DNA from: a virus
Lineage: Duplodnaviria; Caudoviricetes
Length of the DNA: 64,000 bases
IMG/VR virus record: IMGVR_UViG_3300025678_000005
Reading direction: 5' to 3' (one strand)
Part shown: positions 1 through 64,000 of the stretch, one piece after another
How the letters are laid out: the number at the start of each line of letters is the position of its first letter
How positions within the stretch are numbered: the stretch's first letter is position 1
Position numbers and translations under genes: made by a program
Notes under the pieces: model-generated
Databases searched by the model: none
The model's input: only the letters and a program-made list of their open reading frames with translations
What the model was told of the DNA's origin: nothing

Positions 1-2
1 GG

Positions 3-260
3 TTTGACAACAGAACTGGAGATAAAATTCATCCAACACAGAAACCAGTAAAATTATATGAATGGCTTTTAACCAATTTTGCAACCAAAGGTGATAAAAT
101 TTTAGACACTCACTTTGGAAGCTTATCGATTGGAATAGCCTGTGATATATTAAATTTTGATTTAACAGCAATAGAAATTGATAAAACTTATTATCAAGCA
201 GGAAAGAAAAGATTATTAGATCATAAATCACAATTAAAATTTGATATTGATTGTTTATAA
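3..260 (+). CDS. DNA methyltransferase (N6-A/N4-C), C-terminal part, truncated by window start
   Basis: Not in the ORF track. Frame 3 translates ...KIHPTQKPVKLYEWLL...GDKILDTHFGSLSIGIAC...AIEID..., i.e. HPTQKP plus a SAM-binding motif I; TAA at 258-260. Confidence 0.85.
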   Translation, partial: FDNRTGDKIHPTQKPVKLYEWLLTNFATKGDKILDTHFGSLSIGIACDILNFDLTAIEIDKTYYQAGKKRLLDHKSQLKFDIDCL

Positions 261-286
261 AAATAAAATTAAATAAAATAAAAATT

Positions 287-580
287 ATGTTACATGTACA
301 ACAATACATAACTTTTTGGAAGACTAAAAAAGCATGTAAATTTTTGGGATTGCTCGACAAAGACGGATTTGCCTTTTTGCCTGAAGCTGAAATAATTAAT
401 TATATTGGACATTATACTCTTAATAATGTAACTATTCCTGTTAACACGTATCATTATAAAATGGGAAAATTTCAGGGTGATGATCCGTTTTTATCTTCGA
501 TAAATTGGTATAATATATTATTAGCCCACAAAACAGCGAAACAAAATAAAAAAAATAAAAAATTGTTAAATATAAATTAA
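287..580 (+). CDS. hypothetical protein
   Basis: ORF track; likely ATG at 287. Confidence 0.5.
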   Translation: MLHVQQYITFWKTKKACKFLGLLDKDGFAFLPEAEIINYIGHYTLNNVTIPVNTYHYKMGKFQGDDPFLSSINWYNILLAHKTAKQNKKNKKLLNIN

Positions 581-592
581 AAATTAATTATT

Positions 593-808
593 ATGGAAAC
601 ATTCATGCTTATCTTATTATTTATTATTTCTTTATTATTGGGTATTTTAAATTTAAAGCAACGTGCTCATATAGATGATTTAAAATCTGAGAATCAGGAA
701 CTAAGAAATGAAAATAAGAATTTAATGGACAACATTCGTTCTTTATGTGAACAAAACAAAGCAACGTCTGATAAAAAGAAAACTAAAACAACAAAGAAAA
801 GTGAATAA
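593..808 (+). CDS. small membrane-anchored coiled-coil protein
   Basis: N-terminal hydrophobic helix followed by a heptad-rich charged region. Confidence 0.55.
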   Translation: METFMLILLFIISLLLGILNLKQRAHIDDLKSENQELRNENKNLMDNIRSLCEQNKATSDKKKTKTTKKSE

Positions 809-817
809 ATTTATAAC

Positions 818-852
818 AATCCATAGCTATTAATTAATGGTAGCTATGGATT
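818..852 (+). terminator. intergenic stem-loop (terminator or RNA processing/stability element)
   Basis: AATCCATAGCTA...TAGCTATGGATT perfect 12-bp inverted repeat; no strong U-tract. Confidence 0.5.
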
Positions 853-870
853 ATCTAAAAATTTTATATT

Positions 871-1155
871 ATGGATATAACCAAAACATTTGAAGAAATG
901 GTGCTTAAATTTCAAAATGAAATTAATGCATTTATAAATGATAATAAACAAGAAGATTTACAAAAAGATGATGTTTCTATTATCATGTTAGCTTCTTGTA
1001 AAAAAAGCCAACTTTATTCTATTTTACTTGGAGATGAAATTAATTTAGTAAAAATGTTATTAAATGCAACATCAAACAGTGATGGATGGTCATCTATTAT
1101 AGTTGATACATATACTGTTATACAAAGATTGTCACAAAAAAATGAAAATATATAA
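871..1155 (+). CDS. hypothetical protein
   Basis: ORF track, A/T-rich leader. Confidence 0.55.
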   Translation: MDITKTFEEMVLKFQNEINAFINDNKQEDLQKDDVSIIMLASCKKSQLYSILLGDEINLVKMLLNATSNSDGWSSIIVDTYTVIQRLSQKNENI

Positions 1156-1385
1156 TAATATATATAAAAAAATATCATGGAATCTTAAATCCATGATGGC
1201 AATTTCTTTTATAAATATAGAATGGAACAAATATAATGGATTTGTCTTTCAAATAGGATATATTTGCTCCAATAAAATAGATGGATCTTTTTTCAGCATT
1301 AATTTTTCTAAAAGATTTTTATATATAGAAATTTTTTGGAAAGAATATAAGATTTATGAAAATTTTATAACTTAACGACAATAAT

Positions 1386-1709
1386 ATGAAAAAGCATATA
1401 AATTTTTATGATTTTGCTGAATCCTTTTATAGAATGAAAAGATATAATTTTTCGTATGAAGGATTGGAAGCACTGTTTAATTACTTTGAAGATTTAGAAG
1501 ATAGTTTAGAAATTGAAATAGAATTTGATGTAATAGGTATTTGTTGTAATTATACAGAATATGAAAATTTAGATGAATTTAAAAAAGACTTTACAGATGA
1601 AAAATTTATAGATTTAGAATCTATACAAAATGAAACAAATGTCATTTGTATTGATTCAGAAGAAGAAATAAATCAAAATAAAGGTAGATTTATTATAGAA
1701 AACTTTTAA
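1386..1709 (+). CDS. acidic phage hypothetical protein
   Basis: ORF with NFSYEGLEALFNY..EFDVIGICC.Y.EY, a pattern I recognise from phage early proteins. Confidence 0.6.
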   Translation: MKKHINFYDFAESFYRMKRYNFSYEGLEALFNYFEDLEDSLEIEIEFDVIGICCNYTEYENLDEFKKDFTDEKFIDLESIQNETNVICIDSEEEINQNKGRFIIENF

Positions 1710-1746
1710 ATTATTAATAGTATTAATTGATAAAATAAAATAAAAA

Positions 1747-2253
1747 ATGTCAAATATATGTAAAAATGAATTTGTTGTTTCTGGAAAAAAGAAAACAATT
1801 TTAAAATTTTTATCTGACGGAATGAAAGTTGAATCTGTTTCAAAAGATTTAAATGAGTTGAAAATACTTTTTAATGGGAAAAAAGTTACCTTAGATTCCT
1901 ATATTCCAATGCCAGAAGATTTAAAAGATATATCTGATAAAAATATGTTAGAATTAATAAAAAAATATGGTTATAGTAACGAATATTTGTGGAGAATGAA
2001 GAATTATGATACTCTGAATAGTGTTATTAATTTAAAAGAAATCGAAGATAATAAATCAACTATAACACTCTATATGGTTATTTATACTTCATGGCAACCA
2101 CCAATTTCATGGTTAAAAAAGGTACAAAAAAAATATAAATCCTTAAAATTTTATATGGAATTTGAAGAGCCTAATATGGAATTAAAAGGCTTTTGTAAAA
2201 CATCTGTAATTAATCCTGTTCAGCTAATTACTCATTATTGTAATAAGATTTAA
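1747..2253 (+). CDS. DUF1281/YubB ferredoxin-like phage protein
   Basis: MSN.C.N start, W..NY.T and TSWQPP...F.E pattern typical of this family. Confidence 0.55.
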   Translation: MSNICKNEFVVSGKKKTILKFLSDGMKVESVSKDLNELKILFNGKKVTLDSYIPMPEDLKDISDKNMLELIKKYGYSNEYLWRMKNYDTLNSVINLKEIEDNKSTITLYMVIYTSWQPPISWLKKVQKKYKSLKFYMEFEEPNMELKGFCKTSVINPVQLITHYCNKI

Positions 2254-2257
2254 AAAT

Positions 2258-2488
2258 ATGGATGATAAAATAAAAGGAAATATTAGAAGGTTAAATAGGC
2301 TTATTAAAGTATTTCAAGATTGTGATTTCTATTTTGTTGGAGCTGCGAGTTTTGAAGTACGCATGCAAGCTAAATTTGATCCAAAGATTGTTAAAATAGC
2401 ACTAAAGAATAAATTTACCGTGAGTGCAAGTAAAGAGCTGGGTTTTATAGAATTAATAAGAGATAATTATACAATTACATTAATTTAA
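2258..2488 (+). CDS. hypothetical protein, paralog of 8565-8774
   Basis: Shared N(I/L)RRL..L......FY and G(F/Y)IE.I....(T/Q)(I/V)T pattern. Confidence 0.55.
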   Translation: MDDKIKGNIRRLNRLIKVFQDCDFYFVGAASFEVRMQAKFDPKIVKIALKNKFTVSASKELGFIELIRDNYTITLI

Positions 2489-2765
2489 TTAAATATGATA
2501 ACTGTAACAATAAATAACGATGAAAATTCACATGTATTAAATCTTTTCTTTAAGAGAAAAGAAGAAAATACCCTATCTTTTTCTGTATCTGCTTCCAGTG
2601 AATTAACTGAATATCTTGAAAAAATTAGAGATGGTGGAGAAATGGAAGATCAAATAGAAGATACTATAATAATGGCTATTCTAAACGCTTTAAATGAAAA
2701 ATTTCTTATTGTAGAAGCTGTATTAGGAAAAAAAGAATAATATTATAACAAATAAAAAAAACATT

Positions 2766-3143
2766 ATGAAAAGGTTAATATTTAGTTTTTGTATATTTTT
2801 AACAAGTATTTGTGCTTTTAGCCAAGCGAATAATTTCGTTGCAACAAAGGCAATGGTTATAACAGAAAATAATACTTTTTCCTTACCAATTGAACTTTAT
2901 ATTTCTTGGGATATAGATAATAATATCTGTATAATTCGTTCCAAAGAACAACAATTAATAAAATATAAAATAGTTGAATATAAAGAAGATGATAAATTTT
3001 ATATTTTCAATTGTACTGCATTAGATAAAAATAATAAAGACATTCTTTTTGTTATAAATATGCCAAAAAAAGAAGATTATTTTTATTTTAGTGTGGCATA
3101 TGATGATGTTATATATATTTATGAGTGTAAATTAATAAATTAA
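2766..3143 (+). CDS. secreted/periplasmic hypothetical protein
   Basis: Bacteroidota-type signal peptide MKRLIFSFCIFLTSICAFSQ. Confidence 0.6.
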   Translation: MKRLIFSFCIFLTSICAFSQANNFVATKAMVITENNTFSLPIELYISWDIDNNICIIRSKEQQLIKYKIVEYKEDDKFYIFNCTALDKNNKDILFVINMPKKEDYFYFSVAYDDVIYIYECKLIN

Positions 3144-3146
3144 TTT

Positions 3147-3749
3147 ATGGACAGAATCTATAAACTAACAAATAATTCAATTACTTTTGATGAACATGTT
3201 TTAAAACAAGTAGAATATATAGATTCCTCTTTATCAACAAATAAAAAACTTGGTGGTTATATTGAAACAATAGAAAACTTAACAGGCAACGCTTTAATAG
3301 AAGAAAGAGTAAAAGTATATAACCAATCTTTAGTTACTGATAAGGCATATATTTCTGGAGGTTGTATTATAAGAAATAATGCATCTGTTCGTGATAGGGC
3401 GGTAATATATGGTAATCTTATAACAATTGAAAATAGTGCTTGTGTTTGTGAAAATGCTTTAATACGAGGAAATGATATTATTATAAGTAATCATGTATAT
3501 CTTGGTTATGGTGCTTGTATAGGTAATGGTGCTAGAATTTTAAGCCCAGAGGACTGTATTGTGCTTTTAGTATCAGACTTTGGTCCAATAACAATTTATT
3601 GTACTACAGAAGATTATCATATTAGTCTTAGTTATATGGATTATTCTATAAAAAATTTTTTAAACATAAATGATGATGAAATAATCACTCCTAAAACTAA
3701 AAAAATAATAGAAAATATAATAAGAACCCTATCAAGAGACAAAACATGA
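3147..3749 (+). CDS. left-handed beta-helix (hexapeptide repeat) protein
   Basis: LGGYIE...NL followed by repeated NA.(I/V).. hexapeptides; ends in TGA overlapping the next ATG. Confidence 0.65.
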   Translation: MDRIYKLTNNSITFDEHVLKQVEYIDSSLSTNKKLGGYIETIENLTGNALIEERVKVYNQSLVTDKAYISGGCIIRNNASVRDRAVIYGNLITIENSACVCENALIRGNDIIISNHVYLGYGACIGNGARILSPEDCIVLLVSDFGPITIYCTTEDYHISLSYMDYSIKNFLNINDDEIITPKTKKIIENIIRTLSRDKT

Positions 3750-3992
3750 GTACAATTTTATATGCAATTATTATTTTATTACTTCTAATCTTTTTATTCT
3801 TCTTAATGTTAAATAGCACATTTATTTGGAGCTTAATTTGTTTCATTAAATTACATATAATATATACAAGTTTAAAAAGAGAAAACAGTAAAAAATTAAA
3901 AAACTACAAAAATTTTGATGCTTTTGCAGATTATTACTTAACTTACATTTATCCAAATTTTCCAAAGAAATTAAATTTTTAATAATACAATT

Positions 3993-4298
3993 ATGGAAAG
4001 AAGAATATTTATTACTTATTACAGGAAACCCTGTAAAGATAAAACTAAAAAGGGAGCTCCACGTGGAGTTGTAGTTGCAACAGAAAAGGGAATTATCGGA
4101 TGGTCATTATGTGGAAAACGCGATGTCTTTGATAAAAAACTGGGTTTAACAATTGCATTACAAAGAGCTGAAAAAGCAGAAAAACTTTCTAAAAAAGAAA
4201 GAGAGGAATTTTATTCTAGAGTTCCAAATTCTTTAAAAGAAAAATTTAATTGGTTATTAGTAAAATCACATCAAATAATATGGAAAAATATGAAGTAG
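3993..4298 (+). CDS. hypothetical phage protein
   Basis: GWSLC..D.FDK..G..IA..RA pattern. Confidence 0.55.
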   Translation: MERRIFITYYRKPCKDKTKKGAPRGVVVATEKGIIGWSLCGKRDVFDKKLGLTIALQRAEKAEKLSKKEREEFYSRVPNSLKEKFNWLLVKSHQIIWKNMK

Positions 4299-4536
4299 GC
4301 TATATTCAAGAATATCCTGTTTATTTTATTAAAGAAAAAAATATGCTGTATTGTAAAGATGTAACAATACCATATGATAAAATAAGGGATGCGCTATTTA
4401 AATCTTCTTTGGACAGAGTTCATATAAAAAGTGATATAACTGTAATTAAAAACAATAGTCTAATTACTATAGGCTGTCTAAATACAACAATTGAAAATTT
4501 AACAAATATTAATAAAAACATAAAAAAAATTAAAAC

Positions 4537-6366
4537 ATGTCAAAAGTATTATTAAAGAACAGAATCAGTAAATATGAAGAAGCTCAGAAAGCAAAGTTAG
4601 TTGAATTAGGTTTAAGTAAAAAATCTTATTCTGCAATATTAAGTTATTTGAAGGATGAGATTGAAAAATCTACTACTATTTGTACATTTAACTATGAAAT
4701 ATTTTGCTTTAAAAATGATGGTGTTTATCAATTAAACAAGGCAATAGAAGAAATATATGGTGTTGCAAGTGGTAAAAAAGATGCCAATCCATCTGGTGGA
4801 ACTTCTAAATTAAAAACAATAGATGTTCAATTATTTGATGGTACTAGATTAAAAGTTCCTTATGGAAAAATTTCTCTTGCAGAAGCAGGTGAAGGAGCTA
4901 ATATTGATATTAGTTATGATACAGAAAGAAACATGCTTATGTTAACTGGATCATGTGAATATAGATTTGCTCCGATGATTGACGATATTGTAGAAAGAAC
5001 AAAAGAATTATTAAATACTAATTCAATCTATAGAAATCAAGCGTTAGAAATAACTACATTGGATGAAGAACCAAAAGTAATTGATCTCTCTAATATTGAT
5101 AAAGAATTTCTTATTCTTTCTGATGATGTAAAATATTCTTTAACTCCATTAGATGCAAGAATTCAACGTACTGATATTTGTAGAAAAAAGGGCATTTCTT
5201 TAAAATATGGAGCCCTTTTAGAAGGAGCATATGGTTGGTTCATTTAATTAAATTTAATTATTGTAAATATCAGAGTATATTTCAAATAATTTTGTTATCT
5301 TTGTACGTGATATTAAATTAAATGAACTTGCCTCTATATAAAGTAATTTATATAGGAAATCATGTGAATTGCTGGAACTTCCTTAGAGTCTTATAAACTA
5401 CAACATAACTAGCAATAGTAAGTGTGAATGTTTAAAAATTATAAGAATTGGAAAATCAGCAGCCAAGTATCCTGATAAAGGATAAAGGTTCAACGACTAT
5501 GGGTGAAACTCTCAGTACAATCAAGTGATTGGAAGTGCATGACATCTAAGTAATTAGATGAAGATATAGTCTGGACTGTATAGAAATATACAGAAGTTTA
5601 TAGAAAAACTGCATAAGATTAACGACCTTATGTGAACAATACGACAGGAAAAACTCTTCTTGCATTTAAAAAGGCAAAAGAAGCTATTGAGAATGGTTGG
5701 ATATTTATTTATTTAAAAGATCCAACTTTATTGTCTAAGGTTCTTCGTTTGGCTAAAGTAATTGATAAAAATGGTAAAGGTGTTCTTATCTTTGTTGAAG
5801 ATATTGATCAAGTAACAAGAGGTTCAAGAAATGCCGCTTTACAAGACATTTTAAATACTCTTGATGGAGGAGATACTAAAGATATGAATGTAATTACTAT
5901 TTTTACAACTAATCATCTTGAATTAATTGAGCCTACTTTTTTAAGAGGTAAACGTATAGGATCAATTATATCTTTAGGTTTTCTAAATAAAAAGACAGCA
6001 AAAGAATTTATGGAAACTGCTTTCTTAAAAGATAATTATGTTATAGAATACGAAGGATTGGATCCAGTGTTGGATTTAATTGCAGAAAGTGATATTGCAC
6101 CTGCTTTTATGGCTGAAATAGTTGAAACTATAAAATCAAATTTAATTTTAACTGATGAAAATGTTGTAAAACCAGAATATATCAGAAGCAGTGTATTATC
6201 TTATCTAAGACAAGTACAATTATCAAGAAAGAAAGATACCACAGAAACAGTAGAAAATAAATTCTATAATGCATATTTGAACTTAATAGAGCAAGGAGCA
6301 CATAAAGCAGTTAAAGAACCTTTCGATGAAGTTCTTAATGCAATTGATGATATTGATAATAATTAA
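4537..6366 (+). CDS. AAA+ ATPase split by a group I intron (exons 4537-5235 and 5644-6366)
   Basis: Splicing restores Walker A LLEGAYG|TGKT; exon 2 has Walker B IFVEDID, TTN sensor 1 and the FLRGKR SRH. Confidence 0.9.
5236..5643 (+). ncRNA. group I self-splicing intron (408 nt, no HEG ORF)
   Basis: Core elements: P AATTGCTGGAA 5367, Q AATCAGCAG 5454, R GTTCAACGACTA 5488, S AAGATATAGTC 5561. The 5' exon ends in U, the intron ends in G, and the join is in frame. Confidence 0.92.
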
Positions 6367-6374
6367 TAACAAAT

Positions 6375-6406
6375 AGGTTGTAGTAATGCAAATTACTACA
6401 ACCTTT
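6375..6406 (+). terminator. stem-loop after the AAA ATPase gene
   Basis: AGGTTGTAGTAAT-gcaa-ATTACTACAACCT perfect 13-bp stem, short T run. Confidence 0.6.
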
Positions 6407-6416
6407 ATTCTAAAAA

Positions 6417-7100
6417 ATGATGAAAACAAAAATATTAGCAACTAGTGATTTACATGGATTTTTACCACAAATTAAACAAAGAGCACACATTCTCCTTATA
6501 GCTGGAGATATAAGTCCATTATATATACAAGAAGATAGATTAAAGATGAAGAATTGGTTGTCTGATACATTTATTCCATGGACAAAAACAGTTCCTGTAG
6601 ATAAAATAGTTTTAATTGCTGGAAATCATGATTTTTTCTTCATGGATACACCAAAACATGAGATATTAACTTTATTTAAACCTATTAATAAAATCATGTA
6701 TTTGGATAATGAAGCTGCTCCATGTTATGTAAATAATACCAAATTAATGATTTATGGAACACCCTATTGTCATAAATATGGATTATGGGCATTTATGGAA
6801 TCTGATGATAAGTTAAAAGAGTTATATAATAATATACCGAAAAATGTAGATATAATAATTTCTCATGATGCTCCACATTCATTTGGAGATACCGATGTTC
6901 TTTTAGAATATGGTCAAACTGATCATTTAGGAAATAAACCTTTAGCAGATAAATTGTTACAAACAGACTATAAATTAGCTGTTTGTGGCCATATACATTC
7001 TGGTGATCATTCTTTTAATGAAACTTTTAAAATAGCAAATGTTTCATACTTAAATGAATATTATAAACCAGCATATCCAATTTTTAACTTTGATTTATAA
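6417..7100 (+). CDS. calcineurin-like metallophosphoesterase
   Basis: SDLHG, AGD, GNHD, SH and CGHIH motifs. Confidence 0.9.
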   Translation: MMKTKILATSDLHGFLPQIKQRAHILLIAGDISPLYIQEDRLKMKNWLSDTFIPWTKTVPVDKIVLIAGNHDFFFMDTPKHEILTLFKPINKIMYLDNEAAPCYVNNTKLMIYGTPYCHKYGLWAFMESDDKLKELYNNIPKNVDIIISHDAPHSFGDTDVLLEYGQTDHLGNKPLADKLLQTDYKLAVCGHIHSGDHSFNETFKIANVSYLNEYYKPAYPIFNFDL

Positions 7101-7669
7101 ACAAACAATTAATAAAAAAGATTGTGGCAACTTTAACTAATAGACAAATTAATGCTTTAGTAGATAAAATTATATATTCTATTGAAAATCCTATAATACA
7201 GCATAATAAAAAAATTAAAGACAGTGAATCATATAAAAATTTCATACATAAAAATGGAGATTGTAAAAAAATTATAGAAATTGGTAAAAAATGGGGATTA
7301 GAAGAAGATTCTTGGTTAATACAGGATTTTTGTGAACACATTAGAGATGTAGCATTTAAACAACATTTTATCCCAATTCCACCTTTACATAGAAAGATGA
7401 TTGAAAATGATATAATTATAGAAACAATGGATGGTATTTATTGGAGCATTTACAAACTACACGGAAGCTCTTGCATATAAGGATTTGATAAAAATTAATA
7501 TTAACCAAATTCTTAATGAAACTGAATATATAGATACTTTAGATATTATATCTATTAGCGATGAAGAATATTTAAAATATTTAGAAGATAATAGAAAAAG
7601 AGAAGATGCTTTGGATTATGTAGACACTTATATAAACGAATATGTACTAAATAAGTTATACTTTTAATT

Positions 7670-7998
7670 ATGAAAAAATATAACTTACTTTAAAAGATTT
7701 AAATCATCAAATCCTTATAGTATCTGATAATAATGAATTTAAGGATATTTGGGATGAAGTAAATGGATTATACTCTACATCTGATACTAATATCTCTGAA
7801 TTTGAAAAGGGAAAAGTAATTCCAAAAGGATTTCTTAATAAATATAATTTTAAGAAATTTTATCCTAAAGATTCATGGTTTCGATATTATATATTAGAAA
7901 TAAAGAAATTAGGATTATCTTCTTTACGAGGTAGAGTAACAAAACAAACAAGTAATGAAATTGATTTACAGTTAAAAGAGTTACGAAATGAATATTAA
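7670..7998 (+). pseudogene. frameshifted hypothetical gene
   Basis: ATG AAA AAA TAT stops within a few codons; an alternative frame stays open for about 100 codons (LTLKDLNHQILIVSD...RNEY*). Confidence 0.55.
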
Positions 7999-8016
7999 TT
8001 TTTTATATTAAGAAAT

Positions 8017-8563
8017 ATAAAAAAATATAGATTAATAAATCCATATGGAGTATTTGTAGGTACTTTTATTACTAAATTAGAGGCTGCAATTGAGGTGGAT
8101 AAATTAATAAAATCTATGCAAGATTCTTATAAAGAAACAAAAGAAGATATATGTACTCCATTTGATTTTACAGTAAAAGAAATTAAATTGGATATTCCAT
8201 ACATAATTTGTTCTTATGAAGAAGCAACAAAATATTTAGATAAGGATCTTATTATAGACTAGTCAGAGCCTTATAATGCTCCTATCAATGAGATAAAGGT
8301 TACAGCTTATAATAAATTACTTACTATTGCAGAAGCATGGAATAAAGCTGATAAATTTAATCCTGATTATTATAATTATCAAGATAAATTTTATCCAGTT
8401 TTTAAATATAATTTTGATGTAAAACAATATATATTATACAAGGCAGAATGTGAAATATTTCCATATGGATTACACTTTTGTTTTTAAACGGAAAAAAGAT
8501 CATTACAATTTGGACTTCAATTTCTAAAATATTGGAATGAATTTTTATTACAAAATAAAATAA
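8017..8563 (+). pseudogene. degraded hypothetical gene
   Basis: Coding-like frame (KKYRLINPYGVFVGTF...AYNKLLTIAEAWNKAD...GLHFCF*TEKRSLQFGLQF..YWNEF) with no ATG, an internal TAG, a frameshift and a TAA. Confidence 0.6.
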
Positions 8564-8791
8564 TATGAATGACAATTTAAGAAGATTAAGATTATTAAGT
8601 AGAAAATATGATTTATCTATTTTTTATGTTATAAATATATTTAGAGGTAATATATATTTTCAAGTTGACCATTCTCTAGAGTTAGCTTCACAACTTAAGA
8701 AATTTAAATGTGAATGTAAAGTACAGGATAGTGGTTATATTGAATACATTAAGGGAATATATCAAGTTACTTAAACATAAGTTATATCTAG

Positions 8792-9112
8792 ATGAAAGCA
8801 TATAAATTAGTTAGAAAAATGAAAGACGGTTCTTTATCTCCGTTATTTATTAATAAAAGATATAGATTTAAAATTGGAGATTGGATAGAAGCAGAATATT
8901 TTCCAACTAAAGGGTTTGCCTGTAGAAAAGGATTTCATTGTACTTTTAAACCTGTAGCTCCACATTTATCAAAAAATAATAGAGTCTGGGTAGAAGTAGA
9001 GATACAAGATTATGAAACTTATAAAAGACCAGAAAATCAAGGTGGTTTATGGTGCTTAGCACAAAAAATGAAAATAATAAGAGAATTAGAAATTAATAAC
9101 AACATAAATTAA
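8792..9112 (+). CDS. conserved phage hypothetical protein
   Basis: KAYKL.R...DG.L.PLFI, GFA.R.GFHC...P.APHL, RVWVEVE and QGG.W motifs. Confidence 0.65.
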   Translation: MKAYKLVRKMKDGSLSPLFINKRYRFKIGDWIEAEYFPTKGFACRKGFHCTFKPVAPHLSKNNRVWVEVEIQDYETYKRPENQGGLWCLAQKMKIIRELEINNNIN

Positions 9113-9140
9113 TTATTTGTATAATATATTAAAATTTAAT

Positions 9141-9695
9141 ATGATAAGAACAATTGTTGAGGAAAGTCAAAGAAATATAGCTATAATGGATGTTTTCTCA
9201 AAATTAATACAGGAAAGAATTATTTTTATAGATTCAACTATCGATTCTGAATTAGCTAATGGAGTAATTGCTCAAATGTTATATTTAGATTCATTAAGTC
9301 ATGAAGAACCTATCAGTGTTTATATAAATTCTGATGGCGGGTCTGTATATGATGGATTGGCTATTTACGATACTTCTGAAATTATTAAATGTCCAATAAA
9401 AACATTTTGTGTTGGATTAGCAGCTTCTATGGGTGCTATATTAATGTTGATGGGAAAAGAACGTTATGCAACAAAGAGGTCTCGTTTAATGTTACATCAA
9501 GTATCAGGAGGTGTGATAGGAACTGCAGAGGAAATTCGTATTACAAATGAGGAAACTCAAAAAGTAGAAAAAACTTTATATGATATTATAGAATCAAAAA
9601 CTAAATTAACAAAAGTTAATAAATTATTAAAAAATGATACATGGTTTTCGGCAGAAGAAGCTTTAAAGGTTGGGTTAATAACAGATATTCTATAA
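9141..9695 (+). CDS. clpP: ATP-dependent Clp protease proteolytic subunit
   Basis: RIIF, YINS.GG.V..GLAIYD, G.AASMG (catalytic Ser), MLHQ (His) and DTWFSAEEA..GLI motifs. Confidence 0.92.
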   Translation: MIRTIVEESQRNIAIMDVFSKLIQERIIFIDSTIDSELANGVIAQMLYLDSLSHEEPISVYINSDGGSVYDGLAIYDTSEIIKCPIKTFCVGLAASMGAILMLMGKERYATKRSRLMLHQVSGGVIGTAEEIRITNEETQKVEKTLYDIIESKTKLTKVNKLLKNDTWFSAEEALKVGLITDIL

Positions 9696-10134
9696 CAAAA
9701 CTAGAAAAAAATATTATTGCTTTACAAAAAGAAATTTTCGAGAAAATTCGTTATATAAATTCTGGTGGATGCATACATTTTGCTTATTATATGGCAAAAA
9801 AACTAGAGAAGTTGAACATTCCTTATAATATAATATTTATAGATATGACATCTATAGTGACGAATCTAGACTGCTTTAAAGCTGTAGATCATGTTGTTGT
9901 ATATGTAAAAGGAATTGGTTTTTTCGATGGAACAGTTTTATGGAAAAATAAATCAGAATTTATTGCACGATATGACGGTTATTATATTACAACAGTATCA
10001 AATATTAGATCAGATGATTTAAAGGTTTTAACTGACTATAATTTTGGTTGGAATAAATTGTATAAGATAGAAAATAATATTTTATTAGAACAGTTAATAG
10101 ATAAGCATTTAAAATAAATTTAAATTATTATAAG

Positions 10135-10635
10135 ATGAATAGAAAACTTGAATTAGTTTCCGAAACGATTGGAGAATTATTAGTAAAACAACTAGCACAT
10201 GAATTAAAAAATTATAATTTGTATATGAGTTTTGCTAATTATTTTGGAGTTGAAGGAATAGATGATTTAAAAATTTATTATGAAAAAAGAGCCAATGAAG
10301 AATTAAATCATCATAAATGGATTTATGATTATTTAACAGAGGCAGATTATAAATTTATATATCCTGTAGTTATACAGAATGACGCACAAATAGAAGATTA
10401 TATAACTCCATTCAAAGCTACTATAGATAGAGAAATTCAAACAACACAGCTTATTTATACTATTTATAAAGCTGCACAAACTGAAGGAGATATAATGACT
10501 GTAGTATGGCTTGAAAACTTATTAATAAGAGAGCAAATTGAAGAAGAAAATATAAGTAGACAAGCCCTAACAATCATAGAAGAAGAATCAGATATATATG
10601 AAAGAGCAGAACAAATTTTAAATTTATTAGAATAA
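10135..10635 (+). CDS. ferritin-like protein
   Basis: HE...LY, EE..H, E and EQIEEE ferroxidase-type residues. Confidence 0.85.
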   Translation: MNRKLELVSETIGELLVKQLAHELKNYNLYMSFANYFGVEGIDDLKIYYEKRANEELNHHKWIYDYLTEADYKFIYPVVIQNDAQIEDYITPFKATIDREIQTTQLIYTIYKAAQTEGDIMTVVWLENLLIREQIEEENISRQALTIIEEESDIYERAEQILNLLE

Positions 10636-11127
10636 TGTATGCAATATTTAATAAAAACGGTGATCTATTAGATGTAACTGATTTTGAATCTCAGGATGAA
10701 ATTGATGAATATTTGCAAAAAAATCCAGAACATATAATTAGATCAGATGAAGATCTGCTATTCTTAAAAAACAATTCATACTTTGAAGATGGTGATTTGT
10801 TTTATGATGATGATCTTTAAACCTAATGACTGAAAGTATTAAGGAAGTAAAATTAATAGCAAAAAGAGATGATACTTACACTGTCTATGTTTTTCAAGAT
10901 ATATACACAAAAGAATATATTATGTGTACAAGGTTGCCTGATTGGCAGACTCCTGAAGTTGACATAGGCAGTGTTGGGTATCTAAAATATGTAGATGTGA
11001 TGGCTGGAGAACAATATGTTACATCATCATTAGAAACCTTTTATTATAGGTTTACTAATTGTTATTTCATAGATTTTTTGCATAAAATAGATAATGATGA
11101 ACATGTAAAAATAATAATATAGGTAAG

Positions 11128-11937
11128 ATGGATAAAAAAGAACAACTTACTGCGTATATTTGGAAAGGCGCCAAATTAGTTGATGCAGATGGTAATATTG
11201 TACAAGAATCTAAAAAATTAATAGATATGTCAGAAGATGAACTAAATATTTGTTATAGTCATTGCAAAACAATGCTATTCAATCAGGATCCACAAAATCC
11301 TGGAAGATATTTAGTTTTAAAAATGATTGCAGAACAAAAAGATAAACTTGGTACAGAATTATTTTTAAGATATATAGAACAAAATTATAATTTTACCAGA
11401 TTTACTTTATTAACTTCAATAAATGAATTTTTAAACAATAATAAAGAACTTGCAAAAAGTTGTAAACTAACTATTGCAGAAGCAATTCCAAGTGCACCAA
11501 CAGAATATCTAAAAATTCCTCTTTCTCTGATTATTGATGGTTGTTTAGATAGACTTGGTACTTTTGATAAGAGTAAAATAACACGTACTTTTATTTTAAA
11601 ACAGGGTATTTGGCTTACACCAACTGAAGCAAAAGAAATTTTTACTGATATTGATCCAAGTGTAAATAAGTTAGATGTATTAAGAGAAAGGTTAAATTTA
11701 AAAGAACATGAAAGATTGTATCTAAATTCTAAAGGTTTAAATTACACACAAATGCGTGCAATGTTAACGTTAAGACCAAATAAGAAATATTCTGATTTAA
11801 CTACTGTTCAATTAGAAACTTTAAGATACAGACTTTTATTTAATTTAGAGGAAGAAATTCAACAACATATAAATTCATGGGAGGAAAGAATGAAACAAAT
11901 AGAAGAGATTGCAGAATATAAAAACATTAAATTATAA
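11128..11937 (+). CDS. hypothetical protein upstream of DNA polymerase
   Basis: 269 aa ORF in the tightly packed replication operon. Confidence 0.6.
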   Translation: MDKKEQLTAYIWKGAKLVDADGNIVQESKKLIDMSEDELNICYSHCKTMLFNQDPQNPGRYLVLKMIAEQKDKLGTELFLRYIEQNYNFTRFTLLTSINEFLNNNKELAKSCKLTIAEAIPSAPTEYLKIPLSLIIDGCLDRLGTFDKSKITRTFILKQGIWLTPTEAKEIFTDIDPSVNKLDVLRERLNLKEHERLYLNSKGLNYTQMRAMLTLRPNKKYSDLTTVQLETLRYRLLFNLEEEIQQHINSWEERMKQIEEIAEYKNIKL

Positions 11938-12200
11938 GAAAATGAAATTTTTTGTGGATTATAAATGTACAGTTTGGCAAAGAGTTTTTTATGAGGCAGA
12001 TGTAAATAGTAAAGAAGAATTAATTAAAAAATATGGTGAAAACATTATAAATACATTTAAAGATGGTGAGCCTACATCTGATTGTGAATTAATTGATTCT
12101 ACAATATTATTTGATACTGTAATGCCTATACTTCCAGAAGATAATCAGGGAAATCCAACTGTTGAGATATATGATATGGAAGGTAATTTACTTATGGATA

Positions 12201-14129
12201 ATGTCAATAATACATCTTATAAATAATAAAGGAACTTCCACAATCTCACTTGAAGAATCTATTAAAATTCTTGATAATCTTGATGAAATAAGTCTTGATA
12301 CAGAAACTACTGGTTTGGATCCACACACAAAAAAATTATTATTACTTCAATTAGGTAATTATGATGTACAATTATTGTATGATATAGAAAGTTTTAATTA
12401 TAAAATTCCAGAACAATTAAAAAAATTTCTAAATACAACCAAATCGTTATTTATTATACAAAATGCTAAATTTGATTTAAAATTTTTATTCAAGCAAGGA
12501 GTGATTATTAAAAAAGTTTTTGATACTTTTTTAGCTGAAACAATTATAACTATTGGAGAAAAATTTTATGAAAAGAGCCTTAAAGCATTAGCGGAAAAAT
12601 ACTGCAATGTGACATTGGATAAGACTGTAAGAGGAAAAATTATAAAAGACGGTTTGACTGATGAAGTTTTACTTTATGGAGCGAATGATATTAAATATTT
12701 ACAGCAAATTAAAGAAAGACAAGTTCAAACAGCAAAAAAATTAAATTTAATCAATGCAATTAATTTGGATAATAATTTTGTTATAGTTTTAGCCTACGTT
12801 GAATTCTGTGGTATTAAATTAGATTATAATAAATGGCGAATTAAAGTTAATAATGATTTACAAATATTAAAAAATGCAGAAAGTAAATTAAATAGTTATG
12901 TTATAGAGAATGGATATAAAGTATGTGCACAACACAATTTATTTTCTACAGAATTGGATGTTGAAATTAATTGGACTTCTCCACAACAAGTAACTAAAAT
13001 ATTTAATTTTTTTGGTATTAATACAACAGTTACAGAACATGGAGAGATTAAATATTCAATTTCTAAAAATGTGTTAGAATCACAAGCAAGAGATTTTGAA
13101 TTAGTTAGACTGTATCTAGAGTATAAAAAAGCTGAAACAAATGTAACAAAATTTGGTTATAAGTGGAAAGAATATATTAATCCTGTTACAGGAAGAATAC
13201 ATACTTCTTATAAACAAATTTTAAATACTGGTAGAATTTCAAGTGGAGATAGAAACGATAATGCTCCAAATTTACAAAACTTAAGTTCTGATAATTTAAC
13301 TAGAAGTTGTTTTATACCAGAAAATGGTAATCTACTAATAGATGCAGATTATCACGCACAGGAACAAATAATTCTAGCTAATTTTTCACAGGAGCCTAAT
13401 TTACTTCGTTTTTATGAAAGAGGTTTTACTGATATTCATTCTTATGTTACATTTTTAATGTATCCAGAAGTGAGAAGGTGTAGTTTAGAGGATTTAACTC
13501 CAAAAGAGCTAGATTATATAAAAGAAACCTTTCCACAACTAAGAAAAAAAGCCAAATCCGCTGGATTTGCGATAAATTACGGCGGAAATGGCCTAACAAT
13601 TGCAGCAAGATGTAATATAAGTAAAGATGAGGGTGAATATGTATATATAACTTACTTTCATGCTTTTCCAAAATTAAAGGAATATTTTGATTATGTTACG
13701 TCTAAAACATTAAATAGTGGATATATTACCTTCAATAATATTACTGGTAGAAAATTCTTTTTTAACATTAAAGAAAATCCTTATTATCAGTATAAAGAAA
13801 CTCATAATGAAAAATTAAGAAGATCAGCAGATCAGATAAGGTCTCAAATAGCCAGATATTCACAGAATTATCCTATACAAGGTACTGCTGCGGATATTAC
13901 AAAATTTGCTGGTATTTTACTATTTAAACAGATACTTGATCATAATCTATTTAATGTAGTAAAAATAATTAATTTGGTTCATGATGAAATATTAATTGAA
14001 GTTCCACAAGAAATGTCTGAAGAATGGAAAGAAATATTAATAAATTGTATGGAAAAAGCAGGTAATTTATTTTGCAAAATTTTTCCTTTACATGCAGAAG
14101 CATTAATTGGAAATTATTGGATACACTAA
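12201..14129 (+). CDS. polA: DNA polymerase family A with 3'-5' exonuclease
   Basis: Exonuclease motifs DTETTG, NAKFD, YGAND; TGRISS..PNLQN; motif A DADY.AQE; motif B RKKAK..GFAINYG; motif C VHDE. Confidence 0.95.
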   Translation: MSIIHLINNKGTSTISLEESIKILDNLDEISLDTETTGLDPHTKKLLLLQLGNYDVQLLYDIESFNYKIPEQLKKFLNTTKSLFIIQNAKFDLKFLFKQGVIIKKVFDTFLAETIITIGEKFYEKSLKALAEKYCNVTLDKTVRGKIIKDGLTDEVLLYGANDIKYLQQIKERQVQTAKKLNLINAINLDNNFVIVLAYVEFCGIKLDYNKWRIKVNNDLQILKNAESKLNSYVIENGYKVCAQHNLFSTELDVEINWTSPQQVTKIFNFFGINTTVTEHGEIKYSISKNVLESQARDFELVRLYLEYKKAETNVTKFGYKWKEYINPVTGRIHTSYKQILNTGRISSGDRNDNAPNLQNLSSDNLTRSCFIPENGNLLIDADYHAQEQIILANFSQEPNLLRFYERGFTDIHSYVTFLMYPEVRRCSLEDLTPKELDYIKETFPQLRKKAKSAGFAINYGGNGLTIAARCNISKDEGEYVYITYFHAFPKLKEYFDYVTSKTLNSGYITFNNITGRKFFFNIKENPYYQYKETHNEKLRRSADQIRSQIARYSQNYPIQGTAADITKFAGILLFKQILDHNLFNVVKIINLVHDEILIEVPQEMSEEWKEILINCMEKAGNLFCKIFPLHAEALIGNYWIH

Positions 14130-15355
14130 TGAATAGAACAGAAAGACAAAATCTTGGAATACAGAAATGGATAAATGCTGGTTGCAGGGGAACTTTAGAG
14201 TGGACTACTGGAACTGGAAAAACTTATGCAGCCTTAACTGCAATAAAGAGTTTTCTCACTACAAATAAAAATAAAATAATAACTGTAATTGTTCCTACAG
14301 AAAATTTAAAAGTACAATGGTTGGATAAATTAACAAAATATAATTTATTTCAATATGTTAATGTAGAGATTATCAATTCAGCTATTAAAAGAAATGATAA
14401 AATAAATTTTATTATTTTAGATGAAGTTCATAAAATACCTACTAATACTGCAATAAGCATTTTTAAAAAAAGAAATCCAGATTTAATTTTAGGGCTTTCT
14501 GCTACGTTTAATAGGTTAGATGGAAGACATATATGGTTAAATGATTTATGTCCTGTTATAGATACTATTTCTGTAAAAGAAGCAGTTGAAAATAACTGGT
14601 TATCTACTTATAGAGAATATAAAGTTTTAATTGAACCTGACGACATAGAAGTATTTAATGATTATAGTTTAAAATTTACAGAAGCTTTTTCTATTTTTAA
14701 TTTTGATTTTAAGTTAGCAATGAATTGTGTTACAGATATTGTTGAAAGACGAAAATATGCTAAAATGCTAGGAATAACACAATCAGAAATGACTGCTATA
14801 ACTTTTTTATGGAAAAATATGTTACATGAAAGAAAAGCATATATAGCAAACCATCCTAAAAAATTAGAAATAGCCAGGAAGATTATACAAAATAGACCTA
14901 CAAGTAAGATAATAACTTTTTCTTCAACTATTAAACAGGCAGAATTGATTGGATATGGAATAACTGTTCACTCTAAAAAAACAAAACTACAAAATAGAAT
15001 TCTGATTAATGATTTTATAAGTAAACCAAGCGGTGTCATAAACACAGCAAAGTCACTTGATGAGGGAATAGATATTCCAGATTTAGATGTTGCAATTATA
15101 TTATCTAATACTTCTTCAAAAACACAAAAAACTCAAAGAATTGGTAGAGTTATCCGTTATGAAGAAAACAAAGTAGCAGAAATATTTAATTTAATATTAA
15201 AAGGAACTAATGAAGAAAATTGGTTTCAAAAATCTACTGTTAATCAAAAATTTATAGAAATTAATGAAAAAGAATTGGAAGATGTTTTACTTTATATTCC
15301 GACTTATAAAATTGAACAAGAAGGAAAAGACTTAGATTCATTATTTATTTATTAA
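14129..15355 (+). CDS. superfamily 2 (DEAD/DEAH-type) helicase
   Basis: TGTGKT, DEVH, LSAT, LDEGID and QRIGRVIR motifs; TAATG coupling to polA. Confidence 0.9.
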   Translation: MNRTERQNLGIQKWINAGCRGTLEWTTGTGKTYAALTAIKSFLTTNKNKIITVIVPTENLKVQWLDKLTKYNLFQYVNVEIINSAIKRNDKINFIILDEVHKIPTNTAISIFKKRNPDLILGLSATFNRLDGRHIWLNDLCPVIDTISVKEAVENNWLSTYREYKVLIEPDDIEVFNDYSLKFTEAFSIFNFDFKLAMNCVTDIVERRKYAKMLGITQSEMTAITFLWKNMLHERKAYIANHPKKLEIARKIIQNRPTSKIITFSSTIKQAELIGYGITVHSKKTKLQNRILINDFISKPSGVINTAKSLDEGIDIPDLDVAIILSNTSSKTQKTQRIGRVIRYEENKVAEIFNLILKGTNEENWFQKSTVNQKFIEINEKELEDVLLYIPTYKIEQEGKDLDSLFIY

Positions 15356-15385
15356 AAATAGATAATATATTTATATCTATATTAC

Positions 15386-15420
15386 CTCTTTATAAAAGAC
15401 TATAAAAGTTTATAAGAGAG
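15386..15420 (+). other. imperfect intergenic stem-loop
   Basis: CTCTTTATAAA...TTTATAAGAGAG. Confidence 0.35.
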
Positions 15421-15443
15421 CTGGGTACAAAGTTTTTATATAT

Positions 15444-16058
15444 ATGATTAAAAATAATTTATCTTTTGAAGAAGAAATATCCATAATGATTCATTATGAT
15501 ATAAGTCCTAATGAGTTATTTATACTGAGATTGTTGATGTTGGCAAAAGATGGAGATACTTCATTAATAAAAAGATATATTACTAATGTACCTTCTGGAA
15601 AGAAAATACTTATAGATTGTTTAGATACATTAAAAAACAAAAAAATAATATCCTCTTCATTTAATCTACCAGAAGATGGGGAAACATTAAGTTTAACAAC
15701 AGTACCTATTAATAAGAATTTTATTAAGACTTTTATAAGAGAGGCCAATCAAATAGGCAAAGAGTTTTTTGATGCATATCCTCCATTTATTTATATTAAT
15801 GGAAAAATGACGCCAATTAGAAACTTTGCAAAAGCAGGTTTATATACCTTTGATGAATTTTGTTTGTTTTATGCTAAGACTATAAAAGATTCTGCTGTTA
15901 CACATGAAAGAATATTGGAAGATTTACAATTCGCTAAAGAAAATAATTTAATTTCTTTCTCAATATTAGAATTTTTAGCTTCTCATAAGTGGGAAGAAAT
16001 TGAATATATTAGAAATAGTGGAGAGATAAATGGATATAACAATACAGAATTAATCTAA
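15444..16058 (+). CDS. putative replication initiator or helicase-loader-like protein
   Basis: Directly upstream of and coupled to DnaB; EFF..YP motif; function inferred from position only. Confidence 0.4.
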   Translation: MIKNNLSFEEEISIMIHYDISPNELFILRLLMLAKDGDTSLIKRYITNVPSGKKILIDCLDTLKNKKIISSSFNLPEDGETLSLTTVPINKNFIKTFIREANQIGKEFFDAYPPFIYINGKMTPIRNFAKAGLYTFDEFCLFYAKTIKDSAVTHERILEDLQFAKENNLISFSILEFLASHKWEEIEYIRNSGEINGYNNTELI

Positions 16059-17065
16059 TGGATTATATAAAAGATTTTATTGATAATGTCAATAATGGTA
16101 AGAAAGGAAAAAATGTTGGTATATCTACTGGATTAAATAAATTAGACAATTTAATTTATGGAATTCAAAAGAAATATTTATATTTAATTGGATCAGATTC
16201 TGGGGCGGGTAAAAGTTCTTTTGTAATTGATATTTTTCTTTATAATCTATTTAAAAATAATAAAAACAACAAAATAGAAATATTACTATATTCGTTTGAA
16301 ATGGATGTAAATGTAATATTTGCAAAATTATCCTCTCTTTACATTTATGATACATATCATGTAGTTATTAATTATGGAGACATTTTATCTCTAAGTAGTC
16401 CAATTAATGATTTGTATTATAGTTATGTATTAAACAGTGTTGAATGGATAAAAACAATAGTAAATCATATTACTATTTATGATAAACCACTTTCACCAAC
16501 TGCTATATATGGAACTTGTAAGGAATGGTTAAGTAAATTTGGTGAATTTATTAGACTTGGCGAGCATAAAGAAGATTATATAGAAAAAGATTCAGATATT
16601 TATAAAATAGTTATAATAGACCACCTAGGCTTAATTAGTGGGCCTGAATCAAAAAAACAAAAGATGGATACCGTTTCTGATTATTTTATTTACTTTAGAA
16701 ATAAATGTAAAATAACTGGTGTATTTATACAACAATTAAATAGAAATTCAAAGTCTGTTGAACGAAAAACTAATGGATATGAACTTTTGGATAATGCAGA
16801 TTTAAGTGATTCTTCTGTTCCCGCACAGGCAGCAGAAACAATTCTTTTATTATATTATCCTTATAGAGAAAAAATACCTAGAGTAGAAGGGTATCCAATA
16901 CAAAATGTTTTAAAACATAAGTTTAGATTATTACAATGCACTAAAAATAGATTTGGACAAGCAGATAAGAATATAGGATTGGTTTTTCATGGAGAGATAG
17001 GCCTCTTCAAAGAATTACCAAAACCAGAAGATATAAGTGATTATAGTAAATATATTATGTTATAA
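16058..17065 (+). CDS. dnaB: DnaB-like replicative helicase
   Basis: GISTG...LD, GSDSGAGKS, SFEM, IIDHLGL, QQLNR and KNRFG motifs. Confidence 0.9.
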   Translation: MDYIKDFIDNVNNGKKGKNVGISTGLNKLDNLIYGIQKKYLYLIGSDSGAGKSSFVIDIFLYNLFKNNKNNKIEILLYSFEMDVNVIFAKLSSLYIYDTYHVVINYGDILSLSSPINDLYYSYVLNSVEWIKTIVNHITIYDKPLSPTAIYGTCKEWLSKFGEFIRLGEHKEDYIEKDSDIYKIVIIDHLGLISGPESKKQKMDTVSDYFIYFRNKCKITGVFIQQLNRNSKSVERKTNGYELLDNADLSDSSVPAQAAETILLLYYPYREKIPRVEGYPIQNVLKHKFRLLQCTKNRFGQADKNIGLVFHGEIGLFKELPKPEDISDYSKYIML

Positions 17066-17069
17066 AAAT

Positions 17070-17819
17070 ATGGAACTACCAAAAGTAAAAATACCAGCAG
17101 AACATAAAGATCCTAAATATTTAATAATGTTTGGCTTGCCAAAAGTTGGTAAAACAACTATAGTAGCTCAATTACCAAAATGTCTAATAGTAGATTTAGA
17201 AAAAGGTTCTACTTATGTAGAGGCTTATAAAGTAAAAGCTTCTAATTATGTAGAATTGTTTGAAATAGCCAAAGCATTAAGAGCAAATCCAGGACAATAT
17301 AATTTTGTAGCTCTTGATACAGTAACTGCTTTGGAAGATATAGCTTTACCATATGCAAATAAATTATATAGAAATACTCCTATGGGTGTAAATTTTGACC
17401 CAAAAGAAAATATTTTAAAACTTCCAAATGGAGCTGGATATTTATATTTTAGACAGGCTATGGAAGAAATAATTGGTTGGTTTACTAATGCTGTACAGAA
17501 TGTTATATTAATAGGACACGTTAAAGAAAAATCTTTAAATGAAAAAGGAACTGAAATGAATGTTATAGACCTAGATGTAACTGGAAAAATGGGAAGAATA
17601 TTATCTTCTCTTTCAGATGCTATTTGTTATGTCTATAGAGATCCAGAAACAAATGAGTTATATGCTAATTTTGGGACAAGTGCTTCAGTCTTATCTGGTT
17701 CAAGATTAGATAACCTTTCTGGTCAAACAATTCTTCTATCTAAAAAAGAAAAAGATGGTACAATTAAAACTTATTGGGAAAATATTTATCCATCTTTAAA
17801 AGATAACAAAAAGGAATAA
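17070..17819 (+). CDS. AAA_24/Sak4-like ATPase
   Basis: G.PKVGKTT, DLE.G, LDTVT and IGH motifs. Confidence 0.8.
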   Translation: MELPKVKIPAEHKDPKYLIMFGLPKVGKTTIVAQLPKCLIVDLEKGSTYVEAYKVKASNYVELFEIAKALRANPGQYNFVALDTVTALEDIALPYANKLYRNTPMGVNFDPKENILKLPNGAGYLYFRQAMEEIIGWFTNAVQNVILIGHVKEKSLNEKGTEMNVIDLDVTGKMGRILSSLSDAICYVYRDPETNELYANFGTSASVLSGSRLDNLSGQTILLSKKEKDGTIKTYWENIYPSLKDNKKE

Positions 17820-17844
17820 TATTATTTATAAAAATTAAGATAAA

Positions 17845-18345
17845 ATGTTAAAATTAATAACAATTACAATGCAATTAGATACTTTAACACAAAAAATATC
17901 TAATGTAAGAACAACGATCAAAGATATAAATACAATTATAGAATCTGATCCTATTGCTATTTTAAATGAAAACACATTGGAATTCAATCAGGTCGCTTTA
18001 GAATTATTAGGTGCGGTTCCAGGAGACAGAATTGAAATAGCATGGGTCTATATTGAAAATAAATTCAAACCTGTTGTATTTAAGTCTGAAACACGAGGAA
18101 ATTTATTATCTAAAAATAATAGAATAATTTGTAAGGGAACAACTTCAAAGGATTTAGGTAAAATAGCAAATAAATTTTATATTGTTCCATTTGAAGATAT
18201 GTTTCTTCTTGTTACTGAAGATGAATATAGTTTTCCAGAAAGTGATGATCTAAATGATTTAACTAAAATTGATTTGGAAAACTATAATATAAATAATTTA
18301 GATGATGATAATTTTCAGATAAATATGCTAGACTCTAAAATTTAA
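17845..18345 (+). CDS. hypothetical protein
   Basis: ORF track, acidic tail. Confidence 0.55.
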   Translation: MLKLITITMQLDTLTQKISNVRTTIKDINTIIESDPIAILNENTLEFNQVALELLGAVPGDRIEIAWVYIENKFKPVVFKSETRGNLLSKNNRIICKGTTSKDLGKIANKFYIVPFEDMFLLVTEDEYSFPESDDLNDLTKIDLENYNINNLDDDNFQINMLDSKI

Positions 18346-18350
18346 AAAGT

Positions 18351-19067
18351 ATGAATTTTTCATTTGACATTACTGCAAAAGCATCACAAAATTTAACACA
18401 ACAAAGATTGCCTGGAAATGCTGTACACAAAGTAACTTTTGTAAAATGTGAAGCAGTAGATATACCTGGGGTTAAACATCCTGGAGAAGTTTATAAAGTA
18501 TTAAGATTTAGATTTGAAAATGAAAATGGTTATTTTGAACACACTGTTTTTGAACCGAAGGAGGGAGACGACCAAAGAAAAAGTATAACTGTTCGTGATA
18601 AAAATGGTAATATGAATGAAATCGAACAGTCATCTAATATTGAAAATATAATGTTACTTTTTAAACATATTATTGATGCTATTAATCCAGAAGTTGCCGC
18701 TAAAATAGATGCTGGAACTGCAAGTTTAAAAGCTTCAAATTGGGATGAGTTAAGAAATATAATGTGTAAGATTTTAAACCCAAAAGCAGGTACAGAAACA
18801 AATATTAAATTATTAAAAAATAATAATGGAGATGCAGTTTTTCCAAGTTATTTTACGAGGGTTGTAAAAACTGAAAAATATCCTAATGGTTTAGCAGTTA
18901 TTAGGAATAATTTCATTGGAGATAAAATAGCTTTTACAGCTTATGAAATGGATCGTATTCAAAAACAAATAATAAAAGAAAAAGATACCGCTCCAAGTAC
19001 TGTTTTTGAAGACACCCAAACAGATGATGCACCAGAATATTTATCTTTTGATGTAGATACATTATAA
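18351..19067 (+). CDS. putative single-stranded DNA-binding protein
   Basis: Lies between the Sak4-like ATPase and primase; beta-rich N-terminus; acidic/aromatic C-terminal tail. Confidence 0.45.
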   Translation: MNFSFDITAKASQNLTQQRLPGNAVHKVTFVKCEAVDIPGVKHPGEVYKVLRFRFENENGYFEHTVFEPKEGDDQRKSITVRDKNGNMNEIEQSSNIENIMLLFKHIIDAINPEVAAKIDAGTASLKASNWDELRNIMCKILNPKAGTETNIKLLKNNNGDAVFPSYFTRVVKTEKYPNGLAVIRNNFIGDKIAFTAYEMDRIQKQIIKEKDTAPSTVFEDTQTDDAPEYLSFDVDTL

Positions 19068-19069
19068 TA

Positions 19070-20071
19070 ATGAATTTTGAATTGGTTGTTTTACCTAAAT
19101 TAACCAGAGAACTTTTATTGGAAAATAACACCCAGGAGACATATTTTGAACACTACCTGGGTGTTCCAATAAAAAAGGGCTTATTTAGAAGCCCTGCAAT
19201 GATAAGAAAAGATATTAATCCAACTTGTGCTTTTTATAAAGATAAAAAAGGAAGATTAATCTATAAAGATTTTGCTGGGCCTACATTTGATTTTGTTGGC
19301 TGTGTAATGTATTTATATGGTTGTAATTACTATAATGCTTTAAAAATTATTGCAAATGATTTTAATATAATAAATTACACTAATTTAGAAAAACATCAAC
19401 CAAAAATTCAATACACTAATACTGTATTAGAAAAGACTACAAGAGCTAAAATTTTTGTTACTATAAAAGATTTTACTACCGAAGAACTCGATTGGTGGAA
19501 ATCTTTTGGTATTTCTTTATCAACTTTAAAAAAATTTAAAGTTTTTTCAATAGATGAGGTTTATCTTAATGGTGTATTTATAATAAAATCTACTACAAAA
19601 AATCCAATTTTTGGTTATTATGGTGGTCAGACAAAAGAAAAAGATTATTTATGGCGTTTATATATGCCAAACAAAATAAAAAATAGATTTATAAGTAACT
19701 GGCCAGCAAGTATGATACAGGGTATAAAGCAATTACCTAAAAATGGTAATTATATTATTATTACTAAATCTCTAAAAGATGTTATGTCTTTATTTGAATT
19801 TGGAATTCCAGCTATAGCTCCTAATACAGAAAATATTTTTCTTACTGAAAAACAGTATGAAAAGTTAAAATTAAGATTTAACGATATATATCTATTATAT
19901 GATCGAGATCTTCCTGGTGTTAAAGCAGCACAGAAAATTAGAAAACAATTTAGTGATATAAAGGTATTATTAATGCCTGGATCGAAGGATTTTTCAGATT
20001 ATGTAAAAAAATATGGCATTCTAAAAACTTTTAATTTAATAGAGTTATGGCAAAAAAGAACAAATCAATAA
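19070..20071 (+). CDS. DNA primase (crAss-type, Toprim)
   Basis: SP..R.D..P.C, YKDF, ITKS.KDVM, YDRD..G and KDFSD motifs. Confidence 0.85.
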   Translation: MNFELVVLPKLTRELLLENNTQETYFEHYLGVPIKKGLFRSPAMIRKDINPTCAFYKDKKGRLIYKDFAGPTFDFVGCVMYLYGCNYYNALKIIANDFNIINYTNLEKHQPKIQYTNTVLEKTTRAKIFVTIKDFTTEELDWWKSFGISLSTLKKFKVFSIDEVYLNGVFIIKSTTKNPIFGYYGGQTKEKDYLWRLYMPNKIKNRFISNWPASMIQGIKQLPKNGNYIIITKSLKDVMSLFEFGIPAIAPNTENIFLTEKQYEKLKLRFNDIYLLYDRDLPGVKAAQKIRKQFSDIKVLLMPGSKDFSDYVKKYGILKTFNLIELWQKRTNQ

Positions 20072-20448
20072 GACAAAATATTGGAAAATACTCTAAAAGA
20101 AAGGGAAGTTCTTATGAGAGACAAATAGCAAAAGAATTAAGAGAATTAACTGGTAATGAAAATATAACGACTAGTAGGGCTTCTAATAAAAAATTAGATA
20201 GTATGAAAATTGATATACATGATGAAGATAATATTCTTCCATGTTATATACAAACAAAAAAGACACAGTCAACGCCACAAATTAAAAAAATAAATACAGA
20301 AGTTGGTAAAATTGATAAACCTTTAGCAATCTTTTGGAATATACAAGAAAAAAAAGATGGTAATATAAATATTACATCTGCTGGCGAATATGTAATAATT
20401 TCAAAAGATTTTTTTTATAAGATTCTAAAACAAGTAATGAAAAAATAA
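20047..20448 (+). CDS. Holliday junction resolvase-like PD-(D/E)xK nuclease
   Basis: KG.SYER.IA..L, D and IQTK motifs. Confidence 0.7.
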   Translation: MAKKNKSIRQNIGKYSKRKGSSYERQIAKELRELTGNENITTSRASNKKLDSMKIDIHDEDNILPCYIQTKKTQSTPQIKKINTEVGKIDKPLAIFWNIQEKKDGNINITSAGEYVIISKDFFYKILKQVMKK

Positions 20449-20449
20449 T

Positions 20450-20947
20450 ATGAGGCAATTAAGAATTGCATTGGATATAGATGATACATTGTCTAATTTT
20501 TCTGAAGAATATGCTATATTTTGTAATGATCCGACATTAAAAAATATTACTAAAAATGTATATTATTTAAGGAATCATAAAAATTTTTGGGAAAATTTAA
20601 AAGTAATACATTATCCAGATTTTGTACCACACGTTTATTGTACCAGACGTATAAATTCAAAAAGATTTACAAAAAATTGGCTTTTAAAAAATAATCTTCC
20701 AGATAGACCAGTATATCAAATATATAGTCAAACTAAAAACAAAGCAGACGTCTTAAGGGGTAGATGCGATCTATTAATTGATGATGATTTTAATAATGTT
20801 TTACAGTGTATAAATTCTAATTTCCCAGCATTATTGATACATAGTCAGAGAAATAAAGATATATGCACACCTTATAAGATTTATGAATTGAAATATAAAG
20901 AAATAGAGAAAAAGTACGATGAGTTATTTAGAAATCATTTTAGATAG
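20450..20947 (+). CDS. HAD-family 5'(3')-nucleotidase-like protein
   Basis: LDIDDTL, K and IDD motifs. Confidence 0.8.
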   Translation: MRQLRIALDIDDTLSNFSEEYAIFCNDPTLKNITKNVYYLRNHKNFWENLKVIHYPDFVPHVYCTRRINSKRFTKNWLLKNNLPDRPVYQIYSQTKNKADVLRGRCDLLIDDDFNNVLQCINSNFPALLIHSQRNKDICTPYKIYELKYKEIEKKYDELFRNHFR

Positions 20948-21875
20948 TATAAGATTTGAAAAAATATCTGATGAAGAATATTTTTCTGACAAATATAAGG
21001 ATTATATTAGTAGCAGCCAATTAAAATTATTAGACCCAAGTAATGGAGGTTCTTTAGAAAAATTTCATTTAGGGTTACAACCTTTATCATCAGATTATAT
21101 AGAATTGGGCAATGCAATACATTGTATGTTATTACAACCAGATTTTTATGAAATTTCTAATATAACTAAACCAGCTGGAAAACTTGGTAAATTTGCTGAT
21201 AGAATGATAGAAATAAATGGAGTGACTGTGGATGACTATATTAGAGTTGCAAAAGAAATTGATTATTATTCTGGTAAATTAACAAAAAAACGCATTGAAA
21301 ATATAGAAAATGAATATTTCTTTTATTGGCAACAAAGACGTGATGAACAAAAATCAGAAAAATGCAAAATTTATCTATCTAATAGTAATTTAAACAAATA
21401 TAATAATTGTATAAATAACATAGATAAAGAAATATTAAATTTACTTAATTCTGAAGAAAATTATAATGAATTTGCTATCTTTGCAGATGTTAAGATAGTT
21501 ATAGATGATAAAGAGGTAATTCTTAAATTAAAAGGAAAAATAGATAATTTAAGTATTGATGAAAAAAATGGTATAGCTACTCTAAATGATATAAAAACTA
21601 CTAGTAATTCTATAGAATATTTTATGGAATCTTCTTTTAATAAATACAAATATTATAGACAGCTAAGTTTTTATTTATGGCTTTTATCTTCTTATTTTAA
21701 GAAGATTGGTAAAAGTTATATTTTTAATATCAATATTATAGCAATAGAAACAGTACCGAATTTTTCATCTAAAATAATAAAGGTTAATAAACACCAGATC
21801 GATAGAGGAATAGATGAAATAAAAACTTTGTTATTAACTTTAGGAAATGAATACATTTCTAAACAAACAAATTAA
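20919..21875 (+). CDS. PD-(D/E)xK exonuclease (RecE/DUF3799-like)
   Basis: ISSSQL, G.AIH..L, KGKID, DIKTT and Y.RQL.FY motifs. Confidence 0.85.
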   Translation: MSYLEIILDSIRFEKISDEEYFSDKYKDYISSSQLKLLDPSNGGSLEKFHLGLQPLSSDYIELGNAIHCMLLQPDFYEISNITKPAGKLGKFADRMIEINGVTVDDYIRVAKEIDYYSGKLTKKRIENIENEYFFYWQQRRDEQKSEKCKIYLSNSNLNKYNNCINNIDKEILNLLNSEENYNEFAIFADVKIVIDDKEVILKLKGKIDNLSIDEKNGIATLNDIKTTSNSIEYFMESSFNKYKYYRQLSFYLWLLSSYFKKIGKSYIFNINIIAIETVPNFSSKIIKVNKHQIDRGIDEIKTLLLTLGNEYISKQTN

Positions 21876-22214
21876 TGAAATTAATGAATTAAGCTATAAT
21901 GAAAAGTATATAGTATATACTAAATTTTTTTCTTTGGGATGCTTTGCCTCTGAAGAATTAAATGATAAATTAGCGCTTATTTCATTATTAGCTTTAGTTA
22001 CATATCAAGTTAAGAAAAAAAACACAGAAATTACTCCATTAAAAATATTAATGGATATAACTAAACAGAAACCAGATGATTCTGTGTACTATCAAATGCT
22101 CGAAGCACTTTCAATAATAACAGAAGATTTTATGTATGGATGTAGTAAATTTGATTCTTTTGGATTGAAAACATCAAGTGAGATAATACAAAAAATAAAA
22201 GAAATTTTAAGCAC

Positions 22215-23141
22215 ATGGACACCGTTTTAAACTCAAACAGAATATTATTTTTTGATGGTTATGATGTAATAGAAGAATATGAAAAAGAGGAAAAAGATAC
22301 AATGATGTGGATTAAAGAAGATGATTTATTTAGACCAACAAATAAAATAGAATTAAAAAATACTTTAGAACCTGGACTATATTCAATAGATTATAGTAGA
22401 GATCTTGGATATTATTGTATTAAAATGGAAATAAAATCTGATGAATTATTTATTTTTTCAAATACTATAATTGATAGTTTGTTTAAAGAAATAGAAACTT
22501 TTTGGAATCGTGAGCAGATTTATAAAGATAAGCATTTAGTACATAAACGTGGTATTTTGTTACAAGGACTCCCTGGAACAGGAAAAACTTCGATAGTTTC
22601 TATTATAATGTCACAAATCGTTAAGTCTGGTGGGGTCGTGTTTAAAATTGAGGATGCCAATGCACTTCCAACAGCTATCAAATTTATATCAAACCATTTT
22701 AGAAAAATACAACCAGATACTCCTATAATAACTATAATAGAAGAATTAGATACTTTTTTAGAAGTAAAAAATGAACTTCTTGATTTTTTAGATGGAAAAA
22801 CACATATAGATCATCATCTTGTTTTAGCGACAACAAATAATTCTTCTGCTATACCAAACACCTTTCTTAGACCAAGTAGAATAGATTTAATTGTACAAGT
22901 TGACTTACCAGACGAAATAACAAGAGAAGAATATTTTAAATATAAAAATGTTCCAGAAGAAGATATGCAAAAACTTGTAAATGGGTCTTCTGGATGTTCT
23001 TTAGCAGATTTAAAAGAACTTTATATTTGTGTATATGTTTTAGGTTATGATATTCCGTCTGCTATAAATAAAGTTACGGCACCTAGAGTAAAAACAAATT
23101 ATTTAACAGATCAAAGACAACAAAATAAATTGGGATTTTAA
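22215..23141 (+). CDS. AAA+ ATPase
   Basis: KRGILL.G.PGTGKT, IIEELD, LDG, TTN and RPSR.D motifs. Confidence 0.9.
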   Translation: MDTVLNSNRILFFDGYDVIEEYEKEEKDTMMWIKEDDLFRPTNKIELKNTLEPGLYSIDYSRDLGYYCIKMEIKSDELFIFSNTIIDSLFKEIETFWNREQIYKDKHLVHKRGILLQGLPGTGKTSIVSIIMSQIVKSGGVVFKIEDANALPTAIKFISNHFRKIQPDTPIITIIEELDTFLEVKNELLDFLDGKTHIDHHLVLATTNNSSAIPNTFLRPSRIDLIVQVDLPDEITREEYFKYKNVPEEDMQKLVNGSSGCSLADLKELYICVYVLGYDIPSAINKVTAPRVKTNYLTDQRQQNKLGF

Positions 23142-23158
23142 AATAAACTATATTTAAT

Positions 23159-23704
23159 ATGATAAAGTACGCAAAAGGTTATACAAAGTTAGAAGCCTAT
23201 AATTCTACTGAATTTACTGTGCCATTTTCAAAATTAAAAAATGCTACTATGGCATGGAAAAAAGCTGGTTCTCCACTTGATAAGATTGAATTAAATAACT
23301 TTTTTAAAGAATATACTGAAAATCATAAGTTATTAGGAGCTTATATTGTATTACAAACAAGTTCTCCAGATTTAAGAAAAAGTCCTTATACTATTATTAC
23401 TGAAAAAAATTCGGGACGTAGAACATTTAAAAAAGTTTATTTAATTGTAGAAGCTGAATTTGATATAGATACTAAAAGAGAAAATTTGATAGAAGTAAAA
23501 AATCTGGGTGCCGTTTGCGGTGAAGCCTATCAACAAAAAGATGCTTTAATAATATTAAAAAATTTAGTTGCTGACACTAAAAAAGATTATGTTATTGTTG
23601 TAGCAAAAAAAGTATCTTCTGGTAATAGATTTGCTGGTTTTGGATTATATACTCCATCTAAAAATGCTAAAGAAGGTACATTTTTGTTTTATGTCCAAGA
23701 GTAA
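23159..23704 (+). CDS. hypothetical protein
   Basis: ORF track. Confidence 0.55.
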   Translation: MIKYAKGYTKLEAYNSTEFTVPFSKLKNATMAWKKAGSPLDKIELNNFFKEYTENHKLLGAYIVLQTSSPDLRKSPYTIITEKNSGRRTFKKVYLIVEAEFDIDTKRENLIEVKNLGAVCGEAYQQKDALIILKNLVADTKKDYVIVVAKKVSSGNRFAGFGLYTPSKNAKEGTFLFYVQE

Positions 23705-23717
23705 AGAAATATAATAA

Positions 23718-25375
23718 ATGATGGAAAACGAATCATTTGAAAAAAGATCTCAAATTATATTTGAAAGAAGTGATACAGACAAAATAAATGTAAATGGAGA
23801 ATTAATTGGTAAGATAATTGGTTATAGGTTTCATATCTTAATAAGAGATAAAGCACCATTAGATGGAATTTTAAGTAGAGAAGATGTAGAACTGATTTAT
23901 GAACTTTATTCTTCTGAAGGTGCAAATTTAACTCAAAGAGAAGTTGCAAGATATTTTCCAAAATATACTTTTCAAGAATTTAAAAGAATATTAAGAGCTT
24001 TTAATATAACAAAAGCATGTTCTCCAATAGCGCCACATCAATTTGAAGAAAGAGATGTTGAAGATTTAATTACAATTACTTTACAAAATAAAGAAAATAA
24101 TTATCTTCGTAGAATAGAACATGAGAGAAATAGGTTAATAGAAGCAAAGTTTAAAGAAACTTTAAAGAAATATGATGACCTTAGAAAAGAAGTTGAAGAT
24201 TTTAAATGTTTTTTATCAGATATAAATATTGAATTTGATTTAAAAATCCCAATAGCACATCCAGATAATCCAACAGACAATACTTTATTAGTATATTTAA
24301 GTGATATGCATATAGGAGCTGATGTTTCAAAATATTCTATTTATAGTAATGAATATAATGAAAAGGTTGTTATGCATAGAATGGAACAAGTTATAAATAG
24401 AATATATGAATTGGCTATTAAATTTAAATGCAGTAATATAATTGTATGTAATTTAGGAGATTCCCTGGATGGATATAATGCTGAAACAACTCGTGGTGGA
24501 CATATATTACCACAAAATATGGATAATAAGGATCAATTTAAAAACTTTCTTCAAGTTATGATTGAATTATTTTCTTCTTTATCTACTTGTGGAATATTTC
24601 AATCAATTCAATATGTTGTTGTAGATGGCGGAAATCATAAAAATATTATTAAATTTAATAATATTAATTGTGCTCTTGAAAAGAAATTTTCAAGTGAAAC
24701 AGAGTTAATTGCTGGAAAGCCTGAAATGGTAATCAGCAGCCAAGCTTAAACAGAAATGTTTTTGAAGGTTCAACGACTATCCCTGAAATGGGAGTACACT
24801 GTAAGTACAGTGGAAATGCTCTGCCCTTAACATGTAAAGATGAAGGTGAAGATATAGTCTGTTCTTATACGAATAGTAAGTATAAGCTGTAAATAAAATT
24901 ACGAATATAGAGTAACGACCTATATTGAACACAAAAGGACGGTGACGTGGGATATATTGCCAATAAAGCATTAATTGCAAGTCTGGAAGTTTTAAATCCA
25001 CAAATTAAATCTATCATATTTGATAAATTTATTGATTTCTTTACTGTAAATAAACATACATTTATTTTATGCCATGGCAAAGATGCTGTTGATATGTTTA
25101 AAAATATGCCTTTAACATTGAATGTTAAAACAGAAAATCAAATTAATGAATTTATTGATTATAACCAATTATCTGGAAACATTCATTTTATTAAAGGTGA
25201 TTTACATCAAAGCGCAACAACATATGGACGTAGATTTAGATACAAATCTGTAGGTTCTTTCTTTGGATCCAGTGCATGGATGCATAAAAATTTCGGTTTA
25301 ACGCTGCCATCTGTAGATTTTGATATTTTAAAAGATGATACAATATTTGAAACAAAATTAATATTATATCCGTGA
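23718..25375 (+). CDS. metallophosphoesterase split by a group I intron (exons 23718-24638 and 24938-25375)
   Basis: SDMHIG, LGD..DG; splicing restores GGNH|DGD; exon 2 has HG and GDLH; stop is TGA. Confidence 0.88.
24639..24937 (+). ncRNA. group I self-splicing intron (299 nt, no HEG ORF)
   Basis: AATTGCTGGAA ~24707, AATCAGCAG ~24731, GTTCAACGACTA ~24768, AAGATATAGTC ~24849; P1 pairs exon CAU with GUG (U-G wobble); terminal G at 24937. Confidence 0.92.
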
Positions 25376-25378
25376 TTT

Positions 25379-26140
25379 ATGGAAATTTCAATTAATGAAT
25401 TATTAAAAGGAAAGCCGACTGTTATTAAAAACAAAGAATTTTTATCAACAAAAGAATATGTCGAGCCTTTTATAGATAAAATGTCTGCTTATACAGATAA
25501 ATTTATAATAACTGTGCAGACACCAGATCAGTTAACATTATCTCAGGGATTAACAGATATTACTTATAATAGAGTCTTAATTCAAGCAGTACTACCAGAC
25601 AAATATTGTATTGATGAACATGATGAAGTTATTGGATTTTTATATGGTATAGACACTAAATTACCTGTAGCAAAAATTTATAGAGGATACTTAAATAGAG
25701 CATGTACAAATTTAACTGTTTTTAATCCAGAATGGATAGATATACAAGAAATAATACCAGAATCTCCTTTGAATTATACAGCTATTAAACGTTTAAAAGA
25801 GGCAGATAATGATCTTGCTTTAAGGATAAAACAGTTAAAAGATACCCATTTAGACAGATCAAAAAGAACTGATTATTTGGGAAAATGGGTTGATAAGACT
25901 ATTAGAGAATCTATTAGTTATGGATTTGGTTATGTAAAATTACCTGTAACAGCACCAATTGATGCTTATAAACAGCTGTTTATAGACAGAGAAAGTCCAT
26001 ATTATGTAGAAGAAACTGTAGATCCAACAATGTATACAGTTTATAATAGTTTTACAAACATTATTAAAGATGATTCAAAAGATCTATTAAATAAATTTGA
26101 AAAAACTGTTATAGTAGATAAAATATTAAATTTAGTTTAA
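25379..26140 (+). CDS. DUF932-like protein
   Basis: G.LNRACTNL and T.Y.VYN.FT pattern. Confidence 0.55.
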   Translation: MEISINELLKGKPTVIKNKEFLSTKEYVEPFIDKMSAYTDKFIITVQTPDQLTLSQGLTDITYNRVLIQAVLPDKYCIDEHDEVIGFLYGIDTKLPVAKIYRGYLNRACTNLTVFNPEWIDIQEIIPESPLNYTAIKRLKEADNDLALRIKQLKDTHLDRSKRTDYLGKWVDKTIRESISYGFGYVKLPVTAPIDAYKQLFIDRESPYYVEETVDPTMYTVYNSFTNIIKDDSKDLLNKFEKTVIVDKILNLV

Positions 26141-26195
26141 TTATATACAAGATTTTAATTCAAGGTAAGAAAAAATAAAATATAAAATTTGTAAA

Positions 26196-27281
26196 ATGGT
26201 AATAAATCAAGAATATTTATTAAAGCGAAATGCAAGAGATAAAATACAAGTAGTTTATCTTGAATTTGAACAAATTGGCAATGATTTTATAATTAAACGC
26301 TATACTGGACAATATGATGGTAAAAAACATAAACAACCAGATATTTATATTAAATCTAATTCAAAAAAATCTATTTTTTATAAAGCAAAATATGAATATA
26401 ATCAACTATTAAAAAAATATTTAAAAGATGAATATGTAACATTGCAATCTGTTACAAATAAGAAATATAATTTATTAACAAAAGAAGAGATGGAACAACT
26501 GGTTCCATCTCTAACAACTAATAAAAATGGTTTCATAAAACCAATGCTTATAAAAGATTTTAATGAATGTTCTGTTAATGTATTAGATAAAAACTTATAC
26601 TGCAGACCATATATCAATGGAATAAGGTGTATTATATTCTTTTATAATGATGAAATAATTGCTTTAGATGACAATGGTAATAGAGTTACATTTATAAATA
26701 ACATTCTAAATGAATTATCATCGTTTTTACAATTGCATCAAGATTTAGTATTAGATTGTGAAATTGATACTAGAAAAATAATAAATAATGAACCACAATG
26801 TTTGATTTGTGATGTTATTAAGACAGATAAAACTTTTTTAGAAAGGTTAGAGATATTAAATAATTTAAATAATAATTATAAAAGTATTAAAATAGCTCAA
26901 TATACACAAACAAATAATTATACACAAATAGAAAAATTAACATATAATTATATTATTAATGGTTTCAGTGGTCTAATTGCTGTCAATCCACACAGTTTAT
27001 ATAAACCTGGTAGAAAAAGTAAAAATCTTATATCTTTTACAATGGGATATAATGAAAAATTTATAATTAAAGACATTGTTGAAACTCCATTAGAAAAAGA
27101 TATGTATCTAATATTGGAAACAAAAGATGGTAGAACTTTTAACATTAATCCTAAAGAAAATTATGATTACTATTTAAATAACAAAAATATTTTAATGGGA
27201 AAATATTGTCAACTTAGATTTTTTAGTCGAGATACGGTTGGAATACCTAAACAACCAATTTTACAAACAATTTTTATATAA
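26196..27281 (+). CDS. ATP-dependent DNA ligase homolog, catalytic residues degenerate
   Basis: KPML, RPYINGIRC in place of xPKxDGxR, LDCEI, Y..GR.S..L and an OB-fold tail (GIP..P). Confidence 0.7.
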   Translation: MVINQEYLLKRNARDKIQVVYLEFEQIGNDFIIKRYTGQYDGKKHKQPDIYIKSNSKKSIFYKAKYEYNQLLKKYLKDEYVTLQSVTNKKYNLLTKEEMEQLVPSLTTNKNGFIKPMLIKDFNECSVNVLDKNLYCRPYINGIRCIIFFYNDEIIALDDNGNRVTFINNILNELSSFLQLHQDLVLDCEIDTRKIINNEPQCLICDVIKTDKTFLERLEILNNLNNNYKSIKIAQYTQTNNYTQIEKLTYNYIINGFSGLIAVNPHSLYKPGRKSKNLISFTMGYNEKFIIKDIVETPLEKDMYLILETKDGRTFNINPKENYDYYLNNKNILMGKYCQLRFFSRDTVGIPKQPILQTIFI

Positions 27282-27619
27282 TTATATAATGATTTATTTA
27301 AGAGAAACTGATCCAAATAAATTTGTAGGCAGTTATAAAAAAGATAGTATATATACTACTATACAGAAAATAAAAGATTGTTTTGGTGAACCATTTTATT
27401 ATGAAGATGAAAATTATCCAAATGATCCAATAAAAACAACAATTAGTATTATGTTATATAATCCAGATAATCATAATATTATAAGTCTGTGGGATTACAA
27501 AGTATGGGATCATGATAACGATGAAATAGATTTTGATCAAGAAATTGAATTTTCTGTTTATTATGATGATATTGAAGATTTTAAAAGAATAAAAAATCTA
27601 CTTAAAGAAAATTGATATA

Positions 27620-28408
27620 ATGCTTAAAAATAATTTAATAGGTATTTCTGGAAAAATGCAATCTGGAAAAGATACAGTAGCAACTCTAATAAAAAATTAT
27701 ATTGATCGAGAATCTCCATATATAATTAAAAAGTTTGCAGACAAACTGAAAGATATTACATGTATCCTTATAGGATGTAATAGAGAACAACTTGAAGATT
27801 CATCATTTAAAGAATCACCTTTAGGAGAAGAATGGAATAAATATAAAGTAGGACAAATTATATATAATAATAAAGAGGAATTATTAAATTCTGGATATAC
27901 ATTAAATGATGCTGAAATAATTCATTTAACTCCTAGAAAATTATTACAATTACTTGGAACTGATTGTGGTAGAAAAATTATACATCCAGATATTTGGGTA
28001 AATGCTACTTTTTGTAATTATACTCCTTCACAAAAATGGATCTTATCTGATGTTAGATTTCCAAATGAAGTAAAAGCTATAAAAGATAGAGGCGGGATAG
28101 TTATAAAAGTTATTCGAAATGATTTAAGTGATTTTTATATAATAGAACAAGCTGTAAAACAAGCACATAAAGAACTATGTATAAGACATTCTATTGATGA
28201 AAACAACGATTCTTTGCTTTGGGATGGAGACTGTTATAAAGAAAATTATCAAAAAGAATTTGATGAACTATATGATATATATATTGATTTATATAAACCG
28301 CATGAATCTGAAACTGCTTTAGATAGTTATACTGATTGGGATTATGTAATATATAATAATGGATCTTTAGAAGATTTAAATGAAAAAATAAGAAAAATAA
28401 TATTATAA
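27620..28408 (+). CDS. deoxynucleoside monophosphate kinase
   Basis: GISGK..SGKDT, FAD.LK, R.LLQ.LGT, DVRFPNE and H.SET.LD motifs. Confidence 0.9.
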   Translation: MLKNNLIGISGKMQSGKDTVATLIKNYIDRESPYIIKKFADKLKDITCILIGCNREQLEDSSFKESPLGEEWNKYKVGQIIYNNKEELLNSGYTLNDAEIIHLTPRKLLQLLGTDCGRKIIHPDIWVNATFCNYTPSQKWILSDVRFPNEVKAIKDRGGIVIKVIRNDLSDFYIIEQAVKQAHKELCIRHSIDENNDSLLWDGDCYKENYQKEFDELYDIYIDLYKPHESETALDSYTDWDYVIYNNGSLEDLNEKIRKIIL

Positions 28409-28412
28409 AAAG

Positions 28413-28856
28413 ATGGGACTAGCTGTATATTTAAAAACAAATGAAACTGTACAACATTTAAGTACAAATATATTTGTAAGAGAGGATGGTGCTAATATAG
28501 AATTGTCTATGAAAGAAGCCATTAAAAGATTTCCAGGCAATTCAATACATCAATATATAAAAGAAGACAATATAGCATTTTCTGCAAATGTAACTCATAA
28601 TCTTAATAAAATGGCAGATGCAGTAGGACTATATGAATATCTTTGGAGGCCAGATGAACATGGTATTACTAAAGCTAGACAGTTAATAGATCCATTACGA
28701 GAGGGATTACATAAATTAAAATTATATCCTGAAGAATATAAAAAATATAATCCTAAAAATGGATGGGGAAGTTATGATATATTTATAAAATTTGTACAAG
28801 ATTATTTAGATGCTTGTTATAAATATCCAGATGCAGATATAGTAGTTGATAGATAA
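28413..28856 (+). CDS. conserved phage hypothetical protein
   Basis: N.THNL..MA...G.Y..LW.P and P.NGWG.Y motifs. Confidence 0.6.
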   Translation: MGLAVYLKTNETVQHLSTNIFVREDGANIELSMKEAIKRFPGNSIHQYIKEDNIAFSANVTHNLNKMADAVGLYEYLWRPDEHGITKARQLIDPLREGLHKLKLYPEEYKKYNPKNGWGSYDIFIKFVQDYLDACYKYPDADIVVDR

Positions 28857-28880
28857 ATTAAAAATATAAAAATTATTGTT

Positions 28881-29099
28881 ATGTACAAAGATAGAATAAT
28901 ATATGAAGGATGGAGAGTTTCTGATTTTATAGCAAATTTAGAACCAACTTTAGATCTTATAATGAGTGGAAGAAGTTATATAAAATGTGAACGTTCAAAA
29001 GAATGGATTAAGAAATGGTGTATGGATAATCAACCAGGCTATAAAAAATATATTCCTGAAGTAGTGAATTATTTTGTAAACAAATATGTTAAAAAATAA
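28881..29099 (+). CDS. hypothetical protein
   Basis: ORF track (YEGW.V.DFI...WC.DNQP.YKK.IPEVV.YF). Confidence 0.55.
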   Translation: MYKDRIIYEGWRVSDFIANLEPTLDLIMSGRSYIKCERSKEWIKKWCMDNQPGYKKYIPEVVNYFVNKYVKK

Positions 29100-29693
29100 A
29101 TATTATAAAACAAAATTTAATAAACAAATTGTTTTTTATTATTGCAATTATAATAATATCTTTACTTATTATCTCTGTATGGACAGAAAATGGTTAATTT
29201 GCATTAACAGCTTTAGTATTGTTGCTTCCATTAACAATTATTACGATGTCATTTCCAAATGAATATTTATTTAATTTTTTTAATAAAAATATAAATGAAG
29301 ATTTAATACAATTAAATGATAAAGTGTATGTAGAATTAACAGATTTTGGAGCAGAAATTGCAAATAAGTTTATGAATCAACTTCCTATAAAACATGAAAA
29401 ATATATAGCAGGAAAAGTTTATGAATTTTTATTTTGGGAACTACTTAAAATTTTTGGTGATCAAGTACAGACATACCATTTAAGAATTTAAAGAAGCATT
29501 AATCTTAAATTATAAATTATGTTAAATGAACAAGATAGTGAACATTATATTGAAGTGGTTTATTGGGAAGATGAATCTGAAATTAATGGAAGTATTGATA
29601 GTATTCCTAGATTTGAAATAATATCAATTAAACAATTATGTTATTATATTTATAAGTTATTAAATACAAATTCAAATATATATTTAGAAATAT

Positions 29694-30272
29694 ATGAAAA
29701 AAACTTTATTTTTAAATTCTAATTTATTAGATAAATTGGTTTCATGTAATACTTATAATACAATATTAGACCCAGATAATATTAGTATTGAAGAAAATTT
29801 GGATTACTTCTGTACTTCTAATGAAAATTCTTTATATACATTTAACTTTGATAAATATAAAGAAAAAATATTAGAAACTATTTCTGAAATATTACCAAAA
29901 AAGATAGAACTTTCAGGAATAGAAATTGAGCTTTCATTAGGTAATATATATTCTCCAAATGAATATAATTTTAATAAAGACAATGTTGAAATAATCGTTA
30001 CATTAGATGTAGACAAGTTATATGATATTGTTAAAGATGATGAAGCATTTGATAGTTTTTTAAATAAAGAATATAGTTCTTATGATGGTTTTATGTCTTT
30101 TAATCCAAATTCTTTAAAAGATTGGAATAATGAAAATGATGATGACAGAAAAGCTTCAACTGCAATCAATTATTTATTACAAAAAAATAATTTTCATAAA
30201 ATTGATGAATATGAAATTTATAATTTTATGGAATATGATATAACTGATTTTATCGTAAAAACAGATTTATAA
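29694..30272 (+). CDS. acidic hypothetical protein
   Basis: SP.EYNF..D and SYDGF.SF pattern. Confidence 0.55.
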   Translation: MKKTLFLNSNLLDKLVSCNTYNTILDPDNISIEENLDYFCTSNENSLYTFNFDKYKEKILETISEILPKKIELSGIEIELSLGNIYSPNEYNFNKDNVEIIVTLDVDKLYDIVKDDEAFDSFLNKEYSSYDGFMSFNPNSLKDWNNENDDDRKASTAINYLLQKNNFHKIDEYEIYNFMEYDITDFIVKTDL

Positions 30273-30621
30273 AAAACATTAATTTTATGAACAATAATAT
30301 TTTAAGAGATGCAACTTTAATAGATTCACAAAAAGATGTTGATAATATAGAAGATATTTTAAGTTATCAAAATATAAAACAGAAATCATTTATATTATCA
30401 GATTATATAAACTATTGTAGAAATAAACAAAAAGATGTTGGGGAAATAATTATATGTGCAGAACATATGTGTGTTAAAAAATTTAAGAAAAAAACCAAAC
30501 AGCAGGCTTTTTGTTGCACTAAACATAGAAAAATATTTTGGTCAAAATTAAATATGTTGTAAAAATTTTAATAGTTTTGTTTATAAAATTTAATTGTAGA
30601 AATTATATAAAAAATTTTTAA

Positions 30622-30629
30622 TATCTTTG
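30622..30629 (+). promoter_or_regulatory. Bacteroidota sigma-A -7 box
   Basis: TATCTTTG matches TAnnTTTG; intergenic, upstream of the tRNA-like element. Confidence 0.6.
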
Positions 30630-30710
30630 TATTAACAGTACTTGTGGAGCATACCATTAGAACTGCCTTCAAGTCATTTTTAAACATATTATAAGTATAT
30701 TGTAAGCTCA

Positions 30711-30772
30711 TGGCGCCAAGCATAGACTGGTAGATGCTATTAGTGATCAAGGTTCATCTCCTTGGGGGTCAA
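30711..30772 (+). tRNA. tRNA-like element or pseudo-tRNA lacking the anticodon arm
   Basis: Acceptor TGGCGCC/GGGGTCA (6 of 7 pairs), D arm GCAT-AGACTGGTAG-ATGC, T arm CAAGG-TTCATCT-CCTTG; only 10 nt between the D and T arms. Confidence 0.6.
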
Positions 30773-30844
30773 AATTTTAAGAGTAATAGCAATATATTTA
30801 ACTATTATATGTTTTATTCTAAATAATTAAAGATGTGACTTATA

Positions 30845-30938
30845 AAACAACGTTGAGCGTATGTGCTGTGCAGCCTTGCACGTACTTTCAACATATAAAA
30901 CAGTTTATTGGCTGCATAGCATATACGCATTGTTGTGC
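30845..30938 (-). repeat. attC-like site 1
   Basis: Minus strand GCACAAC...GTTGTTT; 19-bp imperfect inner palindrome 30857-30875 / 30910-30928. Confidence 0.7.
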
Positions 30939-30960
30939 GTAGTGCTTTAATAATCAAAAA

Positions 30961-31164
30961 ATGGAATATAAAGGTAAAGTTTATGCAAAAATTAACGGCA
31001 AATACATTGAATGTACAGAAACCGTGCAACAATTAGAAGATAAAATATCCAAACTTGAAAGTGCGTTGGATAAAATTGCTAATGGCACACAACCATACAA
31101 TGAAAGAGAGGCTTTTATATTTGTTGATATTGCGAGACAAATAGCGAGCGATGCTATTTCTTAG
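30961..31164 (+). CDS. gene-cassette ORF 1 (67 aa, hypothetical)
   Basis: Flanked by the complementary sequences GTTGTGCGTAGTGC (30932) and GTATTACGCACAAC (31164-31177). Confidence 0.7.
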   Translation: MEYKGKVYAKINGKYIECTETVQQLEDKISKLESALDKIANGTQPYNEREAFIFVDIARQIASDAIS

Positions 31165-31170
31165 TATTAC

Positions 31171-31303
31171 GCACAACGGCTACTTGTAAGAATAGTAGCC
31201 GTGAAAAACGCAGGAAAGTTTGATTGAAACACAATAGTTTAATAACCGATGATAGCTCTAAAAAGACCACATAACAGGCTATTATTTTTACAAATTGTTA
31301 TGT
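31171..31303 (-). repeat. attC-like site 2
   Basis: Minus strand ACATAAC...GTTGTGC; inner arms TTGTAAGAATAGTAGCC (31184-31200) and GGCTATTATTTTTACAA (31277-31293). Confidence 0.7.
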
Positions 31304-31315
31304 GGCGTTATTATT

Positions 31316-31474
31316 ATGGGAACTTATGCAATATGGTATAGACCCGTGTGGGGGCAAATGACAAGGTATGTTGAGTATGTAAAAGCAAACAATGCCAGAC
31401 AGGCAGAAATAAAATTCTATGCTACAAGTGCGGGGGACAATTGCCAAAGCATTATATTAATAGAGAGGTGTTAA
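31316..31474 (+). CDS. gene-cassette ORF 2 (52 aa, hypothetical)
   Basis: Not in the ORF track. MGTYAIWYRPVWGQMTRYVEYVKANNARQAEIKFYATSAGDNCQSIILIERC; flanked by GTTATGTGGCGTTA and TAATGCCACATAAC. Confidence 0.65.
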   Translation: MGTYAIWYRPVWGQMTRYVEYVKANNARQAEIKFYATSAGDNCQSIILIERC

Positions 31475-31484
31475 TGCCACATAA

Positions 31485-31826
31485 CAATTATATTGGTATT
31501 ATATATCTTCCTATGATAACTTAACAGAAGAATTTATTGAAAAATATCAAGATAGAATATATTGGCCATCTATTGCAAAATATCAAGTTTTATCAGAAGA
31601 CTTTATTAGAAAATATAAAGACAGATTAGACTGGATTTATATTTCTACTTTTCAGATCTTATCTGAGTCATTTATAAGAGAGTTTAAAGATTATGTAGAT
31701 TGGATATGTATTAGTGAAAATCAAAAGTTTTCTGAAGAATTTATATGTGAATTTAAAGATAAAGTATATTGGAAGGCTATATATAGTTTCGGATTACCTG
31801 CAAGCACTAAAGAAGAAATAGAATAA
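31485..31826 (+). pseudogene. tryptophan-repeat protein (23-aa LSE.FI..(Y/F).D...W..I...Q repeats), 5' end cut off by the cassette block
   Basis: About 4 tandem repeats in an open frame with no start codon; the frame begins right at the AAC end of the cassette block. Confidence 0.7.
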
Positions 31827-31942
31827 TAAAAATTTAATACTTAAAGTAAAAATAGATTATAAAGATGTAGGAAGAGTGAATTATAATAATGGGGACATAA
31901 GATGTTTTAAATTTACTATTTTAGAATAATTAATAAATTAAA

Positions 31943-32365
31943 ATGAAAAAGATTAGAAAAAACATTTTTGAAACTAATAGTAGTAGTACTCATTCTGTTG
32001 TTATAAAAGAAGGAGAGTTTAAAAATTTTCCAAAAAATATTAATTCTTTAAATATAACTACAGATGATTATGGATGGGAAAAGCATACTTATACTGATTT
32101 TACAGATAAAGCTTCCTATGCTTTAACTTATGCAATTAATTATGGTACTAAAAAAGATTTGAAAATGCTTGATAAAATATTAAAAGAGCAGTTGAATATT
32201 AAAGATATAAAATATGATGGCCTTACATTAAAACAAGCATTGAACTATGTTGGAAAAGATTCTAGAAAATTTGGATATATAGATCATCAGAGTGTAGAAG
32301 AAGCAAGTAAAATATTTAAAGATGAAAATAATTTAAAAAGTTTCTTATTTTCAAAAGATTCATAA
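31943..32365 (+). CDS. FETNSSSTHS-motif protein 1; last 9 codons displaced by the IS to 33640-33668
   Basis: MKKIRKNIFETNSSSTHS..., GYIDHQS; removing the IS restores ...SKDSYFKTDNDNM*. Confidence 0.8.
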   Translation: MKKIRKNIFETNSSSTHSVVIKEGEFKNFPKNINSLNITTDDYGWEKHTYTDFTDKASYALTYAINYGTKKDLKMLDKILKEQLNIKDIKYDGLTLKQALNYVGKDSRKFGYIDHQSVEEASKIFKDENNLKSFLFSKDS

Positions 32366-32464
32366 AATTCGGCTCAAGGAAACCCCGAAGTCTTTAGCTT
32401 CTGGGAGGAATTGAGCCACTATTCCTTCTTTTGTTGAATTTAACATAATTATTTCTTTCAAATA

Positions 32465-32496
32465 TTTGAATATCTCAAAACTATTTTGTATCTTTG
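32465..32496 (+). promoter_or_regulatory. Bacteroidota promoter for tnpB
   Basis: -33 TTTG (32465) and -7 TATCTTTG (32489) 20 nt apart; ATG follows 4 nt later, so the mRNA is near-leaderless. Confidence 0.7.
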
Positions 32497-32500
32497 TGGT

Positions 32501-33634
32501 ATGAAATTGACCTTGCAGATTAAGCTGCTTCCAACTGTCGAACAAGCCGTGATGCTGAAAAATACGTTCAGCGTTTTTAACGAGGCTTGCAACACTATCT
32601 CGCAGATAGCGTGGGAACGCCATGCGTTCAAGCAGTTCAGTCTGCACAAGGAAGTGTATTATCCCATCAAGGAAACATATCATCTCTCTTCCCAGCTTGT
32701 CGTGCGTGCAATCAGTAAAGTTGCCGATGCGTACAAGCTCGACAGGAAGAAGCAGAGGCACTTTAGGGAGTTCGGGGCTATCACCTACGACAGCCGTGTG
32801 CTTTCCTACAGCATGTCCAAGTCCGTCTGTTCCATCTCGCTTGTCGGAAGCCGTGAGAAGATAGCATATACCTGCTACCGTCCGCAGCTCATGCAGTATG
32901 CAAAAGGGGAAGCCGACCTCGTTCTTATCAAAGGAAAGTTCTACCTCTACCAAACGATAGATATTCCCGATGAGCATGAGGAGAACGCAGAGGACTTTAT
33001 CGGTGTCGATATGGGCATTACGGACATTGTATCCGTCTCTGACGGCACTAACATTTCCTCTGATGAGGTCAAGAACATACGAAACAGATACAACAAAGTG
33101 AGAGCTTCTGTCCAGTCTAAAGGCACTCGCAACTGTCATAAGTTGCTGAAACGGTTGAAAGGACGTGAGAGAAGATTCGCCACCATTGTGAACCACCGCA
33201 TCAGCAAGCAACTCGTAGCAAAGGCAAAGGAAGAGAACAAGGGTATCGCCATTGAGGACTTGAAGAACATCCGATGGGGCATGAACTCCAAGAAACGCAG
33301 CAGGACGTTCCGCAGGAGGAGTAACTCGTGGAACTTCTACCAGCTCCGTTCCTTTATTGAATACAAGTGCAAGGTGGCTGGCATCAAGATTGTCGCCATT
33401 CCGCCTGCCTACACATCGCAGACCTGTCATGAGTGCGGACACATAGGTATTCGCAACGGCAAGCACTTTCACTGCACGCACTGTGGCAATGTAGCAGACG
33501 CAGACGTAAACGCTGCTCTGAACATCGCCACATGGGGGTATGTAAACACCCATGAAAGATGGGATTTGTTGTCGTGTCCTATACATGATGATTTTTCTAC
33601 GTCTAAAGCCCACAAGTCTTTAGCTTGTGGGTAG
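32501..33634 (+). CDS. tnpB: TnpB RNA-guided endonuclease
   Basis: RuvC-I IGVDMG, RuvC-II IAIEDL, zinc finger CHEC..CTHC, RuvC-III DADVNAALNI; YTSQTC. Confidence 0.93.
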   Translation: MKLTLQIKLLPTVEQAVMLKNTFSVFNEACNTISQIAWERHAFKQFSLHKEVYYPIKETYHLSSQLVVRAISKVADAYKLDRKKQRHFREFGAITYDSRVLSYSMSKSVCSISLVGSREKIAYTCYRPQLMQYAKGEADLVLIKGKFYLYQTIDIPDEHEENAEDFIGVDMGITDIVSVSDGTNISSDEVKNIRNRYNKVRASVQSKGTRNCHKLLKRLKGRERRFATIVNHRISKQLVAKAKEENKGIAIEDLKNIRWGMNSKKRSRTFRRRSNSWNFYQLRSFIEYKCKVAGIKIVAIPPAYTSQTCHECGHIGIRNGKHFHCTHCGNVADADVNAALNIATWGYVNTHERWDLLSCPIHDDFSTSKAHKSLACG

Positions 33635-33668
33635 TTTACATTTTAAAACTGATAATGATAATATGTAA

Positions 33669-33947
33669 ACGAAAAAAATTAGAATTGGATTATTTGAAAC
33701 TAATAGCAGCAGTACGCATTCTATTATTATATGTACTGATGAAGAATTAGATAAATGGAAAAAGGGAGAGATTTTACGTGGATATTATGAAGGCTTTGTA
33801 CCTTATTCTGAGGATTTGGATAAAGATGAATATTTTACATATGATGAATATATAAAATATAGAGAAGAAGAAGTTTATGAAAATAAATATATTACTAAAA
33901 ATGGAGAAGTTTTACATATAATTTGTAAATATGGATATGATGGATAA
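33669..33947 (+). CDS. FETNSSSTHS-motif protein 2 (ACG where ATG is expected)
   Basis: Not in the ORF track. ACG AAA AAA ATT AGA... reads KKIRIGLFETNSSSTHSIIICT...CKYGYDG*, 92 codons, with an N-terminus matching 31943. Confidence 0.7.
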   Translation, partial: TKKIRIGLFETNSSSTHSIIICTDEELDKWKKGEILRGYYEGFVPYSEDLDKDEYFTYDEYIKYREEEVYENKYITKNGEVLHIICKYGYDG

Positions 33948-34833
33948 TATATTATATAAATATAATAATGGTAATACTACAGTTACTATTTATGATGATG
34001 GCACAAAGATAAGGGAGTATGAAGATACTCCCTGTGTCATTTTTCCAGAATCAATAGATTTAAAAATAACTAATTCATGTAATATGAATTGTGCTTTTTG
34101 TCATGAATCATCTACTAAAGATGGGGCACATGCAAATATTGATAAACTTAAACAAACATTAAATGATCTTCCCGCTGGAATTGAAATAGCTATAGGCGGT
34201 GGAAATATATTTGAATATCCAGATTTAATAGAATTTTTAACTTGGTGTAAATATAAAGGATTTATTTGTAACATTACAATTAATCAAAAACATTTAAAGA
34301 AAAATCTTTCACAATTAAAATATTTAATTGAAGAAGATCTAGTTAAAGGAATAGGTGTATCTATTAATGGTAATGATTTCAATTCATTAAAAGAATTAAA
34401 ATCTAAGAGCAAACATGTTGTTTATCATTTAATTGCAGGGATTCATAAACCAGATATTTTGGATAAATTAAATAAATTAGGTAATTGTAAAGTATTAATA
34501 CTTGGCTATAAACAATTTGGAAGAGGTATAAACTATTATTCTGATGAAGTAATAAAAAATATAAATGAATGGAAAATAAAATTACCAGCATATTTTGGAA
34601 AATTTCTAATTGCTTTTGATAATTTAGCTTTAAAGCAATTAGATGTAAAATCTATGCTTCCAGAAAAAGTTTGGGATAGTTGTTTTATGGGAGAAGATTT
34701 TACTTTTACAATGTATGTAGATGGCGTAAAAGAACAATATGCGCCTACAAGTAGTAGTAGCAATAGAACATCTTTTAGTGAAATGACTCTATTAGATTAT
34801 TTCGTAAAACATAAAAATAAAATATCATTTTAA
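33931..34833 (+). CDS. radical SAM protein
   Basis: CxxxCxxC (CNMNCAFC), AIGGGN. Confidence 0.9.
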   Translation: MDMMDNILYKYNNGNTTVTIYDDGTKIREYEDTPCVIFPESIDLKITNSCNMNCAFCHESSTKDGAHANIDKLKQTLNDLPAGIEIAIGGGNIFEYPDLIEFLTWCKYKGFICNITINQKHLKKNLSQLKYLIEEDLVKGIGVSINGNDFNSLKELKSKSKHVVYHLIAGIHKPDILDKLNKLGNCKVLILGYKQFGRGINYYSDEVIKNINEWKIKLPAYFGKFLIAFDNLALKQLDVKSMLPEKVWDSCFMGEDFTFTMYVDGVKEQYAPTSSSSNRTSFSEMTLLDYFVKHKNKISF

Positions 34834-35148
34834 AATAAGATAGGCATAAGAATTTTAAATAATTCAATAAATAATAATTAATTTATGACAAAAGTCTTTG
34901 AATATAAAGGATTAAGATTTATAGAAGTTGCTCCAAATATCTTTCATAGTGTCGATTTTGGAGATAAACTTATTTATGAATATAAAGAGAATAAATATTA
35001 TTTAATTAAAGATGAAAGAATAAGCGAAGTAATATCTTTGGAAGAATGTAATGGGAATCCTAATAGTATCTTTAATAATGATTATTGGTGGAAATAACTT
35101 ACATAATAGAGCAAATAATAATATAACAATTATATTTTTTAAATAATA

Positions 35149-36234
35149 ATGAGCAAAATAAATGCAAAAATAGTAGCAGATTCTTTAAGCATTCATGGAG
35201 ACAGACTGACTACACTTCTTATTACTTTTCCAAGATTCATATTAGCAGAGGTGAACACTCATAGAATGTTAAGTAAAAACACATCCTCTTCAAGGGCAAT
35301 TCCATTTGAAAAAATGATACAATCTGTAGAGAAAGATCCTTTTATTCCAATTGCTTGGCAAAAAGACCATAAAGGAATGCAGGGAACTGCATATTATGAT
35401 GAAAATGAAAGTAATATATGTAAAGAAAAATGGTTAAAAACCAGAGATTTAACAATAGGACAGGCTAAATTTTTACATGATATAGGAATTACAAAACAAA
35501 TTTGTAATAGACTTCTTGAGCCTTATATGTGGACTACTATGCTAATAACAGGTAGTGGAGAAGGATGGAAAAATTTTTTTAAATTAAGATGTCCACAGTA
35601 TTATATAACAGACAATCAAAAAGAACCTTATGCTAAAAGCTGGAAAGAATTACTATTATATCATAGTGATGATAAATACACACAGATTATTAAAAATAAT
35701 CAAGAAAATACATTATTTAAATTAAAACATAATAATGGAAAAGCAGAAATTCATATGATGACTTTAGCAGAGAGTATATATGATTCTATGGTAAATAGTA
35801 CTCCAAAGCAATTAAAACCAGGAGAATGGCATATTCCATTTTATGAACAGATGAATGAAACTAAATTATTTATACTTGCTGATCAAATAAATAAAAAAGA
35901 GCAGACAGATTTATGTTCAGATCCTATTTTAAATAAAGAATTTACAGCAATTAAAGTTTCTATCGCAATGGCTGCGAGGACTTCTTATACTTTGATAGGA
36001 GATGAAAAAGAATTAGATTATGAGAAGTTAAATTCTTTATATGAAAAATTATTGAATCAATATCCTCCACACTCTTCTCCATTTGAACACTGTTGTCAAT
36101 GTTTAACAGAAGAAGAATATAATTCTAGTTTTAAAACAGTTGGATTTAAATATGGAAAAGCAATTACTGAAAAAGGATGGGTAAATAATTATCATGGGTT
36201 CAAATCTTATAGAAGTATTATAGAAAATTATTAG
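35149..36234 (+). CDS. ThyX-like FAD-dependent thymidylate synthase homolog
   Basis: PRFILAE.NTHR.LS.N.SSSRAIP, KQ..NRLLEP, NFF.LR, ARTSY and HSSPFEH motifs. Confidence 0.8.
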   Translation: MSKINAKIVADSLSIHGDRLTTLLITFPRFILAEVNTHRMLSKNTSSSRAIPFEKMIQSVEKDPFIPIAWQKDHKGMQGTAYYDENESNICKEKWLKTRDLTIGQAKFLHDIGITKQICNRLLEPYMWTTMLITGSGEGWKNFFKLRCPQYYITDNQKEPYAKSWKELLLYHSDDKYTQIIKNNQENTLFKLKHNNGKAEIHMMTLAESIYDSMVNSTPKQLKPGEWHIPFYEQMNETKLFILADQINKKEQTDLCSDPILNKEFTAIKVSIAMAARTSYTLIGDEKELDYEKLNSLYEKLLNQYPPHSSPFEHCCQCLTEEEYNSSFKTVGFKYGKAITEKGWVNNYHGFKSYRSIIENY

Positions 36235-36828
36235 AAATTATAATAAAAATTTAAATTATAAAATAACATGACTAAAGAAGAATTTGTAAAATTTATAAAT
36301 AATTTTAAAAAATTTCATGAATATGTAAATAATTATGAAATGTTTGGAATTGATTTAAATCATGAAAAAAATCCTATCTATTCTACAGTTTGTGAAATGT
36401 TTGAATTAATAATTAATTCTGAATATACTTCTATTGGCGTTGACATACTATATTGGTATGTATATGGAACAAAATTTGGTGAAAAGATTTATCCTACATA
36501 TATTAAAGAAAGTCACAATAAGATAACTGTAGAAGATATTTATGATGAACTAGAACAATATAGGAAATAAAATGTCAAAAGCGAAATTTAAATTTCGACA
36601 CAATCGCTGGGAAATGATTTGTTCAAAATGCAGTAAATTTATTAAAGATGAGAATTTCTTTACAGATGATGAATGGTTGGCTGTTCACGGTGAAATAAAA
36701 TTACCAGCACAATACTGTGATGAATGTTTGGAAAAAATGGAGAAAGATGATTAAATTATAATTTTTCATCTAATTAATAATTAAATAGACAAATTGAAAT
36801 AGTTTTTATATAAGTTTTTACATCACCA

Positions 36829-36867
36829 AGGGATATGCATTATATTGTGCATATCCCTATTTTTTTT
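36829..36867 (+). terminator. Rho-independent terminator ending the early/middle block
   Basis: AGGGATATGCA...TGCATATCCCT followed by a T8 run. Confidence 0.85.
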
Positions 36868-36898
36868 GCTATCGCTTTTTATTTAAAAATAAAGTTAT

Positions 36899-36906
36899 TA
36901 ACTTTG
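36899..36906 (+). promoter_or_regulatory. Bacteroidota -7 box upstream of the lysozyme gene
   Basis: TAACTTTG just after the terminator. Confidence 0.55.
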
Positions 36907-36949
36907 CAAGTTAGTTTAAATTATAATAATATTAATTATTAACAATTCT

Positions 36950-37549
36950 ATGTTAGAAGCAGAATATAAATACAATTTAGAAAAATTGTATGATCCAGAA
37001 TATATTAGTGATTATTACGCTAATAATAATGTACAAAGTAAAAGTTCTTTATTAAGAGAATATTTAGCAAATTCTAAAAAATCTGATGTTCCAATATCAG
37101 AACGAATTAAAAGTTTTATAACCTTTAAGGAAAAATCTAAACCAATAACAATCAGTAATAAAGTAAAAGAAGCTATGGATTTTTTTATACAGAAAGGACT
37201 TACTAAGGAACAGGCAGCTGGAATATTGGGTAATCTTCAGGTAGAATCGAATTTAAATACTACAGCATGGGGTGATAATAATACATCTTATGGTATAGCG
37301 CAATGAAATAAAGACAGGTTGGATGGTTTACATGCATTTTCAAAAATTAGAAATAAACCTACACACGATTTTCAAACACAACTTGAATATATTTGGCACG
37401 AATTAAATACTACAGAAAGAGCAGCACTTGATGAATTACTTAAGACTAATAATCCAGTAGATGCTGCTCGTGTATTTGCTAAAAAATTTGAAAGAATGAA
37501 AGAGTATAATCCAAAACGTGAAATATACGCTAAAATGTTTAACGCCTAG
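36950..37549 (+). CDS. phage tail lysozyme-like peptidoglycan hydrolase (199 aa, TGA=Trp at 37304)
   Basis: AAGILGNL..ES, YGIAQ[TGA]NKDR = GIAQW, QLE.IW.EL, AA..F...FER; the two track ORFs are in one frame. Confidence 0.85.
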
Positions 37550-40500
37550 CCATAGGATTTGGTACTAATTCCATAAAGTTCAAATTTGATCTAATAAAAC
37601 TTTCAACTGATCCGTTTCCAGAAAAAACATCCTTAACAGAATCTATAGTATCTGATAAAGTACTTATAAATACTGGAGTTGTTTGTATATCTCCTAATAG
37701 AGAAAATGGATTAAATTCCTTTGTCGATCTCATTAAGATTTTACAAGCCATTCTTTCGTATTGATCCATCTGACTATAGTTTGTTTTTCCAGTAATTAAA
37801 TCTTTATTTTTAAATATTAAAATACCAAGTAATATATTAATTAACATTATAATTAAATCATGTAACATTAATTTCGCATTATTAAGTCTATGTGGTTCTA
37901 TTTCTTTTAATGATTTTCCAGTAGCAAGCTCCCTTATTGTTATACCAAAAGAATACATTAATCCTTCAAAAGGATCTCCAACTCATTCTCAATCTGGTGA
38001 ATAAGCATCTCCAGGTTTTAATTCTGTTTCTGGTATTTCAAGTCTATATTCTTGTCCATTTTCATCTGTTTCATACTTTACATAATATAGTACTTTTTTA
38101 CCATTTACCATTTTAAACTTCTGTTGCATATGGCCTCTTTTTGTTTTTGTAGGTTTACCAAAATAATATCTTATCTTGGCTGGCCAGAAAGTCATAAATT
38201 GACCAAAAAATATACCAAGTGGTAAATGCTTTATAAGAGGACTTCTATCATAGTCATAATATCCATACGCCAATTCTGTAAAAGTTTTTATACTTTCTCT
38301 TTCAAGATTCATATATGGTTCTGAAATTAGATCTTCTTCTTTATATGTTTTATCGTTTTTAAAAATAGCTTGTTTATTAAAATAATCAATATAAGTTTTG
38401 TATAATGCTCTTTGTGTATTATATTTTTTATCAGTTGGATGATCTTTCATTCCATATTTTTTTCTCATTTGAAAATAATATGAAAATCTTTCATCCTTTG
38501 TTACATCATAAACTAAATTACCATCTTTATCTAAAGAATATGCTTGGTAAACACCATCTTTTATTAATTTTGAAAGAAATAATGCTAATCTATTGATATA
38601 GTCTGGAGCTGTATTACTCCAATACATAAAATCACTAATGAAATTTAATCCTCTTCTATCTATCTTTGTTTTATCAACTATCTGATTCATATCTCTATTT
38701 GCAATTCTAAAATAATTATTTAACTCATTAACTAAAGCATAATCCTTTTTTGATAATAATAATTTATAGGCCTGTGTTAAATATCTTCCAGAAAAACTAT
38801 CATCACCATATACTTTTGATCAGGCATAAGAAGTATTCTTTATAGTACCAACTACTAATTCTTTAATTGCCATGGCTGGTCTTATAGCTAAAACCATAAA
38901 ACTTACTCCTTTTTGCAATAGCCTTATATAGCTAAATAAATCTTCATATTCTTTTCCTTTTATTGGAGACACATTATATATTGATACTTTAATCTGTTCC
39001 ATTGTAGTGTTTAATAATTTTTCAACTTCTTCAATATGACCAGTTTGATACCCATAAAATCGCAAATTTTGCATTGCTGCATTAATATATGGAAGTACTT
39101 CATTAAAATATTTTTCTTTAATAGATTCAAATATATATTTTAATAAAATAGTATCTAAGTTAATTTCTCAATGTCCAACACTATATCTTGTTAATAGATA
39201 ATCCCTAAATTCTTTATCTTCCTGACTTTTGAATCTATTGTAAATTTTCTTTAGGCCATTTATAGCATTCATTGAACCAATATATTGTAATTCTTTTTCT
39301 GCTTCTTCAGGAGTTTCTTGTTTTATATCCAATATATTTAATGCATTTTCTTTAATATTTCCAACCATTTTTCTAAATCCATCTGTAGTCAAAGTTTTTA
39401 ATTCACTTAAATTCATTCTTGGAATAAGAGGAATTTTTAATAAATTTTCAATTTCTCCAGAAGCAAGCATTTGTTTTAGTTCTTCTGATTTTTCAAACTT
39501 TTCAAATGTATCTAATTCTTGATTTGAGCCATCTCTATATAAATAAAACAGATGTATATATTGTTTTAAATATTTTCTTTGTTCTGGAGTTAAAGCTGTT
39601 TCTTTTGATCATGGATTTTTTAACTTAAATTCTGAATCCAATTTATTACCGTCATGTTCATAAAATGGACTGTAGAATCTATCTGCATCACCAATAAACG
39701 TTTTTTCAAGCCAGGGTCTTCCCATTTCTTTATACATTGCATTTGTTAAATTAATAACTTTATTTTTTTCTTTTAAATAAATACTACTAATTTTATCCTG
39801 AGTAAGATTTCTAACATCGTATATTTGGTTCAAATATTCTGATTGAACAGCATCAGTTGTTGCAAGTTTCATTCCCTGGAACATTCCAACTGTAGGAATT
39901 TTTATATTTGTATCTTTTACTTCTCCAAATAATCAGCTTTTTAACATGTGTGTAAAATCACCTTTTGTCATACCATACTCATTTACGCCAGTTTCAAACT
40001 CTCCATTGATTCCTATAAAATGAGATATTCCTCCACTTACTAATGCATATAGATAAACAATAGGATCGCTAAAATCAGTAATTTTAGTTGGATCTATTTT
40101 ATTCAAATGGCCATATGTTTCTAAAAGTTTATCACTTAGTTGAGTTAATAATTTTATTTTTTCATTATTTGTTGATGGATTGTCAAATTGCTCCATACTA
40201 AAATAAGCATTTAATGCATCATTATTTATAGTTCTTAATGCATCTAATATTTCTTGATATAATATTTCCATATAATCTGCTACTTTAATTTTTTTATTAG
40301 CAAAATTATTTTCTATATTTATATCATCCTTTATTTCTTTTAGAAGCAAATCGAAATTATAAAAGGCATTTTCCAAATTATTAGATCAGTCTGGTGTTCC
40401 AGAGGAAATATCCAATACTTTTATATTTCCAAGTTTATATCCATATAACACATCTGGCATAGCATTTAATACAGTCAAAGTTTTTAAAATTTCTATATGT

Positions 40501-42398
40501 GAACTTGTAGCGTTTCATATTTTTGGATCTCTATTTAAATCTGAATCTCTATAAAATTTACCAAGTACTTTAGTTCCAAGACCAAGATTGTTAATTTGTC
40601 TTAAATTATTAATTGTTAATGTTACAACTTCTACCTGTAATGTCTTATTATTGCGAAAAACAAGTGTGCCATTTGCTAATAAAGCAGGTCTATTTGTAAT
40701 TAATTCTCAATCTCCACTTAAGTATTTTTGAAAAGTAGTATTTAGACCATCATAAATAAGTCCTTTTATATTTAATTTTCCAGTTTTTTTTCCTTTATTT
40801 ATTTCTTTAATTATATCCTGTACAGCTGTATCTTTTTTAGCATTTAATAATTCTACGTATTCGGCAACTCTTTTTCTAAATCTTTCTACGCCTTCTTCGG
40901 TGTTGGGCTCTTCAATATATTCACCAGTTAATCTATTCAAAAGTTTAATTGTTTGTCTTCCTTCGGCCCTATGTTTAGCTTTTGTTATTAAAAATTCTAT
41001 ATCTTCTATTTTACGTTTTGTCCTGAAATTATAAGTAGGAAACATTGCAGATAATGTTTTTTGTATATTACTTATTATTACAGTACTTTCTTCTGGGTTA
41101 TCTTTAACTTTTACAGGAATTAATTTTCTAAGCGTTTGTGTGACAATTCCATTTTCATCAAGGCCAGATGGTTTATATGCATAAGAAGAACTTCTTTCAT
41201 TTACCTCTCCAATATAAAATTTATCTGCCATTATCAATCCATCTCTATTTACTGGAAAAATTGCTGGTAATATGTATAATGATATAAGTTGTGGATTAAT
41301 TTCTGGTGGCAGCAAATCCTCTAGTAATCTCCTTGATATACCAAGTTTATAGTCAGTTCTTAGAATTTTTGCTGAGTCTCAATCTGTAATATTATTTCTA
41401 GAAACTCTTACATCATAAATGCTGGGAATTCCATCACTGTTTATAGATAAGTAAGAGATTGGAGATGATATTCCTGTTGCATTTTCTATAGGTAATTGTC
41501 TATTTAACCAAACATCTGCTTCAAATTTTTCAGTAGAATTTAAAACAGTTTGTTTATATCATTTTTGTATCTGTTCTTTTATATTTTGTGATATATTTAC
41601 TTTTTCTTTTTCTGTAAAACTAAAGTCATGTTTTATTAATTTATTATAATTCTCTACAGTTTTTATAATTTTTTCTATAGAATTATCAATAGAAAATTTA
41701 GGATTCTTTTTTATATAATTTTGTAAAATATCATTAACTATTATTTGTAAAGACACCATTATATTTGAAGTCTTTAATTCCAGGTCTACTTCTTCTGTTG
41801 CCCTTCTAAGCGCTTCTTCTGGATCAGACTCATTTAAATCCTTATATTTTGTATTAAGTAAATCATTTATAGCTTCTTTCTTATAGTTTTCATCATTAAA
41901 AACAGGAGCAAGTAATTTTGGATTTTCACCATCTATTATATGTTCCATTTTTAAAAATTGACTATCAATAATAAAGTTCTTACTATATGGTACATTATTT
42001 TTCTTAATTTCTTCTCATACTCTATCCTGTATAGAATTTTCTTTAATATCAAATTTCAAGACAGTATGTTTTTTATTTTCCAATCATTCTTTAAACTGTT
42101 TAATATCTTCTTCTGATCCCAATATATATTTATTAAATGGTGTATATGAAATACCTTCATTAATATCATGTTCTTTTGGATCTAAATTAGGAAATTTGCT
42201 GTCTATAAAATCAATATATTGTTCAAGTGTTCCAATACCTTTTATTTTTTCATCGTATATAGGTAATATATAATCATTTATAACATTTCCAGGTATTGAA
42301 TGTATATAATGAGCCTTTATAAAATCAGAAAGTTCTTTATCAGATTCATAAGTAAATTCATTATTTCCATCTTTTAAAAAATATTTGCATTTATCCAT
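37539..42398 (-). CDS. giant virion (ejection/cargo) protein A, about 1619 aa, TGA=Trp
   Basis: Nine track ORFs share one frame; breaks checked are TGA; gaps checked translate cleanly (e.g. SPD-W-E-W-VGDPFEG). Confidence 0.8.
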
Positions 42399-42399
42399 A

Positions 42400-45300
42400 T
42401 TAGTAATTACATTTTTGTTCTAATTTTTTTTCATCTATTAGTTTTTGTATAATGTCTGCTACAGTAAACATTTCATAAGAACTATTAAAATCTATTAATG
42501 ATTCTTCTCCATCAATCAATTTTGAACCAAAATTGGTTAATACATCATAAATAGAAGTTTTCATTAATCCATTTACATCTTCTCAGTCCAGGTTCTCTTC
42601 AAGGTTTAACATATCAGAAATTGTATCTTTAATTGTAGTGTTAAAACCGTCATCTGAAAATACTCCATCACTTTTAATATTTTTATTAAAAGTTAATGTA
42701 AATAATTTAATAAAGCTTTCTTCTAAAGCTTCGGCATTAATCATATTGCCAGCAACTTCTTTGAATATTGGATGATATTGTACAGAATTAATGATTCTAT
42801 AATACATATCAGAATTTCTAGCTTTCATTGTAGCCAAAATAACATGGAGTAGTTCATGGAGAGGGTCTGTTATTCTAGCTTTATCAAGATTAATGTATAT
42901 TTCATCAAAAGTAGTAAAAGAAGATGCTTGATATACCTTTGGATTATTAAATCTTTCAAGATCGCTATTCTTTATTAAGTTTATTTTTATATTAAATTTT
43001 TCAGATAAATAATTACTAAAGTTTACAAGAAACTCATAACTACTAGATTTAACATTTATTTTAGTTTCTTCTTTTTCAATATTATTTTTATATTTAGATA
43101 TAAATTCATAAGTATTTATTGCCCATTTTGGAGTAAAAATTCCTTTAATATTTAAATCTGTATATTCATCTAATATAACAGTTTCTCCTTTTACATATCT
43201 AAATTCACCATTTCCATTTGGTATTTTAGTATACGAATATTTTGTTGCCACTAAAGCATTTTTTAAAATTTTTTCTACAACTAGAACATTCTTACCTAAA
43301 GAAATAAAACTTCCAGGAATTATTTTATATAGTTCATTTGAGCGCAACATTTTAATAAAATTCTCTTTAGACATTTCAACAAAATTAGTATTTAAAGAAT
43401 CTTTTTTATAATAATTATTTGTTGCTATAGCATATAATTTGTCTGGTATATTTTCTCATTTATATCTATCCTGCATTAATTTTTTATATTCCTGTGTAAT
43501 ATCTTTATATCCTTTTTCTGCTATATTAGATTCAATTGGATTAACGTTTGCTGGTAAAATAAATATGAAATTATTTGGATTTTTATATACTTTTACTTCT
43601 ACATAAGATTTACTTTGTACTTGTGGTTCTCTAAATACTTCTATTCTTGATTTTTGAATGCTTAAATTAGCAAAAGACTCATTAAGTCTTTTTGTAAATA
43701 GAATATAATTATGTAATGAATTTCTATCTATATTAAAATATCTAAATGTGTTATCACTCATTTTTACAACTGTCTTTATGTAAAAATGTTTTATACCATT
43801 TATCAAATTATATCCAGAACCAATAACTTTATATAGCAATTTAGTTTCTGGATTATACAATATGTCATCAGACAATATTGTAGAATAGTTATTTAAGTCT
43901 GATACATTAAATGTTAAATTATTTAACCTATCATAATCTTTTTCTAAAATAGATTGTACAGACTTATTATTTTTTAGAATATTGTTTATATAATAAGATA
44001 TATTAATTAAATCATCATTGTTTATAATATTCTGGTTTGTATTTCTTGGTATTTCTGTTCCAACAATATTATATTGACTGGTAACTCCAAGCTTGTAACC
44101 TTCGTCGTCTTTATATATATATAAGAATTTATTTGTAACAAACTCATTTCCAATAATTAATCCTATGAATTTAGAATTTCCTATTGATATAAGTGCACGT
44201 TCTCCAATTGTTGGAGTCTTATAATTCATATCTATATTTTCTTCTAATAATTCTAAATTTGGTACTGGTAACTTTATATTCTTGATTTCATCTATTCTTA
44301 AGGATTTATTATTATCTAATACAATTATAGAACCTCTAATTTCTTTAATTTTATAATCTTTATGATCCAAAGTTACAAGAATATTATTATTTTTTAACAA
44401 ATTCAATATATGTTTATATGAAACAGATTTGAAGTGTTTATGTAATGAAATTGGTATTTTTTCAGATTTAGTATATGAATAATTATTATATATTTCATCT
44501 GTATATACCATAGCTTCTACTGAATTACTATTTGTATTAATAGATAATTTATTGTCTATAGTATAAATATATTCTGAAGCAATTCTATTACGTAAAAATA
44601 AATTTCCTGTTTGTGTATTTTGTCCCAATGTTCTTATAATATATTTTCCATCAGAATCAATATAACTATCATAGAATAATTCGTATCAATCAGTTGCATT
44701 TGGATTTGAAATTTTATCAGGATTTGGTATTAATACAAGATCTCCCTGCTTTAAATCAAGTATATTTATTCTTGATTTTGGTAAATGTTTTGAAAGACGT
44801 TCTTCATTATCTATATATTTAAATTTATTTCAAGTATCGTGTAAAGACAGCCTTTCAGTATTAATACTTCTATCCTCATTTATTGATTTAACTACACTGC
44901 GATAATAAGCAGTATAGATTATTTTTTTTAAATCATTGGTTTTTTCTTCATCCTTTGTTTTAATAATTGATTCCAAATACTTATCGGCCATTAATTTATC
45001 TTCCTCTTTTTCTGAATTTACAAGCTCTCTAAAATTTATTTCTCCGAAAGCATTATATAACGCCAATTCAACCAATGCAATGATATTGTTATCTGTACTG
45101 TTCATATAATTTAAATTGAAAAATATATGACCTTTATAGAATGAAGTTGGGACGTTCTCTTCTCCAAAACCAGCAATAACATTATTTGTTTTTCAATCAA
45201 CACCGATATTTAAAAGTCGTAATAATCCAGATTCTCTTGGAGATAATTGTTTTACAAGTTCACCTGGACTATATACTCCTACAGTGTTTTCATTTATATC

Positions 45301-45492
45301 ATTTAAATTTAAGTCTTGTATATTATCAAAATCTAATAACTTATTTTTTAATTCATTATAAGCAGCTAAATTAGAACTGTCTATATTTTTTTTCAATTCA
45401 AAAATTAAATCTTCTAAAGAGTTAATTTCATTCTGTGTAGAAAACAATTCTACTTGCTTTCCTTCTAGATTAACCGTATACTTGCAATCCAT
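42400..45492 (-). CDS. giant virion protein B with zincin HExxH domain, about 1030 aa, TGA=Trp
   Basis: Four track ORFs in one frame; PLHELLH...EALEE; ends EQKCNY*. Confidence 0.8.
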
Positions 45493-48400
45493 TATTTACA
45501 TTCTTTACTAATTACTAATTTTTTATTTTTAATTTGCTGAACAATTTCATCAGCTAAATTTTGTGATTGTTTATTAACTGTTATTTCATGTGAAACTTCA
45601 TAAGGAAAAGTATAATATCTATTCATTTGTAATGTTTCATTTTCAGTTACATTTAATTTTTTTGGTTTATTTTTATCATAAATATCAACATCACCAAAAA
45701 CATATAATAGAAATCCTTTTAAATTATTATTATTTTCAGATAAATCTTTTACTAAAATATCAACATCTTCGTGTGTTATAGAAGATTCAAAATTAAGAAA
45801 TTTTCTTGAAATAGAATTTGGATCATCAGCATCTTTATAAAATAATTCTGTAGCTCTATTTCCACCAAATCTTCCTTCATTTATAATTAAATTATATGCA
45901 GTTAATAAATCTATTAACTTAATTCCAGCATTTAATTTAGAATCACCATCTTGTACAGTATTTATATTTAAAATATAATCTGTATTTATATATTCTCCAG
46001 AAGCTGGATCTCATTCTTTAGAAAATCCCCTACCAATCATCTCACTTATACCTGCCTCGAGATCTTCCAATTCATCATAATTAGATTCATCTAAATAATA
46101 AGATATTTTTTTATTTAAGTTATAATTTAAATATGATGTCTTTACAAATCTCTTTAAAAATCCATTATTAGCGTGTTTTTTCTTTTCAAAAGGTATTATA
46201 TATTCTTCCATTATATATTTAAATTTTGCTAATTCATATGGACTATTTAAAGAAAAATACCTTATTGGAGAATTTTCTAAATCTTTTTTAGTAAAAGTAT
46301 CTACAGAAATTTCATCTTGACTGTCTTTTAATATTCTAATATTATCTATACCCAAATAATTCATTAATGCTATCAAATCAAATTTATAATCCAGAGTATT
46401 AAAAAATTTATAAATAACTCAATTATCATAATAATCGTTTATTTTATTCAGTATTCCTGAACTGTATGTAACTGGATTATTCTGCACTCCATTAAGTATT
46501 ATATGTTTGGTTATTTTATAATATAATTCGTTTTGCGGATAAATATCCAATATTTTTTCAATTATCTTTTTACTGTTATTTATTGAATTAAAATAATGTT
46601 TATTTGTTTTTGAGGTAATAACAGTATCAACAGTATGAAAAGATTTAAACATGCTATTAAAATGCTTTAAAGAAGATAGTACATCTAATATATTAAATGT
46701 AGATTTTATAAGATTGTAATAATCAATAGCTATTTTTCTATAATTATCATCATTAAAAAATAAATCCAAATCTAATTCTTTTTCTACTATATTAATATTT
46801 TTAGCTTTGTCATATATTTCTTCAATAAGCACTTCATTTAATCAAGGTTTATCTTTCTTAATAGTTTCTAAATCACTTAAATCATTAAAATATTTTCTTT
46901 TCAACATTTTTCTTTGATTGACCAACGAAAATCTTAAATTATTCAATAATTCATAAAGACTTTCTTCATTAGCTTTAGATCCTTGATTAACACTTAAAAA
47001 AGAGCCAAGAGTAATTAATTCTTGAGAGTCCATAAATATATTGAAGAAATTGACAAAGAAATTACTTCTATATTCATTTATAGGAAGAGCTTTTATATTC
47101 TTGTCAATAGAAGCCCTGATCATATTGATTCTGGAAACGGGTCTACCATTTGTAATAAAAATGTTGTTTTCTGTTTTTCTTTTTAATTCCATAGCCTCTG
47201 GAGATGTCATAAACTTTGTAACTTCATCTGGCGAAACTCCCAACATGAGTAAATAAATATGCATTCCAGCAAATTCAATTCCAGCATTTATTTTTGCTAA
47301 TAAAAGCTCTTTTGCATTATCAGTAGCAAGTGTTAAAATGGCCGATATATAAAAAGCTATATCATTATCTAATGGAAATTTTTCCATAGATGATATTATA
47401 TAATCAATATATTCTGAATTACTCATATATTCAGAAAGTATTGTATCTTTAGAAATGCTTTCTAAAGAAGTCCTAATATTTTGTACTAAAATTTCATCTA
47501 GTTTGTCTTGAATGTTTTTATAATTATTTAATCCAGCAATTTTATTAAAGCAATATTCTTTTCCATTAATTACATAATGTTTGAAGAAATATTTACTACT
47601 ATTTACATCTATATTATCAACATTCATATAATAGTTTCCAAAATATTTTACAAGTGCAAAATAATTTTTTAATCCTACAGCTGCAATACCAATAACAGCT
47701 TTACCTACTGTGTTTTGTTCTTGTTGCAAGCCCATAGTATATCCATTATAAACATCAAGATTATATGGTGAGTCAGAATAATTCTTTTTTATTTCTCCAT
47801 AAACTCCAGATGTTACTGGTATATTAGATGCAACTTGTGTTGTAGGACTTTCAAGAACACCTATCATTTTGTTTACAATATAGTTTTTAAATCCATTCTC
47901 GTTATAATAAGATTCGTGCCTATTAATAGCTTTTAATAAATAATCATCTTCTGAATATATATATTTATATTCATTTTTATTTAATTCATTTGTAATTGCT
48001 ATAAATTTATCCAGAAAACTGCTATCGTTTATTCCATTACTTTCTAAAAAAGAATTTATATTAAATACATCATTAGAAAAATTTATACCATTGTCATCAG
48101 TAATTAAAACATCTTTGTATTTTGTTAGATTTTTTTCATTTAATAAAATATATTTTCTGTTTTTTGGAAGTGGAATATTAATTGATTCATCAAATTTAGT
48201 TGTATCAAAATATGGAGACCATGCTTCAAATTGACCATTTTTAAATGAGTATCCCATTGTGTATACTTTATCAATGTCAAGATCTGATCCCTGTAGAAAT
48301 AGTTGTCAGATAGATACATATATATCATTTGCTGATCCAGGAATAAATCCTACCGTTTCCATAGACATAACTGATTGTAGTGCTTGAGCTGGAATTCTAG

Positions 48401-51400
48401 CTACAACAGATTTTAAAGATTGCTTAAAACTTTTATATTTTATATTTGCCAGCCTTTTTGAATATTTAAATGTTTCTGTTTTTTGTTTTGTTTTAAGAAA
48501 TTCTTCATATAAATCAATTACATTCTTTTTAGTTATTTGTCCAGTATTATACTTATCTATAATATCCTTTTTAAATTCTTTATAATTTTTTATTTTTTTT
48601 CTAAAAAAGCTTTCTAATTCTTGATTATTTACAGAATTTGCTATTGTTGTTAATAATGTCAAATAATCATCATCCACCAAATCTAATAATTTATCTACGG
48701 TATTATATCCTTTATCCTTTGTATAAATATAATTCAAATTATTATGGCTTTCTAAAAAGCTATCAATACCTTCTTTAATATATAAAATTTCATTGCCTTT
48801 AGTATCTAAGAACACTTTATAGGAAGCTGGTAATTTATACATTTTATGTCCAAAAGAATCTATTCTATAATTACCATCATCACTTATATAAATTTGAATT
48901 TCTTCTGCTATTGGAGAATACTTTGCAATTTCTGCATCCAAAGAAGTATTATTATTTTCAGCATCTCTTTTTGCAAGTTCCATTACCGTTTTTAAATATA
49001 ATTTATTTTTATATTCAATATAATTAAAATCTTCTAAAGAGACATAATAGTCTTCTCCGTTTACACCAACTAAAACTAAATCTGCTGGAACTGGTAATAA
49101 TGGATGAAGATATTTCTTTGGCAATAAAAAGTCTGAGATGTTTATTTTATTTAGATTGGTATCTTTCTTAATTCCAAATGTGTCATATTCACCATAAGAT
49201 CTAATATTTTCTGGTGCATAATATTTATAATCTGTAATACTATTAGTATTAATATAATTATTTTCAAATTTTCCTGTAAAATCATCAAAGCCATCTACGG
49301 TTTTAAAAATAGTATTAAAATAATTATCATTCGTTTCTTGATAAGATATATAGTTCTTATTATATGATAATAACTCAAAAGTTCTTTGTATTCATTTATC
49401 AACATATGGCAAAATATTTACACTCCCTGTAATATTTTGAATATATTTAACAAAATCATTATACATTTTGCTTGTTTTAAAAGTATTATCATTTAAAAGT
49501 CTCCATTTGAATTCTATTGCATCACAATCTCAAATACTCCTTTGAATTCCATTTTCTACGAATGTAACATCAGATGGTTTTAAATCTCTTGGCTGATTAT
49601 ATATCTTATTTATAATAATATCAGAATTATTTAAAGATTTTATTAAACCTTTAATTTGAAAATAATCATTTATTTCATTTAATCTAATAGGAGTATTGGC
49701 TGGTATTAAATTACCGTTTAATGTTATATCTATATTTAATGAAATTACATCCAGGGGTCTTATACTTGAAATATTTATATTTGTAGGCTGTAAACTTGGA
49801 AGAGTAGATAATACATAATCTATCTTTGCATTATTTATATCATGTAAATTATCTAATGTATTAACTTGTGGTTTTACAGATAATTCATCATATATACGAA
49901 TTAAATCAGTATTTAAATATTTATTTCCATCTCTATCTTCATATAACTGTACAAATCCTTGTGAAGGTCTTAACACATAACCAGCTCCTGGAAATTTTCT
50001 TCTAACAAATTCTGCATTAACCTCAGAAATTAAAAAGCTTATAAATTGTTTATATATTGTTTTATTATCAAACGGTATAATATGCTCAAAATCATTTTCT
50101 AATGCATTAACAATTGTCCTAGCATTATTAATTTGGGATGAATTATTCAATCTTTTTATAAATAATTTTGTAATAATTTCAAAATCCTTATCACTATTTA
50201 ATCTAATATTAAATTTTTCAAGTCCACGTTCGGTAACTGTAGAAATAGCATCATATACAGCATCTGACAGTTCGGGAACTAGATTCATTTCAGATAATGC
50301 TGATATAACTTGTGTAATTTCATTTACTTCAGAATCTTCTACTGTATGATAAGGATCTAGCTGTGTTCCAAAAAACGAAGTATCGAATATAAAATAATTT
50401 AAGGGTTTATCAGAAGAAAACACATCTTTTACTGTATTTATATTTGTGGCACCATATTTTATTGCGCTTTTTGGAACCAGCATTGTAATTAAACTTTCTT
50501 TAAGAGTGTTATTTTTATTATAAATAGCATGTTTACTTACAATTGAGGCCACTAAATTAATAGAAGATTCATCATATTTAATTTGATTGTTTTCCATAGT
50601 TGCAGAATATTCTCCACCAAATGCTTTCCATAAATCAAATAGATTATTGATTTCTACTTGTTTTTCATCTCCACCTTCAAAATATATAGTATAAATATTA
50701 TCCTTTAAAAGTTTTATATTTAAAAATTTTTGCATCTTACCATTGTGTCATAAATATAGATTTGGTACAATAGCTTGTAAATCTATTGGACTATAAGAAT
50801 CAGAATCGCCAAGATCTTTAAAACTAAATAGATCAAAATAACCATCTTTTCATAGATACTCACTATTTAATTTTTTCATAATATTATATAGTTCTACATC
50901 TTTTCTATTACTATTTCTTATATCATTATTACTTATTGCAAATGTTGCAAATTTTAGTAATCCAGAAAAAGATTCACTTATTATTTGGGCAATTGGTTTT
51001 TGTGAACTCTGTAAATTGTATCCTGGTAGTGAAACTTTAAGTAATTCATTAAATATTGGATTTACCAAAGCTCCCCCATTATAAACTTCTATTTTAGTTT
51101 GATCACCAGTATAGTTAAATACTGTAGTTTCTGGATCAGACATAACAGCTATTTTATGTTTTTGTAAAATTCCTTCTGGACTTTTCCCATATATACTCAT
51201 TGATGCACCAAAAATGTTCATTCTTTTGGTCATTGTTGTTGTACGTTTATTGTTTTCTCTGGTTAATACAGATTCTATACTATCTCATTTATTATTTACT
51301 GGGGTAAACAGTTTTTCATATGGATGTATGTATGAATCTTTTGTTGAAATATTTAAGTACTGAGATGTTACAAGATTTTTTGTTCACAAATATGTTTTAA

Positions 51401-54257
51401 CAATATCTGTTATATTGTTTTCATCTTTTAAAACTATTTCATCATCATTAGTTATTTTTATATTAGGAAAAGCATTTGTTATTGATGCTATTTTTTCTTT
51501 TTTGTCTTTCTTTTGAAAAACAATATAATTTAAAGAAATTTTTTCTGGAATATATTTAAATAATTCTTTTTCTTGATATTCAACTCATTTATCAAATAAC
51601 TTCTTATCATTAAATATTTGTACATACGATTTCAAAAGTTGATTAAATTTAATAACATCTTTTCCGTTTTCATTTTTATAAAAAGAATAATGAGTTTCTT
51701 CAGAAATTTCTACATGTTCAGAAGAATGTATTTTATCTGATATTGCTTCTAAAATTTCTTCTTTAGAATTAAGCTTATTAAATTGTTCCAGATATTCTTC
51801 AATTTTATTTATCTTAGAAATGGATGTTTTTGGTTTAGTTTTAAAGAAATCATTATCTAATATATAAAAATCATTATATATATTAGATATTAATGTATTA
51901 TAATAATCTGATTGATAAACCCTCATCACTTCTTTCAATTCTTCTAAAGAAATGCTATTTAAAGAACGTAATCCAAATGGAGTATTTATATTTTTTGCTG
52001 TATTGAAAACAGTACCATATATAGTAGACTTATCTGAATAAGTTACTGGAATATTGATAAATTCGTTGTCCTTTAATCTGGCTTCCAAAAAATATTTTGT
52101 AAAAGACAACATGAATATCTCATTTGCATTTAAATCACGTAAATCTTTTGAACCATATTTACCAATAACCTCTAATAGTACTTCATTTCTTTTATAAAAT
52201 CCAGGATTTTTTGAGAATATATTATCAGTTTTATCAATAATATTATTAAATAAAGAAGACATATTTGCAACAACCATAGTTGGAACAGACTCTCCAGTAG
52301 ATTTTTTTACCTGTGTGACTGTATCAAATTTTATATCTCTCTTAGATATTTTAAACAAGTCTCTTAGATGTAAAATATCATCTACATCATTAGCAAAATA
52401 TGTTGCCACTCTGGTTGGAATATTATCTGTAGATTGATATTTTATATTGCTTGTTAAATATTTAATAGCATTTTTAAAATTATTACTATTAAAATCTACA
52501 TTTTTTGATTCAAGTATTTTTCTATATTCTTCTATCGTTGTTTGTGATAAAGAAAGACCTCCTTTATTCTGATCTGTTAACAATTTAATAAAATCATCAA
52601 AATTATTAACAGTATAATTTGAATTTATAATGTTATTTGTTTGTGCATTATCAAGATTTACAAATAAATTCTCTACTTCCTTAGATATGGTGAAATCCAA
52701 ATCTAAAACGTCCACAGTTTTGCTATCATCATAAACAGATGCTTGATGATAAACATTCTTTACAGTATTTCTTAAATGATTAATTAAAGCCAATTCGGGA
52801 TTTAAAATAAAATCTCCAGTTTCTTTGTTTGCATCTCTTCAAGCAAGAATAGAATTTCTTAATCCTTTAGGAGCATATAAAAATTGATATATACTTTCCA
52901 ATACACTTTTTCTTGCCAATATGTTATTGCTTTTTTCTACTCCTTGGTCTATAACCGTTCTTAATATTTTTTTAAAAGAAAGTACATCTTTATCATATAA
53001 ATCATATAATTCTGAAATAGTATGTAATTCATTATTACCATTTATTTCAATATTAAATTTAATATCATTATTTAATTCATTTAAAATAGTTCCAGCGGCA
53101 TCTAAATTATTTTTACCAATAGACAATCCATACTCATTTTTTACTCAAATTGTACCTTTTGAAGTTTTTCTTTGTTCATAAAATGGTATAGTATAAGCAA
53201 TTAATTTTATTAAAGAAGTTCTGTTTTCTTCAACACTATTTGCATTTTCATTATCCAATAAACTTTTCTTACCTCATCTTATATTAAGTGAATATTTTGG
53301 TAAACCATTTGTAGGAAGATTAAATGTTCCAGAACTATTTATATTTACTTTTACTTTATCCGAATGATTATTAAGTAAAAAACTGTCAAAATTGGTTAAA
53401 AGTAATGATTTTATATATGCTTGTGCTATTGTATATCTATTTCCACTAATTATTCTAAAATCTCCTTCTACAGATTGCATATTAATATCCATCTGTTCTT
53501 TTATAAATTCTATAACTTGTGCATAAATAGAATTTTTTCCATTACCAAACAGAGCATCATTTAAAGATAAATCATACCCTTCAACATTTGATATTCTACT
53601 TAAAATATATAAATTTGAATCTTTAATCTTTATAGGATTTGGATGATTATTCAAATAATATCTATAAATATAATCCCATAACTCATTTTTATATAGTGCA
53701 ATATTTTTATTTAATGCAGCATCAGTAGTAACAAATCCTTCATATGGATAATCCTTATTGTTTGTATCTAATGAATTAATAAATATTACTTTAAATAAAC
53801 CTATATTAATTAAACTATTTAAATAATTCATATAAGAATCATTATTATATACTAATTTCATTATTGATGAAAAATCATAAATTCTATTTTCATCAATAAC
53901 TGGATTTGTATCATAAACAAAACTTTTAACATAATTTGATTTAACTTTATTTACTATATCAAATACCAAATCATCAAGATTTTGATCAAAATTCTCAAAC
54001 TCTGATGTATATAATTTAAGAGTATTAGTTAGATTTTCAGATAAACTAAAAAAATCATATGAATTTATAGCTTTATTTTCATTAGATATTTCAATTATTA
54101 AATTGCTAATACCATCTGATAATTGTGTTCATTTATTATTTTCATTATCCAAATTTATTTTCTCTAATAATAAATCTTGATTAATAGATTCATTAAGAAA
54201 TGTTTTTATTTTTTTAGAATTTAAAACACTCTTAAAATTCTGTATACATTTTGCCAT
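45492..54257 (-). CDS. virion-packaged DNA-dependent RNA polymerase (crAss-type), about 2921 aa, TGA=Trp
   Basis: Nine track ORFs in one frame; ARIPAQ..QS and YVSI[W]QLFLQGSDLDIDK, with the DxDxD motif at 48270-48284 lying between track ORFs. Confidence 0.88.
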
Positions 54258-54261
54258 ATGC

Positions 54262-57200
54262 TTATTTTATACTACAATTTATATTTGTATTGTCTTCATC
54301 TATTGCGCCAAAATCATCCAAATAAGATGATAGTGGATAAAATTTTCCATTTTTTTCTATATAACTATTAGGATTATATATTACATTTTGAATATAATCA
54401 GATAAAATTACATCGTTTTCATTACCAGTAAATAAATCTTTATCTAATTCAATATTGTTATAATTTCTAATTAAGAAATTTCTAACTGCCTGATTCATAG
54501 TTGACAATAATTGTTTTTCTTTACCAACAGGAAATTTGGAAACATCTAATTTAATAGTAACTTTTAATTTTAAATTTCCATCTTCAAGATTTAGTACAGC
54601 TTCATTTGGTATTATATTATTTGTTGTAATATTATTTTTTATATTAGTTTCTTTTTTTTCACTTAATAAATCACTCATACGTATCAATAATCTATTTGGT
54701 TCTATTGCAACATTGATATTATAATATTTATATTCATCCAATGGTAATGTTCCATAAGACTCTCCTTCTCCTCCAACTCTTATTGATTCTATAGTTGGAT
54801 TGTAATATATTGGTTTTTTATATTGCTCTAGAAATTTATCAAATTCATATATTGGATTTGTAATTACATCAGATAAATAAAATAATATATTACCAATTCT
54901 AACTGTTTCATATTTTTCTATTACAGTTTGTCCTTTGATTATATTTTTTCTTGTTTCTTCTGAAGAGAATCACTTCTTAAAATCATCTTCATCATTAGGA
55001 TCATAATTATAAGAAACTAAACTTTCAACTATTTTTGTTAATGTATCTAAACTAAAGAAATTTCTTGTTTTTCCAAAATAATTGTTTTCTAGATTTATAA
55101 GAACATCTTTCATTAGATTTTCTTTACCAGAAAGTTTTAAATATTTAAAATAATTGAATAATAATTCTCATGATCTATATTTACTAATTAAGTGGTGTAC
55201 TTTTATATCTTTTTTCTCTTCATCCAATTTCTTTGAATTAATTATAGATGTAAATTCTTTTCAAAACTCCATAGGGCTTCTTGAATTAGAATTTAACATA
55301 ATAAGCCTATTACATGCAGTATTTGTATCATCGTATGAAACAATAATATATGGCCTGAACCTGTATTGTTCTAATAATTTTTTATCAGTAATTTTATATC
55401 CTGTATAGGTTTCAAGCTCTTTTTGTATTGCATTTAAATCACCCCAAAAAACTCTTACTTTATTATCAAGTATTGTTGCTCCAGGAAAAACTTTTGAAAT
55501 ATCATTCAGATTAACTGGTTTTATTTTATTTGTCTGGTTTTCACTTTTTGGCAATATTGGATTTTTATAAATTGTAACGGCCTGCTTGTTTATAGAAACT
55601 TCTCCTTCTTCATCGACTCTTGAATATATTTCGCTTAATTTTTGAATGTTAATGGCCCTAGAAACATTGGTATTATTTAAATCTGGCAAAACAGCCAAAG
55701 TCATAAATATTTTTTTATTATTAACATTAATATATGTTCCTATAGCATATATATCAGTTTTTATAGAGTTATTATTTACAAGTTTTCCATAAGAATATAT
55801 ATTATCAACAGAAGATGCTATTTTTTTTATAACTCAATCTGACTCTACTTGCACTGTATCATTAAATAATTTTTGTTTGCCATATAATTTATTAAATAAA
55901 ATATGATTTTTAAATCTAATATATTCATGTATAATATCGCTCAATTTTAAATTTTCAGAACTTATTTCCTCTAAAGCAAATAAATCTGTATCTGTAAATT
56001 TAACATTATTTTCCTGTTCTAATGTAGTTTTTAAATTACTTCATGAAATAGTATTTTTTTCACCAGACTCATTAATTTTAAAATTTAAAAATTTACTTAA
56101 TGGACTTGGACTTGATATATTATGCACATTTATTCCAAGATTATTAAAGAAGCTGTATCCTAAAATATTGTCTGGATCAGGAATTTTTTCCTGTTCTTCA
56201 TTTTCTTCTGTGTCTATTGTATCAATAACTGGAATTTCTTCTATAAAATCAACTGGCTCTACGTTAATATTACTTACAGGTTCTTCAACGGTTTCTACTT
56301 TTTCCTCTTTTAAATCCATTAAATTTATTTTATCAATTCTATTTTGTAAAGACTTGTTTATTGCATCGGCATTAATTGTAACTGGAACAGATTTGGCACG
56401 CAAAATATTTTTTATATTAATTGATGTATTAATTTTTGCTAAGGTTCCTTCTTTTGCCCTGGTCAATAAAGTGTACAGTTCTCTAGCTTCAATATAAATA
56501 TGAGAATTCTTAATATTTAAATCTATTATTACTTGATCAAATTCTCTTCCTAAAACATCTCTACCATATACTTTTATTTCTTTATCATTAAATACATTCT
56601 TTAATTTTTCTCTTAAAGATTCAGATAATGTCCCATCTTGTGTTATTACAGCTATTTCTTTATTTGGATCAAGTTTTTTTAAATCTTCTTCTGTAATTGT
56701 ATTTACAATTAAAGTTCCACTTAAATATTGATTTGTATCATTATATAATAATTCTACATCTTTTTGAATTGGTTTTTGTTCAAATGATGCCGCACGAACA
56801 TTTCTTACAAAATTTTCAAGTGTAACAACATTTTCATTTTGTAATGTATTTCTTGCTCTTACAGGATTTCGCATTTTAATATTAGATGCAGAAAATATAT
56901 TATCTGTACTAAATAAATTAGTTCCAATTTGTATTCCACTTTGTAATGGATCCCCCATTAAAACAATGTACACATTATTATTTGCACCAAGTTTATTTAA
57001 AATTTGTCATTCTATTGTATTAATTTTACTTAATTCATCTCCTATAATAATTTCTTTTGCAGTATCAGAAGGTTTTAATAGAAAATCATCAAAGAAAGCT
57101 TGCTTCAAATATACCGCACCAACACCTTCGCCAATTGCAAAGTATTTGGTATTTATTTCTTTATTTGCTTCAGCAAGTTTTTTCTCATCAGTTAAATCAT

Positions 57201-60200
57201 ATTTTTCAATTATAGAATATAAATTTTGTAATTCATTTAATCCATTAGGATTCAAGTACTTATTAATAATATTAGAAACTGTCATATTATTAATGGTTAT
57301 ATCTAGAGTTCCCTTTATATCCTTTGATAATGTAACCAAGGTGTCTTCTGTAGGAGCTATAGCAGTTATATTAATAGTATTATCCTTTCCAAATTTTTCT
57401 AATATTGTACGTAATGTATAATTTGCAATTACAGAGCTTTTTCCTGTCCCACTTGTTCCATGTATAGAAACTATATTTTCTATATTAAATGCTTCTAAAC
57501 TGTTTATTCTATCAATTAAATCATTTTGAATATAGGACTCTGATAATCCTTTTTCTGGATTTTCTTGTAAAAAAGTTGTAATATGTTTATAAATCTGTTT
57601 ATTTTTAAAATATCCAACAACAAAGCGTAAAGACATTTGTTGTGAGAATAGCGGAGCCTTTCTATTTCCAGGTAAAGATACTTCTTTTTCTAATAATGTT
57701 TTATAATCATTATAAAATTCTTTACTATCATAACTTAAAATAGTATGTACTCAATTATATCAGTCTAATAGTTCAAATTTATCAAAATCAGCTGTTAAAT
57801 TAGACTCTCTAGACAATATAATATCTTTAGCGCTAAACTCTTTTAAAAAGTTTCCAAATATTTCATTTAATTTAGTATTTAAATCTCCTGGTAATTCGTG
57901 AAATCTTTTATAAAAAGTATGCTCTATTTCAATTGCTTTTAATTCATCATCATCTATTTCATCAAAACGATCTAAATCATCTATAGTAAACAATGTTTTA
58001 TTATTAAATTTCAGATTTAATAAACTAAGTTTATTATCTGGATCTAAATATTGTTTATTTATATTTTTGAAAAAAGATTCTCTAATTCTATTATCGTTTT
58101 CTATTATAGAAACAGCATTATTTCTTGCTAAATTTTCAAAATAGGCTAATTTTGAATCTATAAAATTAATGTCCTTTAAAATTGTATATGCTGTTTGAGA
58201 ATTGATAGTATCATAAGTTTCCTTTAAACCCTGTTTCTTTAAAGCTCTATTTAACATTTCATTGTATCCATATAAATTGGACGGGCCAATTTCTGTAGAT
58301 GTCATAGCAGCTGTTATAGCTCTTACAACATTTAAAACATATCTGGCCTTCATAATTTGTTCTAATTGTACATCACTTCTAATGAAATCAGATTTAGTAT
58401 CAACATTCTTGTCAAAGAAATTAATATTATCTTTTAATATATCAAAAAATGTTACAGGATCTGCTCATCCATAAATAGTTACCTGAAAGTTTTTTAGTGT
58501 TTCAAGTAATGTATTTATTTTCCTATTTTTCTTTGCATATTCAAGTACTGGAGATAATCTATCATATATATCCTTATAATGTTTATAAGCTACTTCATCT
58601 TCACTTAGTTCCGCATCATCCAAAAGTTCTGAAATTGTTTTATATGCCTTTTCGGACTCTTCTATAAAGGCTTCTTCTGCTGGTAAATTTTTAGAAACCA
58701 AATCTTTTCCATATTGTATTAACAAATTTACTTTTGGTGTAATTTCATCTTCTGTTTGAATGTCTATTTGACTTAATAAACTTGCAACATATAATGCAGA
58801 TTGTTTTTCTACAGCATCATCTGGTAAATTATTAACATTATTAATTAGAGTATTATTATATTTATTAATAAGTTCTCTAATAACTTCCTTATTCATTGTT
58901 CATTCAGGAAGACCAATTTTATTTAATATGTCTTCAATTATTATCTTTTCATCATCAGAAAATTGTTCTATTGTTGGTTTAACATTTTGAAAATTATTTA
59001 TATATTCAATAATTTTATTGTCTATTTTAGAACTAAAAAGATCATTTACAGATTTATTTAATGTTTCTTGTAATCTGTTCTGTGTGTTAATCAGAGTTTC
59101 TTTAATATCATCATTATTTATAGAGCCATCTGGATTTGTTATTACATATAATCCAGCATTTGATAAGTCTTGTAATGATATTTCTTCTCCATTATTTAAT
59201 TTATTAAGAAGAGTATTTACTTCTTCAAGTTTTTGTTTAGATGCAACTAGATTAGAAAATTCATTTTTTAATGTATTTTTTTCTTCATTATTTAATTGTA
59301 ATGTTAATTGTTTTTCTCCATCATTATATTTTCCTGTTTCTACTAATTCAATAAAAGAATCTATATCTAAATTTTTTATTGGTACTTGTTTGTTTATATT
59401 ATTATATAATTGATACATTGTCCACATTTTATCTGCTAATTTTGTAGCTTCTTCTTGGTTTTGTGTATTGTAAGTATCAGATATATATTTATATAGGTCT
59501 TGAACAATTACAGCTTTATTAGAATCTGTAGTATTCTTTTTAATAATATTATTATCAAGTAAGAATTTTCCAACATTAATAAATGTTTGAGAATCAAGAG
59601 AATATTTTGGATACCCGTTTTTTGTTAGAGTTGTATTAATATCATTCAATCTATCTAATAACTTAATATAATCAATTTGTCCATCTGTAGAATTTATAAA
59701 TGCATCCATAAAAGCACTTCTAACAGATGCAAAACCATCAGAATCATATTCTTTTATTGCTTTAGAAAATTTTTCATTCATATTGAGAAAAATATTAAAC
59801 ATTTTTCTCATCTTTTCTTTAAAATTCACTTCTGTATTTGACTTTAATTCATCAAATTCTATAAGATATTTATTTTTTTCTTCATCAGATAGATGATAAT
59901 AATCCTTATCATACACATTTTTTACATACTCATCTACAGACATATTTATAAATGGTTGATGTAATATTGGATTTAAAGTAAACAATGCTCAACTATGATA
60001 ATATTCAGAATTTTTACCAGATACCAAATCATTAAATTCCTGTCTTTTTTTATTTAATTCTTCTTCTACTAATTTTTTTGTGTTTAAATCGTTAGAATCC
60101 TTTAACGTTTCTTGTTGGTTCTTTAGATTTACAATTTGTAAACCTATTTCTTTTGCATCAGATAATAGAAAATTATCAACTCCAGACTTCTTAATATCAT

Positions 60201-62379
60201 TAATATAAATCTGATCCATTATGCTTTTTTTAATTAAATCTTCATCTGTATTTTTTAGATTTTCAGAATTAACAATACTATCAATTCATTTTACTCTTTG
60301 TTTTAATAAATCAGCATAAGTATCAGCATTAATTTCTACATTCGATTCACCAACATGTATTTCATTATCTCAAAGTTTTCCCTTCATATTATCTATTTCT
60401 GATAATATATCTGCTGTACGTCCAGTAGAAATCAAATCATATAAGTCAGCTTCCGTAGATAAAGATATTTTTTCTCTATTAACCATTGGTTCTATTATAG
60501 AACGTTGTAGCTCAAACAATGGCCCACCTATGGCACCACCTACAAAATTAGCCAAATAATTTTCAAAACCCGCCTTACTGAAAACAACATCAAATCCTCC
60601 AAAACTACCTTTTTTAGGAGTCAAACCTAGAGCACTCATAACATCTACAATACCTTTTGATGCATCTATTGCAGCTTGTTCTGTTACTTCTTCTACACCT
60701 TCTATAATACTTCTTTTTATTATATTTTCTGCAAATTCACTTTCTAGTATTGGCTCTGTTAATAATGTTTTTATTTTAGATTTAAATCCAGAAACAGCAG
60801 TTGCAAGTTTTGCTTTTCCAGCAACCTGATCTACATCAAACATATCAAAAGCTTCTTTAACTTTTCCATAAGAATCCTTTACAGCCTTTCTTACCACTGC
60901 TTTACTTTCATTCTCTGTATATCCAGTAGTTTTGTCAAGAAACCATGTTCCCATTTGATTATTAGCCATTAAAGCATATTGACCGCTAGCAGCAAGCAAT
61001 GATGTAAATCCAGCAGTTCTTCTATCATATCCACCAGCCAGAGCATCACTATATACATTAGAAGACTGTGTTAGAGCCATATATCCTAAAGATAAATTTT
61101 TTGCAAGTTTTGATCTTTGTACAGAACTTGCAGTATTTTCATATCCTTTCATAAATGCCCTTCTTGCTACATCTTCTACTTGTTCAACTGGGATTTTCCC
61201 AGCAAGTGCCCCTTCAACAGCATTTTTTTGAGCAAGCGTAGCCAGATTCTCCATATATTTTTTATCATTTACTTTATAAAAAAGTTTTGATAAAGATGCT
61301 GCTGCTCTTTGTTCATAAATTTGAGAAAATATAGAAGATACCATTGAACCAAGTTGCTCATAATTTCACATCCCCTGTTGTCCAAAATCAGACAGACTTG
61401 GAGAGCTTATTTTATTAACAGCACCTTCAATTTTATTCATTGCTTTTCACATAGGCGTTTCTATACCATCGGCTGGTTCACCAAGTAATAAACCTTCTAA
61501 AGATTTATAAAATGTGGGCAATGTAGCTGATAATCCCATAGCCATCTTTATACCACCATAAATAACATTAACATGTGGTATAAAAAATGGTAATGTCTCT
61601 ACTGCAAATTTCATTGTAGTACCAATAATAGATTTATCTTTTCCATCAGAATCAAAAAAATCTATCTTATTAATTGCAGTTCCTTCTTTTGTAAGAAGAT
61701 CTAAGGGATTAACAAGTTGCTTTCCATACATCTCCCTTTTTCCAAGTGTTTCAATATAGAAAGAGCCAGTTTCATCAGTTTTTCACTCACCTTTTCTATG
61801 TGCAACTGTTTTACCTATTACTGGATCAAAGCTTTCACCATCAGAATCTCATGTAGCATATACTAATGTTTTTCCAACTAAACTTTTAAAAAATCCTAAA
61901 TCGTTTGCTGATACATCCAATCATTTATTATTATCGTAATCTCATATTTTACCATTTTGTGCCAGCTCTCTATTTGATAGCTCATTTATGTCAACAGTAT
62001 TTACTCCAGTTAGGCTATAATAGTTTTGATATGGATTATAATCAGTCCTTATTGTTGGTCTTACATCTACTTTTTTACTCTTCATTGGAGCTCCATAATC
62101 ATTAGGATCATAAGTTAATAACTCTGCAAGAACTTTGTCTTCCGACATTTCTCTATACAAAGATACTGCAGAATCATAATATTTGTTAAAAGAATCTTCA
62201 TTAAAGATTCCTTTTTCATCGGAAAATATTTTTTTAACTTTATCCAATCTTTTGTACTCATCTTTACTTAAAAGCTGTGTATTTTCTATAGTCATATTTG
62301 ATTTAATAACATCAAACATGTCTGCATTTGGCTTCTGTAATATAGCTACAAATACATCATTTGGTTTTTTAATATCCAT
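54262..62379 (-). CDS. giant virion protein D with SF1 helicase domain, about 2705 aa, TGA=Trp
   Basis: Eleven track ORFs in one frame; GTSGTGKS, IGDE, MGDPLQ, GREFD.V and YT.LTRA; Gly/Ala-rich N-terminal region with EGVEEV.EQ. Confidence 0.82.
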
Positions 62380-62381
62380 AT

Positions 62382-64000
62382 TTATTCAATTATAAGACTA
62401 GATTTTGGTGATAATTCAGTTGCATTGTCATATGCCTGTTTTTCTCTAGCATAAGTTACTGTTGGCTGTGCATCTAATAAATTACCAGCTGCAGATTTAA
62501 TATAATAATATGCATTATCTACATAAGGAATAGCTATTAAACCTTTATAGTAATTAGTAAACAAATCATTTATACCTACAGGAGCCTCTATTTTATATTC
62601 TCTTCAAATATTTTTAAGCATGGCTGAAGTGGTATTTTCTTCATCAGAAGTAAGTTGATGTAATTTAGGATTAGCTTTTGCTGCTGGAGATTTTTCTCCT
62701 GTATATCCAGTAAATACTAAAAATGGTTTATATCTATCATTTTGTTTATATTCTCTATTCTCATCTACTTTAACCATAGAAAGACCGTTTTGTTCAAATA
62801 TTTTATTAATTTGTTCTGGTTTTAAATTTGGATCATTTAAAACAGTTTGTTCTAATTGTTTTATTCTATAAAGTTTATTATAGTCTGGAGCACCATTTTC
62901 ATCTACAGGCATATATACTCTGGCCGCTAAAGAAGTGCCATCTCCAATAATATTATTTAAGTCTATTGGTGCTATTTTTTTACTTCCAAAATAAATATTT
63001 CCAGTATCCAAAACAGCTCCCAAATCAGAATTAACAAAATTCTTCAATGGAACCATTCCAAAAGAATTACCTTTTAAGTCTGTTAATTTTCCAACTCCTG
63101 TAGCTACCAAATCAAATGTTAATTTTGTACTTGGATCATTTCATTGAAAACTTTCTTTTCCAAGCTTACCAAGATGCAGTAACTCAAATGGTGTAATTGG
63201 TTTTTCTTTTGTTGTTCCAGATCCACTACCAGAAGTTCCTTTTTCTTGTAATCCTTCAATAGAAGAAGTTGTTTTTTCAGTAGTTTGATTAATAATCATA
63301 TCTAATAACAATTGTTTTGGTTCTTTGTATCCATTTAATTTTGCTGTAACATTTAATTGTTTTTGCGCTCTATCACCTAAAGTTCCTCAAATATAATTTA
63401 ATGCTTTATCTATCATACTTCTTTCAGTTTCAGTAACGTTTTGAACATTTACATATTGACCAGGAGTATTTTCAATATCACTTAAAAAACTTAAAGCTGC
63501 GGCCTCCTGTTGATTTGGCATTCTTGATAATTGATCTTTTAGTTGTTTAGTTAGAGATTCTTTTTCATATGTTCTTGTAGTAGAATTATAATTATTTCCA
63601 AAAGCATCAATTATATTTTGCACACCATTAATAATTTTTTGTATTCCAATAGAAGAACCAACAGTATTAATTATAGAACTGTTGCCAACCAATTCTGGAT
63701 TGTATTGTCTTTCTACCAGCAAATCATTATTTGTCAGTATTCTCCATTTTTTAGCATTTTTTAAATAATTATTAATGTCTGTTGTACGCAATTTATTATT
63801 TTCGTCTTTTACATAAACTTCTCCAAGTGGGCCAACAGCAACATCTCCCAATGAACCCTGTGCTTCAGCATGCCTTAATGCCGTCTGTCAATCATATTTT
63901 GCATTACGTAGTTTATTTACCTCACTTATAAGTTGTAATGATGCAGATACATTTGATGATTTGGTAAATGGATTCATAGATGATGTTTGTATTTTTTGTA
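62382..64000 (-). CDS. virion protein E, partial (starts beyond the window), TGA=Trp
   Basis: Three track ORFs in one frame separated by TGA; TAA at 62382-62384. Confidence 0.75.

Follow-up and report, generated by a model that had tools for sequence, protein, structure and literature searches.

A probable orphan array of two integron-like gene cassettes in a phage of Bacteroidota type

Small orphan genes are common currency in the early regions of lytic phages, and their gain and loss is usually ascribed to illegitimate or homologous recombination. The 64,000-nucleotide stretch analysed here (the window), part of a 138.5-kb phage genome of 26.7% GC, holds amid small plus-strand genes a block in which two such reading frames are each closed by their own complementary ends and preceded by a hairpin, which raises the question of whether these genes are moved by a system of their own. 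A preliminary description, made from the letters of the window, read the block as two cassettes that an IntI-like recombinase had inserted at a secondary GTT site in a phage gene. It is proposed here, with a probability of roughly three in four, that the block is an orphan two-cassette array belonging to an integron-like recombination system of Bacteroidota-type phages.

The long minus-strand late genes of this phage, in frames of 2,600-2,900 codons, are open only with TGA readthrough, and in-frame TGA is absent from the plus-strand genes (window positions 1-37000); in this the phage resembles a crAss-like phage with a stage-specific code. A TnpB-only IS lies about 900 bp from the block, and the only relative recovered with its TnpB, at 44%, is in an Abditibacterium MAG.

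The block extends from 30852 to 31485 (634 bases) and consists of two units, each made up of a long imperfect hairpin and then a small ORF. It stands at 33-37% GC in a backbone of 20-24%; the GC content is 0.31-0.375 across 30700-31500 versus 0.15-0.24 on both sides, and AAC stands at both ends (30849-51 and 31483-85). On these points, the GC-richer block, the two bracketed ORFs, the hairpins and the AAC ends, a repeat finder and the GC values reproduced every literal statement of the preliminary description. The features are the following.

30833-30851, plus strand: left array flank, ending in AAC; phage backbone common to all close relatives, containing ATG-TGA.
30852-30931, plus strand: hairpin element A of the short class, 80 nt long, at which unit 1 has its folded site; recognized by its inverted repeat.
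30932-30945, plus strand: 5' arm of the ORF1 bracket, beginning with GTT and carrying G at stem position 11; inverted repeat.
30961-31164, plus strand: ORF1, 67 aa, the small gene of unit 1; open reading frame.
31164-31177, plus strand: 3' arm of the ORF1 bracket, an inverted repeat with a terminal AAC; homology stops here, at a recombination border.
31178-31296, plus strand: hairpin element E2 of the long class, 119 nt long, at which unit 2 has its folded site; recognized by its stem and its relatives.
31297-31310, plus strand: 5' arm of the ORF2 bracket; inverted repeat.
31316-31474, plus strand: ORF2, 52 aa, rare; open reading frame.
31472-31485, plus strand: 3' arm of the ORF2 bracket, an inverted repeat whose terminal AAC closes the array on the right.
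31486-31496, plus strand: junction motif after the last AAC, 3 nt and then TATAT; found by alignment with recombinase-linked arrays.
31485-31826, plus strand: Trp-repeat frame, open over 113 codons and without an ATG, GTG or TTG start, not part of the cassettes; read from the sequence.

In hairpin A, 5 unpaired nt are followed by a 19-bp stem that includes two G.T pairs (30857-30875 with 30910-30928; 19 nt, 89% paired), a 34-nt loop and 3 unpaired nt; the coding strand folds with a dG of -19.2, as against -17.2 for the complement. The long stem of E2 (31184-31200 with 31277-31293) is 95% paired across six relatives, among which two G.T pairs are invariant and one pair is compensatory. E2 also holds an internal copy of the ORF2 3' arm at 31267-31275, and in the E2 family this internal copy forms a competing helix with the downstream 5' arm that is 100% paired and includes three compensatory pairs. 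The brackets themselves pair 30932-30946 with 31163-31177 around ORF1 (15 nt, 87%) and 31293-31310 with 31472-31489 around ORF2 (18 nt, 94%). The two hairpin sites lie 250 nt apart with no recombinase in the 138.5 kb, and their counting as attC sites depends on the attC model. Rfam, which contains no attC model, gave nothing relevant to a group I intron or a structured RNA with ORFs in its loops at gathering or permissive thresholds, and neither did ARAGORN. Brackets with the family signature number four on the plus strand of the whole genome, versus about 1.1 per shuffled genome on both strands together. A structural scan placed a second small array at about 66.0-66.7 kb of the genome, some 39 kb away, which contains a copy of a unit with a 70-aa ORF; BLAST by itself found no second copy of the block elements in the genome.

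The same plan recurs at about 20 loci, including Cellulophaga phage phi19:3, Polaribacter phage P12002L and many viral contigs. Each small ORF is closed by a private stem of 13-14 bp that starts with GTT(A/G) and ends with (C/T)AAC. Among about 25 distinct arm pairs the six inner pairs vary between cassettes and are always complementary, and because they differ yet stay complementary they provide strong covariation evidence for the pairing of the arms; stem position 11 is a G.T pair on the coding strand, and hence A.C on the complement, throughout the family. The elements that separate the ORF stems are of two lengths, about 80 nt (76-90 nt) and about 118 nt (112-123 nt), and share a fold of 5-6 free nt on the 5' side, an imperfect stem of 17-20 bp, a large variable middle and 1-3 free nt on the 3' side, which is more stable on the coding strand than on the complement in 25 of 29 elements. 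Arrays always open with a hairpin behind an AAC-ended flank and close with a 3' arm, indels take out a hairpin together with the following ORF, and some ORFs begin within the preceding hairpin element; the unit is therefore a hairpin plus the gene downstream of it. This agrees with the earlier remark that the ORFs run opposite to canonical attC polarity and along phage transcription.

The contents of the units are unevenly distributed. ORF1 has homologues in 35 clusters, which by alignment share a conserved N-terminal region of about 30 residues followed by unrelated C-termini, and it weakly matches phrog_2990; ORF2 has only 4 homologous clusters and is absent from all four public runs that we compared. 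Pfam gave no match for ORF1, ORF2 or the Trp-repeat frame, and no isolated phage was matched by tblastn with ORF1 or ORF2 or by blastn with a cassette stretch of contig L006. E2 is 77-80% identical to intergenic elements in phi19:3 and in contigs L002, L003 and L005, where the flanking genes differ, and the ORF2 arm pair encloses different ORFs in L003 and L005. The comparison with other loci that the preliminary description had proposed placed the ORF1 unit in at least six unrelated phage contexts, its homology ending at the repeat ends.

The enzyme of the system may be read from complete arrays. The genome itself has no PF00589 (tyrosine recombinase), PF00239 or PF01797 match, and no serine recombinase, Y1 transposase or NinG, which extends to all 138.5 kb the earlier observation that none is encoded in the window. 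When the records that contain the array loci were scanned with Pfam PF00589, a 280-residue Xer-like tyrosine recombinase emerged immediately after the array of L035/L040, a complete phage of 51.9 kb, and in the L003 record a small or split recombinase likewise lies directly downstream of the array. The L035 protein has SAM_4 and Phage_integrase domains and intact catalytic motifs, and it belongs to the Xer/IntI clade (4a8e, 2.5e-32; VchIntIA 2a3v, 5e-31), its nearest solved relatives being archaeal XerA or XerC-like proteins, VchIntIA and XerD. Its alignment to VchIntIA falls into two stretches, between which it is about 43 residues shorter: because 23 residues stand where IntI4 has 66, the IntI-specific domain is missing, and the IntI-like recombinase of the preliminary description gives way to an Xer-like one.

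The linkage of this enzyme to the array architecture in other phages is consistent. All recombinase homologues of 42-100% identity (L040-L044) have signature brackets just upstream on the same strand, 16 in the five loci, whereas one lies downstream and none is on the opposite strand, and in L044 nine brackets stand in a row upstream of the recombinase; two remote recombinases of 26% identity have none. In each of the five arrays the recombinase is co-oriented and its ATG follows the last AAC after 51-52 nt, and four of the five show a junction of AAC, 3-4 nt and TATAT that is present in the window as well, at 31486-96. The cassette that adjoins the recombinase in L035 is an ORF1-family gene, which therefore ties the cassettes of the window to recombinase-linked arrays. 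Neither the tyrosine recombinase gp036 of phi19:3 nor the larger ORFs in the neighbourhood of E2-type elements gave a consistent association.

These data bear on the possibility that the block is a true integron fragment (CALIN), with canonical attC sites from a bacterial integron that are serviced by a host IntI. CALINs have been reported in 17 phages (Qi et al. 2023, PMC9892861), and the only sites of the kind described here that we found in print are a few of these phage CALINs. One of them, P12002L_attC1 of Polaribacter phage P12002L, is flanked by two methyltransferase genes, has exactly the present layout and was called an attC by HattCI, yet it was the one of six sites that IntI1 did not recombine (PMC9892861). 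Our elements have the architecture of attC sites (AAC/GTT boxes, unpaired spacer, imperfect stem, variable loop, 57-141 nt), and the complementary cassette ends expected from crossover in the GTT box are present. With integrons and CALINs the arrays further share small promoter-less cassettes, the occurrence of orphan arrays and, where a recombinase is present, an Xer/IntI-clade enzyme at one array end, set off by a fixed short junction. However, this enzyme lacks the domain specific to IntI, and it is encoded after the genes and in their orientation; the hairpin stands before its gene, so that polarity is inverted relative to gene direction; and the end stems measure 13-14 bp, with an invariant G.T, instead of 7 bp. 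Folding, which had been proposed as a check for extrahelical bases, did reveal unpaired bases, but they lie on the 5' side of the coding strand, that is, on the arm by the exchanged border, and not, as in attC sites, on the arm opposite the cleaved one. In addition, no ORF1 relative occurs in 185,579 bacterial species genomes, and the hosts seem to belong to the Bacteroidota, a phylum in which IntegronFinder 2.0 recovered almost no integrons and complete ones are nearly absent (PMC9024848). A bacterial integron fragment is therefore very unlikely. No paper that we found describes the family, whether by its private 13-bp stems with their constant G.T, by its two length classes or by its Xer-like enzyme.

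Relatives of the window show where units come and go. The encoding loci of the two homologous clusters closest to ORF1 (16 contigs) were compared with the window by BLAST and their junctions inspected, and contigs, and contigs only, from four public runs of four studies (X2, X4, X5, X7) were compared with it, missing cover over 31238-31438 being informative only where contigs bridge that interval. The near-identical phages come from separate wastewater and digester studies. In unrelated contexts (a DNA methylase neighbourhood, DUF3850/DUF7736, DUF932, HTH_39 and others) a similarity of 91-100% begins at 30930/31 or at 30849; it starts at 30930/30931 in L009, L011, L012, L013 and L015. At the other end, similarity to 12 loci ceases at 31177-31179, the end of the ORF1 repeat. 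Hairpin A and ORF1 occur together in four upstream contexts (L008/L010, L017, L021 and the window). On the left, L014, L019 and L024-L030 are 99-100% identical to about 30851 and then diverge or end, and on the right, homology resumes at 31475-31480 in L014, L017, L018, L020 and L022.

Whole units differ between these phages. Unit 2 is missing from L017, L018 and L020, in which 31177 is joined to 31480 on a 99-100% identical backbone, and contigs of X4 and X7, from two studies, skip 308 nt by joining 31174 to 31483 with a 3-nt ambiguity that matches AAC. In L014, L016, L022, X2 and X5, unit 2 is replaced by an alternative unit of 333 nt with a 70-codon ORF. Further units follow 30851 in L024, L025 and X4 (the last continuing with another element after 30852), and in the L024/L017 strain a segment resembling the second array lies between 30851 and hairpin A. 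The AAC ends of the block are accordingly not arbitrary, because homology to other contigs starts and stops there and because the joint of 31174 to 31483 was found in two independent studies. The borders, the anatomy and the turnover among near-identical phages are real, and they bear out the proposals that the cassettes, with their self-complementary ends and hairpin sites, are mobile and integron-like and that phages swap small genes by means of them.

Turnover of this kind might also arise if the hairpins were regulatory RNA or DNA modules like the T4-type PeSLs, serving transcription or mRNA processing, and were shuffled, with no dedicated enzyme, by homologous or illegitimate recombination or by slippage of replication at hairpins. 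PeSLs are stem-loop modules between small non-essential genes in hyperplastic regions of phages whose close relatives differ by whole-gene indels, and they are known to mediate comparable shuffling (PMC2839356, PMC4122927); the better folding of the coding strand, with its G.T pairs, is what an RNA structure would show, and the ORFs that begin inside a hairpin element fit as well. So do two junctions that fall inside hairpins and not at their feet, since L025 diverges after 30904 and L024 after a hairpin 5' arm. An ORF1 of 100% identity follows hairpin A in the window and a different 118-nt element in L015. Because an identical ORF1 sits behind two different hairpins, the linkage of hairpin and ORF is not absolute, and this, together with the two junctions inside hairpins, indicates that homologous and other recombination also act here. 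As an account of the whole, however, regulatory modules are unlikely. Whereas PeSLs are conserved combinations of a promoter and a terminator that recombine by homology, the present elements vary in sequence and are linked to a recombinase; neighbouring ones (A, E2, E3, E4) have only a few bases in common and hence no homology for exchange. The sigma-70 promoter joined to a terminator stem-loop that defines a PeSL was not found, as a scan gave no terminator-like site and 13 promoter-like (sigma-70) sites versus 11.3 expected. The borders are exact within 3 nt in many independent contexts, and the tight linkage to the recombinase at a fixed 51-52 nt also argues against modules of this type.

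Miniature single-strand transposons of the IS200/IS605, PATE or REPIN kind would be mobilized by a Y1 (HUH) transposase acting in trans, with insertion 3' of YAAC and no duplication. Such IS200/IS605 derivatives (PATEs) and REPINs resemble the present units in their strand-specific hairpin ends, their conserved short end motif and their insertion without duplication, and differ from them in that there is no Y1 transposase here, the stems enclose whole genes and the arrays are associated with a tyrosine recombinase. Indeed, no target duplication was seen, insertion is always after YAAC, every unit ends in YAAC, hairpins lie near the left end and there is a strand bias; the TnpB-only IS 900 bp away might be counted on the same side. 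Against this, the Y1 transposase (PF01797) is absent from the genome, the enzyme beside the arrays is an Xer-type tyrosine recombinase, and the compact hairpins required at both ends are not there, as the right end has a stem that spans the whole ORF. We regard this origin as highly improbable.

If the block is an array of integron-like cassettes, its place in the backbone is a separate matter. The preliminary description held that the block was inserted at a GTT site in a phage gene and that its removal rejoins a start codon in frame with the Trp-repeat gene. Deletion of 30852-31485 does give ATG TGA CTT and so on, in frame with the Trp-repeat frame, so that the rejoined sequence and its frame are correct as described; codon 2, however, is TGA, a stop in the code used by the plus-strand genes here, and the frame upstream of the rejoined ATG is closed three codons earlier. 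The Trp-repeat frame does not figure in the ORF list, and none of the alleles gives it a start codon; its match to the phrog_3532 profile (292 positions) is confined to positions 140-240, and it is without the leader of at least 18 residues that is present in its homologues. Most simply, it is a backbone gene that has probably lost its 5' part, and its repeat sequence is similar to the junction motif. No contig or run contained an empty-site allele joining 30851 to 31486; patterns of the left and right flanks gave no empty site in viral contigs, and the right-flank pattern had 0 hits in metagenome contigs. The data do not support insertion into an intact phage gene or the restoration of such a gene by removal of the block, and in place of a random GTT site the right flank, with its AAC, 3-4 nt and TATAT as in complete arrays, looks like a recombinase-proximal, attI-like junction.

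We propose that the integron-like system works on single strands. In the single-stranded form the gene stem, a short unpaired spacer and the hairpin stem would together imitate the core site of a tyrosine recombinase, the coding strand being the strand that folds better. Cleavage and exchange by an Xer-like recombinase would involve one strand, at the base of the stems and at or beside AAC, and this strand exchange would excise, insert and reorder units. New units may enter at the recombinase-proximal end, and it is at this end of the array that the lineage of the window is polymorphic. Since its genome has no recombinase gene, the cassettes would have to move in trans, with an enzyme from, say, a co-infecting phage or a resident element. 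We infer the single-strand chemistry, the position of the cut within AAC and the action in trans. Among known systems we take the Xer-dependent CTX-phi-type IMEX, in which single-stranded DNA is folded into a dif-like site, and the pdif modules of Acinetobacter plasmids to be alike in the use of an Xer-type enzyme on a folded or paired site, in their bracketed modules and in the lack of a transposase; we assume them to be unlike in that the present sites are not copies of dif, the enzyme is phage-encoded and not the host XerCD, and the cassettes are stacked in arrays.

On balance we favour, with less assurance than for the block itself, a wider interpretation, namely that phages of Bacteroidota-type hosts (crAss-like, flavobacterial and giant) share an analogue of the integron with a plain Xer-like enzyme that has no IntI domain, a site before the gene, private 13-bp stems with a fixed G.T and orphan arrays that would be serviced in trans on co-infection. 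The present instance is an orphan array that displays cassette turnover in natural populations, and near-identical phages from wastewater and digester studies that differ by whole cassettes cut at the same bases point to a dedicated site-specific cassette system for small phage genes. If confirmed, this would extend the integron principle to the viruses of a phylum almost without integrons, it would mean that the IntI-specific domain is not needed for folded-site recombination, and it would offer a handle for finding accessory, probably counter-defence, genes of phages and for engineering such phages. If true, lytic phages would gain a site-specific market for small accessory genes.

The array that holds ORF1 and ORF2 (window 30852-31485) is accompanied in the same phage by the following features, where C1 denotes contig coordinates:

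C1 66080-66702, second small cassette array, outside the window and ~8.5 kb upstream of its position 1
C1 66134-66358, signature bracket (a GTT...AAC stem of 13-14 bp with G.T at position 11 on the coding strand) of an 88-codon ORF within the second array
Window 32365-33639, TnpB-only IS for a 382-aa Cas12f-like/OrfB protein, about 50% GC

In the second array, an element of the 119-nt class comes after the 88-codon ORF, and next to it stands a unit with a 70-aa ORF, which shows 85-96% identity to the unit that adjoins the Trp-repeat frame in relatives. The ORF1 family (window 30961-31164; alignment A3) has an almost invariant N-terminus of ~30 residues and C-terminal halves unrelated to one another in both length and sequence; this combination suggests either intragenic exchange or a modular protein sharing an N-terminal handle. 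The hairpin element E2, which precedes ORF2, holds an internal copy of the 3' arm belonging to the downstream gene, visible as a 10-nt direct repeat at 31267-31276 and 31477-31486. In relatives the copy and the 5' arm covary, giving two mutually exclusive helices; the copy may be a switch or an insertion footprint. In locus L003 (3027-3830), the array-linked recombinase is in two pieces, a 75-aa SAM-like and a 159-aa catalytic one, a split that reflects either gene decay or an assembly error.

Upstream of the array, window 30563-30832 is non-coding at 30-34% GC, and part of it was termed tRNA-like in another reading made from the sequence alone; ARAGORN and Rfam returned no calls on this stretch. 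A minus-strand ORF of 60 codons (30568-30750) has a TTG preceded at 7 nt by a Shine-Dalgarno-like motif. Further upstream, a GTT...AAC inverted repeat (30017-30244; 12 of 13 positions matching) lies inside the 192-codon ORF 29694-30272; it is conserved across all relatives, lacks the G.T of position 11, and may be a chance occurrence.

The TnpB-only IS is also carried by L015 and is exactly missing in the close relatives L014, L017, L018, L020 and L023, in which homology passes directly from 32364 to 33640. This precise absence identifies the element, on comparison of these loci, as a recent insertion whose empty site is visible.

The minus-strand late genes (window 37539-63923) form frames of 1,000-2,900 codons that are open only with TGA readthrough, each containing 13-20 in-frame TGA codons, whereas the plus-strand genes of window 1-37000 contain none; this difference in TGA use is a stage-specific code.

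Follow-up and report, generated by a model that had tools for sequence, protein, structure and literature searches.

Read with the standard genetic code, the minus strand in the right-hand part of the window, the whole stretch of 64,000 nt that was analysed here, is broken into many short open reading frames (ORFs). This raises the question whether the interruptions are sense codons and whether one phage genome is written for two modes of translation. Block-wise coding with TGA as tryptophan has been published for crAss-like phages (Yutin 2021, PMC7886860; Borges 2021, 10.1101/2021.08.26.457843; Mgcod, Pfennig 2022, 10.1101/2022.06.29.495998). A first-pass annotation of the window had proposed such a split, with late genes using TGA as Trp and early genes using it as a stop. 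Here, we present a computational analysis of this proposal in the window, in the remaining genome and in relatives of the phage.

Results

Coding statistics of the two genome blocks

The window represents the right-hand 64 kb of a circular genome of 138.5 kb with a GC content of 25%. This genome comprises a plus-strand replication block of about 48 kb and a minus-strand block of about 90 kb, the latter harboring genes for terminase, portal, capsid, tail and giant virion-packaged proteins including a virion RNA polymerase. The 14,119 codons of the plus-strand block (94 tiled ORFs) include 146 TGG and not a single in-frame TGA, so the earlier statement that early genes lack internal TGA holds for the complete block. 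In contrast, 252 in-frame TGA face 78 TGG codons in the virion block genome-wide, a roughly threefold excess of TGA (Fisher test for the contrast between the blocks, p = 6e-51). Replacing translation table 11 by table 4 raised the coding density of the minus-strand block from 72% (156 fragments) to 97% (55 genes), whereas the plus-strand block was about the same under both codes (87% vs 88%); the comparison by region that had been recommended with the initial proposal thus revealed a gain in the minus-strand block only. Tryptophan accounts for 1.03% of the codons in the plus-strand block and, in the minus-strand block, for 0.27% if only TGG is considered and 1.14% if TGA is included. Since the two blocks are equal in Trp frequency only if TGA encodes Trp, these values support such a reading.

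Interruptions of this kind might also result from pseudogenization or from sequencing or assembly errors, and the contig end does carry a small inverted-repeat assembly artefact. However, the interruptions in the 28,950 codons of the minus-strand block comprise 252 TGA, no TAA and no TAG, and the same pattern recurs in 59 independent relatives as well as in a contig of 99% identity that stems from a different sample. Errors as an explanation are refuted by these codon statistics and are left with a practically negligible probability.

Five continuous frames in the window

Under table 11, about 30 ORFs of at least 100 aa are found on the minus strand between 37539 and 63851. Under table 4, the region 37539-63977 resolves into exactly five frames with tightly abutting starts (Table 1). 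These contain 56 internal TGA codons and neither TAA nor TAG, all five terminate in TAA, and TGG is used beside TGA (13 codons). The first-pass annotation had joined the fragments to five continuous frames with TGA at every checked break, TAA at the true ends and TGG also in use, and all of this was borne out. Frames of 2,700-2,900 codons devoid of TAA and TAG are not random at 25% GC, which excludes chance.

Table 1. Coordinates of the features in the window
Feature	Position	Strand	Characteristics
Replication/nucleotide-metabolism block	1..36754	+	Pfam matches; no sense TGA, Trp encoded by TGG only
Early gene	24947..25375	+	stop TGA at 25373-25375; terminus TGA in G1, TAA in G2
Lysozyme gene	36950..37549	+	199 aa; PF18013 Phage_lysozyme2; one sense TGA (37304-37306), in GIAQW
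Late frame A	37539..42398	-	1619 aa; 13 sense TGA; TAA end
Late frame B	42400..45492	-	1030 aa; 5 sense TGA; TAA end; family unassigned
Late frame C	45492..54257	-	2921 aa; 15 sense TGA; predicted virion RNA polymerase homolog
Late frame D	54262..62379	-	2705 aa; 19 sense TGA; codons compared with G1 and G2
Late frame E	62382..63977	-	531 aa; 4 sense TGA; TAA end; spans the contig junction

Searches of the five giant frames against Pfam and PHROGs yielded nothing besides an SF1 helicase-like domain in frame D (residues ~1634-1978; PF01443 and PF13245), and the family of frame A is without a match in either collection. In IMG/VR, single-protein scans with frames C and D matched only the 99%-identical contig mentioned above, and a search of GenBank phage DNA with the region 37539-45492 gave no match. 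Further relatives were reached through loci encoding the large terminase subunit (TerL).

Codons at TGA positions in relatives

Without exception, the 59 TerL relatives sampled are recoded, and two complete relatives with genomes of 178 and 213 kb show the same architecture including a tRNA(UCA). In the DNA of the 59 relatives, the ten columns at which TerL has TGA are occupied by TGA or TGG or else by codons for Phe or Tyr, with four TTG and one CGA in addition. Homologs of frame A in the relatives G1 and G2 have TGA or TGG at common columns, and the four TGA columns of frame E show TGA in seven of eight comparisons with G1 and G2, the remaining one being TTT in G1. Taken over the five frames, 87 comparisons at TGA columns gave 22 TGA, 16 TGG (background 0.15%) and 15 Tyr or Phe codons. 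TerL, portal and major capsid protein (MCP) are interrupted by TGA only and are full length under table 4.

In addition, a recoded gene was found on the opposite strand. The motif GIAQW, with TGA at the position of Trp, had been cited along with the minus-strand frames; the motif is real and is located in the plus-strand gene 36950-37549. This lysozyme gene, the last one on the plus strand and convergent with the late block, matches PF18013 in both lysozyme halves (profile positions 3-52 and 61-136), and its TGA column is occupied by TGA in four recoded relatives and by TGG in seven non-recoded phage contigs. Because a plus-strand gene is recoded, the split of the code follows gene function and not strictly the strand. 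The interchange of TGA and TGG in the DNA of relatives corresponds to what had been expected of homolog alignments and upholds the earlier claim for the late genes. Judged from these alignments, TGA is to be regarded as a Trp codon both in the virion block on the minus strand and in the lysozyme gene on the plus strand, and the amino acid inserted would be Trp.

A single suppressor tRNA as decoding machinery

As noted before, no tRNA-Trp(UCA) is located within the window. The recommended search of the rest of the genome revealed one, 14 kb upstream of the window (genome 60526-60599, minus strand), and it is the only tRNA of this genome. The 74-nt cloverleaf has the anticodon UCA according to ARAGORN, a short variable loop, an A1-U72 pair and G73, and matches the Rfam model RF00005 end to end with 55 bits. 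Its 1-72 pair and discriminator base equal those of the tRNA-Trp(CCA) that each of the relatives encodes, and the predicted acceptor identity is of the Trp type. Sequence similarity gave no isotype: there was no match to E. coli, phage matches were to tRNA-Met and tRNA-Lys (~80% over 55 nt), and among the tRNAs of the relatives only the UCA tRNA of G2 is clearly similar. Within the minus-strand block, the gene is located close to the transcriptional head and follows several genes that are free of TGA; of the ORFs that precede it, two small ones contain one TGA each, if they are real genes.

Besides Trp, TGA could be assigned to Gly (table 25), selenocysteine, Cys or Arg. ARAGORN labels the tRNA as tRNA-SeC(tca), a similar tRNA of zeta crAss-like phages was called "Trp or Arg" by tRNAscan-SE (PMC12386605), and phages with TGA as Gly exist, for instance those of Absconditabacteria (10.1101/2021.08.26.457843). 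The aligned codons speak against all of these: they are TGG, TGA, TTT, TTC and TAT, there are practically no GGN or TGY codons, and CGA occurs once in about 580 comparisons. The code of the phages of Absconditabacteria and Gracilibacteria was rejected for the absence of GGN, and selenocysteine was rejected too, as the standard cloverleaf with its short variable loop lacks the architecture of a Sec-tRNA and 252 TGA codons at Trp columns are far too many. An amino acid other than Trp is therefore extremely improbable.

Neither release factor domains (PF00472 and PF03462 for RF1/RF2) nor class-I TrpRS/TyrRS (PF00579) were detected by six-frame searches of this genome and the two complete relatives, with positive results for the controls. 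Thus, the statement that no release factor is visible in the window extends to the whole genome, and the suggested search for RF1 and TrpRS was likewise empty. When Rfam was scanned at the gathering threshold, no structured RNA was detected within the window, and the adjoining upstream 14.7 kb yielded no tmRNA.

A promoter-like box, TAnnTTTG, is very common in this AT-rich genome and unconvincing in general. As leads only, we note that five of the six intergenic sense-strand boxes of the minus-strand block cluster at its TGA-free head, one of these five preceding the tRNA by 24 nt, and that a further box precedes the lysozyme gene by 51 nt.

Relationship to crAss-like phages

TerL, portal and MCP match crAss-type PHROGs (phrog_6681, 3e-64; phrog_6547, 2e-45; phrog_11589, 5e-9). 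By tblastn, TerL is 27-30% identical to Crassvirales genomes, and its best GenBank match (47%) is an unannotated gut contig. For frame C, a structure model of residues 1500-2500 matched chain A of PDB 6VR4, gp66 of Cellulophaga phage phi14:2, as the sole significant structural match (Foldseek E = 5e-4; VIA Z = 12.4 with 352 aligned residues and an rmsd of 4.7, the next chain reaching 5.2). By fold, gp66 residues 1288-2156 correspond to residues ~1690-2500 of frame C, and DxDxD is present in both. In contrast to this likeness, frame C is about 750 aa longer and shows no sequence similarity to gp66: neither phmmer nor a profile of 40 sequences produced a match among PDB sequences, and 6VR4 was reached by fold comparison only. 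Relatives of frame C in sequence number 546, many of them with about 3000 aa. The motif DLDID is located at residue 1992 and is preceded by TGA at residue 1984, which confirms the TGA described eight codons before it. According to the model, frame C is a structural homolog of the giant, two-barrel virion-packaged RNA polymerase of crAss-type phages, with DLDID as candidate DxDxD motif. With this predicted fold and the crAss-like TerL, portal and MCP, the comparison with Crassvirales drawn at the outset was apt, and by its sequence the phage can be described as a distant crAss-like phage (Crassvirales sensu lato). With so low an identity to classified members, it may fall inside the order, be zeta- or epsilon-like or belong to a sister group.

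The early block and the code of the host

The part of the early block within the window encodes PolA, helicases, a DnaB-like protein, primase, nuclease, AAA ATPase, ligase, dNMP kinase and ThyX. TAA is the main stop codon, and nine of the 94 tiled early ORFs end in TGA. Since most of these TGA stops have TAA or TAG within the next 1-26 codons, as has been described for such phages (10.1101/2022.06.29.495998), we prefer to describe the early block as compatible with either code rather than as written in a second one. The termini of homologous early genes interchange TGA and TAA, in agreement with the claim that TGA is a stop here. For the stop at 25375, homologs in both G1 and G2 (Table 1) show a true stop, the next in-frame gene downstream being more than 1 kb away in each of them. 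The TGA at 3749, part of an ATGA stop/start overlap, and the one at 27615 are plausible as true stops. Position 37306 was rejected as a stop, being sense Trp within the lysozyme gene. The early block is translatable by an unmodified standard-code host.

One might also think of a host that itself uses table 4 with TGA as Trp, as in Mollicutes, the early genes being free of TGA by chance. A GC content of 25% would suit such a host, low GC being typical of table-4 organisms, and the early block is hardly altered under table 4. Against this stand the ratios of TGA to TGG (0:146 in early and 252:78 in late genes, p = 6e-51), the exchange of TGA for TAA at homologous early termini, the phage's own tRNA(UCA) as its only tRNA and the crAss-like TerL, portal, MCP and RNA polymerase; the hosts known for crAss-like phages are Bacteroidota that use the standard code (PMC7886860). 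We consider a table-4 host very improbable. The TGA stops of early genes and the crAss-like affiliation point instead to a standard-code host, probably one of the Bacteroidota. A TnpB-like gene, followed as a lead to the host, gave one match of 44% to a metagenome-assembled genome of Abditibacterium and was uninformative.

Discussion

Dual coding and the proposed gate

The explanation that we hold to be highly probable is dual coding in a distant crAss-like phage, in which TGA is decoded by the sole tRNA(UCA) and the early genes keep to the standard code. At the start of infection, early genes would be translated with the standard code. The suppressor tRNA would be made next, charged by the host TrpRS and would compete with the host RF2; full-length virion proteins and lysozyme would be producible only afterwards. 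We infer this temporal order together with charging by the host enzyme. A timed code switch that gates virion synthesis, as the first-pass annotation had proposed, is a published model (PMC7886860; 10.1101/2021.08.26.457843, Fig. 6) and would fit the architecture of this genome. A wider reading sees in this lineage a deep, stably and ancestrally TGA-recoded crAss-like branch with a one-tRNA toolkit (no release factor, synthetase or tRNA array). In this reading, the lysozyme gene, situated on the "early" strand behind a host-type promoter-like box, would be restrained purely at translation by one conserved TGA at an invariant Trp, and the level of the suppressor would act as a lysis clock; we regard this as unlikely.

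The split might be real without being a selected gate. After the acquisition of a suppressor tRNA, AT-biased mutation could have turned TGG into TGA wherever this is tolerated, in genes translated after the tRNA has accumulated, while any benefit of the suppressor lies elsewhere, e.g. in damage to host or defence protein synthesis by read-through at TGA stops of the host; an anti-host role has been proposed before (PMC7886860; PMC12386605). Several properties of the late block agree with this. TGA codons are spread uniformly along late genes without enrichment at the 5′ end (KS p = 0.31), as expected of a plain Trp codon, and give no sign of selection for gating; at the base 3′ of TGA, a mild depletion of C is the only deviation. 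TGA and TGG swap freely at the same columns among relatives, the genome has 25% GC, and 15 of the 55 late-block ORFs are free of TGA, so that a translational gate would not be universal. Furthermore, the slowly evolving MCP retains TGG, with a TGA:TGG ratio of 3:18 vs 643:238. Such avoidance of TGA would be expected if suppression costs more than cognate decoding; the slow evolution of MCP (77% identity between relatives) could, however, account for it without any selection for efficiency. On the other side, none of the 14,119 early codons is TGA, and the lysozyme gene on the plus strand does contain one; both facts show that selection tracks the expression class, which a gate predicts as well. 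We consider a split without a gate possible but less likely than not. Both readings can hold at the same time, and they are inseparable by sequence alone.

Comparison with known recoded phages

Dual coding as found here resembles that of published recoded crAss-like phages in many respects: in-frame TGA is limited to the late genes for structure and lysis, the replication block can be read with the standard code, the switch of the code coincides with the switch of the strand, a tRNA(UCA) is present, TGA stands at Trp positions and TAA is the main stop. Unlike those phages, the phage studied here has a TerL at most 30% identical to classified Crassvirales, its region 37539-45492 is without a match at the DNA level in GenBank phages, and the suppressor is its only tRNA. 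Published gut clades switch the code at short distances, whereas 59 of 59 sampled TerL relatives are recoded here.

The zeta crAss-like phage Lera and its relatives (PMC12386605) share TGA-to-Trp coding in TerL, RNA polymerase, helicase, structural and lysis genes as well as a tRNA-SUP-TCA. Lera is also similar to the relative G1, each having about 26 tRNAs including UCA and CUA suppressors. Compared with Lera by these features, the present genome is smaller (138.5 kb) and lacks a tRNA array. The TGA-recoded Jade phages with their code-change operon (10.1101/2021.08.26.457843, Fig. S6) likewise carry tRNA(UCA) upstream of recoded late or lysis genes and keep the machinery in the standard code, but they also encode RF1 and TrpRS, neither of which occurs here or in the two complete relatives.

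Significance

For phages of this type, split coding has already been documented well, and the concept, published 2014-2022, is unchanged by this case. There are practical consequences for annotation: the JGI/IMG gene calls on this contig break TerL into fragments of 61-154 aa, and table 11 turns the five giant virion proteins into about 60 pieces. With late genes fragmented in this way, standard pipelines misread two thirds of the genome. As an example of dual coding, the phage is clean and compact, with a single suppressor tRNA, no release factor or TrpRS, a sharp contrast between early and late genes and a recoded lysozyme. The clade to which it belongs appears to be large and uniformly recoded, and it may serve as a minimal model for the question whether accumulation of the suppressor times virion assembly and lysis.

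Genome layout and codon use

The window occupies positions 74610-138532 within one 138,532-bp contig, the ends of which (genome 1-95 and 138439-138532; window ~63830-64000) overlap by ~80-90 nt with one mismatch; this marks the genome as circular or terminally redundant. The final 15 nt repeat neighbouring sequence in inverted orientation, apparently through an error of assembly. In IMG/VR the record is listed as linear with a completeness of 75%, but the same large terminase (TerL) is also found on a second contig, 138,591 bp long. JGI/IMG calls for the TerL of the contig itself are fragments of 61-154 aa, an artefact of the standard code (table 11), and other sources hold the 696-aa form; the 1045 aa of the TerL homolog P0114 include an insert of intein/homing-endonuclease type (PF05203, PF05204, PF14528).

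The early block of ~48 kb (plus strand, window 1 to ~37.5 kb) encodes PolA, helicases, a DnaB-like protein, primase, nuclease, ligase, dNMP kinase and ThyX. The late block of ~90 kb (minus strand) spans the contig junction and codes for TerL, portal and major capsid protein (MCP) as well as the five large frames in the window. TGA:TGG usage differs between the blocks (Fisher p = 6e-51). As the first-pass annotation had proposed, no tiled early gene contains an internal TGA. Reading TGA as Trp (table 4) raises coding density substantially in the late block only.

Codon use and coding density of the two blocks
Property	Plus (early)	Minus (late)
Tiled genes	94	55
Codons	14,119	28,950
TGG	146	78
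In-frame TGA	0	252
Trp frequency, TGG	1.03%	0.27%
Trp frequency, TGG + TGA		1.14%
Coding density, table 11	87%	72%
Coding density, table 4	88%	97%

Within the replication block lies a TnpB/IS605 OrfB-like gene (PF07282, 1.5e-25; PF01385) in a local GC rise (32% vs ~25%), the nearest cellular relative found being from an Abditibacterium MAG (44% identity); an overlapping 417-aa antisense ORF is probably spurious. Upstream of the window, the early block has two matches (45-49 bits) to the Rfam 'DUF805b RNA' hairpin motif.

Location of features
Feature	Coordinates	Strand	Reference
Frame A	37539-42398	-	window
Frame B	42400-45492	-	window
Frame C	45492-54257	-	window
Frame D	54262-62379	-	window
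Frame E	62382-63977	-	window
Lysozyme, two ORFs	36950-37306, 37319-37549	+	window
TnpB-like gene	32486-33634	+	window
tRNA(UCA)	60526-60599	-	genome
TerL	51314-53404		genome
MCP	22166-23593		genome
MCP homolog	126600-128030		G1
MCP homolog	178083-179513		G2
DUF805b RNA	64453-64488 (L005:4453-4488)		genome
DUF805b RNA	66705-66739 (L005:6705-6739)		genome
tRNA	24197-24271		G1
tmRNA	L078:8160-8568	+	G2

Five late frames

Read with table 11, 37539-63977 holds only a run of short ORFs on the minus strand. With TGA as a sense codon, the strand resolves into exactly five frames (1619, 1030, 2921, 2705 and 531 aa) that abut one another; all begin with ATG within a few bases of the preceding stop and end in TAA. 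Together they contain 56 internal TGA, 13 TGG and not a single internal TAA or TAG, which bears out the earlier description of five continuous frames broken by TGA only, with TAA at the true ends and TGG also in use. The TGA reported eight codons before the DLDID motif is found at residue 1984 of the 2921-aa frame, with DLDID at residue 1992.

Sequence methods on the five frames gave almost nothing; frame D has an SF1 helicase-like domain. With residues 1500-2500 of the 2921-aa frame as query, phmmer retrieved 546 relatives, many of ~3000 aa, and an AlphaFold model of this segment was built with 40 of them (pLDDT 66.6). In the PDB, it matches a single structure significantly, 6VR4, which is the RNA polymerase packaged in virions of the crAss-like phage phi14:2 (Foldseek E = 5e-4; VIA Z = 12.4 over 352 residues, rmsd 4.7 Å; next chain 5.2). 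Together with crAss-type TerL, portal and MCP, this fold identifies the genome as a distant crAss-like phage, and the late region of the window encodes its giant virion-packaged proteins as one block.

Amino acid encoded by TGA

Database homologs of TerL have Trp at 10/10 TGA columns. Since these proteins were possibly called under table 4, which would make the argument circular, the DNA of the homologs was read instead. In 59 IMG/VR relatives all ten columns hold TGA or TGG, the alternatives being almost only TTT, TTC, TAT and TAC. The window frames were likewise compared with two complete relatives of the same architecture, G1 (178 kb) and G2 (213 kb), at ~26-39% identity; 87 comparisons at TGA codons yielded 22 TGA, 16 TGG (background frequency 0.15%) and 15 Tyr/Phe codons. 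As TGG and TGA interchange in these columns beside Tyr and Phe codons, and codons for Gly, Cys and Arg hardly ever occur, TGA is, judged from the aligned codons, Trp in the late genes. The same columns rule out glycine (table 25) and selenocysteine.

On the plus strand, two ORFs are the halves of one PF18013 lysozyme, the last gene on the early strand and in the same position in G1 and G2. A stop at 37306 was rejected; this TGA is a sense codon joining the halves and encodes the Trp of GIAQW; four recoded relatives have TGA in this column, and seven phage contigs of higher GC and without recoding have TGG. The first-pass annotation had recognized the Trp position correctly and listed it with the minus-strand frames. 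With a TGA-bearing gene on the early strand, recoding goes with gene function, affecting virion and lysis genes, and is not just a matter of strand. This agrees with Borges et al. (10.1101/2021.08.26.457843), who reported that lysis genes are preferentially recoded.

Suppressor tRNA and decoding

The window itself is free of tRNA genes, in keeping with the earlier remark that no tRNA-Trp(UCA) was visible there. The one and only tRNA of the genome, with a UCA anticodon, is located 14 kb before it, near the head of the minus block, where most ORFs lack TGA. It comprises 74 nt with a standard cloverleaf and a short variable loop (55 bits against Rfam tRNA); the ARAGORN label 'SeC' merely mirrors the anticodon. 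It carries A1-U72 and G73, which are identity elements of bacterial tRNA-Trp. The relatives' own tRNA-Trp(CCA) support such a predicted Trp-type identity: in G2 both this tRNA and the UCA tRNA have A-U/G73, and in G1 both have G·U/G73, a combination found in no other G1 tRNA. Of the decoding genes sought genome-wide, only the tRNA was found; neither an RF1/RF2 domain nor TrpRS is encoded in this genome, G1 or G2 (search controls positive). Without a phage TrpRS, the host enzyme would have to charge the tRNA, which would then compete with host RF2.

Five of six intergenic TAnnTTTG (Bacteroidota-type) boxes in the minus block are grouped in its TGA-poor head (genome 57803-63464), one of them 24 nt upstream of the tRNA; another (window 36899) precedes the recoded lysozyme by 51 nt. 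As the motif is common in this AT-rich genome, these positions are a lead only. G1 (L086-L094) has UCA and CUA (amber) suppressors among 27 tRNAs, and its late genes are broken by TGA only; the same puzzling pair is known from zeta phage Lera (PMC12386605). In G2, the early block includes a complete tmRNA gene (Rfam RF00023, 107 bits; tag ends AA), and none was detected at threshold in the 14.7 kb upstream of the window. Stop-codon suppression and ribosome rescue may conceivably be linked.

TGA as stop codon in the early block

TGA closes nine of the 94 ORFs tiled on the plus strand. The stop proposed at 25375 stands: the homologous C-terminus of ORF 24947-25375 (+) ends in TGA in G1 and TAA in G2, and the next in-frame gene is more than 1 kb away in both, so that TGA terminates translation here. 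Two more early termini are TAA in this genome and TGA in G1. The candidate stops at 3749 (an ATGA stop/start overlap) and 27615 are followed by TAA or TAG within 12 and 3 codons, respectively. Most early TGA stops have such a backup, so that the early block can for the most part be read with both codes, a situation that the Mgcod study describes for such phages (10.1101/2022.06.29.495998).

Proposed timing of the code switch and rival explanations

The architecture fits a published model (10.1101/2021.08.26.457843, Fig. 6; PMC7886860), in which standard-code early genes would be translated first, the suppressor tRNA would then accumulate, and only afterwards would TGA-bearing virion and lysis mRNAs yield full-length proteins. 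As to selection for such gating, the sequence features examined argue neither for nor against it: TGA is spread uniformly along late genes and swaps freely with TGG among relatives, and 15 of the 55 late ORFs lack it. The same facts may be read as drift under AT pressure or as an anti-host effect.

MCP is the most abundant virion protein. Its TGA:TGG ratio is 3:18, against 643:238 in other late genes (pooled over three genomes; p < 0.005 in each). This preference fits a cost of suppression; alternatively, MCP may keep TGG through slow turnover, as it is very conserved (75-77% identity between genomes with RNA polymerases ~26-39% identical).

Relation to known recoded phages

Hundreds of crAss-like and other gut phages have been described in which block-wise TGA-to-Trp or TAG-to-Gln recoding is confined to the late genes and comes with suppressor tRNAs encoded by the phage (PMC7886860; 10.1101/2021.08.26.457843; 10.1101/2022.06.29.495998; PMC12386605). 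TAG-to-Gln was confirmed via metaproteomics in a study that mentions TGA-to-Trp as a prediction only (PMC9523058). The present genome is distant from classified Crassvirales (TerL identity <=30%); its best TerL match among GenBank phages is 47%, and a DNA search with window 37539-45492 found no match to them. All 59 TerL relatives sampled are recoded. Further features of this genome are the suppressor as sole tRNA, the lack of any release factor or aminoacyl-tRNA synthetase gene and the recoded lysozyme on the early strand. With these features, it adds one more phage to the already documented cases of block-wise recoding.

Follow-up and report, generated by a model that had tools for sequence, protein, structure and literature searches.

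Terminal cysteines of four giant phage proteins suggest an end-to-end tether for virion cargo

We have found that four giant proteins encoded side by side in a phage genome, here called D, RNAP, B and A, carry a cysteine at every terminus that faces a neighboring protein and none at the two outer ends of the series. This pattern suggests a previously undescribed end-to-end tether, which would string the proteins into a thread of about 1 MDa. We consider it fairly probable that the four proteins dock head to tail, are locked by terminal disulfides and are packed and threaded as one chain. The pattern bears on the way in which crAss-like phages hold and deliver some 1 MDa of protein, the polymerase that begins infection among it, a cargo that the crAss001 atlas did not resolve (PMC10172136). 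A conserved cysteine pair at each protein border provides a concrete and cheaply testable hypothesis. If true, it would explain the free fusion and splitting of cargo genes in evolution and would represent a new way to order protein ejection. It would also give annotators a rule by which true starts, stops and stop-codon recoding can be recognized in giant genes.

The window, by which we mean the whole 64,000-nucleotide stretch of DNA analyzed, carries a block of genes belonging to a 138.5-kb phage genome. When TGA was read as tryptophan (translation table 4), four contiguous giant open reading frames (ORFs) were obtained on the minus strand (Table 1). The joining of frames across TGA codons had been proposed in an earlier note made from the sequence alone; it is supported by the TCA anticodon of the genome's one tRNA and by aligned homologs, which mostly show W at the TGA sites of the giant genes. 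The block is best explained as encoding, in D, RNAP, B and A, the RNA-polymerase-associated cargo of a crAss-like phage whose late genes recode TGA to Trp, and the four proteins are probably packed in the phage head and injected. Proteins of this kind ride in the capsid in relatives and are presumably injected. For RNAP itself, we infer a place in the virion and injection into the host by analogy, from the late, TGA-recoded operon to which its gene belongs and from the proteomics of relatives (PMC10172136; phi14:2 annotation). The 531-aa product of the upstream gene in the same operon, which has no cysteine, probably represents another cargo or ejection protein outside the Cys-linked chain. 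The next upstream gene, across the circular join (1267 aa, genome positions 380-4183), also encodes no cysteine. Neither Pfam nor PHROGs assigned a family to this 531-aa protein or to RNAP, B and A.

Table 1. Genes of the cargo block and the junctions between them (positions in the window)
Feature	Coordinates	Strand	Length	Description
Upstream gene	62382..63977	-	531 aa	Same operon as D-RNAP-B-A; 0 Cys
Gene D	54262..62379	-	2705 aa	Head of the putative chain; SF1 helicase-like domain; Cys2702 4 residues from end; N-terminal Cys absent
RNAP gene	45492..54257	-	2921 aa	Giant virion-type RNA polymerase; terminal Cys4 and Cys2920; motif GSDLDIDK 1990-1997
Gene B	42400..45492	-	1030 aa	Zincin-like C-terminal domain; HELLH 879-883, Glu 924/925; Cys3 and Cys1028 only
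Gene A	37539..42398	-	1619 aa	Final member of the putative chain; N-terminal Cys4; C-terminus without nearby Cys
Junction 1 (D/RNAP)	54246..54276	-		D Cys2702 codon 54274-54276, stop 54262-54264, 4-nt spacer, RNAP start 54255-54257, Cys4 codon 54246-54248
Junction 2 (RNAP/B)	45484..45500	-		RNAP Cys2920 codon 45498-45500, stop TAA/start ATG 1-base overlap (TAATG), B Cys3 codon 45484-45486
Junction 3 (B/A)	42387..42411	-		B Cys1028 codon 42409-42411, stop 42400-42402, 1-nt spacer, A start 42396-42398, Cys4 codon 42387-42389

Protein D combines a Walker A motif (GTSGTGKS at 1641) with a Pfam Viral_helicase1 match (24.3 bits, cut-off 21; E 3.1e-5), the motif and profile expected of SF1 helicases, and a match to AAA_19 (23.3 bits) lay under the cut-off of 25.1. 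An RNAP family profile of 21 members matched PDB 6VR4 chain A (E 4.6e-9) across the catalytic motif, where GSDLDIDK of the window protein aligns with GSDFDIDK of 6VR4 and supplies the catalytic aspartates of a two-barrel virion RNAP. The strict DFDxD string is missing from the window RNAP, with DLDID in its place, and 6VR4 was reached by the family profile only, as phmmer with the RNAP core found no match in PDB. B carries the predicted metal ligands of a zincin-like metallopeptidase of the phi14:2 gp65 type, HExxH and a downstream Glu; an alignment of 26 sequences of the domain shows no variation at H80, E81, H84 or E126 and almost none at E125 (window H879, E880, H883, E925 and E924, respectively). 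The model of this domain (pLDDT 77) had no Foldseek match in PDB at E <= 0.001, and the best VIA-align rows, all under the trust level, were PPEP-2 (Z 4.7, rmsd 4.1, 130 aligned) and anthrax lethal factor (Z 4.3-4.6).

Cysteine is scarce in the four proteins, with ten residues in 8275 aa (0.12%) versus 1.47% in the window's other ORFs (Poisson P = 4e-39). In the remaining late structural proteins of this genome the Cys content is mostly 0.3-2.4%, though several of them lack Cys as well. The ten residues are D 2356 and 2702, RNAP 4, 1578, 2236 and 2920, B 3 and 1028, and A 4 and 1552. Six of them sit no more than 4 residues from a facing terminus, one at each of the six (6/6), and neither outer end has one (0/2). 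D runs from MDIKKP to NINCSIK, RNAP from MAKCIQ to ISKECK, B from MDCKYTV to EQKCNY and A from MDKCKYFL to PMARR. The earlier note's description of these termini, of the scarcity of cysteine, of the six internal terminal cysteines and of the Cys-free outer ends was therefore confirmed on the table 4 ORFs. Its suggestion that the termini resemble one another held for the CKY of the B and A N-termini, which is conserved, but not for the KKL..C of the C-termini, which is not conserved in the RNAP family. Ten cysteines placed at random would fill the six 4-residue terminal windows with P = 3.2e-15, and the same filling at the window's background Cys frequency has P = 3.6e-8.

The terminal cysteines recur throughout the four families. 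Homologs of D have the C-terminal Cys in 53/57 cases and an N-terminal Cys in 0/57, and homologs of A have the N-terminal Cys in 27/29 and a C-terminal Cys in 0/29. Among 120 RNAP homologs, the N-terminal Cys is found in 114, the C-terminal Cys in 117 and both in 111, and nearly all of the 150 matches to B retain both. C4 and C2920 of RNAP are invariant along with D1992, D1994 and D1996 in 21 diverse homologs. The same is true of C3 and C1028 of B along with H879, E880, H883, E924 and E925 in 18 homologs of 20-46% identity (alignment A1), and of M1 and C4 in the A family. In all four families, the terminal cysteines equal catalytic residues in the strength of their conservation. Four exceptions with a missing Cys were traced, and all four were gene-calling or frameshift artefacts. 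One resulted from an overlooked GTG start and another from an overlooked upstream ATG, the true start giving MRC. In the third, a D gene had been shortened by three in-frame TGA codons, and table 4 yields 2957 aa with a single Cys and the end QTCKIS. The fourth was the RNAP of lineage L003, seemingly split without Cys by a frameshift in a T6A4 run, where homology extends upstream of the second ATG. The rule has thus already corrected four gene calls among the homologs examined here.

For comparison across phages, the terminal-Cys rule was taken as a Cys within about 10 residues of each chain-facing terminus, with both outer ends free of Cys. A point against the proposed tether is that some lineages have their C-terminal Cys 9-11 residues away from the end (crAss001 gp50, L014 D, cr10_1). 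Over 17 lineages, Cys was present at 72/72 facing ends and at 1/26 outer ends; a tabulation over Crassvirales cargo operons, fused or split genes included, had been proposed in the earlier note. Four proteins come with three Cys pairs in the window, L004-L007, L010, L014, L015 and L021. Three proteins come with two pairs in crAss001 and in phi14:2, which has 4 Cys in 5398 aa, all terminal. Two proteins come with one pair in crAssphage LMMB, crAss002, cr271_1, cr10_1 and FpV4. The FpV4 RNAP+zincin fusion (gp32, 4287 aa) has one Cys only, at residue 4286, and in the fused phi14:2 gp076 (zincin + A) both would-be facing cysteines are missing. Each protein junction carries a single Cys pair, whatever the domain fusions or splits, and the rule follows protein ends rather than genes or any set order of helicase, RNAP and peptidase.

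The chain envisaged in the earlier note ran in gene order, which is too narrow. The crAss001 gp47 gene is convergent with gp50, on the strand opposite to gp50 and gp49, and the zincin-bearing protein comes before the RNAP protein in LMMB, crAss002 and cr271_1. Partner genes of LMMB and crAss002 lie 130-270 nt apart, and the crAss002 spacer holds a hairpin. Because the rule persists across opposite-strand genes and these spacers, the signal is not a nucleotide-level one. The genes are packed very closely at the window junctions (a 4-nt spacer, a 1-nt overlap and a 1-nt spacer), as would suit a feature such as translational coupling, but TGT and TGC both occur among the junction Cys codons, and the comparative data together with the small probability of random placement refute this reading and chance alike, to which we give virtually no weight.

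Sequence similarity to cultured crAss-like phages was detectable for the RNAP core only. B and A family HMMs and phmmer with all members found nothing significant in crAss001, phi14:2, LMMB, crAss002 or FpV4, and pairwise BLASTP gave no match either. Since orthology of B and A to crAss001 gp49 or phi14:2 gp076 was not established by sequence, the cultured phages are compared here through architecture and motifs. A related-locus search in IMG/VR returned 6 loci only.

Cysteine counts by themselves fit other pairings equally well. RNAP and B could each be closed from N- to C-terminus with a D-A bond besides, the ends could form homodimers, or they could be bonded to other virion parts; Cys numbers balance in these arrangements too, and the crAss001 virion has inter-subunit disulfides elsewhere. 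We regard such pairings as distinctly improbable, given that two-protein phages have just one terminal Cys on each protein, C-terminal in one and N-terminal in the other, that the zincin-A fusion of phi14:2 lacks both cysteines that would have faced each other, and that the outer ends have no Cys for anchoring to other parts. The structural model described below also sets the C-terminal Cys of B on the N-terminal Cys of A.

Docking was modeled for one of the three junction types, B-A, in a relative 47% identical, using residues 815-1060 of P0005 (the C-terminal domain of the B homolog) and residues 1-220 of its cognate P0281 (the N-terminus of A). The model passed its control comparison, the pair scoring 0.75 versus 0.00 for the best of 3 controls. 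The mark was attained by 58/80 solved complexes and 2/110 mismatched pairs, a rough benchmark only, as the alignments used here were our own. Model runs share at least 65% of contacts, with partner pLDDT of at least 67. The predicted contacts 1053-9, 1054-8, 1055-7, 1056-6, 1057-5 and 1058-4 follow an antiparallel register, so that Cys1058 of P0005 would touch Cys4 of P0281 within an antiparallel strand pair, the score being one of confidence and not a measurement. When the B C-terminal domain was folded alone, its last 10 residues formed a low-confidence coil. The earlier note's reading of the termini as docking modules is partly supported, by conserved Cys confined to ends that face another protein and by the modeled strand complementation in the relative, and is too narrow in its fixed gene order.

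The modeled interface takes in the HExxH residues 907, 908 and 911 of the B homolog, adjoining the Cys-bearing tail. In the pro-domains of matrix metalloproteinases, a cysteine switch caps the catalytic zinc. Similarly, the docked termini may use their Cys pair to bind a metal ion or as a regulatory ligand, in place of a disulfide, at B-A perhaps capping the zincin zinc and keeping the peptidase latent until ejection. The position of the zincin domain, always about 215 residues ahead of the C-terminal Cys junction (window, LMMB, crAss002, FpV4), would suit such a switch, as would the Glu/Gln common two residues ahead of the Cys in B C-termini (66% E). We nevertheless hold it to be unlikely, because the D-RNAP and RNAP-B junctions show the same Cys pairing though no zincin domain ends there. 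Two thiols by themselves also make a poor metal site, no other conserved His, Cys or Asp lies nearby in D, RNAP or A, and the near-total loss of other cysteines fits avoidance of wrong disulfides better.

The disulfide tether that we favor would work as follows. Cysteine has been purged from D, RNAP, B and A, as in other ejected phage proteins, with a single Cys kept within about 5 residues of each end facing the next protein. Each C-terminal tail would pair with the N-terminal strand of the next protein as short antiparallel beta-strands, bringing the two cysteines together, and a disulfide would form in the particle. Against this, disulfides do not normally form in the cytoplasm, the site of virion assembly, and the gut is anoxic; the bond would need to form inside the particle or after release. 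Once bonded, D-RNAP-B-A would amount to a single thread, close to linear and about 8,300 residues long, the functional counterpart of the polyprotein fusions in other crAss-like phages. Packed at a fixed 1:1:1:1, it would be pulled through the narrow tail protein by protein and split into its parts by the reducing host cytoplasm.

A fuller version of this scheme is offered tentatively, and we find it rather doubtful as a whole. The three terminal disulfides would string the four proteins (~8,300 residues, ~1 MDa) into a thread that is loaded by one targeting end, possibly the conserved N-terminal K-x-N-D-aromatic leader of D, and exits the capsid as one continuous chain. Cytoplasmic reduction would act as a timer, setting free the helicase protein, RNA polymerase and protein A and unmasking the zincin active site covered by the B-A junction in the model. 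If the thread reading is true, it would be a redox-gated modular polyprotein substitute found across the human gut's most abundant phages.

The links might instead assemble or hold a multi-protein transcription machine, RNAP with its subunits, in the particle or the host, and have nothing to do with packaging or tail threading. The partners are annotated as RNAP-associated and are fused to the catalytic subunit in several lineages (bioRxiv 10.1101/2020.03.07.982082). This is an improbable account, however, as a disulfide would not survive in the cytoplasm, where transcription occurs, and links at the extreme ends make a string and not a compact complex; the phi14:2 RNAP is also active by itself according to the preprint. 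Still less probable is that the cysteine motifs are remnants or signals of processing, as where the zincin once cleaved an ancestral polyprotein, or that their thiols are acylated or otherwise modified, the proteins being unlinked. Polyprotein forms do exist and cleavage has been proposed for them (bioRxiv 10.1101/2020.03.07.982082), and the modeled junction has the zincin active site close by. Products of separate genes need not be cleaved, though, yet their cysteines are invariant over lineages of about 20% identity, and the FpV4 gp32 fusion has no Cys at internal domain borders; the Cys at position 3-5 also lacks the signal peptide that goes with a lipobox. Two further candidates were rejected. 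Pfam scans of the four proteins (E <= 0.01) found no Hint or intein family, and Cys 0-4 residues from the ends leaves no room for the halves of a split intein or for trans-splicing. A bacterial lipoprotein, which would have a signal peptide with a lipobox ahead of the Cys, does not fit either, the Cys at position 3-5 following straight after Met.

In the literature searched, the crAss001 and phi14:2 papers included, we found no description of cysteines or disulfides in crassvirus cargo, and one supplementary file of PMC10172136 does not mention gp47, gp49 or gp50. The closest known counterparts of the window proteins are crAss001 gp47/gp50/gp49 and phi14:2 gp078/gp077/gp076, giant virion proteins of a late operon that share with the window proteins GSDxDIDK in the RNAP, one HExxH partner and the terminal-Cys rule. 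GenBank gp077 of phi14:2 (phi14:2 gp66) is the crystallized virion RNAP of PDB 6VR4. The window differs in its four proteins with three junctions, in the SF1 helicase-like domain of D, in the 800 aa that extend ahead of the zincin domain, in reading TGA as Trp and in the 138.5-kb genome. crAss001 virions contain structural inter-subunit disulfides between different proteins of the tail and portal vertex, and their cargo of gp47, gp49 and gp50 lies in the capsid and has to unfold in part before it can exit (PMC10172136). Those disulfides stabilize fixed tail and capsid parts seen by cryo-EM, whereas the bonds proposed here would join mobile, unresolved cargo.

Cysteine is also suppressed in the ejected proteins of N4-like phages (Schitoviridae; N4 gp50, DEV gp71-gp73), for which passage via the oxidizing periplasm is the published reason (PMC11445570). 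Both systems have a giant virion RNAP and co-ejected proteins that are nearly Cys-free. The N4-like proteins are described as wholly without Cys, whereas the window proteins keep one invariant Cys per facing terminus, and the RNAP families are unrelated, T7-like in N4 and two-barrel in the window. Some crAss-like phages fuse the same modules into a polyprotein (bioRxiv 10.1101/2020.03.07.982082). Such fusions, also annotated in LMMB, place in one chain the domains that Cys links would unite without a peptide bond. They are peptide-bonded, with no Cys at internal borders, whereas the window genes are separate, with a Cys pair at every border. In two-chain translocated bacterial toxins, the chains are held by one disulfide that is reduced by the cytosol. 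The likeness lies in a single-disulfide tether through a narrow channel, freed by reduction on arrival; the toxins share no homology with the cargo, however, and derive from one nicked precursor, whereas the phage proteins are separate gene products that would be joined in series.

When TGA is read as tryptophan, the D, RNAP, B and A reading frames are contiguous in the window, and a table 11 reading breaks the same region into 33 fragments. The tryptophan reading is sound, because the sole tRNA of the circular, 138.5 kb genome (C1 in the table) has the anticodon TCA (labelled SeC by ARAGORN), because TGA is nearly confined to late genes, and because the homologous residue at TGA sites is mostly Trp in alignments. 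In-frame TGA occurs almost exclusively in the minus-strand late genes (5-26 per large gene), with 0-1 in each plus-strand early or middle gene. Re-translation reproduced exactly the terminal sequences reported in an earlier note, which had proposed that terminal cysteines act as docking modules between the four proteins. The scarcity of cysteine claimed there was also borne out, with 10 Cys in 8275 residues (P = 4e-39 for depletion; Cys content of the remaining window ORFs, 1.47%). Six of the ten are terminal (D residue 2702; RNAP 4 and 2920; B 3 and 1028; A 4), and the probability that ten randomly placed cysteines would fill all six 4-residue terminal windows is 3.2e-15. The near-total loss of other cysteines from the cargo suggests selection against wrong disulfides.

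Positions of the cargo genes and of other features mentioned in the text
Feature	Record	Position	Strand	Remark
D	window	54262-62379	-	2705 aa, ORF with TGA=Trp
RNAP	window	45492-54257	-	2921 aa, ORF with TGA=Trp
B	window	42400-45492	-	1030 aa, ORF with TGA=Trp
A	window	37539-42398	-	1619 aa, ORF with TGA=Trp
Plus-strand coding part	window	1-37549	+	
Minus-strand coding part	window	37539-63977	-	
Overlapping long ORFs on opposite strands	window	32345-33634		422 aa (-) and 382 aa (+)
D N-terminal motif	window	62340-62379	-	MDIKKPNDVF
Gene just upstream of D	window	62382-63977	-	531 aa
Second gene upstream of D	C1	380-4183	-	1267 aa
tRNA, anticodon TCA	C1	60526-60599		outside the window
RNAP frameshift	L003 (IMG/VR contig 3300002026_000193)	2840-2960		T6A4 run
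A and the following ORF	L014	21428-26468		TAG-recoded
gp33 start region	L017 (crAss002)	12918-13190		
Smaller protein upstream of cargo block	L016 (crAssphage LMMB)	662-1456		
Smaller protein upstream of cargo block	L017 (crAss002)	2393-4066		

Together the four proteins make up the RNAP-associated cargo block known from crAss-like phages. The RNAP-family profile matches the phi14:2 virion RNA polymerase (PDB 6VR4; E 4.6e-9) over the catalytic GSDxDIDK motif, D contains an SF1 helicase-like domain, and the C-terminal domain of B has an invariant HExxH plus Glu, although its fold matches zincins only weakly (PPEP-2, Z 4.7; anthrax lethal factor). No recognisable family was found for A. The corresponding crAss001 proteins are capsid cargo that must partially unfold to exit via the tail (PMC10172136). 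The two genes just upstream of D encode no cysteine, as do their counterparts in L022 (612 and 1562 aa); these are probably additional ejected proteins that do not belong to the Cys-linked chain. The N-terminus of D, which would lead the proposed chain as its free end, carries a K-(P)-N-D-aromatic motif. This motif, a possible targeting or leading signal, recurs in 53 of the 58 D-family proteins, at identities as low as ~24%.

The terminal cysteines are conserved in all four families. B was searched exhaustively with HMMER, and the best 150 hits were surveyed (down to 21% identity and including zincin-only forms of 280-350 aa). Nearly every full-length hit had an N-terminal Cys at position 3-5, and nearly every hit a C-terminal Cys 0-3 residues from the end; in an alignment of 18 sequences, C3, C1028 and the HExxH residues are all invariant. 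RNAP homologues have the N-terminal Cys in 114/120 cases and the C-terminal Cys in 117/120, with C4 and C2920 as invariant as the three catalytic Asp. For the two ends of the chain the pattern is one-sided: the Cys is N-terminal in 27/29 A homologues and C-terminal in 0/29, and in D homologues it is C-terminal in 53/57 and N-terminal in 0/57, often being the sole Cys of a ~2,800-residue protein. All four exceptions that were traced proved to be artefacts. A zincin gene truly starts at a GTG (MDNC) overlapping the RNAP stop; an RNAP gene truly starts (MRC) 69 nt, or 23 codons, before the called start; and a D gene had been cut short by three in-frame TGA codons, table 4 giving 2957 aa with one Cys and the end QTCKIS. 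The fourth, an apparent RNAP split without Cys in locus L003, reflects a frameshift in a T6A4 run after which homology resumes in the new frame; its cause may be either a programmed slip or an error of sequencing. It is almost certain that the terminal-Cys pattern is real and selected.

Across lineages, the number of Cys pairs tracks the number of proteins. Three pairs occur in four-protein relatives (L004-L007, L010, L014, L015 and L021), TAG-recoded ones among them, and L008, translated with the standard code, has Cys at 6/6 facing ends. Phages with three proteins have two pairs: phi14:2 has just four Cys in the 5398 residues of its proteins, all of them terminal (gp078, last residue, C1797; the 2180-aa RNAP, residues 3 and 2179; gp076, residue 3), and crAss001 has gp47 C2339/2341, gp50 C5 and C2404/2412, and gp49 C5, although gp47 is not encoded on the same strand as gp50 and gp49. 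In LMMB, crAss002 and cr271_1, which have two proteins and one pair, the first protein ends in the zincin domain and has a penultimate Cys, and an RNAP fusion beginning MSC comes after 130-270 nt (LMMB, crAss002) or ~80 nt (cr271_1). In the 4287-aa RNAP+zincin fusion of FpV4 the sole Cys is residue 4286, and the protein after it begins MAC; in cr10_1 the pair lies at -11 and +5.

Over 17 lineages, fused and split genes included, Cys is present at 72/72 facing ends versus 1/26 outer ends, so that a border has a Cys pair only where the polypeptide is broken. The rule, which the earlier note had drawn from a single genome, thus follows protein ends and not genes, and a nucleotide signal of gene junctions is excluded by this comparison. 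Rival readings of the same ends are that the cysteines are processing or modification signals, or that they are paired otherwise than head to tail. Among the 26 outer ends examined, only that of the A protein of L014 has a Cys close by, an extra one 9 residues from the C-terminus; a 61-aa Cys-containing ORF follows A there. In crAss002, the conserved MSC start of gp33 lies at Met33, the annotated start probably being 32 codons too far upstream, and the gp32-gp33 interval contains a strong hairpin. Smaller proteins upstream of the cargo block in LMMB and crAss002 share a C-terminal (Y/F)-R-C-G-G, and the lone Cys of the 861-aa LMMB protein is penultimate but one (QSCR). Further cargo proteins may likewise bear terminal cysteines.

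Head-to-tail docking was modelled at the B-A junction of the relative L007, on one contig (B 47% identical to that of the window), using B residues 815-1060 and A residues 1-220. The cognate pair scored 0.75, against 0.00 for the best of three controls; the score mark was reached by 58/80 solved complexes and 2/110 mismatched pairs, counts that apply only roughly here because custom alignments were used. Contact agreement between runs was at least 65% and partner pLDDT at least 67. The most confident contacts (1053-9, 1054-8, 1055-7, 1056-6, 1057-5 and 1058-4) describe a predicted antiparallel strand pair between the B tail and the A N-terminus, with Cys1058 on Cys4. Folded alone, the last ten residues of B are a low-confidence coil. 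The likeness of termini remarked on earlier holds for the N-termini of B and A, which both carry M-x-C-x-Y-x-(I/L)...G, a motif of 11 residues (83% probability in hhalign). The modelled interface also includes HExxH residues 907, 908 and 911 (region 904-911 of the B homologue) and the A N-terminus, and the active site of the peptidase may be masked by the junction. A metal site or a cysteine-switch site is a rival explanation for the terminal cysteines.

Head-to-tail docking through strand addition, with a disulfide as the lock, is the most likely account. That consecutive cargo proteins touch end to end is probable; that the link is a disulfide is somewhat favoured; and packaging or ordered ejection as its purpose is a tentative proposal, rivalled by links that serve only assembly of the transcription machine. 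Under the disulfide-locked account, the linked proteins would be present in the head at a fixed stoichiometry and would pass through the tail as an almost linear thread, which cytoplasmic reduction would cut.

The terminal cysteines are unmentioned in the crAss001 atlas (PMC10172136) and the phi14:2 RNAP preprint (bioRxiv 10.1101/2020.03.07.982082), and a full-text literature search found no description of them in crAss-like phages. Added here are a survey of the four families, the resolution of the traced exceptions, a tally across lineages and a controlled complex model that brings the two Cys into contact. A disulfide-locked thread is plausible because inter-protein disulfides exist in crAss001 particles and the cargo unfolds at exit (PMC10172136), and because N4-like phages have purged Cys from the proteins they eject, a feature that has been put down to crossing the oxidising periplasm (PMC11445570). 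Polyprotein versions occur in other crAss-like phages (bioRxiv 10.1101/2020.03.07.982082), and the separate proteins, once linked, would act like those polyproteins.
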